Shown: positions 1 to 64,000 of the stretch, one piece after another | How positions within the stretch are numbered: position 1 is the first letter of the stretch | How the letters are laid out: each line of letters begins with the position of its first letter | From: Amphiscolops sp. MND2022 | Lineage: Eukaryota | DNA length: 64,000 bases | Reading direction: 5' to 3' | Assembly: GCA_964187785.1 (NCBI GenBank) | Contig: OZ076420.1 | Coordinates: 2,728,001 to 2,792,000 of the forward strand | Notes under the pieces: generated by a model | The model's input: the letters and a program-made list of their open reading frames with translations, nothing else | What the model was told of the DNA's origin: nothing | The model's database searches: none | Program-made: the position numbers and the translations under genes

Positions 1-420
1 AGTGATTTCTAATATTATTTTCATTCCCAATAAAGAAAATCCAAGATTTTACAACGTGTTGACACCTTTTATTAAAAATACTCTCAAAAACTTCAGCAAA
101 AATCTTGTTTTCTTTTCACGTGTTAAAAATGACTCATCACTGATCAAGACGGCCAAAATTGTTTTACAAGTCGGTTAAAAAGAGCACCAATGAAATGGAA
201 AATAGAAGGTAATTGGCTCGCCAACGCTATTGGCAAAACTAACAAAAATGAATATTTTTGGCAAGATTTGCAGAAGTGCAATCATACAAGAAAAATACTA
301 ACTAATACCCATGAATTGATGAGGCGACAGCAAAGTTTGTCAATATATTCTGGTTTTCTGATCCAACTTTTGAACATATTTTAAGGAAGTCCGTTTTTTC
401 TAATCAATTTGTATTTGATC

Positions 421-785
421 AAAATAGGCCCCTGCGGGGCACAGTATTATTTCTGCTTTTAGGCTTCCATGTTCAATAATAGAAGCATATCTTGGTCATT
501 TATATAGCGCACAATTAATCAGTAACAGTTTACACCGCCTTTAATTCTTCTCGGATTAAAGAAAATATAACTACCAAGAGTAGACGAAGTTTCGTATTCG
601 CATTTGAAGGCAGGCGAAGCTCTCGGCGAACGACTAATTAACACTCGTTCGCTTCATCTCAATTACTCGGCGTGCGAAAGCATAATTACCACTCGCTCGT
701 TCCATCGCACGACAAACGAATTGTCGGCAGCTTGAGAAATTCAAGTCTCACGCTTATACTCACTGCCGAAAAAAATATCTGAATC
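421..785. repeat. Dispersed ~370-440 bp repeat, family H (Helitron/Helentron-like), copy 1
   Basis: Starts aaaataggcccc-N3-ggggc; homologous to 9128-9523, 62768-63213 and 63299-63668. Confidence 0.85.
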
Positions 786-1814
786 GCAGAAATTGGTTTA
801 ATCGGATTAAAATGAAAATTTTTAAATTCGATTCAAAACCAACCTTGCAGTCGTAATAATAGAGTTCTAAAGCGTAAAACTACAGTTCTAGAGTAGTTTT
901 CTAAAGCGTTTTAACTTAAGCGTAAAAATACATTTGACTTTCCGGAACGGAAAAAAATCGCCTCCATGGACAAAAATAATTAGAATCACGAAAAATCAAA
1001 AACATGTCGTCCGATCCTTCCTAGGCTGATGTTATACCCGAATTACGTCATACATTTTCTACTTGGAAGCCGTTCGCATAATCGAACGCGCTTTAAGAAG
1101 AACAAAAATAAAGCCGATCTCAAATATGATTGGTTTGCCGAAATAAGCAAACTACAACCTTTACTTTCATTCACTCCGATTGCAAAGTAAACTTGAAAAT
1201 GATCGTTTGCAAAGTTAGATAGTAATTTCATCATTCGGTAGCGGTGGCTTTAGCCGCTCGATAATATAACCGATTGGTAATATAAAAAGAATTTGCATCG
1301 ACTTTCGTTTACTCTGGTCGGTTGCGAAGTTGACAAATCACAATTGAGAATTCAATTCGATTAAACAAGCTAATACTAATTTAATTTATTTAATTTATAC
1401 AATACAAAATTCCCGAGGAAAACTACTTCGTCAGATTCGAAATGCTTGGGAGAATATCGAGGTCAAATTTATTTTGAAATCAAACTGTATAAGTGGGTCA
1501 AAAATTCCGGAAAAAAAATGTTTTGGAAATCGCTACGGACCAATAAAATGAATCCGTGAGACCTTAATTAGCCGATGAGATTTGTTATTTGCTCTCATTC
1601 CGCGTGCTATGTTGCTTCTTCTATAATTGCTCTTTTTTAATCAGTGGTAGGTCCAATAATTTTGACATAAAAATTCTCCCAAACATTTTGAATCTGACAA
1701 TGTAATTTTCCTCGCGAATATTGTAAATTGTATTAGTATGAGCTTGTTTCAAAATCGTATTTTGATACAAGTCGAATAACGTCATATCCGTATTACCTCA
1801 CATATATTCTAATT

Positions 1815-2001
1815 CTACTTGGATTGAGGAGAGTATAGAATTTTGCCGACGTTTCTAGTCTTGGGGATTCTCCGGATCACTTCCCTGAGATTGTGTCTCA
1901 TGTTGTTCACAGCCGCTTCGTCGCCTCTCGCCTCTTTCTGCTTCAGCCGAACCACGTGCTGCACTTTTTTGATCATCGAATCCGAGAATGTCAAGTAATT
2001 G
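1815..2001 (-). CDS. SPG11: SPG11 last exon (13)
   Basis: Acceptor gtgttag|C at 2002, phase 2; reads SNYLTFSDSMIKKVQH...SPQSK*. Confidence 0.65.
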
Positions 2002-5000
2002 CTAACACAACAACATTCGGGGATTACCAATAAATATCCAACATTCAGAAATTTGGTTTTGTACAATCACGGAATTTTTTCTCAAAAAATCGTTTTTTTT
2101 TCATGAGAAAAATACTATTGTGATGAATCGATTCATCATTGACAAAGTTAAATGTGTCGCGTGATCCCTGATAGTATCAGGGATCACGCGACACGTTTAA
2201 CTTGGTCAATGATGAATCGATTTCATCACATCTGATGACGCTCAATTGGTCAGTCGATCAGTATTGGGTCTCATAAGATATTGAGCAGTCAAATGGGCTC
2301 TTTTCTGTCAATCCCCCACCATCTAAATTTTTCTAGGGAAACGTACAAAAAAAATTCAAACTCGCTTTATTAGAAGAGAAATTTTAAAGTTGACTTCTAT
2401 TGGAACAGTTTTTTGTTTGAACAAAACATTTTTCATTCACTTTGAATGTGATTATGTTCATATTTACTGTTTTTTGTGACTCAAAACAGGAAGCTGTTGA
2501 TTTCTTAATCAGAAATACGTGACCTCATAGGCAAAAATAAAAAAGTGTGAACAAAGTTTGTATCTCAATTGTAAACAGTCATCCTGAGAATAAATATAAA
2601 AGAAAAGGAACTTAGTTGTAAGTGTTCTTATTCTATTATTTGCACAACTTTTTTTTCAAAAAATTCAGGTGGTTCTTACAGAAAAGTTCGAAAGCTTTCC
2701 CATAAAAACGACATCTTTCACCAAATATATATAATCGGTTATTCAATTCCCAGACAATTCCGAGTCATTCTAGCTGAGTAAAAAATTACAATCGATTCTA
2801 CATTTAAATACATTGCAAAATATATTGGTCATCCCTGAAAGCGGTGAACAGTTTGAAATCTCCTCCAATGATTACTTTTTGGCACAAAAAGCGAGGCAAC
2901 AAAACGGGCGCTTTGTCGTAAGCTTCCAGAAAGGTCATGATTTGAACAACATGCGATAGCTTGTCTAGGATCTCGAAAAAGGTCACTTCGGGGGCAGTTT
3001 GAAGGTTCATAACTGCAACCGTTTCGGGGAGCAGTTGAATTTGAAGGGCGCACAGTTTGGCTTGTTTCAAACAGAATCGGGCTTCCGAGAACTTTTTGTC
3101 TTGGTTGAAGCAATTATACGCCTCAAAATAGTCTTTAGCAACATCGCCCAACATCTGAGTTGCCTCGGCGGTTCCCATGGTAACTGAGAATTTATACTTG
3201 ACGGTATTGGCCGCGCGTTCCCGAAGAACTTTGGCATACTCCTGAATGAAGTTTAGCTTTTTAAGGTAGACCTTTGATGGAGATGAGAGATGACCCTACT
3301 ACCCTTGTTTTTCGGAAATCACAAATTTTGCAAATTTGTTAAATGTTGAATATCTCTTACAAAAATCTGATAGTAAAATCTAGAATTTTGCAAAAGATGT
3401 GAATTTTTTCAACTAGGGTATAATCATTTACTGTATAATTTATTATAGCTTTTGCTATTAATTAATAAATAGTATTCTATTATAGATCCTATTTTTTGCC
3501 AATAGTATGATTATAGCTTCAATCCTTGCGCCCATCTAGGGTAGTCAGCTAGAGAAAAGTTGATTTTTTGAAAAAAAACGAAACATTAAAGACCATGAAT
3601 TAATTCTTATAACATTCAACGATGAGTCGAGTTTTCAAATTTCGAGGCAAAATTCTCATTCTTCTATTCCATCATCTCAAAAATAAATCATTATTATTGA
3701 CTTATATTTTCGTTTAAATATTTCTTTCGGTAACCCTGTAATAGGCTACAATAGAATTTCGAGCTATGGTCATCTCTGACTTTTGACTGCAAAGTTTCTT
3801 TCTGCTGTAGCAAGTGGGGCAAAATGAAGATTCGCAGCTCCAGCGCCGTTTCGGGATGGTTGTCTATGAAATCTAGCAAACATTTTCTATGTGACAAGAG
3901 TTGCACTACTTCTATACACAATACTCTATCGTGTGTCAGACATTTCAAGCAATGCACCGCTAGGTTGTAGTCGAAATGGGATCTCAAAACGGCCGTTAGG
4001 TTCGTGGAAATGGCTTCGAATTTTTTGACAGTACTCAGATGGAATGTTTTGCCCAAAAGTTCCAGAACATGGTTCATTAAACTCACAGCCGCGTAGTACT
4101 GTTGGGATTTGAGGAGGTCGAAAGACAAGCGACACATTTTCTCCATCAGCATCTGTTTGTCGGGCATGAGTTGAAGCAGGTTGTTGAACTTGGGAGTTGA
4201 TCAGGGTTGGAAAAAAGTTTTTATTGAAAAACAGAGCCGCATGTGCGGTAACATTAGAGTGCATAGGCAAGCTTACTTTGCTCAAAGCGCAACTTTGAGT
4301 TTTCAATACCTCGGATTCCACGACCATGCCTTTAACCGTGCAAACATGGCAAATTACGTCAATTACGGCACAGAATTTTGTGTGTCCCGAATTCCACGAC
4401 AAGCAGCAAAATAGCTTGCCTATGCACTGTAATGAAAGAAGTCGGAAACGGGTTAAAATATTGAAAAACAATGCTACTTTGTCATTTCGTCATTTTTGGC
4501 TATGTTTCTCAGATCCCAGAAATACGATTTTGATGCCATAACTGAAAAAAAAATCGTTCGAATCGCACGGTCAGTTTTTGAGAAAATCAAAAAAGTATAT
4601 TTTTGGACTAATTTTGGCTGTTTCTCAGATCCCAGTCATACAATTTTAATGCCAATGCGCACGCAAAGAATGACATTCAGAAAGAATGACATTCAGAAAG
4701 GACATTCTGCTGGTCCAATATTGATCATTTAGTTGAAATGTGGTACAAATGGATCAGAGGAATAATACGAGAAACAACCCCTCTTAGAACTAAACATCGA
4801 TCAAACCTTCCCCCATGGGTAACGTCTTCAACGTCGCACCTTATTAAGAAACTTAACACTGCGAAAAAACAGAATAGCAAATCAAAAATAGAAAAACTTG
4901 AAAAAGTTGTCTCACTGGCCCTGGTCAATGACCAAAAATCCTATGAAGAACATCTTTCAGATGGCAGAAATACCAACCGGTTGTTTAAGTTTTATCGCCA

Positions 5001-6921
5001 ACTGAATCGCTCCTCCTTGCCATCCTCAATGTTCCTTGCTAATGAAACACACACAACAAACCTCGGCAAAGCATCGCTATTTGCCAAGTTCTTCTCAAGT
5101 GTTTATTTCGAGTCCACGAAATTCAATCCAGACCAAGAGATTCCAGAATGTCAGTTCCCTATCATTACAAAACTTGAAGTCAACTTAGAAGAAATCTGCC
5201 AAATTTGCGATAGTTTGAACATCAGTAAAAGTAAAGGACCTGACCTCCTGCCGCCGATTGTTTTTGCAAAGTGTTCAAATTCTTTATCAAAATCTGTGTA
5301 TCAACTCATTTCAAAATCGCTACAGCTTGCCAAGTTCCCAACCTCGTGGAAGATTTCCGTTGTAAGTCCTATCCACAAAAAAGGAAACAAGTGTGATGTT
5401 ACAAATTATCGCCCAGTTTCTCTTCTGTGCATAATTTCCAAAATCATGGAAATTTTTCTCTTCATGAAGCTGTATGAACACTACCAAGATCAACTGCACA
5501 ACTCGCAATTCGGCTTTAGAAAGGGACGCTCGAGTTCCCTAAATCTGTTGGTTTATTTGGACGAAATTTATAGAGCCTTAACGGAAAAGCAACAAATTAG
5601 TGTAGTATACACAGACTTTGAAAAAGCGTTCGATCGGGTAGATCATGGCCTTCTATTGCAAAAACTGTTTCGAACAGGAATAAGAGGCAAACTTCTCAGT
5701 TTACTTGACTCGTACCTTCAAAACAGATTTCAAATGGTGAAAGTGGATGACGCTACATCACAACCATTTCCTGCAACCAGTGGAGTAGCACAAGGCGGCA
5801 TATTATCTTCACTATTTTTCAACATATTTATCAACGATCTTCCTCACATATGTCGGTTTACCTGGGCGATTCTTTATGCAGACGATGCAAAGTTCATATG
5901 TCTCAACTTAACATTATTAGAAAAACAAGAAGAATTGAACAATATTTTCATTTGGAGCGTGGATAATTTTATTAATTTTAACCTTGACAAATGTGGCCAG
6001 CTCTGCTTCACGAACGAAAACCATGATCAGTTGACTTTCGGCGGAGCGCCATTACAATCAAAGGACCAAGAAACAGACCTTGGTGTAATTATCACGAAAT
6101 CCCTGAGTTGGGTTCCACATTTCAAGTCGAGAGCCGAAAAGGCCTACAGAGTCTTTTACATGATCAAGAGAAACTCTCCCAGCCTAAGTAGCCAACACAA
6201 ACTAAATTTATACAAGAGCATGATCTTGCCAATTCTCACACACTCATCGATCATACTACCATTGAACGTGGAATGCATGAGAATCCTCGAAAGAGTTCAG
6301 AAGAAAGTCTGCAATTGGATTATTCCAGATAGTAGCTATAAGGACTGCCTTATCAAACTGAATATACTACCCGTCCCGTTTTACTTTCAACTGCTGGATC
6401 TCTTATATCTCTCGAAAATACTGACACAAAATATCAACTATGATTTTTCTGACAAATTTAACTATTACAACGAATATACTTATCACACGAGACTAGAACC
6501 CTATCGTTTCTTGCAAGAAAGCAGGCCTAAACCCGCTACTGCAGAACAAAATTTTTGGTTCCGAGCGAAACGTCTAGCCATGCAATTACCATCTCCAATT
6601 GACATTCGTGAGTATGATACTCTAAAACCGAAGCTGCTCTACTGGATGTGGCGTGAGTTTCTCGAAACCTTTGATGAACTGAACACTTGCACTTGGAGAA
6701 TGAAATGCGACTGTGTGGCAAAAAATTGCAGACTTTTGAACAACTGAAACCCTGACTCTCCTACGCAAGGTTTCTGAAACAGACTACTGCTTCTAGAACA
6801 ATGTTGGACTTTGATAATTTCTAACTGAAGTTTCAAATTTGTACACTCAATACATTATACAGTGTGCCACTTGATATATCTGGAAGGGGTTAAACCCCGT
6901 GTGGTGAAAACCACAGAATTC

Positions 6922-6952
<31 letters not shown>

Positions 6953-9900
6953 TTGTACGAAATTTTATAAAAAATAGTATGTACAGTTGTTGAGAAACTG
7001 TTTCATTGAAAGGTCGGGAGGAAAAATGGTACGATTGCATAAGTAGTCGAAATTTTTCCTCCTAAAACACGTTTTATACGTTTAAAACCAATTCAAAAGT
7101 TTTATTCGTTCAAAACACGGACAGTTTTGAAGTCTCTCGCGAGTCTGTTGCTAAGATCGGAAAGAACAAAACCCGTGGTTGAAAATACTCGCTCTAGACC
7201 CCCGCTACTGGGCGCCATGGACAGTAGATCTAGCGCGAACTCCATGAGAATTGTAGGATAGGCTCCCAAAATATTCTGGGATTTGATGAAATTGAGGATC
7301 TTTACATTGGGAGCCCTCTCAAATGATCTCTGAATATCTACTTTTGAAAAAAAAACGTTGAAAAAACGCTGGAAAAACAATTTGAAAATTACAAGTGATT
7401 AACAAGTCGGGAACGGCCCAAGTAGGCGCCCCGCTCAAGGTTCAAAATGTAAAGTTTTAAATAAACAAAAGGACATTATTGTAAATATTTTATAAAGTTT
7501 TAAGAGAAAAAATATTCATTGCAAATGCACGGAAAAGTTTCTGGCTGAAGCAGGGACTCGAACCTGCGACCGTTAGATTCCCACTAAACCGATTAACCTC
7601 TGTACCAAAAGTGGTACATACAGGGTGAGCTCTGTGGTCTGACGAACAAACAAGACGGAACGTCTAAAGTCGGCGCTATATCTAAGGCTCAAAAAGCGCA
7701 AGTCTTTTTGAAAAAAAAACTTGAAATTTTTATTTTTTTTTCTTTCAGAAAATGTCGCATAGTGCCGAAAAATGTAAAAGGGGGACCCTTTGGGCTTTAT
7801 TAACATATATTCTGTTGCAAAATATCAAAAAACTCGAAAGGGGGACTTTTTTGAGACATTAAAAAAATTTCGAAAAAAGTCGCAAAATGCCGAAAAAAAA
7901 TCGAAAGGGGGGACCCTTTAGTCTCGTCCGGTTTTGTAGGTTACGTTTAAAAAAGTAAAAAATGAAAGGGGAGCCTTTTGCACTAATTTCCGCTGACCGG
8001 ACTTGGCCTTATGGTAGTAATTTTAGTAGTTTTGATTGTAAGAAAAGTGGACCAATCAGAGTGAGATTGTAGTCTGACGAAAAAAAAACTAGCCACTGTA
8101 ACATTCGGGCTCTTTTCACTAGAAAAGCGCCGACTAAAAACTAGCCACTGTACTAGTTGGACAATTTTTGTCAAAAGCGCCGACCAAAAACAGCCTTTTT
8201 TTCAACATGTTTATTCAGCCAACCCTGATGTTGATAGTTGAGTTTCGATCGCGTTCTCTGGTTTGGTAGTAAGAGAACATAAACTGGAGGCAGCATTTCA
8301 CAACCATTTCGCCACTGACAGCGTTCGATGCCACTAGATCATGAATCAAACTGTGCTGCTCAGACTCGAGGCATTTCAGAATAGCCGAATGGATGTCGCA
8401 ACCGGCTCGTTTCAGGATCTTATTCCACTGATGGTATTCGCAATACATACGCATAAAAGGCGCGCAGTGGGGGTAGTATTGGGAACACATAGATGTTATC
8501 AAATTAGTCACCGGTTGTTGATTGTTGCTAACCAATCTGAGATCCATGAATCTTGAAAAATCAGCCAGGGTTATTTTATCCTCCAGAAGAAGCAAAGAAG
8601 CAATGACGAAACGGACAGCCGGTAAAGACTTACCGTAGTAAACACAAATTGTGATGGCCAAGTCAAAGCTCTGTCTTCTAATAAACTCGTTAACTAGGTT
8701 TGTAAATAATTGATCCGACATTCCTTTGCGAACTTGAAGATATTCCTTCAAGGGTTGCTTTTCCAATGCCGTCATGAGCGTTTTCATTTTAGCGAACAGC
8801 GAAAACTTTTTCAGCAAAAGTGAGTCATAGATTTCGATCGCTTTTTCAGAGTTAGTCGGGTCCGAGTCATTGTAGCATAACTCAACATATTTGAGCAACG
8901 AATCCACTTGAAGCTGATTCGAAACTGGTTCGGAAAGAGGAAGATTCATAGTCAGCAAAAACGTGAGTTCCGTGATCGAAAGATTCTTCTGCGTGATTAT
9001 ATGTTTGACCATGTCGTTCAAACTCATCCCGTAGGTTGCAACGTTGCTTTTCAACATCGCTTCGAAAAAGTATTCCCGCACAACGGGGGAACACGCCTGG
9101 AACAATGATGTACATTTATACATTTTTAAAATAGGCCCCTCTGGGGCTCAGTAAGTATTATTTCTGCTTTAATCTTTCATTTTCAATAATAGAATCATAT
9201 CTGGAATACCAATACACTCCTGTTTAATCACTATTTAGCGCACAATTAATCACTGTACCAGTTTATACCGCCTTGAATTCTTCTCGGACTAAAGCAAATA
9301 TAACTACTAAGCGTAAACAAAGTTTCGCATTCGCATTTGAATGCAGGCGTCGCTCTCGGCGAACGAATAATGAACACTCGTTCGCCTCATCTCAATGACG
9401 TCAGCGTACGAATGCATGATTACCACTCGCTCGTTCCATCGCACGAGAAACGAATTATTGTCTGCAGCTTGAGAAATTTGAATCTCACGCTTATACTCAC
9501 TGCCGAATAAAAAATACCTGAATTTTTCAGTAGATACAAAAATTTTAATGAAAAAAAGTGGAAATCTTGATGTTTCAATAATATTCCGTCTATCGCAGAA
9601 ATGAAATTATCACATTAGAACCGATATCATTTACACATTATGTCTTGTATCAGAAAGTATGTTTTTTAGTTCAATTTGAAACATTTCAAACTTTTGGGCC
9701 ACTTTTGTTCAAAAAACGCTTTTTACTTAAAAACAACATGCCCTAATTACTAGAAAATTCCTAGATTTGTTTCATCCATTTCGTGTGGACCTTGAAAAGG
9801 CCAAAAAATTTTTTTCAAACCATTTTCGATGTTATCAGTTGATGTCCATTTATATAATTTCAAAATTCAAATTTAAATACGAATAGTGAGTTCTTGAGAA

Positions 9901-12900
9901 AGAAATTTAAATCGGGCGAATGAATTTTTACAAAATTTAAATGACATCAACTCAAACTGAGTCGAGATGTATCGAGGAAGTTTTCAGTCTGTTTCTCCGA
10001 TTTTCTGTGAAAAAAGCTGATTTTGAAACTGCTCTTTCGACATTCGCGGGTGATGATAGTATACTCAGATTGCTTTTCAGTCTACCCATGACTAGGGTAA
10101 ATTAATGACGCAATCTCTTCTTAATGACGCAATTAAAGTCGCTGAATCGTTCTTGTGAAGACCATTTCTAACTTCAAAATTGACCATTTAAGCTGCATCA
10201 TTTGAATGGTTAACCCTAAATGGACGATAGGGTCGAATTCGTACCAGTTAATTTCTGCAAACTTCTGAAGGCACCAGCTGACTGTATGGCGAAGAAAACT
10301 CTTGAATAAAAATTTCAGACGATATTACAGCATTGCATGCATTTTGAAATATGCTGAAATTAAGTGGCGCGCAAGGTTTTTGGCGCAAAGTCTGGCGAAA
10401 CCCAGCAATTCAGAAATCAATTTGAAAGCCCTGATTGTCTTCTTTCGAATAGTAAGACATTGCGTTTTAAAGTTTAAGTACCAGATTTCTGGATGGGTCC
10501 GGAAATTTCCTCGTCCATGTAGTGTTAATAGTTAAATCAATGGAAAATTTTCTTTAGTTTAAATTGCAAAAAATAAATGTTCGACTCTTTTTTCTGTTTT
10601 CCCCCACCACCATTTTTTGCACAATTAGTGAAAATTTTCTCATTTAAAAAAGACTTGAATACAAACCAGAAACCTTCAATTTCAATTCATTTCCAGGGTG
10701 ACAATTTGCAATTGAGATATCAAATTCATTCACACTGTTTTTCCTTATGTAGTCACTCATTTTTTATTAGAAAATTAGGAGCTTCCTGTTTTGAGTCAGA
10801 AAAAAAACAGTGAATACCATCAAAATTATAGTTAAAATGTGTGAAAAATATTTTGTCGGAACAAAAAACTTTTCCAATAGACAGATTTCCTGTTATGAAA
10901 GAAGGTTTTACTTCAAATTAAGCTAGTCTGAAATTAAGGAAATTTACTCTCAACAATTTTGGTGGTGGGGGTTTTGTTAAACAGAAAAGAGCCAAATGTT
11001 CATCACTGGCCTGGACAATGTCGCAATTGACGGCAGAGAATTCCACGTCCATGAGAAGAGTGGAGAAGTCCAGACCTTCAGCCAGAGCCAGCTTCAACAA
11101 ATCCACGGCATCGTCAGTCATGCCTAGACGCCCCAAAATGTTACCAGAAAAAAACAATTCTCGAAAAATTACAACCATCTTACATTCCAGTGGTTCGAAT
11201 TCCACGCTATTTCATGTAACAATGTGTTTGATTTCATGTTGTGGAAAGGCTCCTTAAAAGTTCTTTCAAATCGTAAAAAGTTTTTGAAAAATCGAAAGAA
11301 GTCCAAAATTGGCTGTTTTTTTTGTCATTTTTGGGCTAATTTTGGCTATGTTTCTCAGATCCCAGTCATTCAATTTTGATGTTATGGTGCACACAGGGGC
11401 ACCTTTGGGTGCAGAATGACTGTGCTAAATTTTATGAAAATCGTCTGGACAATGAGAATTTTAAATATTCTTTGAAAGGTCTGGAGAAAAAAACGGGAGA
11501 AAAATCCTGCGGCGTCTATCCCAACCTCGTGACATTTCCTCAGTTATGGCAGCGTGAACAAGTTTCCCAACTCTGGCTCTATCCGGGAAATTCTGGCGCA
11601 TGTCCAGTTTGAAGTGGAACGGAATCCTGGAATCGTACATGAGGATGTAAAGATTGGCAAGTCCGTAATTGCGCAGAAACTCTTTCAACGGAGCAAACGC
11701 AATCACACACTTCTTTTGGAACTCTATGTTTCGGAAATACTTGACGCAGGATTCGAAAACCTCGTCTAGAAATAGCAAGCTTGAGTCTTCTGAAGAGTTT
11801 TTGAAGTCTTCCAGGACTGTTCCATTTTCCAGTAAAAACGATTCCATGAATGTCTCGAATTTTTCCAGACATTTTTCCATGTTTGGGATCGCCAAGAGAC
11901 ATTGTATAAGCTCGTCGGTCAAGTGCGTTGATTCCAGGGGTTCGCAATCACGTCGTAGAGAAGTCAGTTTTGTGCCCAAGGTCAAAGTTTGGAGCGAGAC
12001 TTTTGTCAAAACGGAAGCATTTCGGTGTCCCTTGGTGCCTATGTTTAGTCCACATGCGTTCAGAAAGAGGTCCAAGAAAATCTCGGGCGTTACATCTCTC
12101 AGCGAGCTAAAACAAGCGGCCACAAGAATGGGTTTTTTGCACTTGCTCAACGCGTTGCATGTTTTCAAGTCGTTCGACGGTTTTATCACCCTGAGAGCCG
12201 ATGAGAAGTTGACAAACATGGAGTTCAGGGTGCTTTTGCCGTCGCTGCTAGCTGCAGACTGGGAATCGTTGTCGTCGGGAATTGAGGAAAGTTTCGAACT
12301 CGAGGGAGTGGACGAGAAAGTAACAGCTTGGGCTGTTTCGCCCTCGACTGAAATTCCTCGGGACAACTGAGGTTGCAGTCTTTTGGTCACAAATGTATGT
12401 CTTTGCATCTTAGTGGCAGCCACGACCGACTGTTTTTTCTGAGAAGCCGTCAACGTGTGGGCGATTGTCTTGTAGTTCTTCATGAAACACAGCTCCAAAT
12501 GTTCCTTCAAGGGCGAATCTTCGAGATGAGTCACAAGCGACAGAAGCTGTTTGGTTGAAAACCCAAACTTGTGGCAGAAAACAAGGATGTCGATCCAATA
12601 CATGAAGTAGTCCTTATTGTTCTCCTTGATCAAGTCCAGAATCGGGAAGTACTCCAACATGGCATGGAACAGCGCCAGGAAGAAGTTCTGATCCAGAAAC
12701 TGGATGTAATCGATGGCTGAGAGACCTCCTTTCTCCCCCACCAGGTTCCCAGCAGTTAGGAACGTGTAGTCCGTCGACTTTCTTCTGGCAATGGCAAACT
12801 TGCTGACCATCGCTTTCGACACTCTGGAGAAGGATTCGAAGTTTAGGACAGTCTTGCAAGTGGCTGGGCGGTTCTGGCCCATGAATTTGAGGAGCTGGAC

Positions 12901-15900
12901 TCTGGATCTCAAGTAGACAGTGGATTCGCCCATCATGATCATGAGAGCCACGGCGGAGGCGACAATCACCGAATTCTCAACGTTCTTGCATGCAATGCTG
13001 CGGATGTTGTCAATGCAACGGGACCTGTATCAAAAGGGGATTGTTGTGCAGAGTCGAATTATGTAAGATCGAATTGTGACTTGACTTTATCAAAGATCGA
13101 AAGAAGTGAAAATTTCATTCATATTATACCATTGCTATAATCCCGATAAAATTCGATTCTAAATTATTCGACCCTGGAAATTACAGTTGCAATTTTCGAT
13201 TCTGAATAATTCGACTCCGGTGAGGCAACTCATTAAGAAGTTATCAAACATTTTAAATCAAGGAGGTTCCACAGTTATAAGTTTGTTCTCAAAAAAGCGA
13301 CCGATATAATATAGTAGCATTATATACTGTTATAGTTGAAAATCAGCAATTCTGACTTTGCGGAAACAAGCCACGTAGAGACAGTGGAAAAAAGCAAAAA
13401 AAACTGTCCTTGCCCTCAATTTATAGAGAAATTACCAGTTATTTTTTCGTGAAAATAGCGGCATTCCACGGAAAGAAGCGACTTGCTTTGAAAAAGCGAC
13501 CCAAAGCGATAATTCGCTTTAACGCGACCCAAGTGGTCACCATGTGTAAGTCAAATAATGGCAGTTAATTGGTAATTTTTTCGGCCAAAAGCTGATAAAT
13601 TTCAATACATTTTGTTCAAAAATTTCGCCCAGCAACTAATTCTTTGCTTAGATGTTTGGTTAATGTCAAGAAAATACTAGAACCATGTTTCTTATGTCCC
13701 AGGTTTCGTATTTTTCTCAACGCGGAAACACTTTTTATTCTGGAAATTTCTTGCTCCAACAAAAGAATTTGATATAGATGTAAATACTTGAAGGATTGTC
13801 TCCACGGCTGTTTTGACATGTCAATCGAAATTATAACCTGGTTTTTGATATTTTTGAATCAAAATAGCAACATTTCACACCTAGAACAAGTTGAAATTGC
13901 CATCATAAAATATAAGCAGCTTTCACCTTGCAGTCAATATAAAAGATATAATTATGTCGACATCTTATACGAATGAATAGTTTATTTACTGATATAACTT
14001 TACATTGCAAAATGTCAACTAAATAAACGTCAAAAGAACGAAAAAAGAGCTTTCCAGCTCGACATTGAAGTTTTCGCCCTGAACGAACATTTATATAATT
14101 TGTTAGACCAAAATTTCAACGCAAACGATGTCGACATAATGGTATTTGAACCTTGTTTCCATCCCGTGGTCGCTGGAGGGAAATAAGAAACATGGCCCAA
14201 ATATGATTGTCAAATTTCATTGGTAACTAATTCATCAGTCATCGTCTGTAATTATTTATTGATATCCATCCAAAAAAATCCATTTTAATGTTGAAATAAC
14301 AAATAGAAACAACACAATAAACTCTCATTTGAGTAGGAGACAAAATCTGACACCCAATTCATTGCAACTAATTGGATGCAAAAAATGCCAATTAAACGAT
14401 TGGAAGTTACTTGCCAATTATAATGATTTCAATTATGTGCAATTCTGGTGCAATTAATACTAAGATCAGCCCCCTTTCTTTTCTTTGGACGATCAATAAA
14501 ATAGAGATACGAAGACCTATTTTATAAATCCTCCTCCACTTGCTGATGCTTTCAAAAATTGTTTCTATGGGACCGTTACTGACATTAAGGAGGCTCTGCA
14601 GTTTGCAGCGTTTTGACATTTTTACCTTCTAATTTTTTTCATTTATCTTTACCGACACGCCCTCTCTGTATTATGGGCACGTACAAGCTAATAAACAAAA
14701 CTAATTCGTGGTTGCATTACGCACGGTCCTATTAAGTTCATAGAGAAAATTATAAGTTAAAGAAAAGTTATGTTCAATTAATTTAGAACTCAATTAACTT
14801 TAGAGAAAAGATGCCTTGCCTGTATCTGCGTTTGTGGGATTCCTCAAGACTGCTCCAGTGTGCGAGTATCATCTGGAATGCAAATGCCGGTCTTCCGTGC
14901 ATCAGGTAGTGCTGGTAACTGGGCAGACAATCCAGACCTGGAACACCCCAAAAATTTGATTTATTATGCTGTTATCATTTTCCGCCCACATATAATGGGG
15001 GAGGAGAATCATAATCTGTGTTGCTTTTTTCCCCAAATTCTGCCAAATCTCCACGATCTTCATCCACTACTTGACTATTTTAGTTACCAGTAACCAAAAT
15101 AGTCAAGTAACTAAAATAGTCAGGTAGTTACTAGTAGTTTAGTACTAGCGACTGAAATAGTCAAGTAACTAAAATAGTCAACTATGAAGGCGGAAATGTC
15201 CGGTGCTTAGCGGGCGTCTTGTATCATAATACATAGTGATGGTAAAACTTACGCAGTAAAAACAAAATCAACTGGTTAAACCAGAGTTTTCATTGACGAA
15301 ATTAAACCAGTGATCAAAGAAGATGTCCGAAACTAACCTGGAAGAGCTTAAACAGTCACATTTTATTGAAAATTATCGTCCAGGATCACTCACTAAAAAT
15401 GGCTTTACAATGCCCTCGGATTGAAAAACAAACCGTGAACGGCATAAGTCGGTGCCACGCTTCTGATACATACTAATCAAACGAAAATTCGAATTATACG
15501 GATACGAACTAACCGGAGCTGACTGTATTACAAAGCAGAGTTTTGACATCGCTAATTTTTTTCGCTAACCGCTAAACCGCCAATTTTAAATTCCCTATTT
15601 CGCTGAAACATTTTTCTTGAAACTATTAAATGTTTAACTTCAAAAAGTACTTAATCCAGTTTTTGCCAGAAAAAAAAGACTTTTTGATACTGTGTGGGTT
15701 TTACAAGTGAAAGAGTTGGATTTTTCGATATTCATTGTGAAACTCCTTGATTTTCAAAAAAAAGAATTTGGACAATCTATTAGTTGCCACCAATTTAAAT
15801 CGCTTTTAAAATCGCTGAAACTTCGCTGAATCCGGTGTGCGATCTTGATGGAAAACAACACAGTACCGTCTAAAGTCGGCGCCCCACTTGAAACTCAGAA

Positions 15901-18900
15901 AGCGCACAGCCTCATAGAAATGTTCGGGTGGCTTTCAAAACATTTTCATAACTTTCACAGTGGCAAAAAAAGTATCAGAAAAAGCGACCTGTTGCCTCAA
16001 AAAACGACTTTGTGTGGATGAAAAAAAACACCCAAATTGATGAAAAAGTCGCAGTGTCGGAAACCCAAAACAAGAATCCCTTGGAAAAAGGGTCGTTTAT
16101 CAGTGAAATTTTAAAAGAAATAAAAGGATTATTTTGGATTGCAGTTGTAAAATCTTGCGTGGAGGTTTGTTATTTTTATCTTAGAGATAGATCTGATAAT
16201 TATTTTTCTTTATGAGGAAGATTTGTTACAGAAACGATTTTATTGTTCTTCTCGAAGTTACAAAGTATAGTAAAAATATCACAAAACTAACTGGTTGATC
16301 CATTTTCCATGACGTCATCAAAGTTGGGATAAGTGGCAGTTGAGGGCGCGTTGATCTCGCGAAACTTGTTTTTCGTCTGCCACAAAAACAGGGTGTCACA
16401 TCTCAAGTCAGAATTGCCCTCCAGCAAGTCGTAAACCGTCGAGGTTATAACTTTGGGGTAGTTACTAGTCCAATCAGGGATGAGAATTTATTGTAAACGT
16501 AATTTTTAGACATTTGTGAGAAATGTGCCGAGATGTCTCGTATTGCTAATAAAAATTCCTATAGAAAAATATGCATTTCTGAGAAACGTTTAAAATATTG
16601 TCAACAATTTTGACGCCTTAAAGACAAAAACTTACGTTTAACTCGCTAAAGATGCATCCTATTATAAATTGGAACACCGATATTTTCGATGAAGATACTG
16701 AATAAATTTTGTTTGAAATACGTTTTTTCGCATTTTTTTCCATTTTTTACGCAATTTTTGAGGTAAATTTATTGCGCAACTTTTCAATATTTTAACGCAA
16801 TAAATTCTCATCCCTGGTCATAATGGAATGTATCTTCTCAAACGGCTTCGATGCTTCTATGCACTTTGGATTGAAGAGTTCCTTCGTTTCCGAATCCACA
16901 AGACCCCAGAAAACCAGAAGTGCCAGGTCACTCAAGTTTCCCGTTTCGTTCACGTTTTGTTCGTTCCACAGTTTTTTGGAGTCTATGAACCGCTGACCCC
17001 AGTTTTTAACATCACCACGGGACGCTAATGACGTCATGAAAATATTCACAACTTGACGCACTTTGAGATCTAGGTTCTGTTCATTGAGGTTCAACACGAA
17101 AACGTCTATCAGCGGAAGTAGCGAAAGGAGACCATCTTCGTGAATAAGTTCATTACCGGACAAGAATTTGCAAAGTTCCAATAAACTGCTGTTTTTTCCT
17201 TCCGCTTCCATAAAAAGTCGACGGTTATGTATGTTTGAAAAACGAAGGTTCTGAAACGTCTCCGAAAACTTGAATTTATCCGTCAAGTAAATACTGTCCA
17301 ACACTTCAAATATCAGTTCTCTGAACTCAGATGTCATTGTTATGTCGAAGACTTGTTGAAAATCCAAATCTGAGCAGCTAATCACTTCTTCAAGCGAAGA
17401 GCTGAGACCAAACTTCAGCGCGAAAACGAAGTCTTGGAAGGAATTGAGGTTGTTTTTGGAGTAACTCAAGGCAGATTTGAAGTCTAGAAACGCTTCAGCG
17501 GACATTCGGGACAAACTGCTGATTGAAAAACTGTACATTCCCAATTGGGGGTCTTGAAACAAGTTGAGATTTCCGTCATCAACTGCATTTTTGACCGCTT
17601 CTATCTTTTCGGAATCGCCGTTGATTTGACCTTGAAGAACAGTTTCAAGAACCGGAACTTTGAAGGATCTTTGCTGCAGGCGTGAAATGATTTCATTTGG
17701 GTTTAGATCAACTTTCCGGAGACAAAACACAATGTCGTCTTGATGGGAGTTTTTGAATAACATCTCAGCTGCCGTTTTACAGGCCGCTTTTTGGGACGAG
17801 AAAGCATCGTAGCTGAAAGCTGCCAGATTACTCATTGATACCCGGCTAGCTCGGTCCCTTTGTCAACAATGTTACACAAGTTTTGAAATGTTGCTCAAAA
17901 ATGGTCAACTTGAGATTCAGTGGATTAACAAACCGCTTTTTCATCAATCAATGTTTGTTTTGACCGAATTCTTGTCGAACGAGACAGGAACGTCTCAAGT
18001 CGACGCTGAACTCAAAGTTCAAAAAGCGCAAAGTTTTCAAAATATGCTAAGGACGTCTGATTTCAGACGAAAAATGAGAATTTTGAAACTGTCTCATAGT
18101 GCCGAAAAACGCAAAAGAGGAGAAGGACCCTTTTTGTCATCGAATCTTGAGAGAAAGGTCACTGTAAGAGTTGAGTATTTTTTGTTTCACAGAAATCGCC
18201 GACTAAAAAACAGCATTTCTAAGGTTCTTTATTGCTTTATTATTCCTAAATTACTAGCCAATGGGCGAAATACGTCCATGTACGCATTTTCATTCGAAGT
18301 ATTTTCATTTTCCTAGAGAAACTCTTACGGATAGTTTAATACATGCTAGTACTTCAGTATTACCTGGAAAGCAACTGAAAAAGTCCAGATAAGCTAAGCA
18401 TTCATTCTCGAAGATTCAGACTTCTAACGGAAGAACTTTTCTACAAATCTTCATTGTTTTTCTCAATATTTGAGAAGTTAAACTTGAACAACTTCTAGAC
18501 GTGTAACAGTGCCTCTTGTCTGAAACATCTTCTTGAATCGACTGGTTGAGAAGCGATTGTTTAGATTGGATTTTTTCCATAAACCCGATTCCGCTTCTCA
18601 GGCGTCTCAGACAATGCCCAACTTCAGCCAGAACATCTTTCCAGTTGAAATTCGCTCTGCTTTTCTCGTTGAGACACTTGAACACCGTTATAAGATGCTT
18701 CAAAAACATACAAAGAAGCGCCTTGGTTTCAGGGTTCGTCCCCACAACATTCGATCGACAAACTTCGTTGCAAATTTGATTTATGGCCGAGAGGTAATTG
18801 TTGGAAATTTCTTCCGAATCCAGATCGAAACTGTTATGGGACCATGCCATCTATTTGCCCCAAACTGCTTGGGGATAAGACACAAGGTACAAATACCATT

Positions 18901-21900
18901 ATGTCGACATCGTTTGCGTTGAAATTTTGGTCCAATAAAATAATGTCGACACAATCCTATCCATTACATTGACTGTCAGTTAAAAGTTGCTCATTAGATT
19001 TTATAGCGGACAAAATTTGCTCTGAAATAGGGGGCCTTTTATACGATTTTAGCTTGTTCCAAACGTGAATTTCTGCTATTTTTGGATAATACAGTAAACC
19101 CTCGATTATTCGCCAACTTTGGTCATCCGCCACAAATCTACCGGGACATTTTGCTATAACACCCGTTTCTAAGTTCCCTTGATTAACCGCCACTCTCACT
19201 TATCCGCCATAATTCTGGCTGGACCGATAGTGGCGGATAATCGAGGGTTTACTGTAATATCAAAAAATGAGGGTAATTTTTTGCCTGAAGTGTCAAAACA
19301 GTTGTAGAGACAATCCTCTAAGTATTTACTTTCATATAATATTCTCTTACTCGTGAAATATATTTATTCAAGAACAAAATGTGCTTTCGTGTTGGGGGGA
19401 TATTCCCAACAAGGTGTACCTAAGGGGGGGGGGTTTGATGATATGGTCCCTGTTGTGCTCTTCGAAGTAAATTAGCCAGCGGTCCAAGAAGTAGCCAATC
19501 AGATCGTTTTGAGTGTCGAGAACGTTTTTGGGTAATTTGTATCCAGGTAACCCGGCTTTGGTTTCACTGTTCAAGTCGGTGAATCTATCCAAGGCGGATA
19601 TTCCAGAAAAGTTGACAATCTTTTCCAGCAAAGTAGCCGAAGCGACGCCTGATATGACTATCTTGATTTTACCCCTTTCCACAATGGCAATACCCTGGAT
19701 CAATAGTGTACATTTTTAAGCAATTCAGGATTGAAACGAAGTTGGAATTTTGAAAAAAAAATAGATCTTTAATTCTGATAACTTTTGTAATTAAAAAGGT
19801 AAAGAGGATTCCAAAAATAAGCAACACTTATAGAAAAAAAACTCTGATGATAGAACTCTCCAATTTTTTTTTCGCTAACTTAATTATATCATTGAGGTTC
19901 AAACACGAATCACCTAGCAATCGCAAAAAGCTGGTAATGGAACAAGCCGGGAACGTTCTGCAAAAGAACACAGGTGCTGAATATGCTCAAAGGCCGTTTC
20001 GAAAAATTCTGAAAACTTTCAAAAAATCTTAAGGTGTCCCGTCAGGCTCGAATAAAACATTTACTTAACTGGAAAGGTCAAGCAAGACAAAAGGACAACC
20101 TTTAGTTGTTTTCTTAATCAAAGTGGAAAACCATTTTCATCACTTCGACCGACTAATTGAAAAAAAATCTACCAAAAGGGACGAAAAGTCATCACTATAA
20201 CAGTATAATTCGAAAAAAACGCAACACAGATAATGATTTCTTTGGCATGTGAATGAATGTAGACAAGAGCGAGGCAGACACCTGGACTGAAGGACAAGGC
20301 ACCGGAATCTGATCAGCCTGCAAGCCAATTTGTCTGACACACGAGAAGTTCTCTCCGTCCAAGATGACCACTTTCTCCCGGTTCCACAGGTACACACAGT
20401 TCTCGAACACCACGCAATTCTGCACATTCTCCAGCGCCACCGAAGTCTCGCTCCATTTCGCTGTGCTGAGGTGGTCTCTGTCTGTTTAAAAATCAGGATG
20501 GGTAATTGTGGTAGACTTGTAATTTATCATTACCCTAATGCCGAATTGCAAAAATTTTTCCGAAAAATCGTACCATGACAAAAAAAACAATGGACCCTTT
20601 CGACTTGAAAATGCCTTTTCTTATTCATAATATTAAAGAAAGGGCGAAATCAATTTTTGAAAAAGCTCACAGTTCCGAAAATAACCTATTAGGTTCCGAA
20701 ACAAAACTTTATTTAATCCGAATGAGTACCGTATTTCTTCGAATACAGGCCGCCGGTTGTAAGTTTTTTCCGTAAAGATTTCGCGGCCTACATCCGAAGA
20801 AATATGGTAAGCTACGACTTTCAAGATGAAATTTACAAGCTTAATGCGGCTTCTAATCGGGGGCGACTTCTATTCTAGAGGTGTACCGGACAGCAAGTCC
20901 GGTCCGGTATTCGGCCGGATTTCAGGAAAATGTCCTGTCCGGTATCCGGCAGCCCTTTTTACAATGTCCGGCCGGATATTATCTTAACATAATAATCTTA
21001 AATAGGAATATCTAACTTAAAAAAAGTGTATGTGCATCAAAATATTGAATTTGTGATTGTGAATCAAAATTCATTAAGTTATGGCGGAGGGAAAATTTTT
21101 CACCGTTCTGTGGTAAAAGCCTGCTTAGTTTTTCGTAATCATCATTGCCCAATTCAGAAAACAGCCCTCCATCGCTTACAATTGAGGACAATGTCCGGTC
21201 CGGCCGGTATCCAGCTTCAATCAGTCCTGTCCGGTTGTCCGGCCGGACGGAAACTTTCCTGTCCGGTGCACCTCTATTCTATTCGAAGAAGTACCGTGAT
21301 GTAACATGAGAAACATGATTAGATTATGTAATTTACACATGTACCTGCTAACGCAGAAGCGTGAGAAAACGCCATATTGAAAAGATACGAGTCAGAATAC
21401 AGTTACGCCAATTCACTTGCTTTTGCCAATTCTATTTCTTTTGCCACCTCGTAGTAAGCTATACCAATAACTCACTGTTGTTTCAAAGATTTAGAAGCTG
21501 AACCCTCCTACAGTTTACTTGAACCAAGAGTTTCACAAACGCTTTTTTCAGAGCGCTCAAGCGGCTCAACTTTGAGCTGCACAAAAAGTGTAGGGTTATG
21601 CGTCGTAATGTTAGACATGGCTATTTTTTTCGCTAATCGCTAAAGTGGTAAATTCAAAATCGCTAATTCGCTGAAAACTTTTCATCGAATTATTAATTGT
21701 TTGAAATCAAGAATGTTTTCGATATAAACGATAACTTACTTAATTCAAATTTTGCAAGAAAAGCGAATTTTTACAGGGTTTTACAGATGAAGAGTGGGCA
21801 TTTTTCAAATTCATTTTGAACCTCCCGAGTATTTTCGAGGGAATTTTGAATTAGGACAATCTATTAATTGCCGCTAATTTGAATCACTAATAGAATTGCT

Positions 21901-24744
21901 GAAAAAATCCGCGGTGGTTGTTAATTCGCTAAATTGCTGATAAGCGGTGTCAACACTGCTTGAACGTCGAAAAAGTTTGAATAAATGGCCTTTTTGGGCT
22001 CCAAAAGATGTTTTAATTCAAGATGACATCAAACAAAGCTAGAATCCTTTTCTGAAAAAAACCGTTCAAACCTTTGCAATTTTAATGAAATGGTCGCAAA
22101 ATGAAGAGGAGATCCCTTTTGAACACTTTTAAGGTCTCTTGAACTTTTTGGCGCGCTAAAAGCGGGACCCTTCGGATTTTTCAACATTTCTGTCGCAAAA
22201 CATCAAGAAATTGAAGGGGGGAACCTCTGAAATTTTTTAACATCCATTCTATCGCAAAATATAAAAATTGAAGGGGGCCCTTTTGAGACATTTAAAAATT
22301 TGCGAAAAAATTCTCACAAAGCCGAAATAACGTCCTTCTGCTTGGCAGACCTCAAAAAAGCCTAATTAACCTCTATGCCAAGTGGCAGTAGAAGTTACAT
22401 TAGTGTGGCAGTTAGTGGAAGCAACAGCTTCAGCTTATATGCTTATAAAATCTGTCACTTCGTTGGTCTTAAAAAAGCCAGAGCTATAGTCTGCGTTTCC
22501 TACGAAAAGCGCCGACTAAAAAGTAAATGAAAAAAGTTCGATTAAAATACTCACTCTGATCGTCATTAATCGCGTTTTCGAGGACGTATAGCTCTTCGCC
22601 CCAGTCGAAAGGGATCACATTAGCATCATTCTCACTCTTCGAAAGTTTCAGTGGCATCGAAAAGATGGATTGTGGAGAAAGTATGATCAGTTTGTTCTGA
22701 ACAATTGACATTGACATGAAATCGGAGCCCGGCAAAGTGGCTTTGACGATGCTGGTTTTTGATTGGCTGTTGAAAACGATGACGTCATTTGATACCAATG
22801 CGATGACTGAAGACTCGTAAAGTAAAGCACTTGAGATTCTGGCACCTGAAAAGGGTTTATAAACGTTAGACCAAATATCAAATATTTGGGGTGTATAAAA
22901 TTGTTCTCAAAAGTTTAGCAATGTGAAAACCATTGAAGTCAGTGTTTGAAAATTGCTATTTTTTGCTAACCACTACACCCGCTCAATTTGAAATCGCTAA
23001 TTAGATGAACACGATACACGATTTTCAGTACACGAAACAATTCACAGAGAGCAACTCACCTGGAACTAGCATCTGGCTGCCAAGTTTGATGGCGTAGTTT
23101 TTGAAGCCAATCTGGATGACACTGAAGTCTCCCCTCTGGCCCACGACCAGAAACTCGTTCACTCTGGTCTCCGACACCCGGCACACCACCAGAGGCAGGA
23201 ACACGCCACAGTCCAGAGGGGTGAACTTGGTGTTATAGTCTGGGTCGGCTGCTGCCAAGTCCAGGATGTAGAAGCTGTCTCTGTTCCAGCCCGCGAAGAA
23301 GGCGCCCTTCAGGTGGGCTTTGAGACACACCACTCGCATCAGGGAGTTCCATCGGAGGTCCACCTAGAGATGAGCAAGCAGCTCGATTGTCAGTTGGTTA
23401 CGCATTATCGGAATGCACAAAAAAATTTCAGTCGAACGCAATGTTTTTCTTGAACGACACTTCAACAAATTTGACAAACAACATTTGACTTTATCAAACA
23501 AGCAACGGAAAGCACGCTAAATCCGATTTTTTTCATGCGACTTTTTTAAAACTTTTTTTATCGAAACCCCCCCCTCCCGCTCAATTTTTACCAAAAACTA
23601 AACGTCATTTCAACTTATTCTTGATCTTTTGACAGTTTCATCCATAGTTTTTTAACAAGTTTTATGCTCAATTAACCCATATAAATCTACTGAATCCATG
23701 GATGTATTTTAATTTCAAAAATGAATAACCGTTTCGAAATAACTGTTTTTGAAATATTCCAATTTTCACAGAAATATTCAAACATGGTCATCACTAGTGG
23801 GCGACCTCTTGAGATGCTCAGAAATCAAGCAAAGATTTTTTTGAGGTTCAACTTTTCGAATTATAAATCTTTCGTTTATGGGCGTTTTCAGAATTAAATA
23901 TCTGATTTGAATTTGATTTAACGAAAATCATGGCATTTTCATTTCTAAATTTTCAACATTTTCAGTTTTTTATTTCAATAAAAAAAGATATTATTCGAAA
24001 ACAGCAATGATCTGACTTCAAAGCGTCAAGGATTCTCTTTCGAATAAATTCTTCATTCACAGCACAGAAAAAACATACTTTCGATATAACCTCAAAAATT
24101 CGGATATAACCTTCTGGGCTAAATGGTAAATTTCGAAATTGGTAGACCTTTTGAAGAACTATTTCGGTCAGTTCGCGTGGATTGAAAAAAACGTCCGAAA
24201 GCCACTATATTAGTTGCGTTTTTAGTCCAGAACCTCGAAAACATACTAAGGACCTCCCCCCTTTGACATTTAAATATACTAAGGATCTTGATGTTTTTCA
24301 CTTGAATTTTTTCGACTTTCGAAAAGTTTTGGATTGCACCAAATGTCCTTCAATTTGGCAACAGAATGGGTGTTTAAAAAAAACCAAAGGGTCTCCCCTT
24401 TAATTTTTTTCGGCACTGTTACACTGTTCAAAATACTTGTTAGTTCATAGAAGCGCCGACTAAAGAACGATGGCTTACTGTCGCAGAAATACTCAAACTT
24501 GGTATGGTCATCACTAGAAGGCGACCCAGACCTCTTGAGATGCTCGGAAGTCGAGTAGAGCGTGGGCGTTGTCTTTGGAGCTGCGGAAGAAGTGGATGGT
24601 CCTGTTGAACACGAGCAGTCCGAACAGCGAGTATCGAGAGTCGGCTGTTCGGTGGTCGATCTGGCCGATGTAAATGACGTCATTCTTGTTCGATGACGTC
24701 ACTTGGTCGTGAGGCAACGAGGCCTCCAAGGGCAACACAATCAT
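1815..24744 (-). CDS. SPG11: Spatacsin (SPG11), 13-exon model of about 2064 aa: 24744-24532, 23363-23060, 22845-22555, 20481-20282, 19694-19450, 18830-18513, 17857-16814, 13024-11526, 11123-10948, 9096-8224, 4188-3781, 3271-2835, 2001-1815
   Basis: The C-terminal exon DYFEAYNCFNQDKKFSEARFCLKQAKLCALQIQLL...LEAYDKAPVLLPRFLCQKVIIGGDFKLFTAF resembles the spatacsin C-terminal domain (recalled human DAAESYAKDSCVRQAQHC..KLITLQIHFL..AEAYDFVPDW..QQVILKGDFNYLEEF). Exon phases chain consistently to 6195 nt. The N-terminal exons are assigned by phase and colinearity only. Confidence 0.8.
2119..2230. repeat. Near-perfect 112-bp palindrome (foldback)
   Basis: Arms of about 55 bp around ccctgata-g-tatcaggg; 2 mismatches plus a 1-nt bulge. 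Confidence 0.9.
2835..3271 (-). CDS. SPG11: SPG11 exon 12 (spatacsin C-terminal domain)
   Basis: Contains ORF 2804..3178; acceptor aaag|gtc, donor AG|GGATGA. Confidence 0.85.
3781..4188 (-). CDS. SPG11: SPG11 exon 11
   Basis: ORF 3694..4167 extended to acceptor ccaag|ttc; donor AAA|GTCAGA; LLDFIDNHP resembles spatacsin LLDYIKRCRP. Confidence 0.75.
4702..6950 (+). mobile_element. 5'-truncated copy of the same LINE (RT region plus 3' UTR and (TAA)n tail), in SPG11 intron 10
   Basis: Nearly identical to 35845-38092 (only three amino-acid differences seen in ORF 4738..6747); tail at 6922-6950; AATGA at both junctions. Confidence 0.95.
7102..7330 (-). pseudogene. hAT transposase C-terminal dimerisation-domain fragment
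   Basis: ALDLLSMAPSSGGLERVFSTTG...NRL motif. Confidence 0.75.
7649..8200 (+). mobile_element. Dispersed non-autonomous element, family M (AACAAG.CGGGA..AAGTCGGCGC ... GCGCCGACTAAAAA)
   Basis: Subterminal inverted AGTCGGCGC/GCGCCGACT and an internal aaagggggaccctttg repeat array. Confidence 0.75.
8224..9096 (-). CDS. SPG11: SPG11 exon 10
   Basis: 302-aa helical ORF 8215..9123; acceptor ttccag|gcg, donor AGG|GTTGGC. Confidence 0.75.
9128..9523. repeat. Family H copy 2
   Basis: Same terminal hairpin and body. Confidence 0.85.
10948..11123 (-). CDS. SPG11: SPG11 exon 9
   Basis: ORF 10918..11205; acceptor ctag|gc (phase 1), donor AGA|GTAAAT. Confidence 0.65.
11526..13024 (-). CDS. SPG11: SPG11 exon 8
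   Basis: 502-aa ORF; NSVIVASAVALMIMMGESTVYLR resembles spatacsin SIGAACVCFLELLGLDSLKLR; acceptor atacag|g, donor GAG|GTTGGG. Confidence 0.8.
16814..17857 (-). CDS. SPG11: SPG11 exon 7
   Basis: 347-aa ORF 16792..17835; acceptor caaag|g; donor probably AG|GGATGA. Confidence 0.7.
18513..18830 (-). CDS. SPG11: SPG11 exon 6
   Basis: ORF 18416..18850; acceptor cataacag|t; donor AG|GCACTG (alternative AC|GTCTAG at 18500). Confidence 0.6.
19450..19694 (-). CDS. SPG11: SPG11 exon 5
   Basis: ORF 19368..19703; acceptor atccag|ggt; donor AG|GGACCA (alternative AG|GTACAC at 19419). Confidence 0.6.
20282..20481 (-). CDS. SPG11: SPG11 exon 4
   Basis: Acceptor aaacag|ac (phase 1), donor CAG|GTGTCT; beta-propeller-like sequence VVFENCVYLWNREKVVILD. 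Confidence 0.6.
20876..21276. mobile_element. hAT-type MITE, 401 bp
   Basis: 18-bp TIR TAGAGGTG(T/C)ACCGGACAG; exact 8-bp TSD TTCTATTC (20868-20875 and 21277-21284); internal ccgg-rich repeats. Confidence 0.9.
22555..22845 (-). CDS. SPG11: SPG11 exon 3
   Basis: Acceptor ttttcag|gt, donor A|GTGAGT; phases match both neighbours. Confidence 0.6.
23060..23363 (-). CDS. SPG11: SPG11 exon 2
   Basis: Acceptor ctctag|gtg, donor G|GTGAGT; GC-rich coding-like composition. Confidence 0.6.
24532..24744 (-). CDS. SPG11: SPG11 putative first coding exon
   Basis: ATG at 24744, donor GAG|GTCTGG in phase with exon 2; the true start could be further upstream. Confidence 0.5.
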
Positions 24745-27200
24745 TCGGGCGGCGCCGCTGCTCTGATTCGGGTCCCGATAAAGAGCTACGTTTCATGCAT
24801 CTGAAAAGGATACAGCGAACCAATTGTTAGTATTATGGATAAGTGGGATTGGTTTGGTTGAGGCGAAAATTTCATCGTCAAAAATAGACAACGAACGGTC
24901 AAAATGATGCGTGTTCTTGAGGTCTCATTTTATTACACTTGATTTTATTCAGGGTACCAAAAAAGCTCTGTACACTTTAAATTGAACTAAAATTTCTTGA
25001 GCGTGAAATGTTTCAGCTAAATGTTTTTCTATTCATTTGTTCGGTTCCATTTCCGATTCTCAGCTTGGGATGGTCAAACCGTTGGATCAATTTCTCGTTT
25101 GCCAAATTGTAACACTAAAAAATTTGAGCTCTTGGTCAAATATTCAGATTTGAAAAACAGATCAACTGCACAAATGGGATAAAAACGTGACTTGAAAGGC
25201 GATTCTTATCTTGTTGCAAAGGACACCAAAAACGTGGAGCTCATCCGTGATGTCCTTGAAAATCCAAAATCACGTTTGGAGAAGATTCGAGTCGATTTTA
25301 ACAGCTTTTCCCACGTAAAATTCTATATCAAAAATTACAGTCAGTGGAATTTTACAGAAATATGGTGTTTACAGCAGATTGCTGCTAAAAAGCTCAAACT
25401 AGCGAAAAAACAACGACGTTCAAGAATGAAATGGTGTGTTAAAATGTCGAAGAAGCCGTTCAGTTACTAGCAAAACCTATTTCTGTCGACGAGACTAGAG
25501 TGCATGCAGTTATCCAGTGACGAAGTGGTGCGCGTTTTTCGAAAAATGGAAAAACAATTTTCGAAAAAATATCGAAAAACAGTAGCTTATGGATAAAGTT
25601 CTGGGGTGCAGTGAGATTCGATGACTTGAAAAAGCTGAAGTGCTCTAATAGAATGAACAGCACAGACTACCTCAAAATTCGGGATATTTTCGACCAAAAC
25701 TTGAAAACTCTGGACTTTTCCAGCAAGATAATTCCCCTGTGCACAAAGCTCACAAAGTTGAAGATTATTTCCAACGTTATGGTTGGAATGTTTTGGAATC
25801 GCCTCTTTACAGTCCTGAGTTGAAATATGTGATCAGAAGATGAAGAAAAGACTCGGAAAAAAGACTGTGAATTGAAAAAACTGGAAAAGTATATGAACTT
25901 TGGAGCAGTTTCGACCAAGAAGATGTGGAGAATTTGTACAATTCTATTGCAAAACTATTCTATTGTAAAGAAATCCCAGTGAACCGTTTTTGGTTACTAG
26001 TTGAAGTAAATTTGTTGAATTCTCTTGTTCGCTTTTTTGAAAAAAGTCTTCGTGAACAGAGTTTTTTGGTACCCTAATGTAATTAAATTATTAAACAATC
26101 AAAATACTATCTTTCCGTGAAGGCTGTTAATTTTAATCAATTCGACGAAGTTTCGGCCAATTTTTTTCCTAAGAACTACGAAAACTAGTATTCTGGAAAA
26201 GTTGAGTGGGAAGCGGAAATCTTGTCATATCGATTAAAATTAACAGCGTTCACGAACACATACCACTTATTCAATATTTTAATTTTTTTCATGGGATGTA
26301 AAAAACTTTTAGTTTGACACCAAAATTGAGTCGAAAAATTAATAGCATTCGTCTTTGCTTTCGAGCAAAGGGGTATTTTCAGTCCTGAGCTAATTTACCA
26401 ACATACATTCAAAAAATGGTTCTGAATTTGCAGAAATGATTTCAATAAGCGTAACAGTAATGTGTTGAAAATCTGAAAATCTGTAATGAAAGATTTTCTA
26501 TCACTGGTTAAAATTTTGTTTGCAAAACTTTGTTCCAAAACCATTATTAAAAATAGCCAATGATAGAGGAATCATTGCACAAATAACGATAATTCCGAAG
26601 ATGAGAAATTCAATGATAATAGACGATTCCTCTAATAGATGAGCTAAAATGCAACGTTTTTTAAAACGTGATAACCGTCCACGAATCTTCCGGTAATCCT
26701 TAAAAGGATACAATGAATTATCAGTACTATGGAAAAGTTGGACGATATTTTCGGCCAGGGAAAAGAAATGAAAAATATAGATGTAAATTACGAAAATCGA
26801 TATGAATTTCATTGCAACGCTAGACCAAAATTATTTGAATCATTGCTCTTCTGCGGCACTTTTCTTAGTTTATTACGAATTACAGTATTCGTCAGCTGTT
26901 ATGACCTAATTGAATTTATAATTACAAATTTCTCAATTGCATTATCGTCCGTCATTTTGTAAAAATATCGACAAGTTCAGATAAAAAGCGCTTTCAAATG
27001 TAGTTTCACATCGCAGCCCATAAACAGGAAAAAAATACCAGATAAAAATATTTCATAAAAAACAATACGGCTGGTAATCACAGGGATATTTTCAACCCTG
27101 AACCAATTAGCAACAAATTAAAAACACGTCCAAAAGTTACCCAAACAGTACAAAAATTGATTTCAGAACCTTTACCTTAGCCACTTTGAATACCCTAGAT

Positions 27201-27630
27201 CAGAGGTGTGACAGCGATAGCGGTAGCGTTAGCGACAATCCAGCATGAATTAGCGATAGCGATAGTTAGCGACAAATTAAAGCGTTAGCGAACATTTTTA
27301 TTCGCTACAAGAATTCAAAATTAACTAATGCAATAATTTAATGGGAATAATTTGACACATCATATTGGCTGTGGCTTTTATTTTCTTTCGAACGGTTATT
27401 CAGTGTGCCCGGCAATGTGCAGAACCCACGGCGAACTAGATTTTGTCCAAATTTTTCTCAAAATTTGTTATTTGTAAAATACCATTCTGAAATTTTTGAA
27501 TGAATATCTTGAAAATCAGATTTTTTAATTAGCGATAGCGGCACCCAAAATAGCGGTCTTAGCGACTAGCGACAGCCCAAAGTTGAGACGATAGCGAACA
27601 GCGGTTTTGGGGGCCGCTGTCACACCTCTG
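27201..27630. mobile_element. hAT-type MITE, 430 bp
   Basis: 16-bp TIR CAGAGGTGTGACAGCG; 8-bp TSD CCCTAGAT/CCCTACAT; subterminal tagcga repeats. Confidence 0.88.
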
Positions 27631-27782
27631 CCCTACATATCATAAAAAGCAATGATGCCCTATTGCAGATGTTTATATGCGCAAAAAAAGCATTACAAAA
27701 AGCAAGAAAGTAAGAGGAAGGGGGGGGGAGGGAGGAGTGTTGTGGATTGGATTGTTGTGTCGTGTCGTGTGTTGTGTGGTCA

Positions 27783-27923
27783 TCACTTGAAGGCGGCGTT
27801 GAAAGCGCGGCCAATGACGAGTCTGCGCACTTCGGAGGTGCCCGCCCCTATCTCGTACAGCTTGGCGTCCCTCAGCAGTCTGCCCGCGGGGTAGTCGTTG
27901 ATGTACCCGTTGCCACCCAGACA
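27783..27923 (-). CDS. IVD: IVD exon 6 (last)
   Basis: [12 protein letters not shown]...RAFNAAFK*. Confidence 0.95.
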
Positions 27924-30900
27924 CTGCACAACACCACAGCCACAGGGTTGTTCACAATTAGACAGTGTAACCAGAAAAGATAATAGAATACCTTTTCAAA
28001 CACTTTTTCAAACATCAACTATTACGCGGTCGCTCACCCTGGGAGCAGGAAAACCTTCTAAGGAATATCGTCTAAAACCAAGTCATGTTCATTTCCCATT
28101 GCATTTGTAGACACAGCAAAACTCGGATAAAAGAAAAACAGAGGGCGGTAAGGATAGAGTTTCTCTTATCCATAGTTTCTTTCATCAGTTGAACTATTAA
28201 CATAGAAAATTTGTCTTGTATAAAAGCGGCGGAGGAGTGAAAACATTTCTTATATCCAAATGTTTCTCTTATCCAAGTTCGACTGTACATTGAATTTTAG
28301 ATGTTATGCTTTTAGACGTTATTCCCGAAAAACTTTTAGACGTTATTCCTAAGACTTTATTCGCGCCCCTAGAAATTCTCCCTCCGAATTTTCCACATTT
28401 CTACATGACCTAGGAAAGTACAAGAGAGCAAAGGGCACCACTTTTGTTTTTTCAGCACTAACTTTTTTGGAAGAGAAATAGTTTCACTTGAAGTTTCCTC
28501 CTTTTGAATTTGCATTTTCAGTTAGAAAGAGGCCCTCACTTTTAGGATGATAATCAGCTCTAAGATTTTTTTAGAATTTACATGAAAACATCCTTTTAAT
28601 CCTATTTGAAAAAGTTTGGGCTTCATGAGCCTTGAGATGTTTTCTTCTCTTATCTGTCTTCAAATACACAGAAAAAAGGTTGAAAGTAGTGTCAGTAACG
28701 GTGCAGTAAAAATAAACGGTAGAAATTTCAGCGACAGGTGGGTTAATGTATGAAAAAACTGAGATACGGATCAAGAAATTCACAAAAAATTATTGCCAAG
28801 TAAATCACGGCAGCTTACCTTCGTTTTTGGGCGTTCTGTTTTTTTGGTTCACTTACTAGGTGAACCAAAAAAAAACGGAACGTACAAAAAGTTTTTGAGC
28901 TCTCAAAGTTCCAAATATTTGTCAACAAACGTTTCGAAGCTCCTGTCAATCATTCAAATTTGTTACATCTCTCAGAAGCGAAAATGCTTTCACACATTGA
29001 AAGTGAGAACGAAATTACTGGTAGACACGTCCTAGACTATTTTTGATGGCACAAACCATGTTTGGTTGGAGATGTGATTACGTAATATGAGCTTCAATCA
29101 AAATAATTGATAGATAAAATTGAGAGATTATCAGTGACTTGTTTACAAACAATACGATTTTGAAGACGCAAAAATTTGCACGTTCCGTTTTTTTTGGTTC
29201 ACCAAGTAGATATCTTTACCAGTGAATTTGTTCTTATGTTGCGTGAAGTTCATTCGCAGTCGAATGTGTAAATGAAACGCTGTCAAATTGAATGATTGAC
29301 AGGCTGAATTTCACCGTTCCAAGTTGTTTTGAAACATTTTGTTGACAAATATTTGACATTTTGAGAGCGTGAAAAGTTTGTGCGTTCCGTTTTTTTCTGG
29401 TTCACCCAGTACTAGGTGAATCGAAAAATCGGAACGCATAAAGTTTTATGCTCTGAAAATGTCAAATATTTGTCAACAAACGTTTGAAAGTAACTTAGAA
29501 CGCTGCCGTCAATCACTGGAATTGCCATGTTTTCTTAGAAGCGAAAGAACTTTCACACACTTTTCACTTTTTCTGAAGGTTCTTACCGTCCTTAACTGAT
29601 ATATTTGATTACGTAACGAGAGCTTCATTCCAAGTAATTGAAAAAAAGTCCAGTGTCCTGTTTACAAATAATAGGATTTGGAAGACCAAACTTTTGTGCG
29701 TATGTTTTTGGTTCACCTGGTAGTTCGAACGATTCTTAGTTGAAGATGTGATTACGTAAGAACACCATCATTCTAAATGATTGACAGAAAAATTGCAAGA
29801 AATTCAATGCATTGTTTACAAATAAATTGCCCAGGAATGATTTTCTAATCACGGTACCGCACTGTAAAGTTTTATGTGTTCCGTTTTTAGGTTCGCCTAG
29901 TATGATGCACAGTATGATATTGATACTGTCATTTAGTCATTTTTAGTCGGCGCTTTTCCATTAAGGGAAAAATGCCCGACTATAGCAGTGACTGTTTTTT
30001 TTCTTCAGACTACAATCCTCACACTGATCGGCCCACTTTTTTGAAACAATCCTGAAACCACCTAAGGCGCCCAGTCCGGCAAAGGGGCCAAGGCAAACTT
30101 AGTTCAAAGGGTCCCCCTTTCATTTTTACTTTTTCAAGGTAACCTACAAAACCGGACGGGACTAAAGAGTCCCCGCTTTCGAATTTTTTTCGGCACTGTG
30201 CTTTTTTTCGAAATTTTTTTGTCTCCAAGGGGTCCCCCTTTCATTTTTTACTTTAACGTAACCTACAAAACCGGCCGAGGCTAAAAGGTTCCCCCTTTTG
30301 ATTTTTTTCGGCACTGTGCGACTTTTTTTCGAAAATTTTTTAATGTCCCCAAAGGGTCCCCCTTTGAGTTTTTTGTTATTTTGCAACAGAATGCATGTTT
30401 GGAAATCAAAAAGGGTCCCCTCTTTTACATTTTTCGGCACTGTGCGAAGGAAAAAATTTTCAAAAATTTCAAGTTTTTTCCAAAAAAATGTTTTGCGCTT
30501 TTTGAGCCTTAGATATAGCGCCGACTTTAGACGTTCCCGTCTTGTTGGAATAATTTTGGCTGTTTCTCAGATCGCAGCCATACGATTCTGATACCAATGA
30601 GCACGCGTAGAATGACTGTGATGAATCTTATAAAAATCGCATGGACAGTTTTAGAGACATCTGAAACTTTCATTGAAAGGTCGGGAGAAAAAAGTACGAG
30701 TGCACAAGTAGTGGAAAACTTATCCACTCCTAAAAATTTACACGAAATTAAAGATACACAATCCGAGAAAAGAGGAAAAATTGGAAAATGGCGAAAGGTG
30801 TGGCAAGGTCAAAGAGGATCCAAAATGACACAGGCAGTGTCAATGTCGGATCCTTCAGGGAAAAAAGTAAACATGGAAAACCATAAATTTGAAAAATTGA

Positions 30901-33900
30901 ATATTCGGTGTATGGTATATGAAATGGGTGTTTTGCAAAAGCTGAACTTTTCCAAAATTCCGTTTTTGGCCAAATCGATTTTTCTCGAATTTCCTCGCCT
31001 CGACCCATAAAGAAAAGTAGCAACCCCATACTCTTCCACAAGACCTTGTGCAACAATACCAAATACGCTGTTGCTAATATTTCAAGTTCCTAAAATAGGT
31101 TTTTATTTTCCGCCCACACAAGTTTATTTGTGAATGGGGGACGAAAATCATAATCCGTGTTGCGTATTTTTAGTCGGCGCGTTTTCCTTTAAGGAAAAAA
31201 GTCCGACTATTACAGAGGCTAGTTTTTTTTTCGTCAGACCACAGAGCTCATCGCGTATGTACCACTTTTTACAGAAACTGATAAGACTACTCAGGCCAAG
31301 TCAGGCCAATGGAAACTTAGTGCAAAGGGTCCCCCCTTTCATTTTTTACCTTTTTTACGTAACCTACAAAACCGGAAGAGACCAAAGGTTTCAATTTTTT
31401 CTCGGCACTGTGCGAAATTTTTTTTCGAAATTTTTTTAAGGTCTCAAAAGAGTCCCCCTTCGAGCTTTTTGATATTTTGCAACAGAATGTATGTTAATGA
31501 ATCCCAAAGGGTCCCCCCTTTTCATTTTTCGGCACTATGCGACATTTTCGAAGTTTTTTTTCAAAAAAAAATTTTTCAAAAAAAATTTCAAATTTTGTTC
31601 CCAGTCGGGAAACAGTGATTTTCCAGTCATATCGAGCATGAAAGGCACACTTTGGGTGTCTCGAAAGTGTTTTCAAAGCTTTTCATGAATACGTCCTGAG
31701 CATATTTAGAAAACTTTGCGCTTCTTGAGCCTTAGATATAGCGCCGACTTTAGACGTTCCCGTCTTGTTTCTACCAGTTCTGCCAAATCTCCACGATCTC
31801 CATCCACTTCAGTTAGTACCTAATTTAGTTACTTTGGCGCAGTTGGTAGTGCGTTTGTCTGACCGACACGAGGTTGTCGGTTCGAACCCGTGTTAATGCG
31901 TTTCATTTTGGACGGAAACATTTGTGAACAAGCCTGTATGGTGTCGAGGGCGGACAGAGTGGCATTTTCGGCGGCGAGGAGGATGATGGCTGCACAGTCG
32001 CGTCCACTGAAGGTACCCTCGTCAGCCGCCCGGGCCAGGTTGTAGAGGTAGCTGCGACAGGAGCCCAGTCGCGTGTACATGTCAGCCATCTTGCCTGATC
32101 TCACCCAAACACAAACACGTCAACATGGTCAGTATGAATAATAATAATAAATTTATTTATTCTGATTTCAATAGAAAAAATATTCAATTTATATACATGA
32201 AAAGAACAATTTAATTACGAAATCAGGAAGAGACACCCAAAGGGCTTGCGCCCGCTCATTAGCAAGCCTCGTGACATCAAAAATATTAAATTGAATAAAC
32301 TTAACTTGAGTTGGTGGAAAGTCACGAGTAGTAAATGAATCAAGCTTCCGCTCAAAGGATACCTTCATGTGCTAAATTTCGAACGTGACACTTAGTTTTA
32401 TATTTTGGTCCAAACTTCAAAAAAGAAACTTTTTAGAGATGGAGACTGAAGTTAAGTTAAGGATGTCGTTAAGATGGAGTTCTGAGGTTAGAAGTTTTAC
32501 AGAATGCCCCCACAGGAGACATTCTTGAATCTAGTGTGAACATTTCTGTACAGCCTTCAGATTACACGTTTAGGATGTAAACAATGTATTCAAGTATCTG
32601 ACAATAAATAAATATTTATTTTTTGTTCCAATGTATTTGTGTTTTGGGCCAATATATTTTGATTATCAATTTATTGTTGGAAAGTCATAACACAATGTAT
32701 TATTATGATAGTACACGCGATTTCTAGACCAATTGTTATAACGTATTCGGATTTAGTTACTAGTCGTGTGGAAAAAATGATTCAGAAAGTTTGGTAAACA
32801 TAGTGATGGTTATAAATATAGTCCAAGAAGTGTTCAAACGAAATCTTTGTTCGAACAATATATTTTTTCCATACAATATTGAACAATATATTTATTATAT
32901 TTGATAGCCAGCAACTATTAAATATGAATATATTTTTTAAAAATTATATTTGAATAAAATGTTCTACATTCTTGAACACAACAAGCCCAAGGGGTTGACT
33001 CTGAAACCACATCATCATTTCATGCTTTTACTGTCTTCACACTTCATTCCCGTAATACTTTGACGTATTTGAGTCGATTTTAGACGTACGTTTTAGGTTT
33101 GGCGTTCTTCTCGCAACTAAACCAAGATTCATTAATTACAATGTCAACAAAACCGAGCTGAAGAGAATTCATGTTGAAAGTGAAAGTACAAGCCGATAAA
33201 GAGAACGGTCAAAATGAACGTGTTAAAGTAGACTTCAACAAAGATTGACAGCCACGAAAAAGGATCAGAAACAAAAGGCGGGAAGGCCCATTTTCATACC
33301 TATAAACAAAGCGGTGAATATGAAAGCCAAAAACTCTAGAGAAAAACGTCTGGTATACACAGAAAAAGTGTAGAGGAAACTTCAGAAAAACCAAAATCAT
33401 TATTGGACTGAAAATCAACAAAATCAACATCTGAAAAATTTCCAGTAAATCTCCAAAATGTCGAATTCCTTCTACGAAGAAAGCAAAAACTCGTGTTCTG
33501 TCTACGAAGTCTATGGGTGGTGGGAGCCTCAGACAGTGGAATACGAGTCGAGTGAGCCAGCGCCAAGGGATATATCTAACGAGAATGCTAAATTCAGAAA
33601 TTTAGGCAGCTTTGGATTTAATTTTGCAATGGACTGAAGCCTCCCACTGATGACTCCTTCATCTGGACGATTCGAAGCTGAGATTTTTGATGATACTGTT
33701 TATAGATGATACTGAAAATATGATACTGTTTTGGAAATCATGAACCAAATCAAATATCCGAGCAGCACCCATGCTCCGCTCTCTAAGAAAATAAAACTGC
33801 AAAAGGTTGTACAAATGAACGCTTAGACCCGGAAAAAAACAAACCTCGGTTAATTTGTGTCAGGAAATTACGGCTCTCCATTCAATTCGAATGCATATGA

Positions 33901-36900
33901 GACCCATGCATTGCATGACGACCAAACTAATATCATCCTGTTATTGCATATTTCTCATGTTCGTACTGATTTAACGGTCCCTGGCAATACCATTAGGCGT
34001 ATTTCTCTATCATCTTTCGAGCAAAACAACCAACAAACGAAGACCGATTGCTGTTATATTTCAGATATAAAGTTACGATTTGTTTATGCAGATTCAACTT
34101 TTAACATTGAAATTTCAATTCGTTTTCCCTCCAGATGTAACTGAGAACCAAATAAGCAGACTTCAGTTACCGAGAATTAAAGGGTTCTTTATGGAGGCCA
34201 ATAGAGAGGCAGAGAAATTATAGTCAACCCTCATCATAACTGAAAACTGCCGTCATTTCAATCTCACTCGGTCATTGCATTGATAACTCTAGTCAAAGCC
34301 AGAGGGAGAGACCCCCTATGACTCAGAGCAAAAATTCAGGGAAAGAAGTGAATCAAAACAACTACTGGTGATGTTATATTATTTGATTGATTGAAGTGAA
34401 GAATAACATCCCCATCGAAGTGGAACAGAACAGCGACAACCGGACCACGGAAGCATAAGGAAGTCCCGCGGCAGGGAAAATCTCAAACGTTCTTGGACTG
34501 AAATTGGAATCACTCAACTGACACGTTCGTGGTTAGCAGAGCAGCAAGTCCAAACACCGACAGAATTGTTACTCAAAGGGTTGTTCTGAGTTTAGTCTCC
34601 GCTGTATACGATCCAAAGGGTCTCGTCGCGCCGTTTACCATCAAAGCGCGCCTGGTTTTGAATGAAATTTGCAGACTCAGTGCCGAGCAGTGGGACAATT
34701 TGTCAGACGAATATGTAACAAAGTTCTTGGAATGGAGCAAGGAGCTGAGAGTACAGTACCAAAACGTTATTTCTGTCAAACTGTTGAAACGAATCAGCTA
34801 AGCTACACTTGTTAGGTGACAGATCACAATATGCTTTCAAAGCATTCGCTTTCTTGCGAGGAAAACCAATTAGCGATCAGGGTCGTTTGACGCAGCTGAC
34901 TTTGGTCTTTGGAAAAGCTGTTCTGTTTCATCGAAGTTCAAGTGACTGCTCAGATTTTGAATTGTAGTTTAGATTTAGTTACCGAGAATTAAAGGATTCC
35001 TTAACTACTGACCCTGCATGAACTGGAAGTGTCCAATCTTCTCCCCGAAGGCAGTCCTGGTGTGAGTGTAGGGCACTGCCACGTCCAGACACGCCTGCAT
35101 GATGCCGACTGGCCCGGCTGCCAGCACCAGTCTCTCGAGGTCCAGCCCACTCATCATCACGTACACCCCCCGGCCCCGGGCACCCAGCAGGTTCTCCACA
35201 GGCACCTCGCAGTTGTCGAACACCAGTTCACACGTCGTCGATCCACGCATTCCTGCAAGTCATTAACGTCAGAAATTTCCAGGAAATCAGAGACACTGCT
35301 AATTTAATAAGTTAACGTGTACACGCAACTCCGTTTATAACGATTACGTTTATAACGACATTCCGGTTATAGCGATAGAGTTTCACGGTCCCGGCCACGA
35401 TGCTAGTATATAACGATTTTAGCTTATAACGATATTCGGATATAACGATTAACAAGCCGGGACCGGCCCAAGTCGGCGCCATATCCAAGGCTCAAAAAAA
35501 TGGACCGAGTGGCGCGCCGGGGCTCGCCAGCGCGCTAACGTCTCACAATGCCGAAAAACTGAAAGGGGGGACCCTTTGAGGTTTTTCAACATCCATTCTG
35601 TCGCAAAGCATGAAAAAATTGAAGAAATTTTTTTTTGTTTTCGGGAAAAAATTTTACAATGCCGAAAAAAACTGAAAGGAGGAACCCTTTGGGATTTTCC
35701 AACATCCATTCTGTCGCAAAACATCAAAAAAATGCAGGGGGGACCCTTTGAGGAAAAAAAATTTCGAAAAAAAAATTCCGAAAAAAATGTCTCCAGTGCC
35801 GAAAAAAATTGAAAGGGGGGACTCTTTGGTCTCTCCCGGTATGGTATTATTATTATTATTATTATTATTATGAATTCTGTGGTTTTCACCACACGGGGTT
35901 TAACCCCTTCCAGATATATCAAGTGGCACACTGTATAATGTATTGAGTGTACAAATTTGAAACTTCAGTTAGAAATTATCAAAGTCCAACATTGTTCTAG
36001 AAGCAGTGGTCTGTTTCAGAAACCTTGCGTAGGAGAGTCAGGGTTTCAGTTGTTCAAAAGTCTGCAATTTTTTGCCACACAGTCGCATTTCATTCTCCAA
36101 GTGCAAGTGTTCAGTTCATCAAAGGTTTCGAGAAACTCACGCCACATCCAGTAGAGCAGCTTCGGTTTTAGAGTATCATACTCACGAATGTCAATTGGAG
36201 ATGGTAATTGCATGGCTAGACGTTTCGCTCGGAACCAAAAATTTTGTTCTGCAGTAGCGGGTTTAGGCCTGCTTTCTTGCAAGAAACGATAGGGTTCTAG
36301 TCTCGTGTGATAAGTATATTCGTTGTAATAGTTAAATTTGTCAGAAAAATCATAGTTGATATTTTGTGTCAGTATTTTCGAGAGATATAAGAGATCCAGC
36401 AGTTGAAAGTAAAACGGGACGGGTAGTATATTCAGTTTGATAAGGCAGTCCTTATAGCTACTATCTGGAATAATCCAATTGCAGACTTTCTTCTGAACTC
36501 TTTCGAGGATTCTCATGCATTCCACGTTCAATGGTAGTATGATCGATGAGTGTGTGAGAATTGGCAAGATCATGCTCTTGTATAAATTTAGTTTGTGTTG
36601 GCTACTTAGGCTGGGAGAGTTTCTCTTGATCATGTAAAAGACTCTGTAGGCCTTTTCGGCTCTCGACTTGAAATGTGGAACCCAACTCAGGGATTTCGTG
36701 ATAATTACACCAAGGTCTGTTTCTTGGTCCTTTGATTGTAATGGCGCTCCGCCGAAAGTCAACTGATCATGGTTTTCGTTCTTGAAGCAGAGCTGGCCAC
36801 ATTTGTCAAGGTTAAAATTAATAAAATTATCCACGCTCCAAATGAAAATATTGTTCAATTCTTCTTGTTTTTCTAATAATGTTAAGTTGAGACATATGAA

Positions 36901-39900
36901 CTTTGCATCGTCTGCATAAAGAATCGCCCAGGTAAACCGACATATGTGAGGAAGATCGTTGATAAATATGTTGAAAAATAGTGAAGATAATATGCCGCCT
37001 TGTGCTACTCCACTGGTTGCAGGAAATGGTTGTGATGTAGCGTCATCCACTTTCACTATTTGAAATCTGTTTTGAAGGTACGAGTCAAGTAAACTGAGAA
37101 GTTTGCCTCTTATTCCTGTTCGAAACAGTTTTTGCAATAGAAGGCCATGATCTACCCGATCGAACGCTTTTTCAAAGTCTGTGTATACTACACTAATTTG
37201 TTGCTTTTCCGTTAAGGCTCTATAAATTTCGTCCAAATAAACCAACAGATTTAGGGAACTCGAGCGTCCCTTTCTAAAGCCGAATTGCGAGTTGTGCAGT
37301 TGATCTTGGTAGTGTTCATACAGCTTCATGAAGAGAAAAATTTCCATGATTTTGGAAATTATGCACAGAAGAGAAACTGGGCGATAATTTGTAACATCAC
37401 ACTTGTTTCCTTTTTTGTGGATAGGACTTACAACGGAAATCTTCCACGAGGTTGGGAACTTGGCAAGCTGTAGCGATTTTGAAATGAGTTGATACACAGA
37501 TTTTGATAAAGAATTTGAACACTTTGCAAAAACAATCGGCGGCAGGAGGTCAGGTCCTTTACTTTTACTGATGTTCAAACTATCGCAAATTTGGCAGATT
37601 TCTTCTAAGTTGACTTCAAGTTTTGTAATGATAGGGAACTGACATTCTGGAATCTCTTGGTCTGGATTGAATTTCGTGGACTCGAAATAAACACTTGAGA
37701 AGAACTTGGCAAATAGCGATGCTTTGCCGAGGTTTGTTGTGTGTGTTTCATTAGCAAGGAACATTGAGGATGGTAAGGAGGAGCGATTCAGTTGGCGATA
37801 AAACTTAAACAACCGGTTGGTATTTCTGCCATCTGAAAGATGTTCTTCATAGGATTTTTGGTCATTGACCAGGGCCAGTGAGACAACTTTATCAAGTTTT
37901 TCTATTTTTGATTTGCTATTCTGTTTTTTCGCAGTGTTAAGTTTCTTAATAAGGTGCGACGTTGAAGACGTTACCCATGGGGGAAGGTTTGATCGATGTT
38001 TAGTTCTAAGAGGGGTTGTTTCTCGTATTATTCCTCTGATCCATTTGTACCACATTTCAACTAAATGATCAATATTGGACCAGCAGAATGTTTCAAACGG
38101 GTTTTGAATGATAAGTTCTTCCATCCGAAGGTAATCTGCTTTGCAGTAGCTCAAAAATTCTGATGAATTTTCAGGTTTGAACTTATTTCCATGGCCACGT
38201 ACAGTAAAGACAGACCATAAAGGTTCATGATTGGACTTTACCCCGACGATTTCTTCAGCTATGCGTATATCCTGCACTTCAATTTTTCTAGAAATGAAAA
38301 ATAGATCGTATATACCAGAGACAGTTGTGTTAAAGGTTACTTTCTGATCGAGATTCATTTTTTCAGCGAAGTTCAGAAGAAGTTTCTGTGACTCATTTTG
38401 GTATGAAAGATCTCTCCAGTCGATATCACTGTAGTTAAAATCACCAGTCATGATTAAAGCATCATGTTTGGTAGTGGCGAAAATATTGAAAAGTTCTGTA
38501 ATAACTGACGGACTAAGTATATATTCGCTCTCAGAAGGAGGGAAGTAACAGTTTATGAGTAAAATAGTTGATGAATCAAACGTAAATGTGCATGCTGTAC
38601 AGGCGCCCAGATACTTTGTTGGTAGAGTAATTTTTCTGCCAGTATAGCGCTTCTTAAGTGCAATTAGTACTCCGCCATGTAATGAATTTCCATCTTTGTT
38701 GGGAAGTCTTTCAGATCTAAATAGATCATATTGTGGAAGGTAAAGTTCTTCGTCGTTGAAGAATTTGGTTAGCCATGTTTCACATATCATTATTATGTCG
38801 GGGTCTTTCATGCAAGCGTAATTGGATAGAGAGATTCGTTTTTCTTTATTAATTATACTTCTAGCGTTATATTGCAATACAGAAAATAACTGGTCAGAAA
38901 GTCCTAGTCAATTCAGATCAACTCTGCGGTCATTCAAGAATAGTTCAAAACTCCGAATCCGCAGCGTTGAAGGCTGGTTTCCCTCGTTTATCAGTTCTCT
39001 TCTCTTTTTAAGTAATTTGTTCTCTAGTTCTTGTTCTGTTTTGCTGAGTGATTTGCTGATGAACACTTTATATTTATCTTGTATTCCATCGCCTTCGTAG
39101 AACCTTAATTTGTTGGCTCTTGCAAGGATTTTGTTCACAACCAGCTCGGTTTTAAACTTGACCAAGAGTGTTCGTGGACGTGTAGTATTCGGTTGATATT
39201 TGCCCAGCCGATGGAACGATTTAATGCAATCGTCTTCGCACTCGAGGTATTTTACAATGCTAGCAATGCTCTTTTCTTCGTAGTCAATTTGTTCACTCCG
39301 ATTTGGTTTGGAGTGGGAGGATTTGAATTCAGGAATTCCCGAAACTCTTAATTCGATGGACCTTTCATTGATGTTTACCTCGTTGTGAGTTACTTCATTG
39401 TTTGTAACTTTTGTGGGTACTGGCTGTTTCAGTTGTTGAACTTCTTCTACTACTTTGGCAAGGGACTGCGTTATTTCACTGTATGTTGCTTTTGAGGGTG
39501 GTGGTTGTTCCTTCAGCTGCTGGACTTCTTCTACGACCTTTGCGAGAGACTGTTTCATCTCTCCAATCTCGGTTTTGATTGTTCCGTTGTCACGATATCT
39601 GTTGATGAGCTCTTTGAAAAGGCTCACTACATTGCCTTTCACCGTTTTATTCAGATACTTGTTAAGATCATCGTCTGTCGAAGAGAGTACTTCGTCCAGT
39701 GTTGGGTAATACGACGAATCAGCAGAAGCTAACCTGCCGCGTTCTCCCATTTTACTTCAATTGCCAACGATTTTCTGCAAAAGAACCTTTGCACAGCCCG
39801 ACACGGGTCTGCGCAGAAGTTGAAATACAGAAATTTTGAAAATTCTTCAATTTAGAGGATTTTTTTTTGTTCGTATAGACAGCTGGCTGCAGCACTTTGA

Positions 39901-42900
39901 ACCAGGTAAGAGAGTATAGGTTGTGGACCACTTGGGGAAAGATGTTGAAGGCTCGGGCCGGTTTCTAAAAACCCTTTTTCAAGGGACACCCATTAGACCG
40001 GAACTCAAACACCATATCATTCTATTTAATAAGTTTAAGTATGTTACGCGGAAAAACAGGTAAAACCTTTTTGGTTCAGTTCGCTAGACCAAATAGTGCA
40101 ATTTGACACCATAATATTTTGTAGAACTTTTAAGAACTATTTTGGTCAGTTCGTGTGGATTGAAAAAAAAAAAGTCACTATAATAGTCGCGTTTCACTTC
40201 ATGAAGCGCCGACTAAAAAACGCCGGTCCCCGGGAAATCGTTATAAGCGGAGTTGAGTGTAATACGATGATGTCGTCAAAGTTACCCCGAATTACACACT
40301 TTGATTATATTACACTGTGTAGACCAATCAATTAGTGTATTCTGGTCAAAATGTGTACCAGATTAAAGTGGAATTTCAATTAAATTCCGTATAGATGAGC
40401 GAGGTGGAAATTGGTCAAAGCGCGTAATTGAGTATTGTGTAAAGGAGTCAAACCACGAAATTTAATCACTTAAGGAAACGATTATTCAAATAGTGAAATG
40501 AGTATTGAAACGTAGAGTCTTTAAAATAATAACGCGTTGTTATTGGCTATTCATCGAGCTAGCGAGATCTTGCTAGTTCGATTCGGCTCATGCATCGTAA
40601 TTATTTTTCCCAAAATGATCAAGAAAGAAAGTTTTCAGAACATTTTGCTCACGAATATCAGGGTGGCCAGTTTTTTTCAACAAAAAAGCGACCCAATCAA
40701 AATCATAGAAATTTACGTTTTTTACTTAAAAAGTTACCAAACGTTTCTTCAAAAAAGATGTTTTAGTAACCATAAATTATAATAGGAATAAAATATTGAA
40801 CAGAATATCTGATATAGGTATACAGATAAGCATTCAAAAATTATTGCGTAACAAAGAGTCAATGATATTTCCAGATATAACATTGCTGTGTCCATTTTGG
40901 GCACTTAATCTCTTATAGCGTAAAAACAGGCGACTTTGGGGGAAAAGCTTCCAGGTCGCTTTAAAGCGACCCAACTGTCCACCCTGTTTTGGTATCCAAA
41001 AAATTATCGGAAAAGTCTATTTTTCAGTCGATCCCCGCATTTAAATAACAAGATTTAAGTGAACAAGTCGTAAACAGCATAGGTCGGCGCCATATCTAAG
41101 GCTCAAAAATAGCAAAAGGACTTCAAAGTGTCAAAGTATTCTCTTCTACAGTGCCCGAAAATTCCATAAGTTGGACCAAATTGGCGCGCCGGGGGACCCT
41201 TGAGATTTTTTATCCATTTTGCCGCAAATCATCAAAAAATCGAAGGGGGACCCTTTGAAGTCATATAAAGTTTTCGAGAAAAATTCTCACAATTTTCCAT
41301 GACGACGACACTTTCCATGAAGCAATCAAAAATTCTTCCGAATGAAACAGAAATCGGAATAAAATAAACACGATGCTGAACATCGAAATTGATCCACCAA
41401 ATAGAAGATTACTCATTTCACTTAATGTTTCCAGTTGTCTTCTATCTTTTCAAAAACATTTCTAGTAACTTCGCGTATACCATTGATTGATCATATATTA
41501 TTATTATAGTACCTTCAAAATGAGCAAACATCGTGGATTCATCTGAAGCTTCTTTTCAAAAATTAGTAATTGAGTATGACATTGCATTCGAGCTCCATTT
41601 CCATTTCAGCTCAACGCATTAGATCGATACACAGTAATCGGGACAGTGCAGAAGACGAAAAATAATTTGCACAATTCCGCGGGCTTCAGTATTCAGATGT
41701 TTTGCAACGATGGATGTTAAAAATCCGAAAGGATTTCCCTTTTAGCGGGCCGGGGGATTCACAAAACGACATTTAAATTTCATTTCCAAAACCAGCGTGA
41801 GTAGTAAGGGAAGGGGGGTTTACTGCAATTTTTCGATCCCAAACCATCATCTGCAATTTTTCGATCCCAAACCACCGAGTGTAAAATTTCGATCCCAAAC
41901 CAAAATTCTGCTAAGTCATAAAGGTCAAAGTTTGAATTCACTCCAACTGTCATTTTTATTTGCTAATTACACCAACTATCATTTCTAGAGAGACAATTAC
42001 TTATCAAAACGAAGAAACTGAGGGAATCTGAAAAGTCAACGGAAACTGACGTTTTACTAACACCACCTTAGATTTGCAGAAACTGCAAATTCTTTTTCAA
42101 AATTGAATCAATAACCTGTATATCGCCACAAAACAATTCCAGTTGAATAAAATAAATCTCGAGCTTTTGATAATAGAGGATGTGAAAGGACGTACTCCGG
42201 TAAATGGAAAACCTGCAAAAACTGAACCAGCAGTATCTTGTTCCTATATCAAAGCTGGAATCATGATTGAAAATTCCGTGACTAGAGGAAAATTCCGTAT
42301 CGAGGAGTTAACTAAAAATAAATCAAAACCGACCATTTCTTTGCTGATTAGTCTCAAATTCAGTTGGTTTTGACACTATTCAAGTTATTCTGATGGCGAC
42401 TGTGTTCAGGGAAATTCCATCGAAATACTGGTTGATTTTATTCCACTCTGAAAATAACATCTCAAACACTTCTCAGGAAACAGAAACAGAGGCTTCAGGA
42501 GCAGCTTGTATGCCAACTAGTTTGTGTAATTTGTTGGAGATCCTCGTTTGCTCGCACGATGCGCAATATATCGGACGGCAACACAAGGAAAACGAATGCA
42601 ACCATGGAGAATTGAGAAGCTTCTGTGAAAATTTCCCTCTTGATAATCATCATGTATTGCTCTACATTCCCAGCTCCACAAATATTCAGGATGTGTTGAA
42701 ACAGGCTGTGACACAAGTTCTATCAACAGCACAGAACGCGTAAGCGAAGATTTTCACTGTTTCTTACCCCGAGAATTTTATAAAGTCAGAGGCAGCTGTT
42801 TCCTTCTGCATGAGAGGGGAAAAATTAAATATCTTATGAATCAGAAGACAACTGAAGATTTGGGATGCACATTCAATTGCGTTTGGGAGTATCAAAAGCA

Positions 42901-45900
42901 CAATTCACTGGGAGCATGCAACGACAACGAAAAAGCTCTGTACGTCTTCCAAAAACAATTGGAATTGGAAAAATCGGAATCGCCTTTCAAAGATACCATT
43001 GTATCCTACATCGATCTCCTACAGAGAGGAGCAGGCAGACTTTTCTTGTCTGAACACAGTCGCACCCTAGATATCGACTTAGGTTGGAAAAATGCTCAGT
43101 GTATGTGTTTCGATTGCTTGAATCAACAGCCTATGCAGCAAGTGGGAACAGAAAGTGAGAGAAACCGAAGTTATACAAATCAACTGTTTTCAGTGTATGA
43201 TGAAGACACCCTCATTGATACATCATCATTATTGTAAAATAATTGTTGAAATTCAGTTGCTTCTCAATTCAGCTTTTACTAACAATGTTTTCATCCGAAG
43301 ATATTTGTCACAACTTTGTCAAAGTAACGTATTGGTTTCCGAAAAACTTCAAATGCATTTCTCGCAGTATGTTTGTCTTTGGATGAAACAATTGATTTGC
43401 ACAAGGTCAATTCAAAGGCGCCTTTTGGAGGTGACATTGGCCCTGCTGACAGTAGCCTCCATGATCTACTCAAATTTTCAAAAATAATTCGAATGCACGC
43501 AATTTTCCACGACGCCCATGGCTACATGCGAACTGAAAACGGTATTGGCCCTGGTTATGTCTACACTTTGACTGACAAAAAGTTATTTCGGAATAACATG
43601 CTATTGGGACACTTCTCAGCAATTCTCTCTCTGCACAAAACGCAAGATCAACCGGATATAGCCAACTTTTCGCAGTTGAACATTGATAGAATTGTATTCG
43701 ACGAAAATAATCAGGAAACACCACCATTCAATTTCGGTCTCTGCTGTGGTAGTAACTGTAAATTTGACCGATCACTCCTAGTGATATTGATACATCACTT
43801 GATTATTTTTATGCTGGTTGTGTTTTGCATCACTTACCTAACAGTTTGTGAAACCGAAAACAGATTTGCTTCAGGAATACTTGCGCTTTTGTCTGCATGC
43901 TTGGGCCACATTCTCACAGCTCCTAAACAATGAACAAGCGAATCAGTACGGAGCCTCATTGCTTCATTTCTATTGTGGGACCAGCAGGATGCGGGAAAAC
44001 ACAACTGGTTGGGCGTATGATTTCCAATCAGGAAAAAATATTTTCACCGCGCTTCACAAAAATAATCTACTTCTATAAACACTATCAACCGCAATATGGA
44101 ACAATTTTAATGGAAAGCGAAGCAAAAAGTATAGATGTGGAGTTTGTTCAAGGATTGGATTGAAACGCTTTGGAGAGAGCGGAAGCTCTCAAAAAACGAA
44201 TTCTTTTGGTTTTGGATGATTTGTTTGACGAAGCTGCCCCAAGCAAAGAGTTCCTAGCAATTGTAATTGCAGGTCGCCATCGAAATGTTCATTTAATGGT
44301 TCTGCGGCACAATTTGTATCAGCAATCTAAAAATTCAAAAACAATCGACCTAAATGTGACCCAGATTATTCTATTCAACAGTCCAAGGGATTCAGAACAG
44401 ATTGGTATCCTGGGACGACAGCTGGGCGAGAGGCAAACAACTATCGATGCATAAAAAAGAGCTACTCGGAAACCTTTTGGTCATTTGATGATCGACCTCG
44501 ACGTGAGAAGTAGCAAACTGTTGAGGTATTCCCCGAATTGTTCTGGCGAGGGACCATCCGTTTTCTATGGTTCCACTGACAAGCTTAATTCAAACCTTGA
44601 GAATGAGTTTACAAAACTATTATACAGTGGATTTATTCGTTAAATTTCCAACAGTTCTGAAGAAATGCTTCATTCTAAATTGCTCAGATGATTTCTGCGA
44701 TTCTAAGTTTTTCTGCGATTCAATTTTTAATGTAGTTAAAGGAAACGTAAAGTTAGCGAAAGCGCTACAAAGTAAACTGTCGACCTTATCACGTGAGAAG
44801 AAAACTATGGAGAACTTATGCTCTAAGCGAAAAGTTTCAGTTAGAAGAAAACGCTACATACTTGCATCTACACGAGGCCTACGTTTGTTGAAGCTGATTC
44901 TCCCTTCAGTATCGAATCATTTGAAAATTTGTCATGGTATCGAACGGCAGCGTTAAAGAAATCGTCCTAATAACTCAAGACGAATACAGCTTTCTGAAAC
45001 ATAAGGGACAGAGGGAAGATTAAAACTTGGACAGCCGCGAAAAGCAAAAACGCAACTTTCTTGCTCAGTTTACTCCGAATCCAGAGGAGCCCCCATTACA
45101 TTTAGAAGCAGACCCAAAAGAGTAAAATCCGACAATTCATCAAGAACAATCATTACTCGCTCAAATCAATTTGAATTCAAGGTTCCAAGAAAAGAAAAAA
45201 ACGCCACCAAAACTTGACACCAAAACATCAGAAAACTCTAGTACTGATTACCAAGTGAACAATACACCGGACCGTGTTTTATCCAGATTACTGCAGTCGG
45301 GAATAACGGGGGGAAAAATTGAGCGGTTACGTCAAATGTTGAAAGCAATCCAACAAAGTGAGCGAGTCTGCATCGACGACAACACCCAGAGCATCTTTTT
45401 AGACCATACTAGACGATCCACAGGACTCGTATCAAAACTGTTCCGAAGGCATTTCGCTCGTCAAACGTGCAATTCACTGCTCCAGAAACTAAGCAAATCA
45501 AAACGGGTTGCTATTCTTCAATCGATTCAATCTTGAAATCAATCTTCAAAACCGCCACTGACGGCAGAGTGAAGCTGGACCTATCAATGAGTAGAAAAAC
45601 GAACGAAATGTCAAAGACTGGACTACCATCTATTTCATGGAAAGTTGATTGCGCAACAGAGGAGCTACAAGTCAAATTTGTGGGAAACGTCAAGACACAC
45701 GGGTTGGTAATCAAAGCAAAGTCCCAAGATTTGAAAAACATTTTGGGAAAGACAACACTGATCGATTGCCAAAGTGACGCTTCGGCAAGAGAGCAACCAT
45801 CAGAGAGGGGTGATGATGATTGCAGAATTGTCAAACATGAAGGACAGTGGCCAAATGATCTCAATGGTGGAAGTCAAACAATGTTTGTGTATTGTGACCT

Positions 45901-48900
45901 GGTTCAAAACGAAACTTTGGGTGATGTGCGTACAGCGTTGCTTCGATCGGTCCCCCTTGAAAGTTTATCCAACTCTAGTCAAAAGAGGAGGGAAGTTAAT
46001 CACAGAAGTTTTACAAATTTGCAGTGGAAGAGTCTACAAATCGCAGTTTCAGTCAATCACGCTCTCATTGGCAAACGAAATTGGTCAAACAGTGCCCTTT
46101 TTGAGTTGCGGACGAACCAACATTTTCCTAGCACTTAGACCCAAACCACTCTAGACAAAATCATTTGCGGAGCATTTATTGAAGCAAACAGTTGCCGTCA
46201 CTCACTACTTATCCATCATTGTTCTTTCAAAAGATTACAGCAAGCACTAGTTGAAGATCATGGACGCTCATTACGACGCTCAAATACAGTCTCTAGCCTC
46301 ACATCACTCAACCTTCAGCGGCCCCGCTCGACAAATGGGAGCAGGTGGTGGTTTGGGTGCCTTTGCAGTAAGAATGGGAAAAGTGGCCATTCCAGTGATT
46401 AAAAAGTACATCTTACCGGTCGCCAAACAAGTGGGAAAAAATTTACTAGAATTTGCACTGCCTGAAATGAGTAATGTGCTCTGTGGTAAAAAACGAGTTA
46501 GCCGTAAAATGCTAAAATCGGTAGTCCAATACACTGCTGAACGAACGCTTGCTTAAGGTTTCAAGAAGCTCAAAGCGGCAACACACCCGGAGAGCAGCCA
46601 AACGTCCACGGAGCCGCAGCGGGCGGGGCTGAACGGCGGCGGGCGAGCGGTCCAACCGCCAATCGAAAAAGGTTTAAAGCAACCTCATCTGATAAAACAA
46701 CGACTTCGCTCATTTCTGGAAAAAGTCCCGCAAAAAGAAGTCGGTCCGATATTTTGTCCCAAATTCAATTCTCAGCAGTTTGAATCACGCACTGCAAGCT
46801 GGCTGCAGCATCAGTATCTTCGAGTGGAAATTTCTTCGGGAGCGCTATGGAAATTGCTAGCCCAGTTACACATAGTGCTTTGGATTTCTTCGAAAAACCC
46901 AATGTTCTAATAAACTACGAAGGCTCATACGACCAAGAAGTGTTTCCTCACGTTTGATGTCTAGGTCCCCAGCAAGACTTTTTTCTTTCTGCAGAATCAA
47001 AAAACTTGATTGACTTGAATCGTATTGTATTGAACGTTAAAGTTGGAATTTATCAAGAAGATGGCAAAGATCGACTCAAAGTGAATGAACAAAACATTGT
47101 GTTTGGAAATAACACGATGCATACTCTCTTTTCTCATGCCGAATTATATCTGAACGGCAAACTAATTTCACACAGTAACAATTGCTATTTACATTCGGCT
47201 TTTATAGAAACTGAACTCACGACGGATTCCGAAGCAAAAAACACTTGGGCAAAATGCCAAGGATACAATTATCTCGCAGAGTCTACTAAAAGGCTCGACC
47301 TTCATAATGCGCTTTATGCTGAATTTGACCAACAAAAAGAATGTACCATGGAGTTGTGCGGGGCCTTGCACATTGACTTTTTAGATTGTGAAAAACTTCT
47401 CGTGCCCGGTGTCACACTTCATTTGCGCCTTTACCGATCTCCCACAAATACGCTTCTGTCTTTGAATGGTTCAGACGATGAAGCGAAAGCTTTGGAAGGA
47501 AAAGTTCATGGAGTAATTGAAAAGGCATCTCTGTTTATCAGAAAAGTGGTTGTGACAGACAGCGTTAAGTTGTCTATAGAGAAGGCCCTAGTTAAAAGCG
47601 CAGCCATTTACCCTTATATTGAAAGTTTGGACAAGAGTTTCATTATTCAAGCCTGTCAAAACTGCATGGTTCAAGCCTGTGCATGGTTAAAAATTCACTT
47701 TTTCGAAGCACTCCCTTGAATCACTCGCCCTTCACCTATCAAAAATTTTCACTAGAACGAGTAGAGCTTCAACGTGGTAATGACGTCACACTAGCAGGAA
47801 CACCCCTAAACACCAACAACAACACTCGGCTCTACTATAACACCATAACGGCATTGGGATTTCGCACAAGTGGAAACGGAATCAAACTTGAAGATTTTGA
47901 AGACAATCACTTTTTTCTAGTGTTCGACTTGACGTCAACGGAAGAAGCGAGCAAGAGCTTGACCTTATTTCCTGAACTCACCGGATCAAGTTTGACATTG
48001 AAACTATTTTTCCAAAGCGCTTGAAGACGCTATTGAGCTGTTCCTTATTGGCGAAAGATTCAGTTAGATATTCATTGATTCTTCTCGGAACGTATCCAAA
48101 AACACTTTGATGTAAGGATAATATCAGCCTGAAAAGAATTGCTATGCTGTGCGGCTCGACTGAACACACATTTGGTGGTATTTGGTCCTCTGACAATTTT
48201 CCTAAAATAAAGGAGAGGCGCAGCAAGAAAAAAAACAAGGTCAAACTATGCAGAGTCATCAGATTTCAAATCATAAACTCAGAACCTTCAAGTTCAAGTG
48301 GCCGACATTGGCAGCTTTTGATAGTAATCAACATTCGGGACGAAAATAAGACTTTTGTGTGGGATTGTCTGGGTCGACCACTTTCATTTTACGAGCACTT
48401 TCATATGAGGCTAATCAAGCTTTATGGTCGAGCCCCTGGTGCTTTCAAACTCTTAATTTACCCTTACAAAAATCTAGTTCAAATCTATGCGGCCTATATT
48501 GTCTGTATTTGGCACACTACTTGGTAAAATACCCATTCACTATTCTAGAAATGCATAAAAATTGTAAGCTGTTACAAACAACTGAAATTGATATAGTACG
48601 ATTTTTCAACAAAAAAAATTGAAGTCGCTATTTTTAAATACAAAATTTTATAAACGAGGAATTAAAGTTATTAGGCTGTATACACCTGTTTTCTTCGATT
48701 CGCGGACTTTGTTCACTATTACAGAGAAAGGAGATCAGTTGAAGCGAAATTTCATTCATTGATTTTCATCGTTTTCGTTGTATGCCCGCGTCTTTTTGAA
48801 ATTGGGCTCACAAACTTCATCTTCCTCCGCTTCCCAGTCTATAAATGGACAAGTTGGTGCTTCAGAGTCACTTGCTCCCTCGTCGGCAAGGTATGAGAGC

Positions 48901-51900
48901 CGATCAAAGTCTACAACATTTGAGAAGTCATCTTCTAGTACAGGCTGTTGATTGAAACCCGGATCAGGGAATGCTGAAAAAATAATACATTGTGGAAAAG
49001 TTCACATTGAAAATGCGAAGACAGGATTATCTAAACATACAAAATGAGGGAAGAGAATTGAAGGCAGATTCGAGGATTCCTTTCGAATGAGGAGAAACTG
49101 GCATGGAGGAGCTAGATTCAAAGTCTGTTGAATCAGGCGACGAAGGAACAGTCGAAAGATTGGATTCACTAGAGGAGCGCCTATCGCTACTTGAACCATT
49201 GCTGCTGCTTGAAGACGCTACAAAAATGGCTTGTCACAAAAACTAGATGTTAAGTTTTTTAAAAAAAACATGGATTCAATGACCTGACCTGATTCAAAAG
49301 TTATTCGGTGGTGGCCAAACGCCAGAGACGATATCCCATTGTCCAGAATGAACCGCTTGTCATCAAAACTACTTACTGCCACTTTATCAATCTCATTGGC
49401 GAGAATCTGATGACAAGGTGAACGTAACTGGGTCATCGTTTTGGTCACAGACAAAAAGGCACTCCTTAAACAAATGATGGTTCAGCGTTTTTTTCACAGT
49501 TTTCTGTACACCTTTGACACTTTGCTTCTTTCCGCCAATATAATCAATGCTGTATAACTTTGACCGCAGGCAAACCACTTCATGCAATACTTTACCATTG
49601 AGTTCATCAGTCATAGTGAGTGGCACTTTTTTTGTTGGTAGGGTCATACAGCGGATGTTCTGGCGGATAGTCGGAAAGATCCAATAAATGCTTAAAGCTT
49701 TCCATGTCTTTGTATAGATCAGATGTTTCAACCTGGTACAGTAAGGAGTCGGTATCTTTATAAGCAACTTTCAATCGATCTGAAGAGTAGCGTGGTACCA
49801 TCTCTTCATAATGAAATTTGTACAAAGACAGCTTGGACAAATCGAGAAAGGAAGCCCCAACAGGAGTAGGCTTGGTCCATAAAACAGATGAATTTTTGAA
49901 TGACACGGACAACAAATTATCATTAATTATTTGGAACGATTTAAACGTTGCGCGCTGTGCTAAAGTTTCAGCTTGCTAGGGGTTGGTAACAAACTTCATT
50001 TGAGAACGCTTTCGCAAGTTTTCCATAGTTTTCCCGAAGCAAGCATTGCTCAATACTTTGTAGAAATTCTTCTCGAAGTCATTGGTAGCTTGCTTTCGCA
50101 TAACGGTGTTCTTCTCTATGTGCACCCCCAACCATGTGCTTTGCTGGAACTCGCAAACACGATGTAACTTTGAAACTTGGAGCCCATGTTTTACATAAAA
50201 TTTCAAATTCTGATAGTGGCAAACGTAATTTTTTTATCGTATAAAGTTTCGACAAGTTTCGGCGTTTTGCTGGCCTTGATACCAAAAGAATTCGCATGAG
50301 GAGAAAGCCAAGAAGGTCGAATGCACACTTTCTCTGGGGCAAGTGGCAGGCCATTGTGACTATCGTGCAAATGAGACGGATACTTTAAATCAACCTCAAC
50401 AAAGTAACCAACATTGGAATCTTCTGGGGTCTGTAGAATTTCTGCAAGCGTGATACAAGTATTCTATTTGTAATTTCCTAAAGGCATCATTTTCTGCATT
50501 GTCCCAGCGTACAAAGAAGTCACATCAAAAAAAGCGCCAAACGTAGTCGTTTCATTGCCGTCAAAACTTTCCAAATAGGGGTTGTTTGCTTTGAAGTGTC
50601 TCAATTCGCCAACTCCATTGATACCTCCACGGATAGCCCGTTCGAAAAAAAGAAGCATGTCAATATCCTCTAATAACCCTAGTTTAACATTAGTTGAGAT
50701 AAGCATCGCTTCCCAGCTTAAATTTGGAGCTGAATACAAATGTGTAGGAGCAAGTTTGTATACACTGAGACATACACTTCTAAACTTTTCAAAGATATCA
50801 GCGAGGATAAGCACATCTGTTTTCAAGTATATGTCATGGTAGTCTCCAAGGTTGTTACAACTGAACTCTTTATAAACGTCTAGTGCGTGTTGGTAATCAG
50901 CAAAGGTTATGTCAATTTTACCAGAGAGACTGTTTCTCCATGATTCACCATATTCTGGTAAAGGCTTTTGAAACTTCGTGAAGCTATCTAAATAACTATA
51001 GGGAAAGAAACATTTGCGTGTAATCTTGCCAAATAAATTATCGGGAATACCCAAAAAATCATCTTTCAGATGCTTGAAGTCTGTTTGGGACAGTGTTCTT
51101 GCTAAACTTTCAAGACTCTGAGAAACAAATTGATAACTGTCCAAAAAACGGAGGGAATGAACCAACTTCACAATTTTCCCGCATTTCTTTTTATATGTAC
51201 CCACGGGAACATTGATACTGAAAGAAATAAAAGTTTCGTCGGTTTTTGATATAGCTGTCAAGTCTTCGGATGGCTTCAGTTTCAAATTTTTAATAATGTG
51301 ATGAGCATCATATCGGGACAAAACGTGAAAAAAATAGGGAGAAAATTTGGCAATCGGGCTCTGAGATTACATCTTGAAGGTGCAATTCCGAATACAGCTC
51401 CAGTTAAGTGTCAGTGATGTATAACACGGTCTGATCTCTCAACGTCTTTTCCACAAATAAAGCAAGTTTTCGCATTTGCTTTCTTTGCTGCTTCGGAATA
51501 TTCAGAAATCTGTAGTTTTGTTTTTCTCTATAACACCAGGAAAGCCAATTCCTCAGAGTATCTAACAACTTGGAGATAGGATCTTCGCCTCTATAGAATG
51601 ATTGCTTTGTAATTTTATTGCCTGAAACAGTAGCGTTCGTTTACGAAGCTTACACTTTCTTCACCAATTGAAAGCACACGGTATGAAGTTAGAAAAAAAG
51701 ATAACTTACTTCTGGAATCAACTAACACAGCACCATAACTTGCTGGGTACTGCCTCTCCACTTCCCGGGTTCGACTATGGGTTGCAGTTTGCATAACTGT
51801 TGAGGCTACATTAATCGCTTCGAGGTCAGCATATACCACAAACGGACACTTTTGAGTCTTCTCCCAATGAAAAAACTCAATGCTTGTTGACTCGTTAGGC

Positions 51901-54900
51901 ATTCGTATTTCCAGCGGTGCATTCGTCTCGCAAAACATAACGTGCTTCTTGAAGTTTTGTTTGACAATGGGTTGAAAGCAGTTCCGGCAAAATCGGGATT
52001 TGGGACCCTTCCCTTGCTCAAGTTTCGATCGAGTCAGGAAGTGAATCAAACTGGAAAAGTGTTTGATCAAACAGTAGTGATTGTTTTTGATGTCGACCAA
52101 CCGCAAAAGATCAGTTTTATTCCTCGCCTTCCGATTTTTTGTGTGATATACAGACACTAGCTTACTCTCCTCCAATTGGTAAACATTGATGGAACAGTCA
52201 TTTTTTCTTTCGAAGCAAGGGATTGACGTTAGAGGCATTGGCATAAGTTTCGAATTGAAATGTAGTCCCTGGATGTTTTTCCTGTGTGACTTGGGACTTG
52301 TGGCTCTTCCAACAAACGAAAACAATGCTGCCGCTATACGGTACAAAAAGCAGAAATTGTCCCGTTTGTTAACGATATTTAAAATGGTTCGGGTCAATGG
52401 CTTTAGGAGCGCAGAGGTGTTTCAATGTATGAAGCACCAGTTGCGTTACTGCACGACACTGTTTTGATTTCCAATCGCTTCAAGGACTGTACCACCCAAC
52501 CGGAGCCTCCAGTAGCAAAGACATTCAACTGACTCATCAATGCATCAACATGTTCATGGTATTCATCATCCGTGAAGGCACATGCGATTCTGGACATTGG
52601 TGAATTGAAAAAGCCTCAGTAACTTCGCTCTTAAAAGGTTTCTTCAATTTGACACTGATCGTTATCCCCAGCTTAACATTTGGTGTTTCTTTCAAAAGAT
52701 TGTTCACGAATCCAATAACTCGATCTTTGTGAGGAACCAAATAGTTGAATGGCTCCAATGCTCTATCACTCTCCAACTTGACGCGATGAATAAGGAATTT
52801 CGAACTTATTGCTTTAGTCGTGAATTCAAGCAAGCTAGAGACATCAATCGTATTCGAGTGAGGGGTTTTTGTTTCACCATGGAAAACTTCGTTGTGATCT
52901 ACGAGTGCAGCTTCGTTCCCAAAATATGTGAGACAGGAGAAGCAACGTACACTGTTATTTGAATTGTGTTGTTTCCTGATGTGTCTCAATAAGTTGGAGC
53001 TAATTGTAAAGCTCGCATCACATTCACCACATCGGAATATCTTCGCATTGGAATTGCTTTGACTATCGTGTTTTTTTTTTCGCATGTGATCTTTCAAAGC
53101 CCGTTCCGAGCCAAAAAGTTTAGCACATTGGGTGCAAGAAAAGATGGTGAAATTCGTTCTTTTAGTTCATAAACAGGTAAAAAGTCGTGGTCCGTTTATT
53201 TCACTACAAAAAAAATCAGCACGGAAAAAACAGCACTTTGTATTTTGGGACCACAGCTTTTTACGGTGCTGGGTCACGTTTTCCGATATTATAGAATTCA
53301 AATTAAAATATAACAGAGCGTCGCAATAGTACTATGGAAAGTGAATTTGAATTGAGGCTCAGTTCATTAGGTGAGAAAGTCGAATTATCGGATTGAAAAT
53401 TATCGGATTGACCAAGTCAGAATTTGATAGCCTACTTTCACTCTGTTAGTTTTGTTCACTTTCCGATTTCGGTACCGAAACTACCGTTAAAAGTTTGCAC
53501 AACAAAGTAATTGTGACTACGGATGACAGTTGGTTTGCATAGGATTTGATAATCTATATTTGGTTCAAATTGTACTTCGAACTCTCTGACTAAGATGAAT
53601 TTCGGTTTGGGATCGAAAAATTACACTTAGTGGTTTGGGATCAAAAAATTGCAGATGGTGGTTTGGGATCGAAAAATTGCAGTAAACCCCCCTTCTCTTA
53701 CTACTAGCGTGCGTTCAGAATCTTGATTCCAAAAATTAGACAATCAAAAGTGACAAAATAGAAAAATAGAATTCAAGATTATATAGATAATATTAAATGA
53801 TGAGATAATATTACGACAATATAATGCTAAAGGAGAGGGGAAAAGGTTGGAAATGCTGCTTCCCGTAGCGCCGCAAACTTTCAATCCTATTTACCACCGG
53901 TATACGAGCAGTTGTCTGCTGAGGCATCACTAAAATTGAATGTAGATTCGGGAAATTTAGAAAATTTAATCTTATTGGTTCGAGAATTTGATTGAATGTC
54001 GTTTTGCAAATTTTCAGCGTCCTACACGGCAAAGCAAGGGTTTATCTACACGAACCGAGTTTATCCAGCTTGGGAGACGTGGAGAATCCCTTCATGCCCT
54101 TCTCGACGAGAAAGGCGGAGATGCTGTGCTGGGGCTTGGAGTCCTGGTGGGCAGCAGTCTTGGCGTAGACGACGAGGACATCTGCGTCGGATCCATTGGT
54201 GATCCAGAACTTGGTGCCGTTCAGCAGGTAGCTCCTCCCGTCCGGCTGCAACTGGGCAGTCAACTTCATGCTGACCACGTCAGAGCCCGCGTTCGCTTCA
54301 CTCATCGCCAGTGCACCCACGTGTTCGCCTACAAGGGGAAGGGAGGGGGTTGTAGCAATAGATTATTTTTAGTCGGCGCTTTTCTTTAGAAAAGAGTCGA
54401 CTATAGTCATGGCTTTTCGTCAGTGTTTTTTTTAAGACCTGCTGAACTGACCAAAATAGTTCTACCAAAAGTTCTACAAAATTTTCAGAAGAAGCCAAAA
54501 TGTACCTGTTGGCCCAAGGAACTGAACCAGAAAGGTTTCGCGCGTAACATACAATACCGGACGAGACCAAAGGGTCCATTTTTTCGGCACTGTGCGACTT
54601 GTTTCAAAAAACTTTTTTCCCCACGAAAGGCCCCCCTTCAATTTTTTTGGAGTTTTGCAACAAAATGGATGTTGAAAAATCCCAAAGGGTCCTCCCTTTC
54701 AGTTTTTTTTCGGCATTGTGAGACTTTTTTCAATTTTTTTCATAAAAGTAGTCCCAATTCAGCAATGATTGGAAATTTTGAAGTCCTTTTGCTATTTTTG
54801 AGCCTTGGATTTGGCGCCGACTTAGACCGTTCCCGGCTTGTTTATTCAACAAAAAACAATTATATGAAATCAGTATTTACAATCATCGTGTACAGACAAA

Positions 54901-57824
54901 AGCGCCCATTTTACACAGTCATATGCGCCCCAATGCAAAACGTCTTACTAATTTTTGAGTTGATTTCACCGCCTCTAATTAAGCGTAATTGAAGGTGTTC
55001 AAAGACAAGATTGACTCACTGGTATTGCCAGATTTCACATTCTCACACCTAACATATCTCAATTGAAAACGACTTAAACTGCTAATTGGTGGTGGAAACG
55101 AGTCAGCAAATCCTCTGTAGTTTTTGATTGGGGCGCTTTTGTCTGGTAACCAGAATGATACATCGTCGGAAATATAAATGTTGGAATTGAACTAAAATAG
55201 TAGTAGACATAATCATAGTAATCCATCTACTCATAGTATGTCTATCATGGTATGTATAGTATGTCTACTATAAATTATTAATTGATAACCACTAGAATAA
55301 ATTGAATATTGTTAGGAGCATTAGGTAAATTTTCATTTGACTTTCATTTACTCTGACCGGAAGCATAGTTTAATCATTCAAAGCTCCCTGTCGAACGGAG
55401 CGGCCAATCACAATTAGGAATTCTATTCGGTTCTGGTAAAAAAAATAATCTGAATTATAACCGTTCAGCTATACAACCTACCACGAATGGAGAACGATGG
55501 TGTTCGCCTAGAAGCGAGGAGTTTTGTGGCAAAAAGTCGGAATTATTTCAAATCAGGGTCCTGCCGAAGGCTCCAAAAGTGCGAATTTCTGAAGAAACTT
55601 TGCCAGAAATGGAGACCAAAAAGAAGACCCTTTGGTCTATGTAGCTTTGTATTTCGAGTAACAAGCCGGGAACGGCACTCTCATAGGAATCTTCCGCGGA
55701 ATTTTGTTCATCATGAAAGACTGGCTACAGCAGCGTTCTAAAATATCGCAACTCCATTACTCAAAATGACAAAACTCAAAACCAAATTTGTGAGTTTTCA
55801 AGACATTCGGATTAGAAATTTCCAATTTTCAGCAATGGAGTTGCTATATTCTAGAACGCTGTAACTTCCTATACTAAAGCAATAGTAGTTGAATTATGAC
55901 AATCCCAAGTGGGTGCATATCAATTTTTATGACCATTTTTATTTCAATAAAAGTCGGTGTTTTCATCACAGTTTTGACATCGCTCAATTCCCGCTATATC
56001 CTTTTCGCTAAACCGCTAACTTCAAAATCGCTATTTTTCAAATAATTAAATGTTTGAATTCAAGTATGCTTCAAAATGATAACTTAACTCAAAGAAAAAT
56101 TTCTCAGATTGTGTGAGTTTTACGAGTGTAGGAATTGGAATTTTTCGAAATTCATTTTGAAACTCAGTGTATTTTCGAAGTTGCCGCTAATTTGAATCGC
56201 TAATAAAATCGCTGGAAAATTCCGCGCAGCCGCAAAATGGCTGACTAGCGGTGTGAAAACTCTGGTTTTGATCTATAACAAGCCGGGAACGCCCAAGTCG
56301 GCGCCATATCTAAGGCTCAAAAAGACTCGAAAACGAAAACCACTGTTTCTACAACTGGAGACAACAAAAGCTCTCAAAAAACTAAAAATTGAAAAAAAAA
56401 TTCCGATTTTTTTCGAAATTTTTTTGAACTTTCCGGTAAGTCGCATAGTGCCGAAAAATGTAAAAGGGGGACGCTTTGAGATTTTTTGAACATCCATTCT
56501 GTTGCAAAATATCAAAAATTGATGGGAGGAACAATAAAAAAATTCGGAAAAAAAATCAGTCTCGCAGTGCCGAAAAAGGGGGAAAGTCTCATAGTGTCGA
56601 AAAAAATGGACCCTTCTGCTTTGGAATGGCTTTTTATCTCATGTTAGAGGCTCTGGATGCGTTGAAAATGAAGTACTAAGTACATATGGTAAAAGTTGGT
56701 AAATGTGCATTAATGCACAAAAAGTGGACGTTTCGCGTTGAACTGACCAAAAAAAACTAGCCACTGTAAGAGTCGGGATTTTCTTCGAGAACGCCGACTA
56801 AAAACTATTCAAACCTGAAATAAGTTTGGGCAAGTATTTCTGTTTCTGTTGCTCGTTGCCGTGTCTCACGATCTGGTTGACACACAGGTTGGAATGGGCC
56901 CCGTAGCTGAGAGCAATGCCGGCACTGGCTCTCGAGAGTTCTTCCATGGCAATGCAATGTTCCAAGTAGCCCAGTTGTGACCCTCCATATTGCTCCGGAG
57001 CAGTGATGCCCAGAAGTCCGAGACTGCCCAGTTTCTGCCAGAAGTCTCGCAGCTCCGGGAAATTGTTTTCCTGTACAGATTTGACATGGCTAGTGAAGAA
57101 ACATTCATTTGCGCTAAAATTGTTGCTTATAATCGAAGTACACCAGGGTAGCAAAAGCTTAAAACAGCCGATTTGGCTAACTAAAATTTTCAAAGCGCCA
57201 AATCTTTTATTATATTAATTTTACAAAAATATATCGGGAGCAAAAGTCACCAACACTTTTGATCAGCTATTCAAAGGTATTTCGTGTTTTGAAATCGCAT
57301 CAAAATTAGAAAAATTATATCACATTGTACAGTACTGTAGGCTTTTTTAGGCTCCATTTTCTCGAAATTTCAAAAACTCTCATTTCAAAAACACGAGGCT
57401 CAAAAAGTCGTCATTGAAAAAGGAAGAATTACTGTCTCAAGAATCTCAACAATGCCTAACAGCAGACAAAGCTGGTTCTGGTCCTACGTAAAAGATAGAA
57501 GACATCTCCGCAAATTTCAACCATGTATCCACTTTCAACCGCTGATGACTAAAATATATTCACACGATGTCAAATCTTGGTTTCCTTGTCGATCCTATCT
57601 GCAATTGGCGCCAATTCTTCCTGGGCGAACTTGGACACAGAGCGTCTGAGTTGGATTTGGTCAGAATTCAGGCCATAGAGCCGATCATCAATTTCTGTGG
57701 CTGTGTGGTAGTTAAGTCTCTGCGCCGCGGGTAAAGCCGAAAAGACGACGTTCTTTCGGATAGCGCTGCAGGTATACTTCAATGTCCAAGCCAAAGACGA
57801 AGACATTGCATGTCTGAAATGCAT
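27783..57824 (-). CDS. IVD: Isovaleryl-CoA dehydrogenase, mitochondrial; 6 exons (57824-57585, 57070-56815, 54328-54056, 35252-35013, 32094-31934, 27923-27783), about 436 aa
   Basis: Joined translation matches the acyl-CoA dehydrogenase IVD throughout: [113 protein letters not shown]. All phases are consistent (1311 nt). Confidence 0.95.
29941..30546 (-). mobile_element. Family M copy
   Basis: Both ends present. Confidence 0.75.
31167..31769 (-). mobile_element. Family M copy nested in a T-run of another repeat
   Basis: The flanks rejoin into the repeat seen uninterrupted at about 14990-15075. Confidence 0.8.
31835..31895 (+). repeat. tRNA-derived SINE head
   Basis: TGGCGCAGTTGG...GGTTCGAACCC; similar B-box remnants at about 7550 and 58725 (minus strand). 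Confidence 0.55.
31934..32094 (-). CDS. IVD: IVD exon 5
   Basis: [10 protein letters not shown]...ALDTIQ; donor CAG|GCTTGT (GC). Confidence 0.95.
34529..34900 (+). pseudogene. BEL/Pao LTR-retrotransposon pol fragment
   Basis: [37 protein letters not shown], the Pao RT-RNaseH connection motif. Confidence 0.8.
35013..35252 (-). CDS. IVD: IVD exon 4
   Basis: [15 protein letters not shown]...GHFQFMQG. Confidence 0.95.
36046..38907 (-). CDS. LINE ORF2: AP endonuclease plus reverse transcriptase
   Basis: QYNARS, ICETW, GGVLIA, GDFN, SNHEP (APE); [23 protein letters not shown] (RT). The frame is open from directly after the ORF1 stop. Confidence 0.97.
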   Translation of the reverse strand, partial: LGLSDQLFSVLQYNARSIINKEKRISLSNYACMKDPDIIMICETWLTKFFNDEELYLPQYDLFRSERLPNKDGNSLHGGVLIALKKRYTGRKITLPTKYLGACTACTFTFDSSTILLINCYFPPSESEYILSPSVITELFNIFATTKHDALIMTGDFNYSDIDWRDLSYQNESQKLLLNFAEKMNLDQKVTFNTTVSGIYDLFFISRKIEVQDIRIAEEIVGVKSNHEPLWSVFTVRGHGNKFKPENSSEFLSYCKADYLRMEELIIQNPFETFCWSNIDHLVEMWYKWIRGIIRETTPLRTKHRSNLPPWVTSSTSHLIKKLNTAKKQNSKSKIEKLDKVVSLALVNDQKSYEEHLSDGRNTNRLFKFYRQLNRSSLPSSMFLANETHTTNLGKASLFAKFFSSVYFESTKFNPDQEIPECQFPIITKLEVNLEEICQICDSLNISKSKGPDLLPPIVFAKCSNSLSKSVYQLISKSLQLAKFPTSWKISVVSPIHKKGNKCDVTNYRPVSLLCIISKIMEIFLFMKLYEHYQDQLHNSQFGFRKGRSSSLNLLVYLDEIYRALTEKQQISVVYTDFEKAFDRVDHGLLLQKLFRTGIRGKLLSLLDSYLQNRFQIVKVDDATSQPFPATSGVAQGGILSSLFFNIFINDLPHICRFTWAILYADDAKFICLNLTLLEKQEELNNIFIWSVDNFINFNLDKCGQLCFKNENHDQLTFGGAPLQSKDQETDLGVIITKSLSWVPHFKSRAEKAYRVFYMIKRNSPSLSSQHKLNLYKSMILPILTHSSIILPLNVECMRILERVQKKVCNWIIPDSSYKDCLIKLNILPVPFYFQLLDLLYLSKILTQNINYDFSDKFNYYNEYTYHTRLEPYRFLQESRPKPATAEQNFWFRAKRLAMQLPSPIDIREYDTLKPKLLYWMWREFLETFDELNTCTWRMKCDCVAKNCRLLNN
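38908..39750 (-). CDS. LINE ORF1 (coiled coil plus RRM/CTD-like RNA chaperone), 280 aa
   Basis: Duplicated heptad [14 protein letters not shown]; RLGK...RPRTLLVKF...VFISKSLS pattern typical of LINE ORF1. Confidence 0.85.
   Translation of the reverse strand: MGERGRLASADSSYYPTLDEVLSSTDDDLNKYLNKTVKGNVVSLFKELINRYRDNGTIKTEIGEMKQSLAKVVEEVQQLKEQPPPSKATYSEITQSLAKVVEEVQQLKQPVPTKVTNNEVTHNEVNINERSIELRVSGIPEFKSSHSKPNRSEQIDYEEKSIASIVKYLECEDDCIKSFHRLGKYQPNTTRPRTLLVKFKTELVVNKILARANKLRFYEGDGIQDKYKVFISKSLSKTEQELENKLLKKRRELINEGNQPSTLRIRSFELFLNDRRVDLN
41800..41908 (+). repeat. Polinton left TIR
   Basis: Inverted match to 53597-53705 (about 8 mismatches by eye); three internal copies of ttt(c)gatcccaaacc. Confidence 0.95.
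43373..43933 (+). pseudogene. Polinton accessory ORF: N-terminal PLA2-like motif and C-terminal hydrophobic helices (possibly two fused small genes)
   Basis: GGDIGPA...[12 protein letters not shown] resembles the viral PLA2 G-P-x loop plus HDxxY; the stop overlaps the ATPase ATG (ATGA). Confidence 0.4.
43930..44643 (+). pseudogene. A32/FtsK-like DNA packaging ATPase with two in-frame stops (44161, 44452)
   Basis: Walker A GPAGCGKT, Walker [26 protein letters not shown]. Confidence 0.92.
44640..45410 (+). pseudogene. Polinton small basic/core-like ORF remnants
   Basis: Basic then amphipathic tail [27 protein letters not shown], followed by an interrupted ORF (to about 45410); position after the ATPase is typical of Polintons. 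Confidence 0.4.
45411..46154 (+). pseudogene. Minor capsid protein (penton, single jelly-roll), N-terminally truncated and frameshifted
   Basis: [24 protein letters not shown]...[25 protein letters not shown], typical Polinton mCP motifs. Confidence 0.85.
46260..46556 (+). pseudogene. Small Gly-rich virion/core protein precursor
   Basis: [17 protein letters not shown]...AIPVIKKY...GKNLL, like the conserved small ORF between penton and MCP; a candidate adenain substrate. Confidence 0.55.
46847..48115 (+). pseudogene. Major capsid protein (double jelly-roll), with stops and frameshifts
   Basis: [54 protein letters not shown]; stop near 46955 and frameshifts near 47690 and 48010. Confidence 0.9.
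48144..48622 (+). pseudogene. Adenain-like (Ulp1 family) cysteine protease, frameshifted
   Basis: Catalytic pattern GRHW...WDCLG...Q..SNLCGLYC. Confidence 0.88.
49218..53140 (-). pseudogene. Protein-primed family B DNA polymerase with N-terminal C2H2 fingers and an EndoVII-like Zn motif; fragmented
   Basis: YDAHHII, FLDSYQF, YLKTDV (exo); [31 protein letters not shown]...FGH (pol); CFICG..H*HLTG..CNL. Confidence 0.95.
53597..53705 (-). repeat. Polinton right TIR
   Basis: Reverse complement of the left TIR. Confidence 0.95.
54056..54328 (-). CDS. IVD: IVD exon 3
   Basis: [21 protein letters not shown]...KLDKLG. Confidence 0.95.
54366..54842 (-). mobile_element. Family M copy at the 3' end of IVD intron 2
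   Basis: Both ends present. Confidence 0.75.
56277..56804 (+). mobile_element. Family M copy at the 5' end of IVD intron 2
   Basis: Both ends present; inverted relative to 54366-54842. Confidence 0.75.
56815..57070 (-). CDS. IVD: IVD exon 2
   Basis: [15 protein letters not shown]...KYLPKLISG; acceptor gtacag|, donor G|GTTTGA. Confidence 0.95.
57585..57824 (-). CDS. IVD: IVD exon 1 (transit peptide to RIDK)
   Basis: [35 protein letters not shown]; donor AAG|GAAACC is non-canonical. Confidence 0.9.
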
Positions 57825-60359
57825 CTGGAATTAAGACGACGTTTCAGTTCAATAATGTTGCAATTAAGATTAGATGGGCAATAGGGAGCTGACATGACGA
57901 ACTGAACTAAAAGCACGAAGATTTGCTTGGCCACATTGGTCCTTGAAAAATTGCGATAAATTGATGACATTGACAACTTCCGAAGCAGACCTTATTGGGC
58001 CCAACAAATTAAAATAGGACACAAGCAATCGAAAGCTAGAAAGTGTTAACATTTCTTTGGGTCCTAAGCTACCCTAGGTTGAAAAAAAAATAAAAATCTT
58101 GAAAAAATCTCGCAAGATGTCTTGCAAGATCTGGCAAGTCAATGCATTATTCTTGCAAACTGTCTTGCAAGATTCTTGCACGCAATGGATTGCACTTGCA
58201 AGATTCTTACAAGACTGGCATCATCTTGCAAGAAACTTGCAAGAATAACATTTTTTGTAAGAAACATGCAAGATTTCAATTTTTCTCAGACTAGGGTAAA
58301 CATGCTTCAAGCTATATGGCTGCGCATCCTCGACAGTTTCATACAAGACTATTAAGATATCAAACAAATCGGGAACGGCCCAAGTCGGCGCCCCGCTTAA
58401 AGCTCAAACAGAGTAAAGTGTTACAACTATGCCAAAGGACATTATTGTGAAAATTTTTATAGTGCCAAAAATACCCGAATGGGTACCCACAAAACTCGAA
58501 AACCGCTTTCCTTACTTCGAAACATCCCACTTTCATTTCCTAAAATTTCTTTCTGCAAAAGTCTTATAGTGCCAAAAAACCTTAAGGGGCCCTCTATGCT
58601 CGCAAAACGCTTTGTCTGCTAAAATTCGAAGGGGGCTTCGGTAAACAAATCAGAAAAGGTTCGGAAAGTGCCGGAAAAAAGTCTTTCTTTTACCTTTGCC
58701 AGCATAAAAACTTGGATTTAGTGCGGGACTCGAACCCACGCACTCCTGCTTCTTAAGCCTCGTCACCAGACCTGAAAATAAGCGTCAACTGTTAGGTCGA
58801 AAGGCAGAGCCTCTTCCATATAAAATTTATGAACGTTTTGAAAGTGGGAGCTTCAGGAGACGCTTGCCACTGTGAGTCAGTAGTATTCGAAATCCCGTTC
58901 CTGATAAAAAAAAACCATTGAAAAAACCATTGAAAAGTTCACAAAAACCATTGAAATTAAGCACTTTTCCCAAAACAAATCATTAAAATTACTTGAGTCT
59001 TGCACTTTTTACTTCTCAATTTCAAAATTTTGTATTTTTTGTTGCAGAACTTTCAAACAAACATCTCTGTAAACTAGATAAAATTCTCAGATTAATAACT
59101 TCAGTACTTTGAAGTTTTGTAGTTGTGACAGTTTACGAGATATTTGGTTTTGAATTTGCCATTTTGGGCAACCGAAATGCGATAATTTAGAACGCTACTC
59201 ATATCGTAATTCAGTGCATTCTAAAAAATTGCAACCGGAGGTTTTTTGAGGAAAATGTCCGCCTCGTTAACAGAAACGATCATTAGGCAAACTTTCATTT
59301 TATATGCCATCTAAACATGTTATGTGGTCAGCAATTATACAAGGTCTAGCCAAATAGGCATTAGCTCGGGCCGCCAGTATGTGGAAAAGGTCCAAAACAA
59401 ATGGCTGAATGCAACTCGTCAAATAATAACAGATTACCGACCGGGGCTACCTAGTGCTAATTATGGATGAATTTTACTTCATTGATGCGTGAAATTTTCA
59501 GTTTCACGCATAACACAGAGGCGAAGCCGTGCTTCGCAAACACTTGCGAACTTTTGAAGAAAACCAAATAAGCAATATCATACGGAAAACCAAGGGTAAA
59601 AGGAGATTAAAATTTCATCAATTTTACAGCGCCAAAAAATACCCGAAGGGATACGCGTAAGCCTCGAAAACCATTCTTCCCCAACTGAAAACAGCAAAAA
59701 ACCCATTCTTTCTCAACGGAAAACCTTAAACAGAAAATAGAAGAAAAAAAATTTCAAAATTTTTCGAAAACATTTTTGATGAACTCCGGTAAGTCGCAAA
59801 GCCTTGAGGAGTCCTCTCGCAAAACTCTCTTGAAAAATTGAGTAGGGGCTTCGGTGAAAACAAATTTTAAAAAAGTGGCATAGAAAAAAGATCGGTCTTT
59901 AAAAAAACGGTCTTTTAAAACTAAAAATTGAGAAAAAATTTTCCGAATTTTTTTGAAGTTTCCGCTAAGTCGCATACGGCCGAAAAATGTGAAAAAGGGA
60001 TCCTTTAGGATTTTATAACATTCGTTCTGTTGCAAGATATCAAAAAATTGAAAGGAGGACGCTTTGGGGACATTAAAAAATTTTTGAAAAAAAATAAGGG
60101 AGTCTAAAAATTTTTGAAAAAAAATTAGAATTTTGAAGTCTCATAGTGCCGAAAATTCTGAAAAAAGGGACCCTTTGGGATTTTTCAACATTCGTTCTCT
60201 TGCAAAATATCAAAAAATTGAAAGGGGGACTCTTTGGGGACATTTAAAAAATTTCGAAAAAAAGTCTCACAAAGCCGATAAAAAGTCTAACAAAGCCGAA
60301 AAGTCTCATAGTGCCGAAAAAAGTCAGAACCTTCAGCTTCGGAATACTTGTAAAAAAAA

Positions 60360-60430
60360 TTAGCGCATACCCACGGGTTCGAACACGAAACCTCTGGGTT
60401 GAAAAGCAAGCATCTTACCACTAGACCACG
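60360..60430 (-). repeat. tRNA-derived (Glu-like) SINE head or pseudo-tRNA
   Basis: A-box TGGTCTAGTGG and B-box GTTCGAACC; the anticodon stem does not pair. Confidence 0.6.
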
Positions 60431-61164
60431 AACGCGTGAAACGTGCGAGTTGCCGCGTGAAATCAGAGTTGTCGCGCGGAAAAAAAAAGCACCCGCACTT
60501 TCCCATAACACTTGCTTATCGCAAGTGTAACAAAGCGTTTCTATTGCTTGAAATGTTTCAATTTCATAGTTTCGAATGTAATACTTCATGATTGGGCACT
60601 TCTCAACACAGAACGATGACAAAGTTGGCACTATATTTGGTGGAGATGATTCTGTACTTGCGACGAGTTTTTCGCCGGAGAATTTTCGGTGAGTTTTCCT
60701 AGATTCCCTCGAGACTTCGACGAGTCTCTATAATTAAACTATCCATAAAATCTATCTCAAAATCATCTTATCGAAGAGCCTCGGCTATGTAGGGAAAGTG
60801 TTCAGACGCTTCAACAAATGCTTGAAAAAAATGATCTAAGTGGATCTGAAAAAAAGTATGGATATAATTGAATCATCAGGAATTTTTGAATTAAAGTACT
60901 TTCTGAAGGTTTAGTATAATTTCACCCTACATTCATTTCACCCCACATTGTAATTATACAGAAGCCTCTCGCCTTAGTTAACGACAAAACTTGATTGCCT
61001 ACTGTTTGATTTGAGTCAGCTTTAATTTCATTGCCAGGTTCCGGCCATACGTGAGTGATAAAACGATATGTCAATTTTTGATGAAGTTTCGCACCATGCA
61101 GAGTTGAAGATTCGATTACGCAACGAGAGCTCTTTTTGAACGACCCGGATCCAAATTCATGTCT

Positions 61165-61325
61165 TCCATGCATTTTCATGCGTGGAACCATATGGTTCGA
61201 TGCAGTTCCATGTATGGAATCATATGATTCCAAGCGTAGAACTGCATGGAAGGTCTGTAGGCCATGGTTCCATGCATGGAATCATACGGATCATGTGCTT
61301 CCATGCATGGAATTGCATGGAAGCC
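61165..61325. repeat. Degenerate minisatellite of ttccatgcatggaa palindromes
   Basis: Repeated ttccatg(c/t)atggaatc units. Confidence 0.7.
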
Positions 61326-61859
61326 TTGTGAATTTGGATCCGGGGATTGACAGAAAATGAAACTTTTCCGGCGCGTATTTTTAGCAGTATTACAATTCTG
61401 AGTGAAACTTTTGGGTTCCGTTTTCGTGGTCCACGTAGCAAGCATCATATTTTGATTATCCAATTGGTAATTATTACATTCGAGACGCATTTCTTTAGGC
61501 GCTAAGATTAAAATTGAGTGCGAGTTGTCATTAATTTGAGACGCATTTGATAATTTAAAAGAGGGTGAAATGAACGCACACCCTTTCTGAACAGCTATTT
61601 CAATACGTGATGAATAAATCTCAGAATATTTACATTCAGTGAGCAATGTATACCCAGAGAAAAACTCTTGGAACTCTTGTGAATCTTTGATATCTTTGGT
61701 ACGAATCTTGCCAAGAATTTGCAAGATCGTGCCAAGAAATTCAAGAAATCTTATCAAGAGTTTCGAGAAAAACCAAGAATAGGCAAGAAAATGCAAAGAC
61801 CTAAAGATTCCCGTTTAGAGCAGCCTGTCACCACCAATGTTATAATATTATGCAACGGT

Positions 61860-62715
61860 TCATTCGGTTTGAGAATTGGTACTTGATAGAACTGTATTGA
61901 ATACCAAAAGTGTCTGCTCGATATATTCGGCTACTTGGTGTGCGATGTCTAGAACACAATTGATACCGGGAGGAGTAACATTCGCCTGTTTTTGAGCAGT
62001 CAGAACGTTTTTCTCTAACTTTGCAAGATCCAGCTGACTTTCATGTTTGTCCTCGTTTATCGCATTCATCCACAGTACTTGCCAAGCTCCTTCTTGAGTT
62101 ATGATGTAATGTTCACGCTTGACCAAAAAATTGATGACATCACTCGATGAACTTATTCGGCATTCTTTCAAATCTTTTTTGATACGAGTCTCAACTTCTT
62201 CAACTTTGATCTCTAGAATTTCCTTTCATTTGATCTCCAGTTTCCAGAAAATCACATTTGACGACACGAGGATAGTAAAAAAGCTTTTTTGGGCCCAGGT
62301 TTTTAACACTTCTGTCGAGTTCTTTCCCAGATTCAGTGAGAACTCCCAGAATTTCACGTTTCGTTTCATGTTGCCCCACATTTTTGCCGCTTTTGTGTTG
62401 TTTTACAGCAGTCAATCTATGAAGACGCCATAAATCTTTGTCGTATGATAACTCCAAGAAACTCTCAACGCGAGCTTTCGCACTAGTCACAAAATCTTGG
62501 CCCGGTTTTCAACGATCAATACAAAAGGCTTGCTCGCTATCAAGCAAATTAGGCATTGATGAGCAGAGTTCATAGCAGCTAGTGCTAAAAAACATGTCAT
62601 TCTCCGCGAAAAAGTTTTCCTTTAAAAACGACTCGGGCCCACTGAGTTGAACGGATTTGGACGCCTCCAATTTGTCCAAAACTAAATTGGGCTCTTTTCT
62701 GTTTTCCCCCACCAC
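61860..62715 (-). pseudogene. Disrupted coding-like segment of unknown family
   Basis: ORFs 62509..62715 and 62200..62490 are in one frame across a single stop, with 61860..62171 following by frameshift. Confidence 0.3.
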
Positions 62716-62767
62716 TAGAATTTTTGAAAGAAAATTCTGTTTAAAAATTCTGACTAGCCTAAATAAT

Positions 62768-63668
62768 AAAATAGGCCCCTCCGGGGCTCAGTACTATTTC
62801 TGCTTTAATCTTTATTTTTTTTGAAACAAAAAATCATTAATAAAAGAATCATATCTGGAATACCAATACACTCCTGTTTAATCATTACTTAGAGCACAAT
62901 TAATCATTGTACAAGTTTACACCGCCTTTAATTCTTCTCGGACTAAAGAAAATATAACTACTAAGCGTAGACGAAGTTTGGCATTCGCATTTGAATGCAG
63001 GCGAAGGTCTCAACGAACGAATAATTAACACTCATTCGCTTCATCTCAATAACTCGGGGCAACGAAAGCACAATTACGAACATTCGCTCGCTTCATCTCA
63101 ATGACGTCAGCATACGAATGGATAATTACCACTCGCTCGTTCCATCGGACTAGAATTGAATTGTCTTCGGCAGCTCTCTCGCTTACACTCACTGCCGAAC
63201 AAAATATCTGAATTATTCAGATCGTCCGAAAAATTGTTCTGAAAAAAAAGTAGACGTTTCCAGATTTCAATAATATTCCTGCTAAAGCAGAAATATTAAA
63301 AATAGGCCCCTGCGGGGCAGAGTATATTTCGGCTTTTAGGCTTTTGTGCTCAATGATAGAAGCATAACTTATTCATTTAAATAGCGCACAATTAATCACT
63401 GCACCAGTTTACACCGCCTTTAATTCTTCTCGGACTAAAGCAAATATAACTACTAAGCGTAGACGAAGTTTCGCATTCGCATTTGAATGCAGGCGAAGCT
63501 CTCCGAGAACGAATAATTAACACTCATTCGCTTCATCTCAATGACGTCAGCGTACGAATGCATAATTACCACTCGCTCGTTCCATCGCACGAGAATTGAA
63601 TTGTTGTCGGCAGCTTGAGAAATTTTATTCTCACGCTTACGCTCACTGCCGAACAAAATATCTGAATT
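62768..63668. repeat. Family H copies 3 and 4 in tandem
   Basis: Two head-to-tail copies starting at 62768 and 63299. Confidence 0.85.
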
Positions 63669-64000
63669 ATTCAGTATCACAAGAATTGTACTGGAAAGTA
63701 CATCTTGAGATGTCAATAATATTCCTGCTATCGCAGAAAGTATAAAAAGTAAAACCTTCTTTCATAACAAGATGTTAACGTCTATTAGAATAGTTTTAAA
63801 ATTTTGATCGTATTCACGTTTTTTATTCCTTGTCTTCTGATATTTTCACTGATTGTCAAAAAAGTTATTCTTCTTTTTCCGCGTAACATACAATACCGGG
63901 AGAAACTAAAGAGTCCCCACTTTCAGTTTTTTTCGGAGACTTTTTTCAAAAACTTTTTTCTGCCAAAGGGTCCCCCCTTTCAGTTGTTCCAGCATTGTGA

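Follow-up and report, generated by a model that had tools for sequence, protein, structure and literature searches.

Paired intron ends in two genes of Amphiscolops sp. MND2022 are probably terminal inverted repeats of hAT-type transposons turned introns

The ends of many introns in the SPG11 and IVD genes of Amphiscolops sp. MND2022 are complementary to each other, and these terminal "clasps" are very likely the terminal inverted repeats (TIRs) of hAT-type DNA transposons that were turned into introns. The introns were studied in a single window, the whole stretch of 64,000 nucleotides that was analysed (GCA_964187785.1, OZ076420.1:2728001-2792000), which is animal DNA of ~38% G+C and carries both genes on its minus strand. 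The original prediction for this DNA had offered two explanations for the pairing: one of these, TIR relics of intron-generating transposons, was strongly supported by the present analysis, whereas no support was obtained for the other, a selected splicing code. The evidence for TIR relics comprises hAT repeats, duplications in register with the splice sites, intron lengths equal to the element plus 8 nt, multicopy elements, a transposase relic and an intronless homolog, all of which were observed directly, as was the continuity of the reading frame across the junctions. Transposon-derived introns are a known route of intron gain and not a new splicing system; of particular interest is the link of the GN-AG donor class to the ends and duplications of hAT-type elements.

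SPG11 exons were recognised as described in Table 1, and a 502-residue SPG11 exon, used as the query against 1.84 billion protein representatives, identified a sole SPG11 relative, P0002, at 40% identity. A cluster mate of this protein, P0003, is encoded by an uninterrupted, intronless ORF of 6279 nt on a 418-kb metagenome contig. When chained from 19694 to the stop codon, the SPG11 exons formed one open frame of 1798 codons, which showed 32% identity to the homolog over 1830 alignment columns; the alignment crosses all junctions and is gapless at J7, J9, J10a and J13. The homolog comparison concerns SPG11 only and was made with one distant relative at 32-40% identity. IVD was identified from Pfam Acyl-CoA_dh_N and Acyl-CoA_dh_M domains on exon ORFs and by alignment of human IVD chains (8sgr and 1ivh), and its distal exons were located by a motif scan and by ORFs.

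All in-frame, stop-free donor/acceptor pairs between neighbouring exon ORFs were enumerated and were ranked by alignment to the homolog for SPG11 and to human IVD for IVD. In total 18 introns were modelled; SPG11 junction J3 (22.7 to 20.4 kb) was excluded, as its position could not be fixed. Every junction is a homology and frame model, of which J1, J6 and J11 are weakly fixed, and plausible alternative junctions exist for J1, J6, J11 and J13. An ORF at 18957-19199, which the original prediction probably counted as an SPG11 exon, was rejected as an exon: it lies within a very-high-copy palindromic MITE (summed depth >3e5, versus ~60 for unique sequence), and nothing in the homolog corresponds to it. 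Four sequencing runs of one sample (X1-X4) were also used, all of which were taken as genomic because ~70% of the words are present in them, introns included. Rfam and tRNA scans of the 64-kb window returned no matches, and a protein-atlas search with the LINE ORF gave matches from mixed phyla.

Table 1. Coordinates of the genes, introns and transposon-related features of the window. A caret marks a splice junction, with exonic bases in lower case and intronic bases in upper case.
Feature	Coordinates	Strand	Intron borders	Splice-site context	Element or remark
SPG11 (spatacsin) gene	1818..24744	-			at least 15 exons; Pfam Spatacsin_C and tblastn with P0002
SPG11 intron J1	23364..24531	-	GT-AG		5' exon weakly supported
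SPG11 intron J5	18831..19449	-	GG-AG	cag^GGACCA	element 18839-19449
SPG11 intron J7	16465..16813	-	GG-AG	cag^GGATGA...GACTAG^	transposon 16475-16816
SPG11 intron J9	13025..14819	-	GC-AG	cag^GCAAGG	junction gapless versus homolog
SPG11 intron J10a	11124..11525	-	GT-AG
SPG11 intron J10b	9097..11010	-	GC-AG	cag^GCCAGT	element 9103-11008
SPG11 intron J11	4189..8223	-	GT-AG	cagg^GTTGG	hAT element 4202-8227
hAT transposase C-terminal dimerisation domain remnant	7105..7398	-			inside the ~4-kb J11 element
SPG11 intron J12	3272..3780	-	GT-AG		element 3285-3778
SPG11 intron J13	2002..2834	-	GG-AG	cag^GGATGA	longer donor context cag^GGATGACC
IVD (isovaleryl-CoA dehydrogenase) gene	27783..57824	-			6 exons, 5 introns
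IVD intron 1	57071..57584	-	GA-AG	aag^GAAACC...GTACAG^gaa
IVD intron 2	54329..56814	-	GT-AG		multicopy-family element ~54366-56804
IVD intron 3	35253..54055	-	GT-AG		18.8 kb; Maverick/Polinton-like element and LINE inside
IVD intron 4	32095..35012	-	GT-AG	cagg^GTCAGT
IVD intron 5	27924..31933	-	GC-AG	cag^GCTTGT
hAT-type element away from exon junctions	24950..26076	.			repeats CAGGGTACCAAAAAA and TAGGGTACCAAAAAA; 8-bp duplication ATTTTATT and ATGTAATT (6/8)
Second hAT-type element off exon junctions	40659..40986				deep in IVD intron 3

All of the 18 modelled introns have AG acceptors, in agreement with what had been claimed for 17 introns. Seven of the 18 donors are non-GT (1 GA, 3 GG and 3 GC) and all seven are preceded by exonic AG, which reproduced the 1 GA, 3 GG and 2 GC donors of the original prediction and added one more GC. 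Position +3 is A in all four GA/GG donors, and the seven non-GT donors, as modelled junctions, all show the features of the GV-AG class, namely G at +1 followed by A, G or C, an AG acceptor and an AG at the end of the upstream exon. Splicing at the modelled junctions, including those with GG, GA and GC donors, is predicted from the sequence.

It is highly improbable that the non-GT donors and the stems are artefacts of mis-modelled junctions, assembly errors or chance. The low homology of SPG11, the alternative in-frame choices at some junctions and the modelling of junctions from DNA would leave room for such artefacts; however, IVD intron 1 has no in-frame GT donor compatible with the conserved protein, the terminal 60 nt of exon 1 containing a single GT donor, whose use would remove 16 conserved residues, and none of the in-frame pairs enumerated for J7 includes a GT donor of the necessary phase. 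The DNA contigs from the four runs match the assembly, and the chained coding sequence stays open throughout. Furthermore, the stems were computed after the junctions had been fixed for the first 15 introns and are insensitive to junction shifts of a few nt.

End pairing was measured as the longest perfect Watson-Crick match between the donor region (-8 to +27) and the last 50 nt of the intron. The sorted lengths for the 18 introns were 19, 13, 11, 11, 10, 10, 8, 8, 8, 7, 6, 6, 5, 5, 4, 4, 4 and 4 nt, belonging to J7 (19), IVD intron 2 (13), IVD intron 1 and J11 (11 each), IVD intron 5 and J12 (10 each), J5, J10a and IVD intron 4 (8 each), J13 (7) and the others (4-6). True donor/acceptor pairs were compared with mismatched pairs within the window, and matches of at least 8 nt were found in 9/18 cognate versus 8/306 non-cognate pairs (2.6%; binomial p ~2e-10) and matches of at least 10 nt in 6/18 versus 1/306 (binomial p ~2e-10), an outcome that bears out the predicted pairing. 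Of 2800 trials with length-matched random pseudo-introns, 5 (0.18%) gave a match of at least 10 nt, and donor windows matched internal windows of the same intron over a maximum of 9 nt. Chance was rejected as the source of the end pairing on the basis of the non-cognate pairs and the random pseudo-introns.

When imperfect arms are counted, paired ends are present in ~12 of the 18 introns, compared with the ~11 originally predicted. These imperfect arms include those of J13 (TTCAGGGATGACCAATA and TTCGGGGATTACCAATA, which agree at 15/17 positions), J10b (CAGTGATGAACATTT and CAATGATGTACATTT, 13/16) and J1 (CTAGTGATGACCA and CTAGAGATGAGCA, 11/13, with the 3' arm stopping exactly at the acceptor). 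No terminal arms were found in J2, J4, J6, J8 or IVD intron 3, the last of which showed no pairing between the donor region and the last 50 nt. The exceptions that had been named (IVD intron 3 and SPG11 introns 4 and 7) were also recovered, IVD intron 3, J6 and J9 being without a stem. Arm offsets vary from -6 to +23 at the donor and from -50 to -2 at the acceptor, and no correlation between stem length and intron length was detected among the 18 introns.

The arm sequences had been described as differing between introns and as not representing one repeat, but most arms carry a common hAT-like terminal motif. The arms of J1, J7, J10b, J12 and J13 begin with (C/T)AGnGATGA, the first 9 nt in J13 being identical to the J7 repeat, and CAGGGT-type arm ends are found in J11, IVD intron 4 and IVD intron 5. 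The motif (C/T)AGnGATGA occurs 10 times in the window, counting both strands, and 7 of the 10 occurrences are no more than 20 nt from a modelled splice site, as against ~0.2 expected in such zones, which make up ~2% of the window. The element termini CAGGG, CAGTG, CAGAG and TAGTG fit the YARNG criterion of hAT short inverted repeats, and the CAGGGATGA terminus resembles that of maize Ac, which may point to an Ac-like element.

The elements were assigned to the hAT superfamily because its defining features are all present, namely 8-bp duplications, YARNG ends and, as a relic, a hAT transposase. The relic, which lies within the J11 element, matched Pfam PF05699 (Dimer_Tnp_hAT) with a score of 23.7 bits (cut-off 21.4; E=4.3e-5). 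Transposase is present as a fragment alone, and the small elements are non-autonomous. In addition, two hAT-type elements are located away from exon junctions (Table 1), and this repeat type therefore exists independently of splicing.

Duplications of 8 bp in register at both junctions were identified for J9 (GATACAGG, 8/8), J5 (CACAACAG and CATAACAG, 7/8), J10b (GTCCAGGC and TTCCAGGC, 7/8), J12 (TCAAAAGT and TCAAAGGT, 7/8) and J11 (ATCAACAT and ATCAACTC, 6/8), and in-register identity of at least 7/8 was observed in 5/18 cognate versus 6.9% of non-cognate pairs (p=0.006). Exactly 8 nt of intron lie outside the element in J5, J9 and J10b, so that intron length equals the element plus 8, as exemplified by J10b, which consists of GC, the element and TTCCAG. 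In J5, J9, J10b and J12 one copy of the duplication is exonic and the splice sites lie within the duplications, at the same position in both copies, so that the AG of the acceptor and the AG preceding the donor are two copies of one target AG.

The arms of J5, which begin GGACCAT, agree at 12/16 positions. High-copy MITEs, one of them at 19078-19268, are nested in this intron, the interior of which has a depth of 1.6-4e5 versus ~50-70 for unique sequence. The inverted repeats of J9 have decayed and form no stem. The repeats of J12 are CAGAGATGACCATA and GAGAGATGACCCTA, with a 7-nt filler after the element, and those of J11 (CAGGGTTGG) agree at 9/9 positions. A LINE and MITEs are nested within J11.

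The J7 element has perfect 19/19 inverted repeats (CAGGGATGAGAATTTATTG), and the repeat begins with three exonic nt, the CAG preceding the GG donor. This CAG belongs to the element, because the unique exon-side contig begins at 16817, exactly outside the repeat. The J7 element is multicopy: its depth in the DNA runs was ~1900-2170 versus 56-86 in the flanking exons, or ~30-fold, where the values are summed contig depths and not a true copy count, and its interior was represented by 7-24 variant contigs per site, with 15-24 at 16530 and in runs X1, X3 and X4 at 16554. With the element in parentheses, the locus reads ...ATTATGAC (CAG^GGATGAG...CTCATCCCTG) ATTGGAC-TAG^TAAC. Subtraction of the element and the second duplication copy yields ATT ATG ACT AGT AAC TAC, which encodes IMTSNY; splicing from CAG^GG to TAG^ yields ATT ATG ACC AGT AAC TAC, again encoding IMTSNY, without a gap relative to the homolog. 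The duplication fit in both J7 and J11 requires a 1-nt indel in the intronic copy, and in J7 the second copy has since lost one base.

Other introns have clear arms without a clean duplication geometry. In J13 and IVD introns 1, 4 and 5 the nucleotides outside the element depart from 8 (13, 13, 25 and 16, respectively), and simple 8-bp duplications were rejected for J13, IVD intron 4 and IVD intron 5; no clear duplication was found at the J13 junctions and no recognisable one at the flanks of IVD intron 5. The arms of IVD intron 1, AGATTTGACAT(C/G)G, agree at 12/13 positions and are located at +8 to +20 and -19 to -7, and direct repeats (ACAAGGAAAC and ACAGGAAAAC) straddle both junctions. The repeats of IVD intron 5, (A)CAGG(C/G)TTGTTCACAA, agree at 15/16 positions, reach 4 nt into the exon and leave a 19-nt tail. 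The weakest case is IVD intron 4, with arms CAGGGTCAGTA and CATGGTCAGTA that agree at 10/11 positions and a 29-nt tail. In J10a, the arms TAGACGCC(G/C)CA agree at 10/11 positions, the element is preceded by 7 nt and followed by 1 nt of the intron (8 in total), and no recognisable duplication was found at the element flanks.

A different origin, in which all elements were inserted into pre-existing, very short introns and none of the introns was created by a transposon, is considered improbable. Introns in the window are packed with nested repeats, and IVD intron 2 fits such an origin: its element, with arms that agree at 15/17 positions (13 nt perfect), leaves 10 nt on the 5' side and 37 nt on the 3' side, a total of 47 nt of non-element sequence with a canonical donor and a 90%-pyrimidine tail. 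IVD intron 2 thus looks like an element inserted into an older intron of ~47 nt with a pyrimidine tract. The terminus of this element recurs at 8081-8191 and 31167-31230, within two other introns, so that multicopy status was established for this family as well as for the J7 element. However, an insertion into short introns does not account for the splice sites of J5, J9, J10b and J12, which lie within duplications of which one copy is exonic, or for the repeats of J7, J11, J13 and IVD intron 5, which themselves extend into the exon. J5, J9 and J10b retain no leftover non-element intron sequence at all, and the SPG11 homolog is without any introns, although it could itself have lost them.

It is also unlikely that the pairing reflects selection for structure-assisted splicing, by which stems, possibly transposon-born, would be kept because they bring weak AG^GN donors beside their acceptors. 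Consistent with such a role, pairing is strongly enriched at intron ends, the predicted fold of J7 has the entire intron closed by the perfect 19-bp stem, paired ends are present in 5 of the 7 non-GT introns, and euglenid nonconventional introns depend on end pairing (PMC11282704). The original prediction that stems compensate for weak donors did not hold, however, in this small sample of 18 introns: stem length showed no correlation with the number of U1-consensus matches (Spearman -0.19, p=0.46), and stems of at least 8 nt were as frequent with GT donors (5/11) as with non-GT donors (4/7; Fisher p=1.0). J9 combines a non-GT donor and a full duplication, yet has no stem.

The placement and decay of the arms also argue against selection for pairing. 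Mismatches in the older arms (J13 and IVD introns 1, 4 and 5) are A.C, G.A, U.U and C.C, and are neither wobble nor compensatory. The 5' arm overlies the donor itself in J5, J7, J11 and IVD introns 4 and 5, while the 3' arms, whose offsets are variable like those of the 5' arms, occupy the expected branch site or pyrimidine tract. Such placement would be expected to hinder splice-site recognition, including U1 binding, as is established for hairpins that sequester splice sites, unless recognition is co-transcriptional. Moreover, the same repeats are carried by elements far from exons. It is likewise doubtful that the spliceosome exploits the pairing of hAT end-repeats in order to define AG^GN introns; if this were true, hAT MITEs would be self-sufficient "structured introns" and would constitute a structure-assisted branch of metazoan U2 splicing. 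The end pairing is presumably neutral.

The transposon origin that we favour may be outlined as follows. In most introns with paired ends, a hAT element would land in a continuous exon and duplicate 8 bp of the target, and the spliceosome would excise the element together with one copy of the duplication, thereby rescuing the transcript. The 3' AG would be supplied by the target, either at the end of the duplication or just beyond it, and the exonic AG before the donor would be provided either by the CAG at the 5' end of the element itself or by the second copy of the duplication. The donor dinucleotide would then be whatever bases come after the supplied AG, which accounts, without recourse to structure, for the observation that non-GT donors always follow AG. 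According to this scheme, GG donors would arise from CAG^GG element ends, GT donors from CAGG^GT ends, and GC and GA donors from target or element. The GG of J5 and the G and C of J9 would be the first bases of the element, the GC of J10b and the GT of J12 would be the end of the duplication, and the canonical GT of J11 and IVD intron 4 would be supplied by the element end CAGG^GT. AG^GN donors would be usable through a permissive spliceosome, as in Eurytemora and Oikopleura, and by this analogy the lineage appears to tolerate any base at +2 when the exon ends in AG. End pairing would follow from the structure of the transposons and fade as they age, and in a minority of cases, such as IVD intron 2, the element would reside inside an older tiny intron.

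Introners, which are spliceosomal introns derived from DNA transposons, have been described in Micromonas, Aureococcus and dinoflagellates (PMC9860276, PMC12130899, PMC11282704) and later in many aquatic eukaryotes, including Styela and a sea urchin (PMC12130899) and metagenome bins labelled Eurytemora, Lepeophtheirus and Oikopleura (PMC9860276 and its supplement). The introns described here resemble introners in that the intron is an element with inverted repeats plus one copy of the target-site duplication, with one splice site contributed by the element and one by the duplicated target, and also in the multicopy nature of the elements and the lineage-specific positions of the introns. Inverted repeats of at least 8 nt are present in 9/18 introns, or ~12/18 with imperfect arms. 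The intron corresponds to the element plus one duplication exactly in J5, J9 and J10b, with the 7-nt filler in J12 and within 1 nt in J7 and J11, whereas this relationship is absent or unclear in J13 and IVD introns 1, 4 and 5. Multicopy families are represented by the J7 element and the IVD intron 2 terminus, and absence of the introns from a relative was observed for SPG11 in one distant intronless relative, P0003. In contrast to other introners, the elements appear to be of the hAT type, with an 8-bp duplication, YAGnG ends and a relic of hAT transposase, they belong to several families that have a common terminal motif alone, and a large share of the donors is GG, GC or GA.

The non-canonical MITE introns of the larvacean Fritillaria borealis (Henriet et al. 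2019, summarised in PMC11282704, PMC13326754 and bioRxiv 10.1101/2025.08.15.670264) mostly have AG/AC or AG/AT borders, carry YAY triplets and lack AG at the 3' end. They are similar to the introns studied here in having duplications at exon borders, species-specific positions and removal by a permissive U2 spliceosome, but they differ in that every intron here is G..AG with exonic AG before the donor. Neither YAY border triplets nor non-AG 3' ends of the Fritillaria type were found in the 18 introns, all of which have AG acceptors. A "GV/AG" class is listed among the introns of other tunicates (PMC13326754).

Closer parallels to the donors are provided by the copepod Eurytemora affinis, in which, as described by Robertson (PMC5714493), GA/GG donors have an obligate exonic AG and A at +3, and by Oikopleura dioica, which has GA-AG introns (PMC7072748); tolerance of AG^GN is documented for both species (PMC5714493, PMC7072748). 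In these systems G at +1 is the sole fixed intron base, exonic AG is obligate, the introns are apparently recent gains and the share affected is at least 10%, as in the present window, where A occupies +3 in 4/4 GA/GG donors. The accounts consulted describe the donors but mention no transposon origin or end pairing, and E. affinis is described as having many-exon genes, as opposed to the few, very large exons found here.

Euglenid nonconventional introns are alike in that their ends base-pair, CAG/CTG-type repeats occur near the ends, and duplication-like repeats and a suspected MITE origin have been reported (PMC11282704, PMC12501133). They differ in their variable, non-GT/AG borders, pairing at fixed positions (+4 to +6 with -8 to -6) and non-spliceosomal excision (PMC11282704, PMC12501133). 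Neither variable borders nor fixed pairing positions were found among the 18 introns, all of which have G..AG borders, with arms at differing offsets.

Intron gain may be ongoing, to judge from the perfect 19/19 repeat, the multicopy state of the element and a LINE that was recently active. For genome annotation, gene predictors that require GT or GC donors would break many genes in this genome, and ORFs within MITEs are liable to be taken for exons. The window would show intron gain in an animal gene base by base, as the insertion of a hAT element together with an 8-bp duplication and the AG or CAG end that it provides. It would also offer a concrete origin for the GG/GA/GC-AG intron class of a few marine animals, namely transposon invasion combined with a permissive spliceosome, and the genome could become an animal model for introner biology.

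Most introns in the window are filled by short MITE- or SINE-like repeats of 200-400 nt, whose summed depth in the DNA runs, which is not a copy count, reaches 1e5-4e5, as compared with ~60 in unique sequence. Exons can be mimicked by ORF-like stretches within these repeats.

The two LINE copies in SPG11 intron J11 and IVD intron 3 are 99.8% identical across 2247 nt, and an intact 943-codon ORF (36046-38877, minus strand) in the latter copy suggests, at the sequence level, that the LINE was active very recently. The Maverick/Polinton-like element in IVD intron 3 is decayed, with its reading frames in many separate pieces, and its two edges (41800-41931 and 53574-53705) are inverted repeats of 132 nt with 88.6% identity. 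The palindrome in SPG11 intron J13, whose arms are 96% complementary and separated by a 1-nt spacer (centre ...GATCCCTGATA/TATCAGGGATC...), looks like two element ends of the CAGGG type, a hAT-type terminus, joined head to head.

Repeats and mobile elements in the window
Feature	Position	Strand	Location
Short MITE- or SINE-like repeats	14894-15087, 17998-18191, 18774-19549		
Kin of these repeats	7650-8190, 29940-30546, 31167-31770, 35450-35846, 54543-54847, 56277-56577, 59728-60345		
LINE copy 1 (endonuclease, reverse transcriptase)	4702-6948	+	SPG11 intron J11
LINE copy 2 (endonuclease, reverse transcriptase)	35845-38091		IVD intron 3
Near-perfect palindrome, 48 nt	2126-2222		SPG11 intron J13
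Maverick/Polinton-like element, decayed	41800-53705		IVD intron 3
Protein-primed DNA polymerase B, fragmented pieces	49976-51321	-	Maverick/Polinton-like element
Pox_A32-type packaging ATPase	43930-44454	+	Maverick/Polinton-like element
C2H2 zinc-finger ORF	52537-53097		Maverick/Polinton-like element

At 14700-20500, in exons and introns of unique sequence, DNA runs X1 and X3 depart from the window at many of the same single bases; these differences are mostly absent from X2 and partly present in X4. Since all four runs came from one sample, that sample probably contains two haplotypes or individuals.

A single intronless ORF of 6279 nt on a 418-kb metagenome contig (L001:10001-16279) is 40% identical to the window's SPG11, and the 502-residue SPG11 exon retrieved no other homolog at E<0.001, because the spatacsin of the source lineage is, judged by its sequence, highly divergent.

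Follow-up and report, generated by a model that had tools for sequence, protein, structure and literature searches.

A putative GG–AG intron, probably of hAT-type transposon origin, in the spatacsin gene of an acoel

The window, by which we mean the whole 64,000-nt stretch of DNA analysed here, is AT-rich animal DNA (35–43% GC) and carries an orthologue of spatacsin (SPG11) on its minus strand; it lies at 2.73 Mb of contig C12 in a genome assembly of 1.07 Gb. The 3′ end of the coding sequence comprises the following features:

2835..3271, minus strand: penultimate coding exon, ending in ...GGDFKLFTAF and the AG of a split Ser codon
2002..2834, minus strand: putative intron of 833 nt, GG...AG, phase 2; the sole junction collinear with homologues
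2002..2003, minus strand: acceptor AG, preceded by TGTTGTTGTGTT; no other AG occurs in the 75 nt that precede the conserved NYLTF start
1815..2001, minus strand: last coding exon; the third Ser base, then 61 codons and the stop TAG at 1817–1815
2848..2849, minus strand: rival in-phase GT donor, CT|GTTCAC, which would drop five residues (FTAFS)
2815..2816, minus strand: rival in-phase GC donor, TT|GCAATG, which would add six residues

The exon at 3271–2835 matches the Pfam family Spatacsin_C (PF14649; E 2.5e-14) over profile positions 141–276 of 296 and aligns with residues 1869–2010 of the homologue P0001 at 41.5% identity (tblastn); the acceptor at 3272, upstream of this exon, was placed by a junction scan. 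From 2001 the open frame of the last exon completes the split codon, (AG)C = Ser, and continues as NYLTFSDSMIKK.... An ungapped, C-terminus-anchored alignment of this exon with the last 61 residues of P0001 contains 17/61 identities, a score matched by 0/100,000 shuffles, and a reading frame of this kind is open by chance in 3% of shuffles. Each of the two exons is present in a single copy, and the locus is the sole spatacsin gene of the acoel genome.

On the minus strand the penultimate exon closes with ...GGAGGAGATTTCAAACTGTTCACCGCTTTCAG (TTCAG) at 2835, and GGATGACCAATA, at 2834–2823, opens the intron, giving a donor that reads CAG|GGATGA. The 3′ end of the intron is ...TGTTGTTGTGTTAG at 2002, and a transcript joining 2835 to 2001 would be expected to read ...GCTTTCAG|CAATTAC.... 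Reading on through the donor yields FRDDQYILQCI and then a TAA at 2806–2804, 10 codons beyond the donor. The GG does not stem from an error of assembly: contigs from four DNA runs of one sample span 2547–3311 without any difference at 2833/2834, and coverage of the intron in these runs is even, at approximately 30–75×, with depth of up to thousands-fold only at a nested repeat (2283..2674; see below). As none of the four runs contains a joint at 2835/2001, 2850/2001 or 2817/2001, and as exons and intron are covered alike, the runs are genomic. Other ways of joining the exons were tried and rejected. The donor/acceptor pair GT 2811 and AG 2082, as well as phase-0 pairs with AG 2116, encounter stops; a U12-type intron was dismissed on its donor (GGATGACC, against the consensus [AG]TATCCTT) and on finding no TCCTTAAC branch site in the last 60 nt.

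Evidence for the junction comes from the protein sequence. An exhaustive phmmer search with exon 3271–2835 gave five matches, the closest at approximately 41% identity: P0001, the spatacsins of a bryozoan, octopuses and a limpet, and one metagenomic fragment (the matches in Watersipora and Octopus are named spatacsin, that in Lottia Spatacsin C-terminal domain-containing protein). ORF fragments of the exon, searched in 5.8 billion proteins, returned the window's own ORF alone. P0001 (2,073 residues; 41% identity) is encoded by a single uninterrupted 6,222-nt ORF, and its C-terminus is therefore free of splice-model artefacts. From QEYA to the stop there are 198 residues both in P0001 and in the window protein as predicted with the GG junction, and the alignment is gap-free. 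The spacing between GDF and a downstream L-x-P..I motif is identical in 5/5 distant homologues, and only the GG junction matches it; the GDFxxxxxF spacing is likewise present in real homologues. The original prediction, which held that the GG junction preserves GDFKLFTAF, is thus borne out in the alignment of spatacsin C-termini, where this junction alone keeps the homologue spacing, aligns gap-free with all five homologues and yields a C-terminus matching in position that of the intronless P0001. It also gives the best score against a profile HMM built from the homologue tails and scored with and without P0001:

GG donor 2834: 134.3 bits with P0001, 83.4 bits without
GC donor 2816: 124.6 bits with P0001, 74.4 bits without
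Read-through to the stop at 2804: 118.7 bits with P0001, 73.8 bits without
GT donor 2849: 118.0 bits with P0001, 72.2 bits without

The order of the models is unchanged when P0001 is left out, and with P0001 included the GG junction is ahead of each rival by 9–16 bits. The two outcomes that had been named in advance as contrary to the GG junction, use of the upstream GT and an end of the gene at the 2804 stop, fare worst (118.0 and 118.7 bits, respectively, vs 134.3 bits).

The nearest in-phase upstream GT is CT|GTTCAC (2849/2848), as had been stated, and would indeed remove FTAFS. Although it offers the sole in-phase GT–AG solution, its profile score is the lowest of the four, it requires a five-residue deletion in a conserved gap-free block, and its context is off consensus almost everywhere except at the GT itself; a protein spliced from this canonical donor, lacking FTAFS, is the least probable of the alternatives that we considered. 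Truncation of the gene by the insertion at the TAA (2806–2804), with the downstream exon left as a decaying relic or used in a minor isoform only, is suggested by the occurrence of an in-frame stop 10 codons past the donor. However, the downstream ORF is uninterrupted (3% by chance), its resemblance to the tail of the homologue is significant and its stop falls at the equivalent residue; it has stayed intact despite an insert old enough to contain a nested repeat only 75–79% identical to its family, and the genome has no spatacsin copy besides the affected gene. We therefore regard truncation as very improbable.

The GC at 2816/2815 is a third in-phase donor, overlooked in the first reading, and merits closer attention. 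Were it used by the spliceosome, 18 more bases of the probable transposon described below would be retained in the mRNA, adding six residues (RDDQYI) and replacing Ser by Phe. GC–AG introns are an accepted minor class, this GC shares the acceptor of the GG model and is in phase with it, the same gene has a good GC donor at 14819 (CAG|GCAAGG), and in pairwise score to P0001 the GC model is only 7 points under the GG model. Against this, the GC junction disrupts a spacing that all five distant homologues keep unchanged, scores 9–10 bits lower with both profiles, and lies in a context that matches U1 very poorly, with an exon end of TTT and a T at +5. We consider use of the GC donor distinctly improbable. 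The GG–AG junction is the best-supported gene model on the protein comparisons, and it is probably, in our judgement with good confidence, the actual junction of the last spatacsin intron. It should be noted that insertion of an element into a former exon would make the ancestral-looking junction collinear by construction, such that the protein data place the insert more firmly than they place the donor used by the spliceosome.

An intron at the same position is absent from Lottia and Watersipora, and the P0001 gene is intronless; the intron at 2834–2002 is therefore lineage-specific. The last intron common to Lottia and Watersipora lies approximately 16 codons downstream and is missing from the acoel gene.

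Within the intron, and extending three bases into the upstream exon, the following elements are found:

2823..2837, minus strand: 5′ terminal inverted repeat (TIR) CAGGGATGACCAATA, enclosing the donor CAG|GG; 3 nt are exonic
2018..2032, minus strand: 3′ terminal inverted repeat TATTGGTAATCCCCG, matching the 5′ arm at 13/15 positions; its end lies 16 nt short of the acceptor
2283..2674, minus strand (intron nt 161–552): nested high-copy repeat, with 3,534 first-look candidates in its own genome and copies 75–79% identical
2119..2230, no strand: near-perfect palindrome, in which two CAGGGATCAC-type ends face each other across 7 nt (self inverted match 94%)

The donor TTCAG| had been predicted to pair at 11 of 12 positions with a 3′ arm at −31..−20, and every coordinate and string of that description proved correct on the minus strand. 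The arm, TATTGGTAATCC at 2032–2021 (−31 to −20 from exon base 2001), is the complement of GGATGACCAATA at 11/12 positions, with one G/A mismatch; when the last three exon bases are included, the two ends form a 13/15 inverted repeat, CAGGGATGACCAATA vs CGGGGATTACCAATA on the opposite strand. Among 20,000 segment pairs drawn at random from the window (32-nt 5′ segment vs 60-nt 3′ segment), 0.57% match at 11/12 positions or better, and 0.9% of 3,000 controls form a duplex at least as stable as that of the intron, at −23.1 kcal/mol. The pairing is thus significant, but not overwhelming taken alone, since many introns had been screened in the first reading. In folds of the whole intron the helix of the two arms closes the intron in both the MFE and the centroid structure, with five further pairs extending into the exon; the fold z-score of −11 is dominated by the palindrome at 2119..2230. 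The 3′ arm (2018..2032) overlaps the zone in which the branch site is likely to lie.

The 15-mer that encloses the donor is repeated in the genome. With at most one mismatch, CAGGGATGACCAATA has 199 genome matches vs 28 for its reversed control, a 7-fold excess, and 15 of the matches are exact; of the exact copies examined for an inverted partner within 1.5 kb, 4/12 have one, where approximately 0.2 would be expected by chance. At other loci, small elements that end in the 15-mer are flanked by 8-bp target duplications. A 507-bp element sharing this terminus (L047) has a perfect 8-bp duplication, CTTGGTAG, and another (L042) has a 6/8 duplication and a 3′ end with the same GGTAATCCC variant as the 3′ arm of the intron. 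Target duplications of 8 bp are a hallmark of hAT transposons; the start of the terminal inverted repeat, CAGGG, fits the CAG/TAG start of hAT elements, and the hAT transposase domain (PF05699) has at least 150 matches above the cut-off, some of them in open frames of 600–700 residues.

The relationship of this particular intron to an element family is less direct. Genome searches with its 5′ and 3′ ends (171 nt and 131 nt) found each in a single copy, a search with the whole intron found copies of the nested internal repeat only, and blastn comparison of the intron ends with 12 loci that have the terminus in common gave no similarity past approximately 24 nt; membership in an element family therefore rests on approximately 15 nt. 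The target duplication at the intron is 4/8 (ACCGCTTT vs AATGTTGT), and the 3′ flank measures 16 nt vs 11 nt predicted, the prediction being taken from the clean geometry of the intron at 16813–16465, described below. With its own ends single copy and its target duplication eroded, a transposon origin of the intron at 2834–2002 is likely, not proven; from the sequence comparisons, we hold it to be highly probable.

The junctions of the remainder of the gene, scanned against P0001 without any constraint on the dinucleotides, provide informative comparisons. The intron at 16813–16465, which also has to start at CAG|GGATGA, is bounded by an inverted repeat that is perfect over 19 bp. It belongs to a family of MITEs numbering at least 50 copies, approximately 87% identical, other members of which start at CAGGGATGAG and have 8-bp target duplications (for example GTGATAAC/GTGATGAC, 7/8, at copy L006). 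A cut at CAG|GG...TAG| gives back the pre-insertion reading ...IMTSNYP. This intron likewise has an in-frame GC 15 nt within the element, which is a further point in favour of use of the GC donor at 2816. In the adjoining GT–AG intron, at 3780–3272, the terminus CAGAGATGACC of a high-copy family follows 2 nt after the intron start, and both splice sites are spanned by a direct repeat (TCAAAAGT/TCAAAGGT); this is the classical geometry of introners. The intron at 19449–18831 was tried as a third GG case and set aside as ambiguous, with the in-frame GT at 19419 and GC at 19458 scoring approximately equally against a weakly conserved region.

Of the SPG11 introns tested, 5/7 pair end to end in a duplex that ranks among the top 3% of controls, with GT or GG donors alike. 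The GT–AG introns at 8223–4189 (−25.8 kcal/mol) and 3780–3272 (−20.2 kcal/mol) pair as strongly as the GG–AG intron, and the GC–AG intron at 14819 (CAG|GCAAGG) gave no end pairing in the duplex test. As strong pairing accompanies GT and GG donors and is absent from the GC–AG intron, it tracks transposon origin rather than the odd donor. The proposal that the donor pairs with the 3′ end of its intron consequently stands in part: the pairing itself is real and within the top 1% of controls, whereas the implied clasp, linked to the unusual donor, is not sustained in that form, given that GT–AG introns pair equally and that the motif is a transposon terminus.

These observations bear on whether the end helix is selected and functional, presenting the weak GG donor to the branch site and acceptor and thereby permitting non-GT donors in this lineage (structure-assisted splicing), which would be compatible with a transposon origin. 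The helix is present in the MFE and centroid folds with its five additional exonic pairs, in energy it ranks within the top 1% of controls, and the 3′ arm spans the usual branch-site distance (−31 to −15); moreover, pairing of intron ends has been described for euglenid non-conventional introns and for MITE-derived introns (PMC11282704). The comparably strong pairing of the two GT–AG introns and its absence at 14819 argue otherwise, as does the state of the arms. Two changes from the motif are seen in 30 arm bases, where approximately 3.6 would be expected on an estimate from the divergence of the nested repeat; neutral decay accounts for the helix as found, with no need to assume selection for pairing, the conservation of the arms being compatible with such decay. 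Selection on the helix thus appears unlikely, although the helix may help splicing by bringing the splice sites together.

The explanation that best accommodates these results is that a hAT-type element inserted in coding sequence and is now spliced out as a GG–AG intron, the end pairing being a relic of its terminal inverted repeats. We consider this the more plausible account overall and hold it less firmly than the GG junction itself, because it also requires the transposon origin. In outline, a non-autonomous hAT-type DNA transposon (MITE), with CAGGGATGACCAATA at one end and a 13/15 inverted copy at the other, would have inserted in the Spatacsin_C coding sequence. The first bases of the element, CAG|GGA, would then serve as the 5′ splice site, with U1 predicted to pair with CAG|GGAUGA at 6/9 positions (−3 to +1, +3 and +5) and to meet a G instead of a U at +2. 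The branch site would fall within the 3′ arm or close to it, with a host AG 16 nt past the far end of the element as acceptor. Splicing in this manner would retain three bases of the element (CAG) and restore the frame, giving GDFKLFTAF-S-NYLTF with ancestral spacing. A U1 variant able to pair with the G at +2 was sought and rejected: the 12 best U1 genes carry the canonical 5′ end, ATACTTACCTG, or are unrelated variants, so that the mismatch at +2 would be uncompensated.

The use of transposon ends as splice signals has precedent in maize, where an end of Ac/Ds (hAT) beginning CAGGGATGA supplies splice signals and an exonic insertion is removed from the mRNA. Those insertions are recent mutant alleles with imperfect, leaky splicing, whereas the acoel insertion is fixed in the sample, is old, and apparently yields the ancestral reading frame; literature searches with the Ac terminus string gave unrelated primer matches only. 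Introners, or transposon-born introns, were reportedly treated by Huff et al. 2016. As in published introners (Gozashti et al. 2022, PMC9860276; 2025, PMC12130899; review PMC11282704), a short non-autonomous TIR transposon in coding sequence, at a lineage-specific position, would be removed as an intron, the element contributing one splice site and host or duplicated sequence the second, and neighbouring introns of the acoel spatacsin gene show the textbook geometry. The acoel case differs in that the donor inside the element is GG rather than GT and in that the intron at 2834–2002 has no recognisable sister copies. A search of these three papers for the term did not find the hAT superfamily named, and acoels are not mentioned in the introner surveys PMC9860276 and PMC12130899.

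GG and GA donors have been verified by RNA in the copepod Eurytemora affinis, where they are accompanied by an obligatory exon-end AG and an A at +3 (Robertson 2017, PMC5714493). The acoel donor, CAG|GGA, has both of these, and the two systems share the GG start, a normal AG acceptor and, for the copepod introns, an apparently recent acquisition. They belong to different phyla, however, and the nature of the evidence differs: for the copepod introns that paper gives RNA-seq proof and reports no link to transposon ends or end pairing, whereas the acoel junction is predicted from protein collinearity and has a clear link to a transposon terminus. In Fritillaria borealis, non-canonical introns at non-conserved positions are probably MITE-derived and are processed by a spliceosome with relaxed rules (Henriet et al. 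2019 via PMC11282704; bioRxiv 10.1101/2025.08.15.670264). The probable MITE origin, the non-canonical intron and its non-conserved position are shared with the acoel. In Fritillaria, however, both ends are non-canonical (AG-AC, AG-AT) and most introns are so, whereas the acoel intron deviates only at donor +2, its acceptor being AG and the U1 5′ end being canonical in the 12 best copies. The genome paper of the acoel Praesagittifera naikaiensis states that no introns composed solely of transposons were found, and transposon-born introns thus seem to be unreported for acoels. None of the systems compared combines a GG donor in a hAT-type terminus with an AG acceptor and an acoel host.

If confirmed by RNA, the locus would represent the birth of an intron from a hAT transposon in a bilaterian animal, with the transposon end itself acting as a GG donor. 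It would join two oddities that have been published separately, namely transposon-born introns and GG/GA donors, and would provide a natural system in which to study how strictly position +2 of the 5′ splice site is read. Gene predictors restricted to GT and GC donors would mis-model this genome, and here would lose five conserved residues or truncate the protein. A broader scenario, in which acoels lost most ancestral introns (the closest spatacsin homologue being intronless), hAT-type MITEs refilled the genes of this lineage, and CAG|GG(A/G) acts as a GT-less donor for which the spliceosome needs the TIR helix when G, A or C occupies +2, would amount to a splicing signal encoded by a transposon and assisted by structure in an animal; it is speculative and seems to us quite unlikely.

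Separately from the nuclear locus, the mitochondrial contig of the assembly is 14.7 kb long and its COX1 contains 11 in-frame TGA codons. The only named match of the mitochondrial ND3 is Heterochaerus australis, a convolutid acoel, at 79% identity.

A second intron of the SPG11 gene requires a CAG|GG donor, and it is a cleaner example of this junction than the last intron (2834-2002, minus strand). It is itself a member of a MITE family of at least 50 copies, with a perfect 19-bp terminal inverted repeat (CAGGGATGAGAATTTATTG) and an 8-bp target-site duplication; splicing to the TAG located 3 nt beyond the second copy of this duplication exactly regains the protein sequence ...IMTSNYP. This intron and the other features considered here are as follows.

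Features of the SPG11 gene with transposon-like ends, repeats or candidate GG donors
16465-16813, minus strand: intron requiring a CAG|GG donor; MITE copy
18831-19449, minus strand: intron with a candidate GG donor at 19449
3272-3780, minus strand: GT-AG intron, donor 2 nt ahead of CAGAGATGACC, a high-copy family terminus
13025-14819, minus strand: intron with a junction repeat, GC-AG type (ATACAG|GCAAGG)
4189-8223, minus strand: 4-kb intron, donor region ATCAGG|GTTGG, with end complementarity
2119-2230: near-perfect palindrome of about 110 nt within the last intron

The other GG candidate of the original prediction, the donor at 19449, is ambiguous, since an in-frame GT at 19419 (TAG|GTACAC) and a GC at 19458 match this weakly conserved region of the homologues about equally well.

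Three further introns have transposon-like ends or repeats at their junctions. The donor and acceptor of the 3272-3780 intron, which adjoins the terminus of that high-copy family (1,098 first-look candidates), are both spanned by a direct repeat (TCAAAAGT/TCAAAGGT), and the duplicated target thus provides both splice sites, the geometry seen in introners. At 13025-14819 an identical 7-8 nt GATACAG(G), resembling a target duplication, is present at each junction, and pairing between the intron ends is absent. The donor region of the 4189-8223 intron is fully complementary over 11 nt to CCAACCCTGAT, positioned -21 to -11 from the acceptor; it is a further CAGGG-type terminus, here yielding a canonical GT. 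The palindrome within the last intron has no second copy in the genome; at its centre two CAGGGATCAC-type transposon ends, 7 nt apart, face ends-in rather than ends-out.

The closest spatacsin homologues (41% identity; ENA assembly ERZ25071359, L001:3001-9222 and L002:3001-9279), lie on two contigs covered about 60x, and each consists of one unbroken ORF, of 2,073 and 2,092 codons respectively. The animal orthologues checked contain many introns. In the 1815-3271 part of the gene intron turnover is complete: the last intron common to the limpet Lottia (after ..VDKY) and the bryozoan Watersipora (after ..VQRF) is missing, and two introns are present at sites where neither the Lottia nor the Watersipora locus has one.

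At least 21 U1 snRNA genes score above the Rfam cut-off in the genome assembly (L051-L062; on C12, the contig carrying the window, and others), many of them grouped on C12 at 22-25 Mb. The 5′ end is canonical or near-canonical in the best 12 of these, none of which carries a change able to pair with a G at intron position +2.

Contig C1929 of the same assembly (14,704 nt; L063-L065) is the mitochondrial genome, with 11 in-frame TGA codons in COX1; its ND3 shares 79% identity with that of the acoel Heterochaerus australis, and one ENA protein matches at 98% identity.

Follow-up and report, generated by a model that had tools for sequence, protein, structure and literature searches.

How a LINE translates the second of its open reading frames (ORF2) when the RNA is bicistronic has long been an open question. 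Reviews of ORF2 strategies name reinitiation, stop-start coupling, IRES use and 2A; readthrough is not among them (PMC5972666, PMC3894237). Within the window, by which we mean the whole 64,000-nucleotide stretch of Amphiscolops sp. MND2022 DNA that was analysed (contig OZ076420.1), a LINE carries ORF1 and ORF2 in one frame with a single TGA between them. Is this TGA damage, a terminator after which translation restarts, or a site of programmed readthrough? The element and its daughter copy are laid out as follows, in window coordinates.

35845-40040, minus strand: full-length LINE copy of ~4.2 kb (5′ UTR, ORF1, TGA, ORF2, 3′ UTR and (AAT)n tail), its ends placed at the limits of the match to same-family copies
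39751-40040, minus strand: 5′ UTR of ~290 nt; family copies align from ~40040 down to the ORF1 ATG
38911-39750, minus strand: ORF1, an open reading frame of 280 aa with its ATG at 39750
38908-38910, minus strand: lone in-frame TGA separating ORF1 and ORF2, the proposed readthrough site, conserved across family copies and diverged families
38902-38907, minus strand: 3′ context CTAGGA, with +4 C and CTA conserved and +7 G not
38866-38907, minus strand: first 14 post-stop codons, the APE first strand up to its conserved Asn (YN-A-RS), without an ATG
36049-38907, minus strand: ORF2 frame of 953 codons, with the APE endonuclease at ~38221-38907 and the RVT_1 reverse transcriptase at ~36772-37422
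36046-36048, minus strand: ORF2 terminator, TGA then A, a +4 purine in contrast to the ORF1 stop
35845-36045, minus strand: 3′ UTR closing in an (AAT)n microsatellite tail
4702-6948, plus strand: 5′-truncated daughter copy of 2247 bp that matches the full-length copy over its 3′ part at 99.78% identity and shares its (AAT)n end

The element has the features of an APE-type LINE: an N-terminal apurinic-type endonuclease precedes the reverse transcriptase (RT) within ORF2, a 5′-truncated copy exists, and the 3′ tail is a simple repeat, not poly-A. Pfam matches in the post-stop frame comprise RVT_1 (E 4e-26), Exo_endo_phos_2 (E 4e-10) and Exo_endo_phos, and the RT matches structures of human L1 ORF2p (E 7e-17) as well as those of R2. 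In an RT tree built without curated clade references, the element falls beside a ‘jockey-like’ (CR1-type) protein of a bird and an RT of C. briggsae, and the RNase-H-bearing outgroup branches separately. The upstream protein appears to be of the RNA-binding, Gag-like type: its AlphaFold model (pLDDT 83-91 over residues ~130-280) predicts N-terminal helices that form a coiled coil and contain a 14-aa internal duplication, then an RRM-like domain and, at the C terminus, a further small domain. The best PDB matches of this model are to the human LINE-1 ORF1p trimer (E 2e-5), and the modelled ORF1 thus resembles L1 ORF1p; in sister families, a PHD finger has been added to it. The copy that bears the TGA looks functional, with ORF1 and ORF2 both intact and a nearly identical 5′-truncated daughter lying 32 kb away, and the best explanation of the window element is an intact, recently active CR1-like LINE.

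The junction between the two ORFs is as the original prediction described it. ORF1 ends in VDLN followed by TGA (minus strand, 38910-38908), and the same frame continues as CTA GGA CTT TCT GAC CAG TTA TTT TCT GTA TTG CAA TAT AAC GCT and remains open for 953 codons, until the TGA at 36048-36046; a product that spans the stop would have the predicted length of 1234 aa (280+1+953). The TGA is not an assembly slip, since 38812-38962 is matched without a single difference by a 151-base contig of an independent public run made from the same sample; the Logan contigs of four public runs, all from one sample, contain no variant at 38908-38910. The residue listed as the initiating ‘M’ of ORF2 is encoded by TTG (38877-38875, the 11th post-stop codon), and the first ATG is codon 23 counted from that TTG, which makes it the 33rd post-stop codon (38811-38809); both points had been anticipated. 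This ATG lies downstream of the conserved Asn (14th post-stop codon, 38868-38866). Counted from the first post-stop codon, the catalytic Asn and Glu are residues 14 and 43, the positions that they also hold in human L1 ORF2p; by this numbering the endonuclease domain begins exactly where the stop sits. The 2A StopGo motif NPGP (D(V/I)ExNPGP) is absent from the entire ORF1-ORF2 translation.

One reading of an in-frame stop is a private or recurrent nonsense mutation, in which case active master copies would carry a sense codon here and the TGA copies would be dead. Among seven close family copies, six have TGA and one (C6) has TGG, and true single-ORF relatives, with PHD, APE and RT domains, are found in metagenomes; both observations could be taken to favour this reading. 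The TGG copy is, however, frameshifted in ORF2, whereas a TGA copy is intact and has the 99.78% daughter. TGA is also present in every family with this layout, and it is not credible that 12 families should each have acquired a stop at this codon on their own. We therefore regard nonsense mutation as extremely improbable. The existence of the single-ORF relatives indicates that a fusion of ORF2 to an ORF1-type domain at its N terminus is viable. The protein P0006 seemed to supply a second sense variant, with ‘W’ at the stop, but this proved to be a gene-caller artefact, as the contig DNA reads TGA.

The layout extends through a whole clade. At least 11 long-diverged sister families share the in-frame ORF1-TGA-ORF2 layout. 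It is present in at least nine diverged families of this genome (A-G, J and K) and in three of a second assembly (H, I and M), with the assignments of J, K and M based on short matches or decayed copies. The distance from the stop to the APE Asn is 12-14 codons in all of them. The intact ORF2s, four in number, are 37-46% identical and fall in a single clade (SH-aLRT 100). Between families, identity at the third positions of four-fold sites is 23-32%, a level that amounts to saturation; despite this, the stop is never TAA or TAG in any family with the layout. That TGA has been kept while four-fold sites have saturated indicates selection on both the TGA and its context, and the recurrence of the layout in so many diverged families places it far beyond chance. 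Reading frame is likewise maintained: the post-stop linkers of nine families contain no stop in 117 codons of frame 0, compared with 9 and 11 stops in the other two frames. The nearest relatives outside the clade (L069, L070, L072 and L073) are built differently, with an ORF1 that ends in TAA and an ORF2 whose ATG lies in a different frame, overlapping or near that stop, so that 0/4 are in frame. A distant ORF1 homologue that ends in TAG (L068, GCA_022075345.1) sits on a short, internally deleted contig and is uninformative. A genome-wide census of the pattern TGA-36 nt-(Y/F)NIRS returned 149 matches against 92 in the reversed control, which is too noisy for statistics, and it served only to spot families J and K.

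Conservation extends to the bases that follow the stop. The +4 base is C in 11/12 families, compared with 19% C at first codon positions, and the codon after the stop is CTA in six families and CAR in three; among the families that lack CTA, the codons CAG, CAA, CTC and CTT are found. CTA makes up 1.5% of all codons and 14% of Leu codons. The enrichment of +4 C has P ~1.5e-5 (nine families tested) and that of CTA, then counted in 5/9 families, has P ~1e-7 against all codons and 8e-4 against Leu codons, although common ancestry of the families means that these values overstate independence. The +4 exceptions are A in one subfamily of family E and G in the decayed family M (AUC and GGA contexts). 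The signal originally proposed was UGA-CUAG. Its UGA-C portion is conserved, often as UGA-CUA, but the final G is present in only 2/7 copies of the window family and varies in other families. The longer motif is therefore too specific, and the signal is better written UGA-C(UA).

Could ribosomes terminate at this stop and restart without an AUG, as in L1, to make a separate ORF2p and no fusion? Translation of human L1 ORF2 is AUG-independent (PMC5972666), and SART1 couples the stop of one ORF to the start of the next (PMC3894237). The missing ATG is thus not decisive by itself, and with the stop exactly at the APE start a restart would yield a complete ORF2p. What such reinitiation leaves unexplained is the common frame (12/12 families compared with 0/4 outside-clade relatives), the retention of TGA over TAA or TAG at saturation, and the C or CTA after the stop. 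No ATG between the stop and the Asn is conserved across families, and the window family has none for 32 codons. Where Met occurs, it is at a hydrophobic position 4 residues ahead of the Asn that is I, V or L in other families. Nor is any near-cognate start codon after the stop conserved across families, and neither the TTG nor the downstream ATG, the alternative starts by which the original prediction could have failed, is a conserved feature. No AUG overlaps or adjoins the ORF1 stop in the manner of the SART1 UAAUG, as one does in the outside-clade relatives, and the sequence downstream showed no structure like that of SART1. We consider restart at a non-AUG codon unlikely.

The stop could also be removed from the RNA, either by A-to-I editing of UGA to UGG or by a small intron over the junction. 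It is suggestive that the lone genomic sense variant, in the C6 copy, is TGG, the codon that editing would create, but a single transition in a decayed copy would give the same codon. Moreover, a G lies 5′ of the adenosine in question and no stable duplex surrounds it, and families whose linkers are unrelated share no GT..AG pair that flanks the stop in frame. Removal at the RNA level is accordingly very improbable. Next to no weight falls on a further option, namely that UGA encodes selenocysteine or is read by a suppressor tRNA that this animal has for the purpose. UGA is the selenocysteine codon, and its identity here is strictly conserved. However, an Rfam scan of 35500-40300 (E up to 1) returned no SECIS and no other match, and the 3′ UTRs are unrelated between families. 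In addition, TGA terminates ORF2 of the same element and is used as a sense codon at 0/4754 codons of the intact ORFs.

These comparisons favour programmed UGA readthrough, by which ORF2 would probably be expressed as part of a Gag-Pol-like ORF1-ORF2 fusion; the in-frame TGA layout common to long-diverged families makes a readthrough fusion the most likely form in which the RT is made. The original prediction of a gag-pol-like strategy from one copy thus gains comparative support: a sense codon is not the rule in other copies or in any diverged family, and all families conserve the frame where no outside-clade relative does. The locus shares with type II readthrough sites a long ORF in the same frame that has no second stop and is coding from its first post-stop codon, the UGA-C(UA) context and conservation of stop and context beyond the neutral expectation. 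It differs in the downstream stimulatory RNA structure, which is a conditional feature for UGACUA. The original prediction proposed folding the ~150 nt downstream in search of a stimulatory stem; the 151 nt after the stop fold less stably than shuffled sequences (MFE −14.1 kcal/mol compared with a shuffle mean of −18.1, z = +1.3).

The sequences show the anatomy of the element, the retention of TGA, frame and context at saturated divergence, and the contrast with outside-clade relatives; from these we infer readthrough itself, its rate, the identity of the amino acid placed at the stop and the assembly of the fusion. Most ribosomes would terminate at the UGA and release ORF1p; a minority would decode UGA-C(UA) with a near-cognate tRNA, remain in frame and produce the 1234-aa ORF1-endonuclease-RT fusion, much as Gag-Pol is made by retroviruses and nsP1234 by alphaviruses. 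A low rate of readthrough would set a high ORF1p:ORF2p ratio, and the coiled coil common to both products may recruit the fusion to trimers of ORF1p on the RNA that encodes it.

Established readthrough systems resemble this design in part. MoMLV gag-UAG-pol is the retroviral case of Gag-stop-Pol readthrough (PMC13517186), and Candida Tca2 is a gag-UGA-pol LTR element (PMC3956500). As in these, the window element has a nucleic-acid-binding structural protein and a polymerase that share a frame and are separated by one stop, stoichiometry would follow from a small fraction of readthrough, and the fusion would co-assemble by means of its upstream protein. Unlike them, it is of the non-LTR type and relies on target-primed reverse transcription, with neither a protease to release Pol nor a pseudoknot, and its signal is UGA-C(UA) rather than UAG-G plus structure. 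Type II readthrough hexamers include UGACUA and UGACGG (alphavirus nsP3-nsP4 and PSIV); UGACUA has high basal activity and needs downstream structure only conditionally, and CAG, CAA, CTC and CTT after UGA are likewise reported readthrough contexts (PMC13517186). The LINE shares the UGA CUA hexamer with alphavirus nsP3-UGA-C(UA)-nsP4, along with the variants CUC, CUU and CAG. In those RNA viruses, however, readthrough has been measured, whereas for the LINE it is deduced from conservation, and no extended stem-loop is predicted here. The window copy and one sister copy also have the exact UGA CUAG of the mammalian OPRL1/AQP4/MAPK10 class, a motif that gives at least ~1.3% readthrough (PMC13517186). 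In contrast to those genes, the +7 G is not conserved, and readthrough would add an entire second polyprotein instead of a few residues at the C terminus.

Comparison with other LINEs gives the complementary picture. L1, SART1, overlapping-ORF and 2A elements (L1Tc, sea-urchin) likewise make little ORF2p from a bicistronic RNA and have the same protein domains, but here a single UGA separates ORFs that share a frame, with no conserved ATG, overlap, spacer or NPGP. Human L1 ORF2 can start without an AUG by a mechanism that is still unsettled (PMC5972666), and a review of ORF2 strategies gives no readthrough for non-LTR elements (PMC3894237). Our search of the literature found no precedent for LINE readthrough or for an in-frame ORF1/ORF2 stop; Zorro3 of Candida was considered and set aside, as its ORF2 needs its own first ATG and several stops separate its ORFs. 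In-frame stops separating ORF1 from ORF2 have been noted in some plant L1-type LINEs (Arabidopsis ATLN/Ta11).

We lean towards a broader reading of the family data, that a whole CR1-like LINE clade in this worm lineage has exchanged bicistronic ORF2 initiation for Gag-Pol-style UGA readthrough, such that every ORF2p would be made in covalent linkage to an ORF1p, which could form trimers with free ORF1p on the RNA that encodes it. If so, programmed readthrough would have its first LINE lineage here, and ORF2 expression a fourth strategy, convergent with retroviruses and alphaviruses. The predicted fusion would bear directly on RNP stoichiometry and cis-preference; both that preference and the ORF1p:ORF2p ratio would gain an in-built physical basis. 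The families also offer a dozen natural UGA contexts (CUA, CAG, CAA, CUC and CUU, with the exceptions AUC and GGA) that appear to have been selected in a little-studied animal phylum, and the design is readily testable with reporters. For annotation there is a warning: an in-frame TGA between ORF1 and ORF2 belongs to the design of this clade and is not the mark of a dead copy.

The ends of the element were placed where same-family copies cease to match, at ~40036-40041 for the 5′ end (family-copy alignments begin at query ~510-519 of 901, or window ~40040) and at 35845 for the 3′ end. Target-site duplications were not obvious at either copy in the window. A loose contig end at 38091, from public runs of the same sample, coincides with the daughter’s truncation point, and another copy terminates in a 15-bp tandem repeat.

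The window carries a full-length LINE on the minus strand and a truncated copy of it on the plus strand, laid out as follows.

about 40040 to 35845, minus strand: LINE element, ends placed by copy alignments
about 290 nt, minus strand: 5′-UTR of the LINE, from copy alignments
ATG at 39750, minus strand: ORF1, 280 aa, ending ...VDLN
38910-38908, minus strand: TGA stop of ORF1
from the stop at 38910-38908 to the TGA at 36048-36046, minus strand: ORF2 frame, 953 open codons
200 nt, minus strand: 3′-UTR of the LINE, ending in (AAT)n, from copy alignments
4702-6948, plus strand: 5′-truncated daughter copy of 2247 bp, ending in the same (AAT)n tail and matching the full-length copy, which lies 32 kb away, at 99.78% identity

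By its domains, tail and truncation pattern this element is probably a CR1-like LINE, the clade name resting on uncurated relatives. The ORF2 frame encodes an APE-type endonuclease (Pfam Exo_endo_phos_2, E 4e-10) and a reverse transcriptase (RVT_1, E 4e-26) that matches the solved human L1 ORF2p at E 7e-17. The observation behind the original prediction was correct, including the 1234-aa length of the ORF1-EN-RT fusion: the 280-aa ORF1, the TGA and the 953 open codons share one frame, which continues past the stop as CTA GGA CTT TCT GAC CAG TTA TTT TCT GTA TTG CAA TAT AAC GCT. A mechanical ORF list places the ‘start’ of ORF2 at a TTG, the 11th codon past the stop; the first ATG is codon 33, which lies 3′ of the conserved catalytic Asn (codon 14) and just 5′ of the catalytic Glu (codon 43). 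These numbers equal those of the same residues in the human L1 endonuclease, N14 and E43; thus, the stop sits at the exact point where an ORF2 protein would begin.

Searching the 1.07-Gb Amphiscolops genome recovered seven junctions of the window element’s family (family A), 88-96% identical, with TGA in six and TGG in one; in an eighth copy a deletion spans the stop site. The TGG copy has a frameshift farther into ORF2. At the window element, the junction is matched with zero differences by a 151-base contig assembled from an independent run. TGA is shared by most family copies and by the diverged families (below), and is not a private nonsense mutation. ‘Dead copies’ are a weak explanation: ORF1 and ORF2 are both intact in the full-length window copy, and the truncated daughter points to retrotransposition or local duplication in the very recent past, its near-identity indicating that the TGA-bearing lineage moved recently. 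The proposed UGA-CUAG context held in part, as the codon after the stop is CTA in all seven family A junctions, but the G that would follow is found in only two (A in the other five). At the TGG copy, the 3′ tail repeat is expanded: past the LINE end, a 15-bp unit recurs in tandem (G000:C6:1654711-1654947) and matches the element’s last 27 bases.

Of 1369 candidates in a six-frame search with ORF1, at least 138 were scored as matches (25-48% identity), and junctions read at about 30 loci defined families A to G. All seven have ORF1, a single TGA and an in-frame ORF2, with 12-14 codons from stop to Asn and linker peptides unrelated to one another. In families J and K, recovered by pattern search and represented by short sequence among the matches listed, a TGA is in frame with ORF1 matches. 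Families H, I and M, from ENA assembly ERZ25878734, have the same design, although M is decayed; at the nucleotide level none of the three matches the Amphiscolops genome, which makes another species their probable source. Taking the majority in each family, 11 of the 12 have C directly 3′ of the stop (J and K being short and M decayed). Six families (A, B, C, H, I and J) follow the stop with CTA, three (D, G and K) with CAG or CAA, E with CTC (variants CCC and ATC), F with CTT and the decayed M with GGA. The ORF1 of family I has a PHD finger, and its ORF2 ends in TGA CGC TGA (L067:8149-8160, ERZ25878734), where a UGA-C of the leaky type is followed two codons on by another TGA in frame, apparently as a fail-safe double stop. 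On contig L075 (1629-7446), family M is arrayed head to tail in units of about 1.87 kb, with an ORF1 fragment at 1629 and 3501 and a further ORF1 match at 7246-7497.

The four intact ORF2s form a single clade (SH-aLRT 100) whose members share only 37-46% identity and are separated by 1.1-1.6 substitutions per site. Where two of them encode the same amino acid with four-fold degenerate codons, their third bases agree in just 23-32% of cases, which is full saturation; over such divergence, a codon needed for termination alone would have moved between TGA, TAA and TAG, and it never did. Treating families as independent, which somewhat overstates significance, C at +4 has P of about 1.5e-5 against a 19% background (codon usage of the same ORFs), and CTA as the next codon, in five of nine families (A-I; J was found afterwards), has P of about 1e-7 (1.5% of codons) and 8e-4 (14% of Leu codons). 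Over the 13 codons past the stop, nine families together contain no stops in frame 0, while the other two frames hold 9 and 11. Linker and ORF1-tail lengths vary among families; therefore, indels have occurred there, every one frame-preserving. From these comparisons, conservation of the TGA and its context reflects selection, not shared history. TGA is also a real stop in this organism, since it is absent from 4754 sense codons of intact ORFs and, followed by A, terminates ORF2 of the window LINE.

The nearest ORF2 relatives outside the clade, on four metagenome contigs (L069, L070, L072 and L073; 25-28% identity), have the usual LINE layout: ORF1 ends in TAA, and ORF2, which lies in another frame, starts at an ATG placed 8-13 codons ahead of the Asn, the ORFs overlapping by 11 or 20 nt in two and separated by 13 or 116 nt in the others. 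Across the clade families there is no conserved ATG between stop and Asn; a Met four residues before the Asn in families B (in part), C and F is I, V or L elsewhere. Two other relatives, P0018 and P0031, are true single ORFs joining a PHD-bearing N-terminal region to APE-RT, so a protein with an ORF1-type region covalently linked to ORF2 can work among such elements. A database protein, P0006, was rejected as a sense variant with Trp at the stop, as its contig reads TGA (L074:4078-4082); the source’s gene caller evidently used a code reading TGA as sense, and any ‘fusion’ protein from the same source should be compared with its DNA.

Programmed readthrough predicts just this pattern: a lone UGA followed by C or CUA, a strictly kept frame, coding sequence that begins directly past the stop, and the absence of a start codon. 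The main rival is the AUG-independent reinitiation put forward for human L1 (PMC5972666), which would account for the missing ATG but leaves the shared frame, the exclusive TGA and the +4 C without explanation. Readthrough also fits known contexts: UGACUA, which together with UGACGG defines the type II class, has high basal activity and needs downstream structure only conditionally; UGACUAG in human genes gives at least about 1.3%; and UGACAG, UGACUC and UGACUU are among reported contexts (PMC13517186). The stimulatory stem sought by folding the downstream sequence was not found (z = +1.3), nor was a 2A motif in the ORF1-ORF2 translation. Editing, splicing and Sec are weak alternatives; no SECIS or other Rfam match lies in or around the element. 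In the readthrough mechanism that we propose as most likely, the majority of ribosomes would stop at the UGA and release ORF1p, and a few per cent would insert a near-cognate amino acid (Trp, Arg or Cys, as established for UGA decoding) to make the fusion, working in the same way as gammaretrovirus and Tca2 Gag-stop-Pol and alphavirus nsP3-UGA-nsP4. We infer that this would set the product ratio and tether the RT to the ORF1p coiled coil.

In-frame stops have been noted in some plant L1-type LINEs. Literature searches found no published case of LINE readthrough, and Zorro3 was set aside as a precedent because its ORF2 depends on its ATG. A review of non-LTR protein biogenesis covers stop-start coupling, reinitiation, IRES and 2A and is silent on readthrough (PMC3894237), as are broad recoding and reinitiation reviews for non-LTR elements (one being PMC5972666).

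Pfam assigned no family to ORF1. A model built with 13 homologues has helices at the N terminus, an RRM-like fold that is predicted well and a small sheet at the C terminus, its best PDB matches being the human LINE-1 ORF1p trimer. Within the helical region (residues ~45-95, 39480-39620, minus strand), a 14-aa motif is duplicated, the two occurrences lying about 30 residues apart.

Directly beyond the 3′ tail, a repeat of about 357 bp (35491-35847) has more than 30 genome copies at 95-96% identity, each with a 40-bp perfect match about 90 bp later. It resembles a young family of the SINE or MITE kind, and its placement beside the LINE tail may be chance. Just upstream of the 5′-end lie two interspersed repeats (40257-40550 and 40039-40263), one with at least 30 copies at 85-91% identity and the other with two copies at 94-95%.

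What the first reader, a model, noticed from the sequence alone, without database searches (positions are those of the whole stretch)
57071..57584. IVD intron 1: GA-AG intron with a perfect 11-bp end-to-end stem
Homology demands RIDK|ENNF (human recalled as EIDRSNEF), giving donor AAG|GAAACC and acceptor GTACAG|. The only in-phase GT would delete about 17 conserved residues. Intron +8..+18 AGATTTGACAT (57577-57567) is the exact reverse complement of -17..-7 ATGTCAAATCT (57087-57077). AGGAAA is directly repeated across both junctions, like a TSD of an intron-creating insertion.
Basis: seen in the sequence. Interest (0 to 1): 0.8.

Follow-up and report, generated by a model that had tools for sequence, protein, structure and literature searches.

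The report
Newly gained GA-AG intron in IVD
A 514-base insertion splits the single isovaleryl-CoA dehydrogenase gene of this acoel worm at a spot where no relative has an intron; it can only be removed as a rule-breaking GA-AG intron whose ends pair, so it looks like a new intron born from inserted DNA, though no RNA data could confirm the splicing.

Summary
Exon 1 ends at 57585 and exon 2 starts at 57070. Human IVD aligns across the join with no residue missing. None of the seven equivalent cut registers gives GT-AG, GC-AG or AT-AC. The 11-bp inverted repeat and the AGGAAA direct repeat are exact. Short-read contigs from four DNA runs reproduce the intron and both junctions, so GA is not an assembly error.

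New here:
- The nearest relative found, three further relatives and a coral all read straight through this site, so the intron is a lineage-specific insertion.
- IVD is single copy with an intact 436-aa frame, and seven of its eight visible variants sit at third codon positions. The intron must therefore be removed precisely.
- The intron's ends are unique in the 1.07-Gb genome, so there is no introner family. Only a nested ~190-bp repeat is dispersed.
- In this window 6 of 15 introns lack GT, and 5 of those 6 have paired ends (2 of 9 GT introns do).
- One neighbour, SPG11 18831-19449, is an exact MITE copy with an 8-bp target duplication.

The genome carries the published Symsagittifera roscoffensis spliced leader. 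First-stage readers flagged similar introns elsewhere in this genome. No RNA run was available, so splicing is inferred.

The parts
57585..57824 (-). IVD exon 1 (ATG at 57824, or the in-frame ATG at 57806), ending ...APIADRIDK
   Evidence: Translation. Aligns to human IVD residues 32-73. Belongs to an intact 1311-nt, 436-aa model.
57071..57584 (-). Intron 1, 514 nt, GA...AG, phase 0. Absent from all relatives examined.
57579..57587 (-). 5' splice site AAG|GAAACC: exon ends in AG, intron has G at +1, A at +2, A at +3
   Evidence: Same pattern (obligate exon AG, +3 A) as the GA/GG donors of Eurytemora affinis (PMC5714493).
57570..57572 (-). In-frame TGA, 13-15 nt into the intron. An unspliced message would end after IDKETKI.
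57567..57577 (-). 5' arm of the terminal stem, AGATTTGACAT, intron +8..+18
   Evidence: (I4). The duplex extends inward with bulges to about +34, dG -21.4 kcal/mol.
57077..57087 (-). 3' arm of the terminal stem, ATGTCAAATCT, intron -17..-7. It fills the space between the likely branch region and the AG.
57581..57586 (-). 5' copy of the direct repeat AGGAAA (9 of 10 matches if extended to 57577)
   Evidence: The relative's uninterrupted site carries a single gacaaa^gaaaac.
57067..57072 (-). 3' copy of the direct repeat AGGAAA. It supplies the acceptor AG and the first codons of exon 2.
57139..57329 (-). Nested dispersed repeat (intron nt ~256-446), with at least 40 copies at 75-84% identity elsewhere in the genome
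56815..57070 (-). IVD exon 2 ([10 protein letters not shown]...KYLPKLIS), followed by a canonical GT donor at 56814
   Evidence: All five variants seen here fall on third codon positions.

Best explanation
This is a real intron that arose by insertion in the lineage of this acoel worm. About 508 bp of foreign DNA landed in what had been one continuous coding exon of IVD, at a ...AAG^GAAAAC... site, and duplicated a few target bases (AGGAAA). The upstream copy now serves as exon end plus donor (AAG|GA). The downstream copy supplies the acceptor AG and the start of exon 2. Cutting at G...AG therefore restores the original reading frame exactly.

The donor is GA because the duplicated target reads AGGA rather than AGGT. 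I infer that the major spliceosome of this animal accepts AG|GN donors. I also infer that the inverted repeat near the two ends, probably a relic of the inserted element's terminal repeats, pairs in the pre-mRNA. That pairing would bring the weak donor next to the branch and acceptor region and help define the intron.

Shown: the insertion, its exact borders, its absence in relatives, the stem, the repeats, the single-copy constrained gene. Inferred: the splicing itself, the spliceosome type, any help from the stem, and a transposon as the source.
For: - Borders fixed by homology, with no residue missing. Five acoel relatives and a coral all keep (R/L/K)IDKENNF across the join.
- The intron is absent from the closest relative's 69.9-kb genomic contig, from three further relatives, and from the coral, where the site lies inside a 31-codon exon.
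- IVD is single copy. The six-exon model gives an intact 436-aa protein. Seven of the eight variants seen in exons 1-2 are at third codon positions and the eighth is Ile/Val.
- The GA donor is reproduced in four read sets.
- The donor context AG|GAA matches the GA donors that RNA-seq supports in Eurytemora and Oikopleura.
- The stem is rare by chance (0.6% of random window pairs; 2.4% of non-cognate end pairs reach its duplex energy) and closes the intron in both the MFE and centroid folds.
- Local context: of 15 introns in the window, 6 lack GT. Five of those 6 have significant end pairing, against 2 of 9 GT introns.
- IVD introns 1 and 5 (GA, GC) are the two absent in the relative. Introns 2-4 (GT) are shared with it.
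- SPG11 intron 18831-19449 (GG-AG) is an exact copy of a ~450-bp MITE plus an 8-bp target duplication.
Against: - No RNA evidence: no RNA run holds the locus, and this animal's own transcript-derived protein was not returned.
- The intron's two ends have no other copy in 1.07 Gb, so a transposon source is by analogy only.
- AGG of the direct repeat is expected at any AG|G splice site, and GAA fits the donor preference. Only about 3-6 of the repeated bases are independent evidence of a target duplication.
- The stem does not reach the intron ends (3-4 unpaired bases lie between repeat and stem on each side).
- The link between stems and non-GT donors rests on 15 introns (Fisher one-sided 0.035; rank tests p 0.08-0.09). 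The longest perfect stem among the five IVD introns belongs to a GT intron; a GG-AG SPG11 intron has a longer one.
- Synonymous sites between this gene and the closest relative are saturated, so 'recent' cannot be dated.
Confidence: 0.7

Rival explanations
1. The intron is real and spliced at GA-AG, but the stem does nothing. It is only the decaying terminal inverted repeat of the inserted DNA, and this animal's spliceosome accepts AG|GN donors unaided.
For: Four of the nine GT introns examined (SPG11 A-D) are absent from the sister contig and show no stem. One GC-AG intron (SPG11 14819-13025) has no stem either. In the MITE-born SPG11 intron the pairing is simply the element's terminal repeats. 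The whole-intron fold energy is ordinary, z -0.2.
Against: Five of 6 non-GT introns have significant end pairing against 2 of 9 GT introns. The 11 bp are still perfect although the rest of the inserted ends has no recognisable relative left in the genome. Shared intron 2 carries a stem whose 3' arm sits at the same place in the relative but with a different sequence, which hints at maintenance.
Confidence: 0.3
2. The 514 bp is an unspliced insertion that inactivates the assembled allele, and function comes from the other haplotype.
For: The contig that covers the intron has only about 40-65% of the neighbouring depth in all four runs. No contig of the second haplotype is laid across the intron. 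An unspliced message stops after four codons.
Against: The contigs run unbranched through both junctions, and no intron-free joint was among those listed. A null allele at roughly half frequency in a single-copy metabolic gene would leave many homozygotes. At least two intron-bearing haplotypes differ at 57692 yet keep an intact frame. The second haplotype differs at 5 of 70 exon-2 bases, so its intron would fall below the 95% laying threshold anyway. Similar non-GT introns interrupt SPG11 nearby.
Confidence: 0.08
3. The message uses a different pair of sites, for example the GC donors at 57611 or 57602 or the GT at 57638 with the same acceptor, giving a protein 6 to 18 residues shorter.
For: These combinations are in frame and free of stops.
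Against: The skipped residues (up to [18 protein letters not shown]) are conserved in human, coral and all acoel relatives, and the alignment to human IVD is gapless across the GA-AG join. The GC sites lack the exon AG and any donor-like context. Both exon-1 variants in the would-be skipped part (57618, 57624) are at third codon positions.
Confidence: 0.06
4. Assembly or sequencing artefact: the true donor is GT or the insertion is chimeric.
For: None beyond the oddity of GA.
Against: Contigs from four short-read DNA runs reproduce every base from 57032 to 57900.
Confidence: 0.01

Closest known systems
GA/GG-AG introns of the copepod Eurytemora affinis and the tunicate Oikopleura dioica (Robertson 2017, PMC5714493; Frey and Pucker 2020, PMC7072748)
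   Same: G at +1 and AG at the 3' end, with any base at +2. The exon ends in AG and +3 is A (here AAG|GAA). Such introns are frequent rather than isolated (6 of 15 in this window). In the copepod they are described as recently acquired.
   Different: Different phylum (an acoel). Those papers, as read here, report no pairing of intron ends and no target duplications. A variant U1 was proposed for the copepod. Here the 20 best U1 copies show no change at the position that faces +2.
MITE-born non-canonical introns of the larvacean Fritillaria borealis (Henriet et al. 2019, as summarised in PMC11282704; bioRxiv 10.1101/2025.08.15.670264)
   Same: GT-AG introns sit at conserved positions and non-canonical ones at species-specific positions. 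Terminal inverted repeats and target duplications mark the junctions. The insertion is removed together with one copy of the duplication.
   Different: Fritillaria mostly uses AG-AC and AG-AT ends, and up to 95% of its introns are non-canonical. Here the ends are G(N)-AG and GT still predominates. One of the seven registers of this intron would read AG-AC, but the other non-GT introns in the window do not share that option. This intron has no detectable sister copies.
Introner elements (Micromonas, Aureococcus, dinoflagellates; reviewed in PMC11282704)
   Same: Intron gain by insertion of a short DNA element, with one splice site co-opted from the target duplication.
   Different: Introners are defined by many near-identical copies. 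The ends of this intron are single copy. The neighbouring SPG11 intron fits that definition far better.
Stems that shorten the donor-to-branch distance in yeast introns, and the end-pairing of euglenid nonconventional introns (PMC11282704; the yeast work is from my own knowledge)
   Same: Pairing between a segment just after the donor and a segment near the branch or acceptor brings the reactive sites together.
   Different: Yeast stems help canonical GT introns. Euglenid introns pair at fixed positions (+4..+6 with -8..-6), lack a G...AG rule and leave as circles. Here the stem positions vary from intron to intron and every non-GT intron keeps G...AG.

Membership tests
U2-type intron with an AG|GN non-canonical donor (Eurytemora/Oikopleura kind) | Intron begins with G and ends with AG | tested here: met
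   Register 57584..57071 reads GA...AG. It is the only one of seven equivalent registers with G first and AG last.
U2-type intron with an AG|GN non-canonical donor (Eurytemora/Oikopleura kind) | Preceding exon ends in AG, and +3 is A | tested here: met
   AAG|GAAACC. The rule is stated in PMC5714493.
U2-type intron with an AG|GN non-canonical donor (Eurytemora/Oikopleura kind) | Spliced junction seen in RNA | not testable with these tools
   No RNA run holds the locus. The single read-laying run found DNA contigs only.
U2-type intron with an AG|GN non-canonical donor (Eurytemora/Oikopleura kind) | Such donors are common in the same genome | tested here: met
   Six of 15 homology-defined introns in the window: GA, GC, GG, GC, GG, GC. 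The sample is small, and four SPG11 borders (G-J; two of the six non-GT calls) rest on a distant relative.
Transposon-born intron (introner / MITE-derived) | Position is lineage-specific: orthologues are uninterrupted | tested here: met
   Closest relative L017/L026, relatives L022-L025 and coral L027.
Transposon-born intron (introner / MITE-derived) | Target-site duplication at the two junctions | tested here: inconclusive
   AGGAAA is exact, 9 of 10 if extended. However, AGG and GAA are also favoured by splice-site preference and by the coding sequence.
Transposon-born intron (introner / MITE-derived) | Terminal inverted repeats | tested here: met
   11 bp perfect, 3-4 nt inside the direct repeats, with a bulged extension.
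Transposon-born intron (introner / MITE-derived) | Sister copies of the same element elsewhere in the genome | tested here: not met
   The 5' 255 nt and the 3' 70 nt each match only themselves. The 25-mers at both ends have no real relatives. Only the inner ~190 bp is repeated.
U12-type (minor spliceosome) intron | Donor /RTATCCTT and a TCCTTAAC-like branch site (consensus from my own knowledge) | tested here: not met
   The donor reads GAAACCAAG, and no such branch motif lies in the last 40 nt.
Euglenid-type nonconventional intron | Pairing at +4..+6 with -8..-6 and borders without a G...AG rule (PMC11282704) | tested here: not met
   The stem lies at +8..+18 and -17..-7. All six non-GT introns of the window keep G...AG.

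The most novel reading that the evidence does not exclude
This acoel worm turns DNA-transposon insertions in exons directly into introns. Its major spliceosome accepts AG|GN donors when the inserted element's inverted repeats zip the intron ends together. On this reading, any insertion whose target duplication contains AG is spliced out at once, and intron gain is ongoing and traceable to living MITE families in a bilaterian animal. IVD intron 1 would be an older product of this process, with its stem kept by selection after the source family decayed.
Probability: 0.35. Interest if true: 0.85.

Novelty: new member of a known kind. Interest (0 to 1): 0.62.

Why it matters
How new introns arise in animals, and how a spliceosome comes to tolerate donors without GT, are open questions with few workable cases: Fritillaria, Oikopleura and one copepod.

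This locus offers a clean before-and-after pair. One essential, single-copy gene carries the intron, and relatives preserve the empty site. Next to it lies an intron that is still a recognisable MITE copy.

Public RNA-seq exists for this species (PMC9911081). The splicing claim, the donor rule and the role of the stems could therefore be tested quickly and genome-wide.

I found no paper describing non-canonical or transposon-born introns in acoels. Gene models built with GT-AG-only tools would break at such sites.

Tried and rejected
- Introner family: whole-intron, 5'-part, 3'-part and terminal 25-mer searches of the genome found no sister copies of the ends. Two 3-mismatch 25-mer hits (L012, L013) share nothing beyond about 25-35 nt.
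- RNA evidence: no RNA run holds the stretch, and the four holders are DNA. Two protein searches returned relatives' transcripts but not this species' own.
- Variant U1 that would read GA: not found among the 20 best U1 genes.
- Known RNA inside the intron: only a sub-threshold snoRNA-like hit, E 0.14.
- Closer relatives in JGI metagenomes: best identity 76%, mostly bacterial.
- Fish and spider IVD loci for intron positions were not on record.
- Dating by synonymous divergence failed because sites are saturated.
- Tandem duplication of exon sequence as the source: no similarity between intron and flanking exons beyond a 12-mer.
- DNA-level excision: whole-animal DNA reads carry the insertion on unbranched contigs.
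Full report
**What is there.** The window's minus strand carries an isovaleryl-CoA dehydrogenase (IVD) gene.
- Exon 1 (57824-57585) ends ...[10 protein letters not shown]. Exon 2 (57070-56815) begins [11 protein letters not shown].
- Against solved structures, the last residue of exon 1 aligns to human IVD residue 73 and the second residue of exon 2 to residue 75. The two exons are colinear with the human protein, with no residue missing and no room for a micro-exon.
- The 514 nt between them start GAAACC and end GTACAG.
- Because AGGAAA occurs at both junctions, seven cut registers give the same message: AG-AC, GG-CA, GA-AG, AA-GG, AA-GA, AC-AA and CC-AA. None is GT-AG, GC-AG or AT-AC.
- Reading through from exon 1 meets TGA after four codons.
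- Listing all in-frame, stop-free donor and acceptor pairs shows what any GT or GC alternative costs. The GT at 57638 removes 18 conserved residues. The GCs at 57611 and 57602 remove 9 and 6.

**The stem and the repeat.**
- Intron +8..+18 (57577-57567) is the exact reverse complement of -17..-7 (57087-57077).
- With the first 60 and last 100 nt as search space, 0.6% of 2000 random intronic window pairs reach 11 bp.
- The duplex continues inward with bulges and has a predicted energy of -21.4 kcal/mol. Only 2.4% of non-cognate intron-end pairs reach that.
- Both the minimum-energy and centroid folds of the whole intron keep this stem as the closing helix, although the total fold energy is ordinary, z -0.2.
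- The direct repeat AGGAAA (57586-57581 and 57072-57067) extends to 9 of 10 matches.

**Not an artefact, and the gene is in use.**
- Contigs from four short-read DNA runs cover 57032-57900 without any difference in the intron or at the junctions.
- IVD is single copy in the 1.07-Gb assembly. The only other matches are 30-35% identical paralogues.
- The six-exon model gives an intact 1311-nt, 436-aa frame.
- The variants seen in the reads fall at third codon positions in seven of eight cases: 56957, 56984, 56990, 57020, 57026, 57618 and 57624. The eighth (57692) is Ile/Val, and the relative has Val there.
- The coding frame on both sides of the intron is therefore under selection, which requires that the 514 nt be removed precisely. 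This is an inference. No RNA run holds the locus.

**The intron is an insertion.**
- The best protein match to exon 2 (P0001, 88% identical) is a 202-aa open frame on a 69.9-kb genomic contig. It runs from the start codon through ...ADRIDKENNFSELREF... to the end of exon 2 and then into the next intron. Its DNA reads gacaaa^gaaaac with nothing in between.
- Three further relatives (P0152, P0153, P0154), two of them on contigs of 31 to 402 kb, read through the site as well.
- In a coral the site lies inside a 31-codon exon flanked by other introns.
- Full-length transcripts of two more relatives keep IDKENNF.
- The intron is therefore specific to this lineage.
- The closest relative is still distant. 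It shows 86% amino-acid and 74% nucleotide identity, with synonymous sites saturated. The gain cannot be dated.

**Source of the inserted DNA.**
- The two ends of the intron are unique in the genome. The first 255 nt, the last 70 nt and the terminal 25-mers find only themselves.
- Only intron nt ~256-446 belong to a dispersed repeat with at least 40 copies at 75-84% identity. I read this as nested.
- There is thus no introner family. A transposon origin rests on the sub-terminal inverted repeat, the flanking direct repeat and the neighbours described next.
- Part of the direct repeat (AGG, GAA) is also what splice-site preference and the Glu-Asn codons would give. I count it as suggestive only.

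**The neighbourhood shows a pattern.**
- The gene's five introns are GA-AG, GT-AG, GT-AG, GT-AG and GC-AG. The relative shares introns 2-4 and lacks introns 1 and 5.
- Downstream lies SPG11, syntenic with IVD in the relatives.
- Where the closest relative has one open frame of at least 868 codons, this genome has six introns, each with an uninterrupted orthologous site. Their donors are GT, GT, GT, GT, GG and GC.
- Four more introns were placed against a distant relative and are less certain. Their donors are GG, GT, GC and GT.
- Of the 15 introns, seven have end-to-end pairing that at most 2.5% of non-cognate end pairs reach. That is five of six non-GT introns and two of nine GT introns (Fisher one-sided 0.035 by my count; rank tests p 0.08-0.09).
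- One GG-AG intron (18831-19449) is, base for base, a copy of a ~450-bp MITE. The first look gave about 4,600 candidate matches in the genome. Copies have long terminal repeats and 8-bp target duplications, and this one is flanked by its own 8-bp duplication, CACAACAG/CATAACAG.
- In this genome, then, inserted elements do sit in exons of intact genes as G(N)-AG introns.

**How it probably works.**
- The donor context AAG|GAA is the one reported for RNA-supported GA donors in Eurytemora and Oikopleura.
- Among the 20 best U1 genes, most keep the canonical 5' end. The variants seen (ATACTAACCTG, ATATTTAAACCTG) do not change the base that faces +2. A dedicated GA-reading U1 is therefore not supported.
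- A canonical U1 can pair at only -2, -1, +1, +3 and +4.
- My reading is that the major spliceosome here needs little more than AG|G at the donor.
- The stem places the donor 7 nt from a helix whose other arm ends 6 nt from the acceptor AG. I infer that this compensates for the weak donor.
- The alternative, that the stem is only a relic of terminal repeats, is not excluded.

**Which animal.** The published 32-nt spliced leader of Symsagittifera roscoffensis (PMC9911081) occurs at least 100 times exactly and 2378 times with up to three mismatches, against zero for the control. Genome size is also in line with the published assembly. I found no paper on non-canonical or transposon-born introns in acoels.

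**Open point.** In all four runs the contig over intron 1 and exon 1 has only about 40-65% of the neighbouring depth, matching one arm of the exon-2 variant bubble.
- The other haplotype differs at 5 of 70 exon-2 bases. It would fall under the 95% threshold in non-coding sequence, which explains its absence from the table.
- Whether it carries the intron is not known.
- The contigs are unbranched at both junctions, and no intron-free joint was among those listed. Most joints were not shown.

Noticed in passing
window 18831-19449 (minus strand), SPG11: This GG-AG intron is an exact copy of a ~450-bp MITE family. The first look gave about 4,600 candidate matches, and scored copies are 82-90% identical. 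The family has long terminal repeats (GGACCATGTCATC...) and 8-bp target duplications. This copy is flanked by its own duplication CACAACAG/CATAACAG and carries a ~160-nt extra inner segment. The sister species has an uninterrupted site.
   Followed up: yes
window 27924-31933 (minus strand), IVD intron 5: GC-AG intron of 4 kb with a 10-bp perfect stem (+3..+12 with -34..-25). It is absent in the closest relative, where exons 5 and 6 are one open frame.
   Followed up: yes
window 16465-16813 (minus strand), SPG11: Apparent GG-AG intron of 349 nt with a 16-bp perfect stem that starts at the first intron base and pairs with -29..-14. The borders rest on a distant relative only.
   Followed up: partly
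window 13025-14819 (minus strand), SPG11: Apparent GC-AG intron flanked by an 8-bp direct repeat GATACAGG but with no terminal stem.
   Followed up: partly
window 54329-56814 (minus strand), IVD intron 2; L017 intron 2: This shared GT-AG intron has the longest perfect stem among the five IVD introns (13 bp, +11..+23 with -50..-38). Next to the 3' arm lies a block (TAAAA(A)TAATC.ATTG) that is conserved with the relative although synonymous sites are saturated. In the relative the arm at that place has a different sequence, with a 7-8-bp partner near the donor. This may be compensating change or chance.
   Followed up: partly
L022/L023 (relative P0152), L026 (relative P0001): IVD and SPG11 are neighbours in the relatives as in the window. 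SPG11 is a single 2085-codon open frame in one relative, and at least 868 codons are uninterrupted in another. Here it is cut by at least ten introns. This is a large difference in intron number between related acoels.
   Followed up: partly
genome G000, U1 loci L028-L047: At least 21 U1 snRNA genes score above the Rfam threshold, many clustered on contig C12. Their 5' ends include variants ATACTAACCTG (3 copies), ATATTTAAACCTG (2), ATTCTTACCTG (1) and ATACTTACTTG (1).
   Followed up: partly
window 56927-57900, read contigs of runs X1-X4: Two deeply divergent haplotypes: five third-position differences within 70 nt of exon 2. Only one haplotype is laid across intron 1 and exon 1.
   Followed up: partly
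window 57139-57329: A ~190-bp dispersed repeat (at least 40 copies at 75-84% identity) is nested inside intron 1. Its family was not classified.
   Followed up: partly
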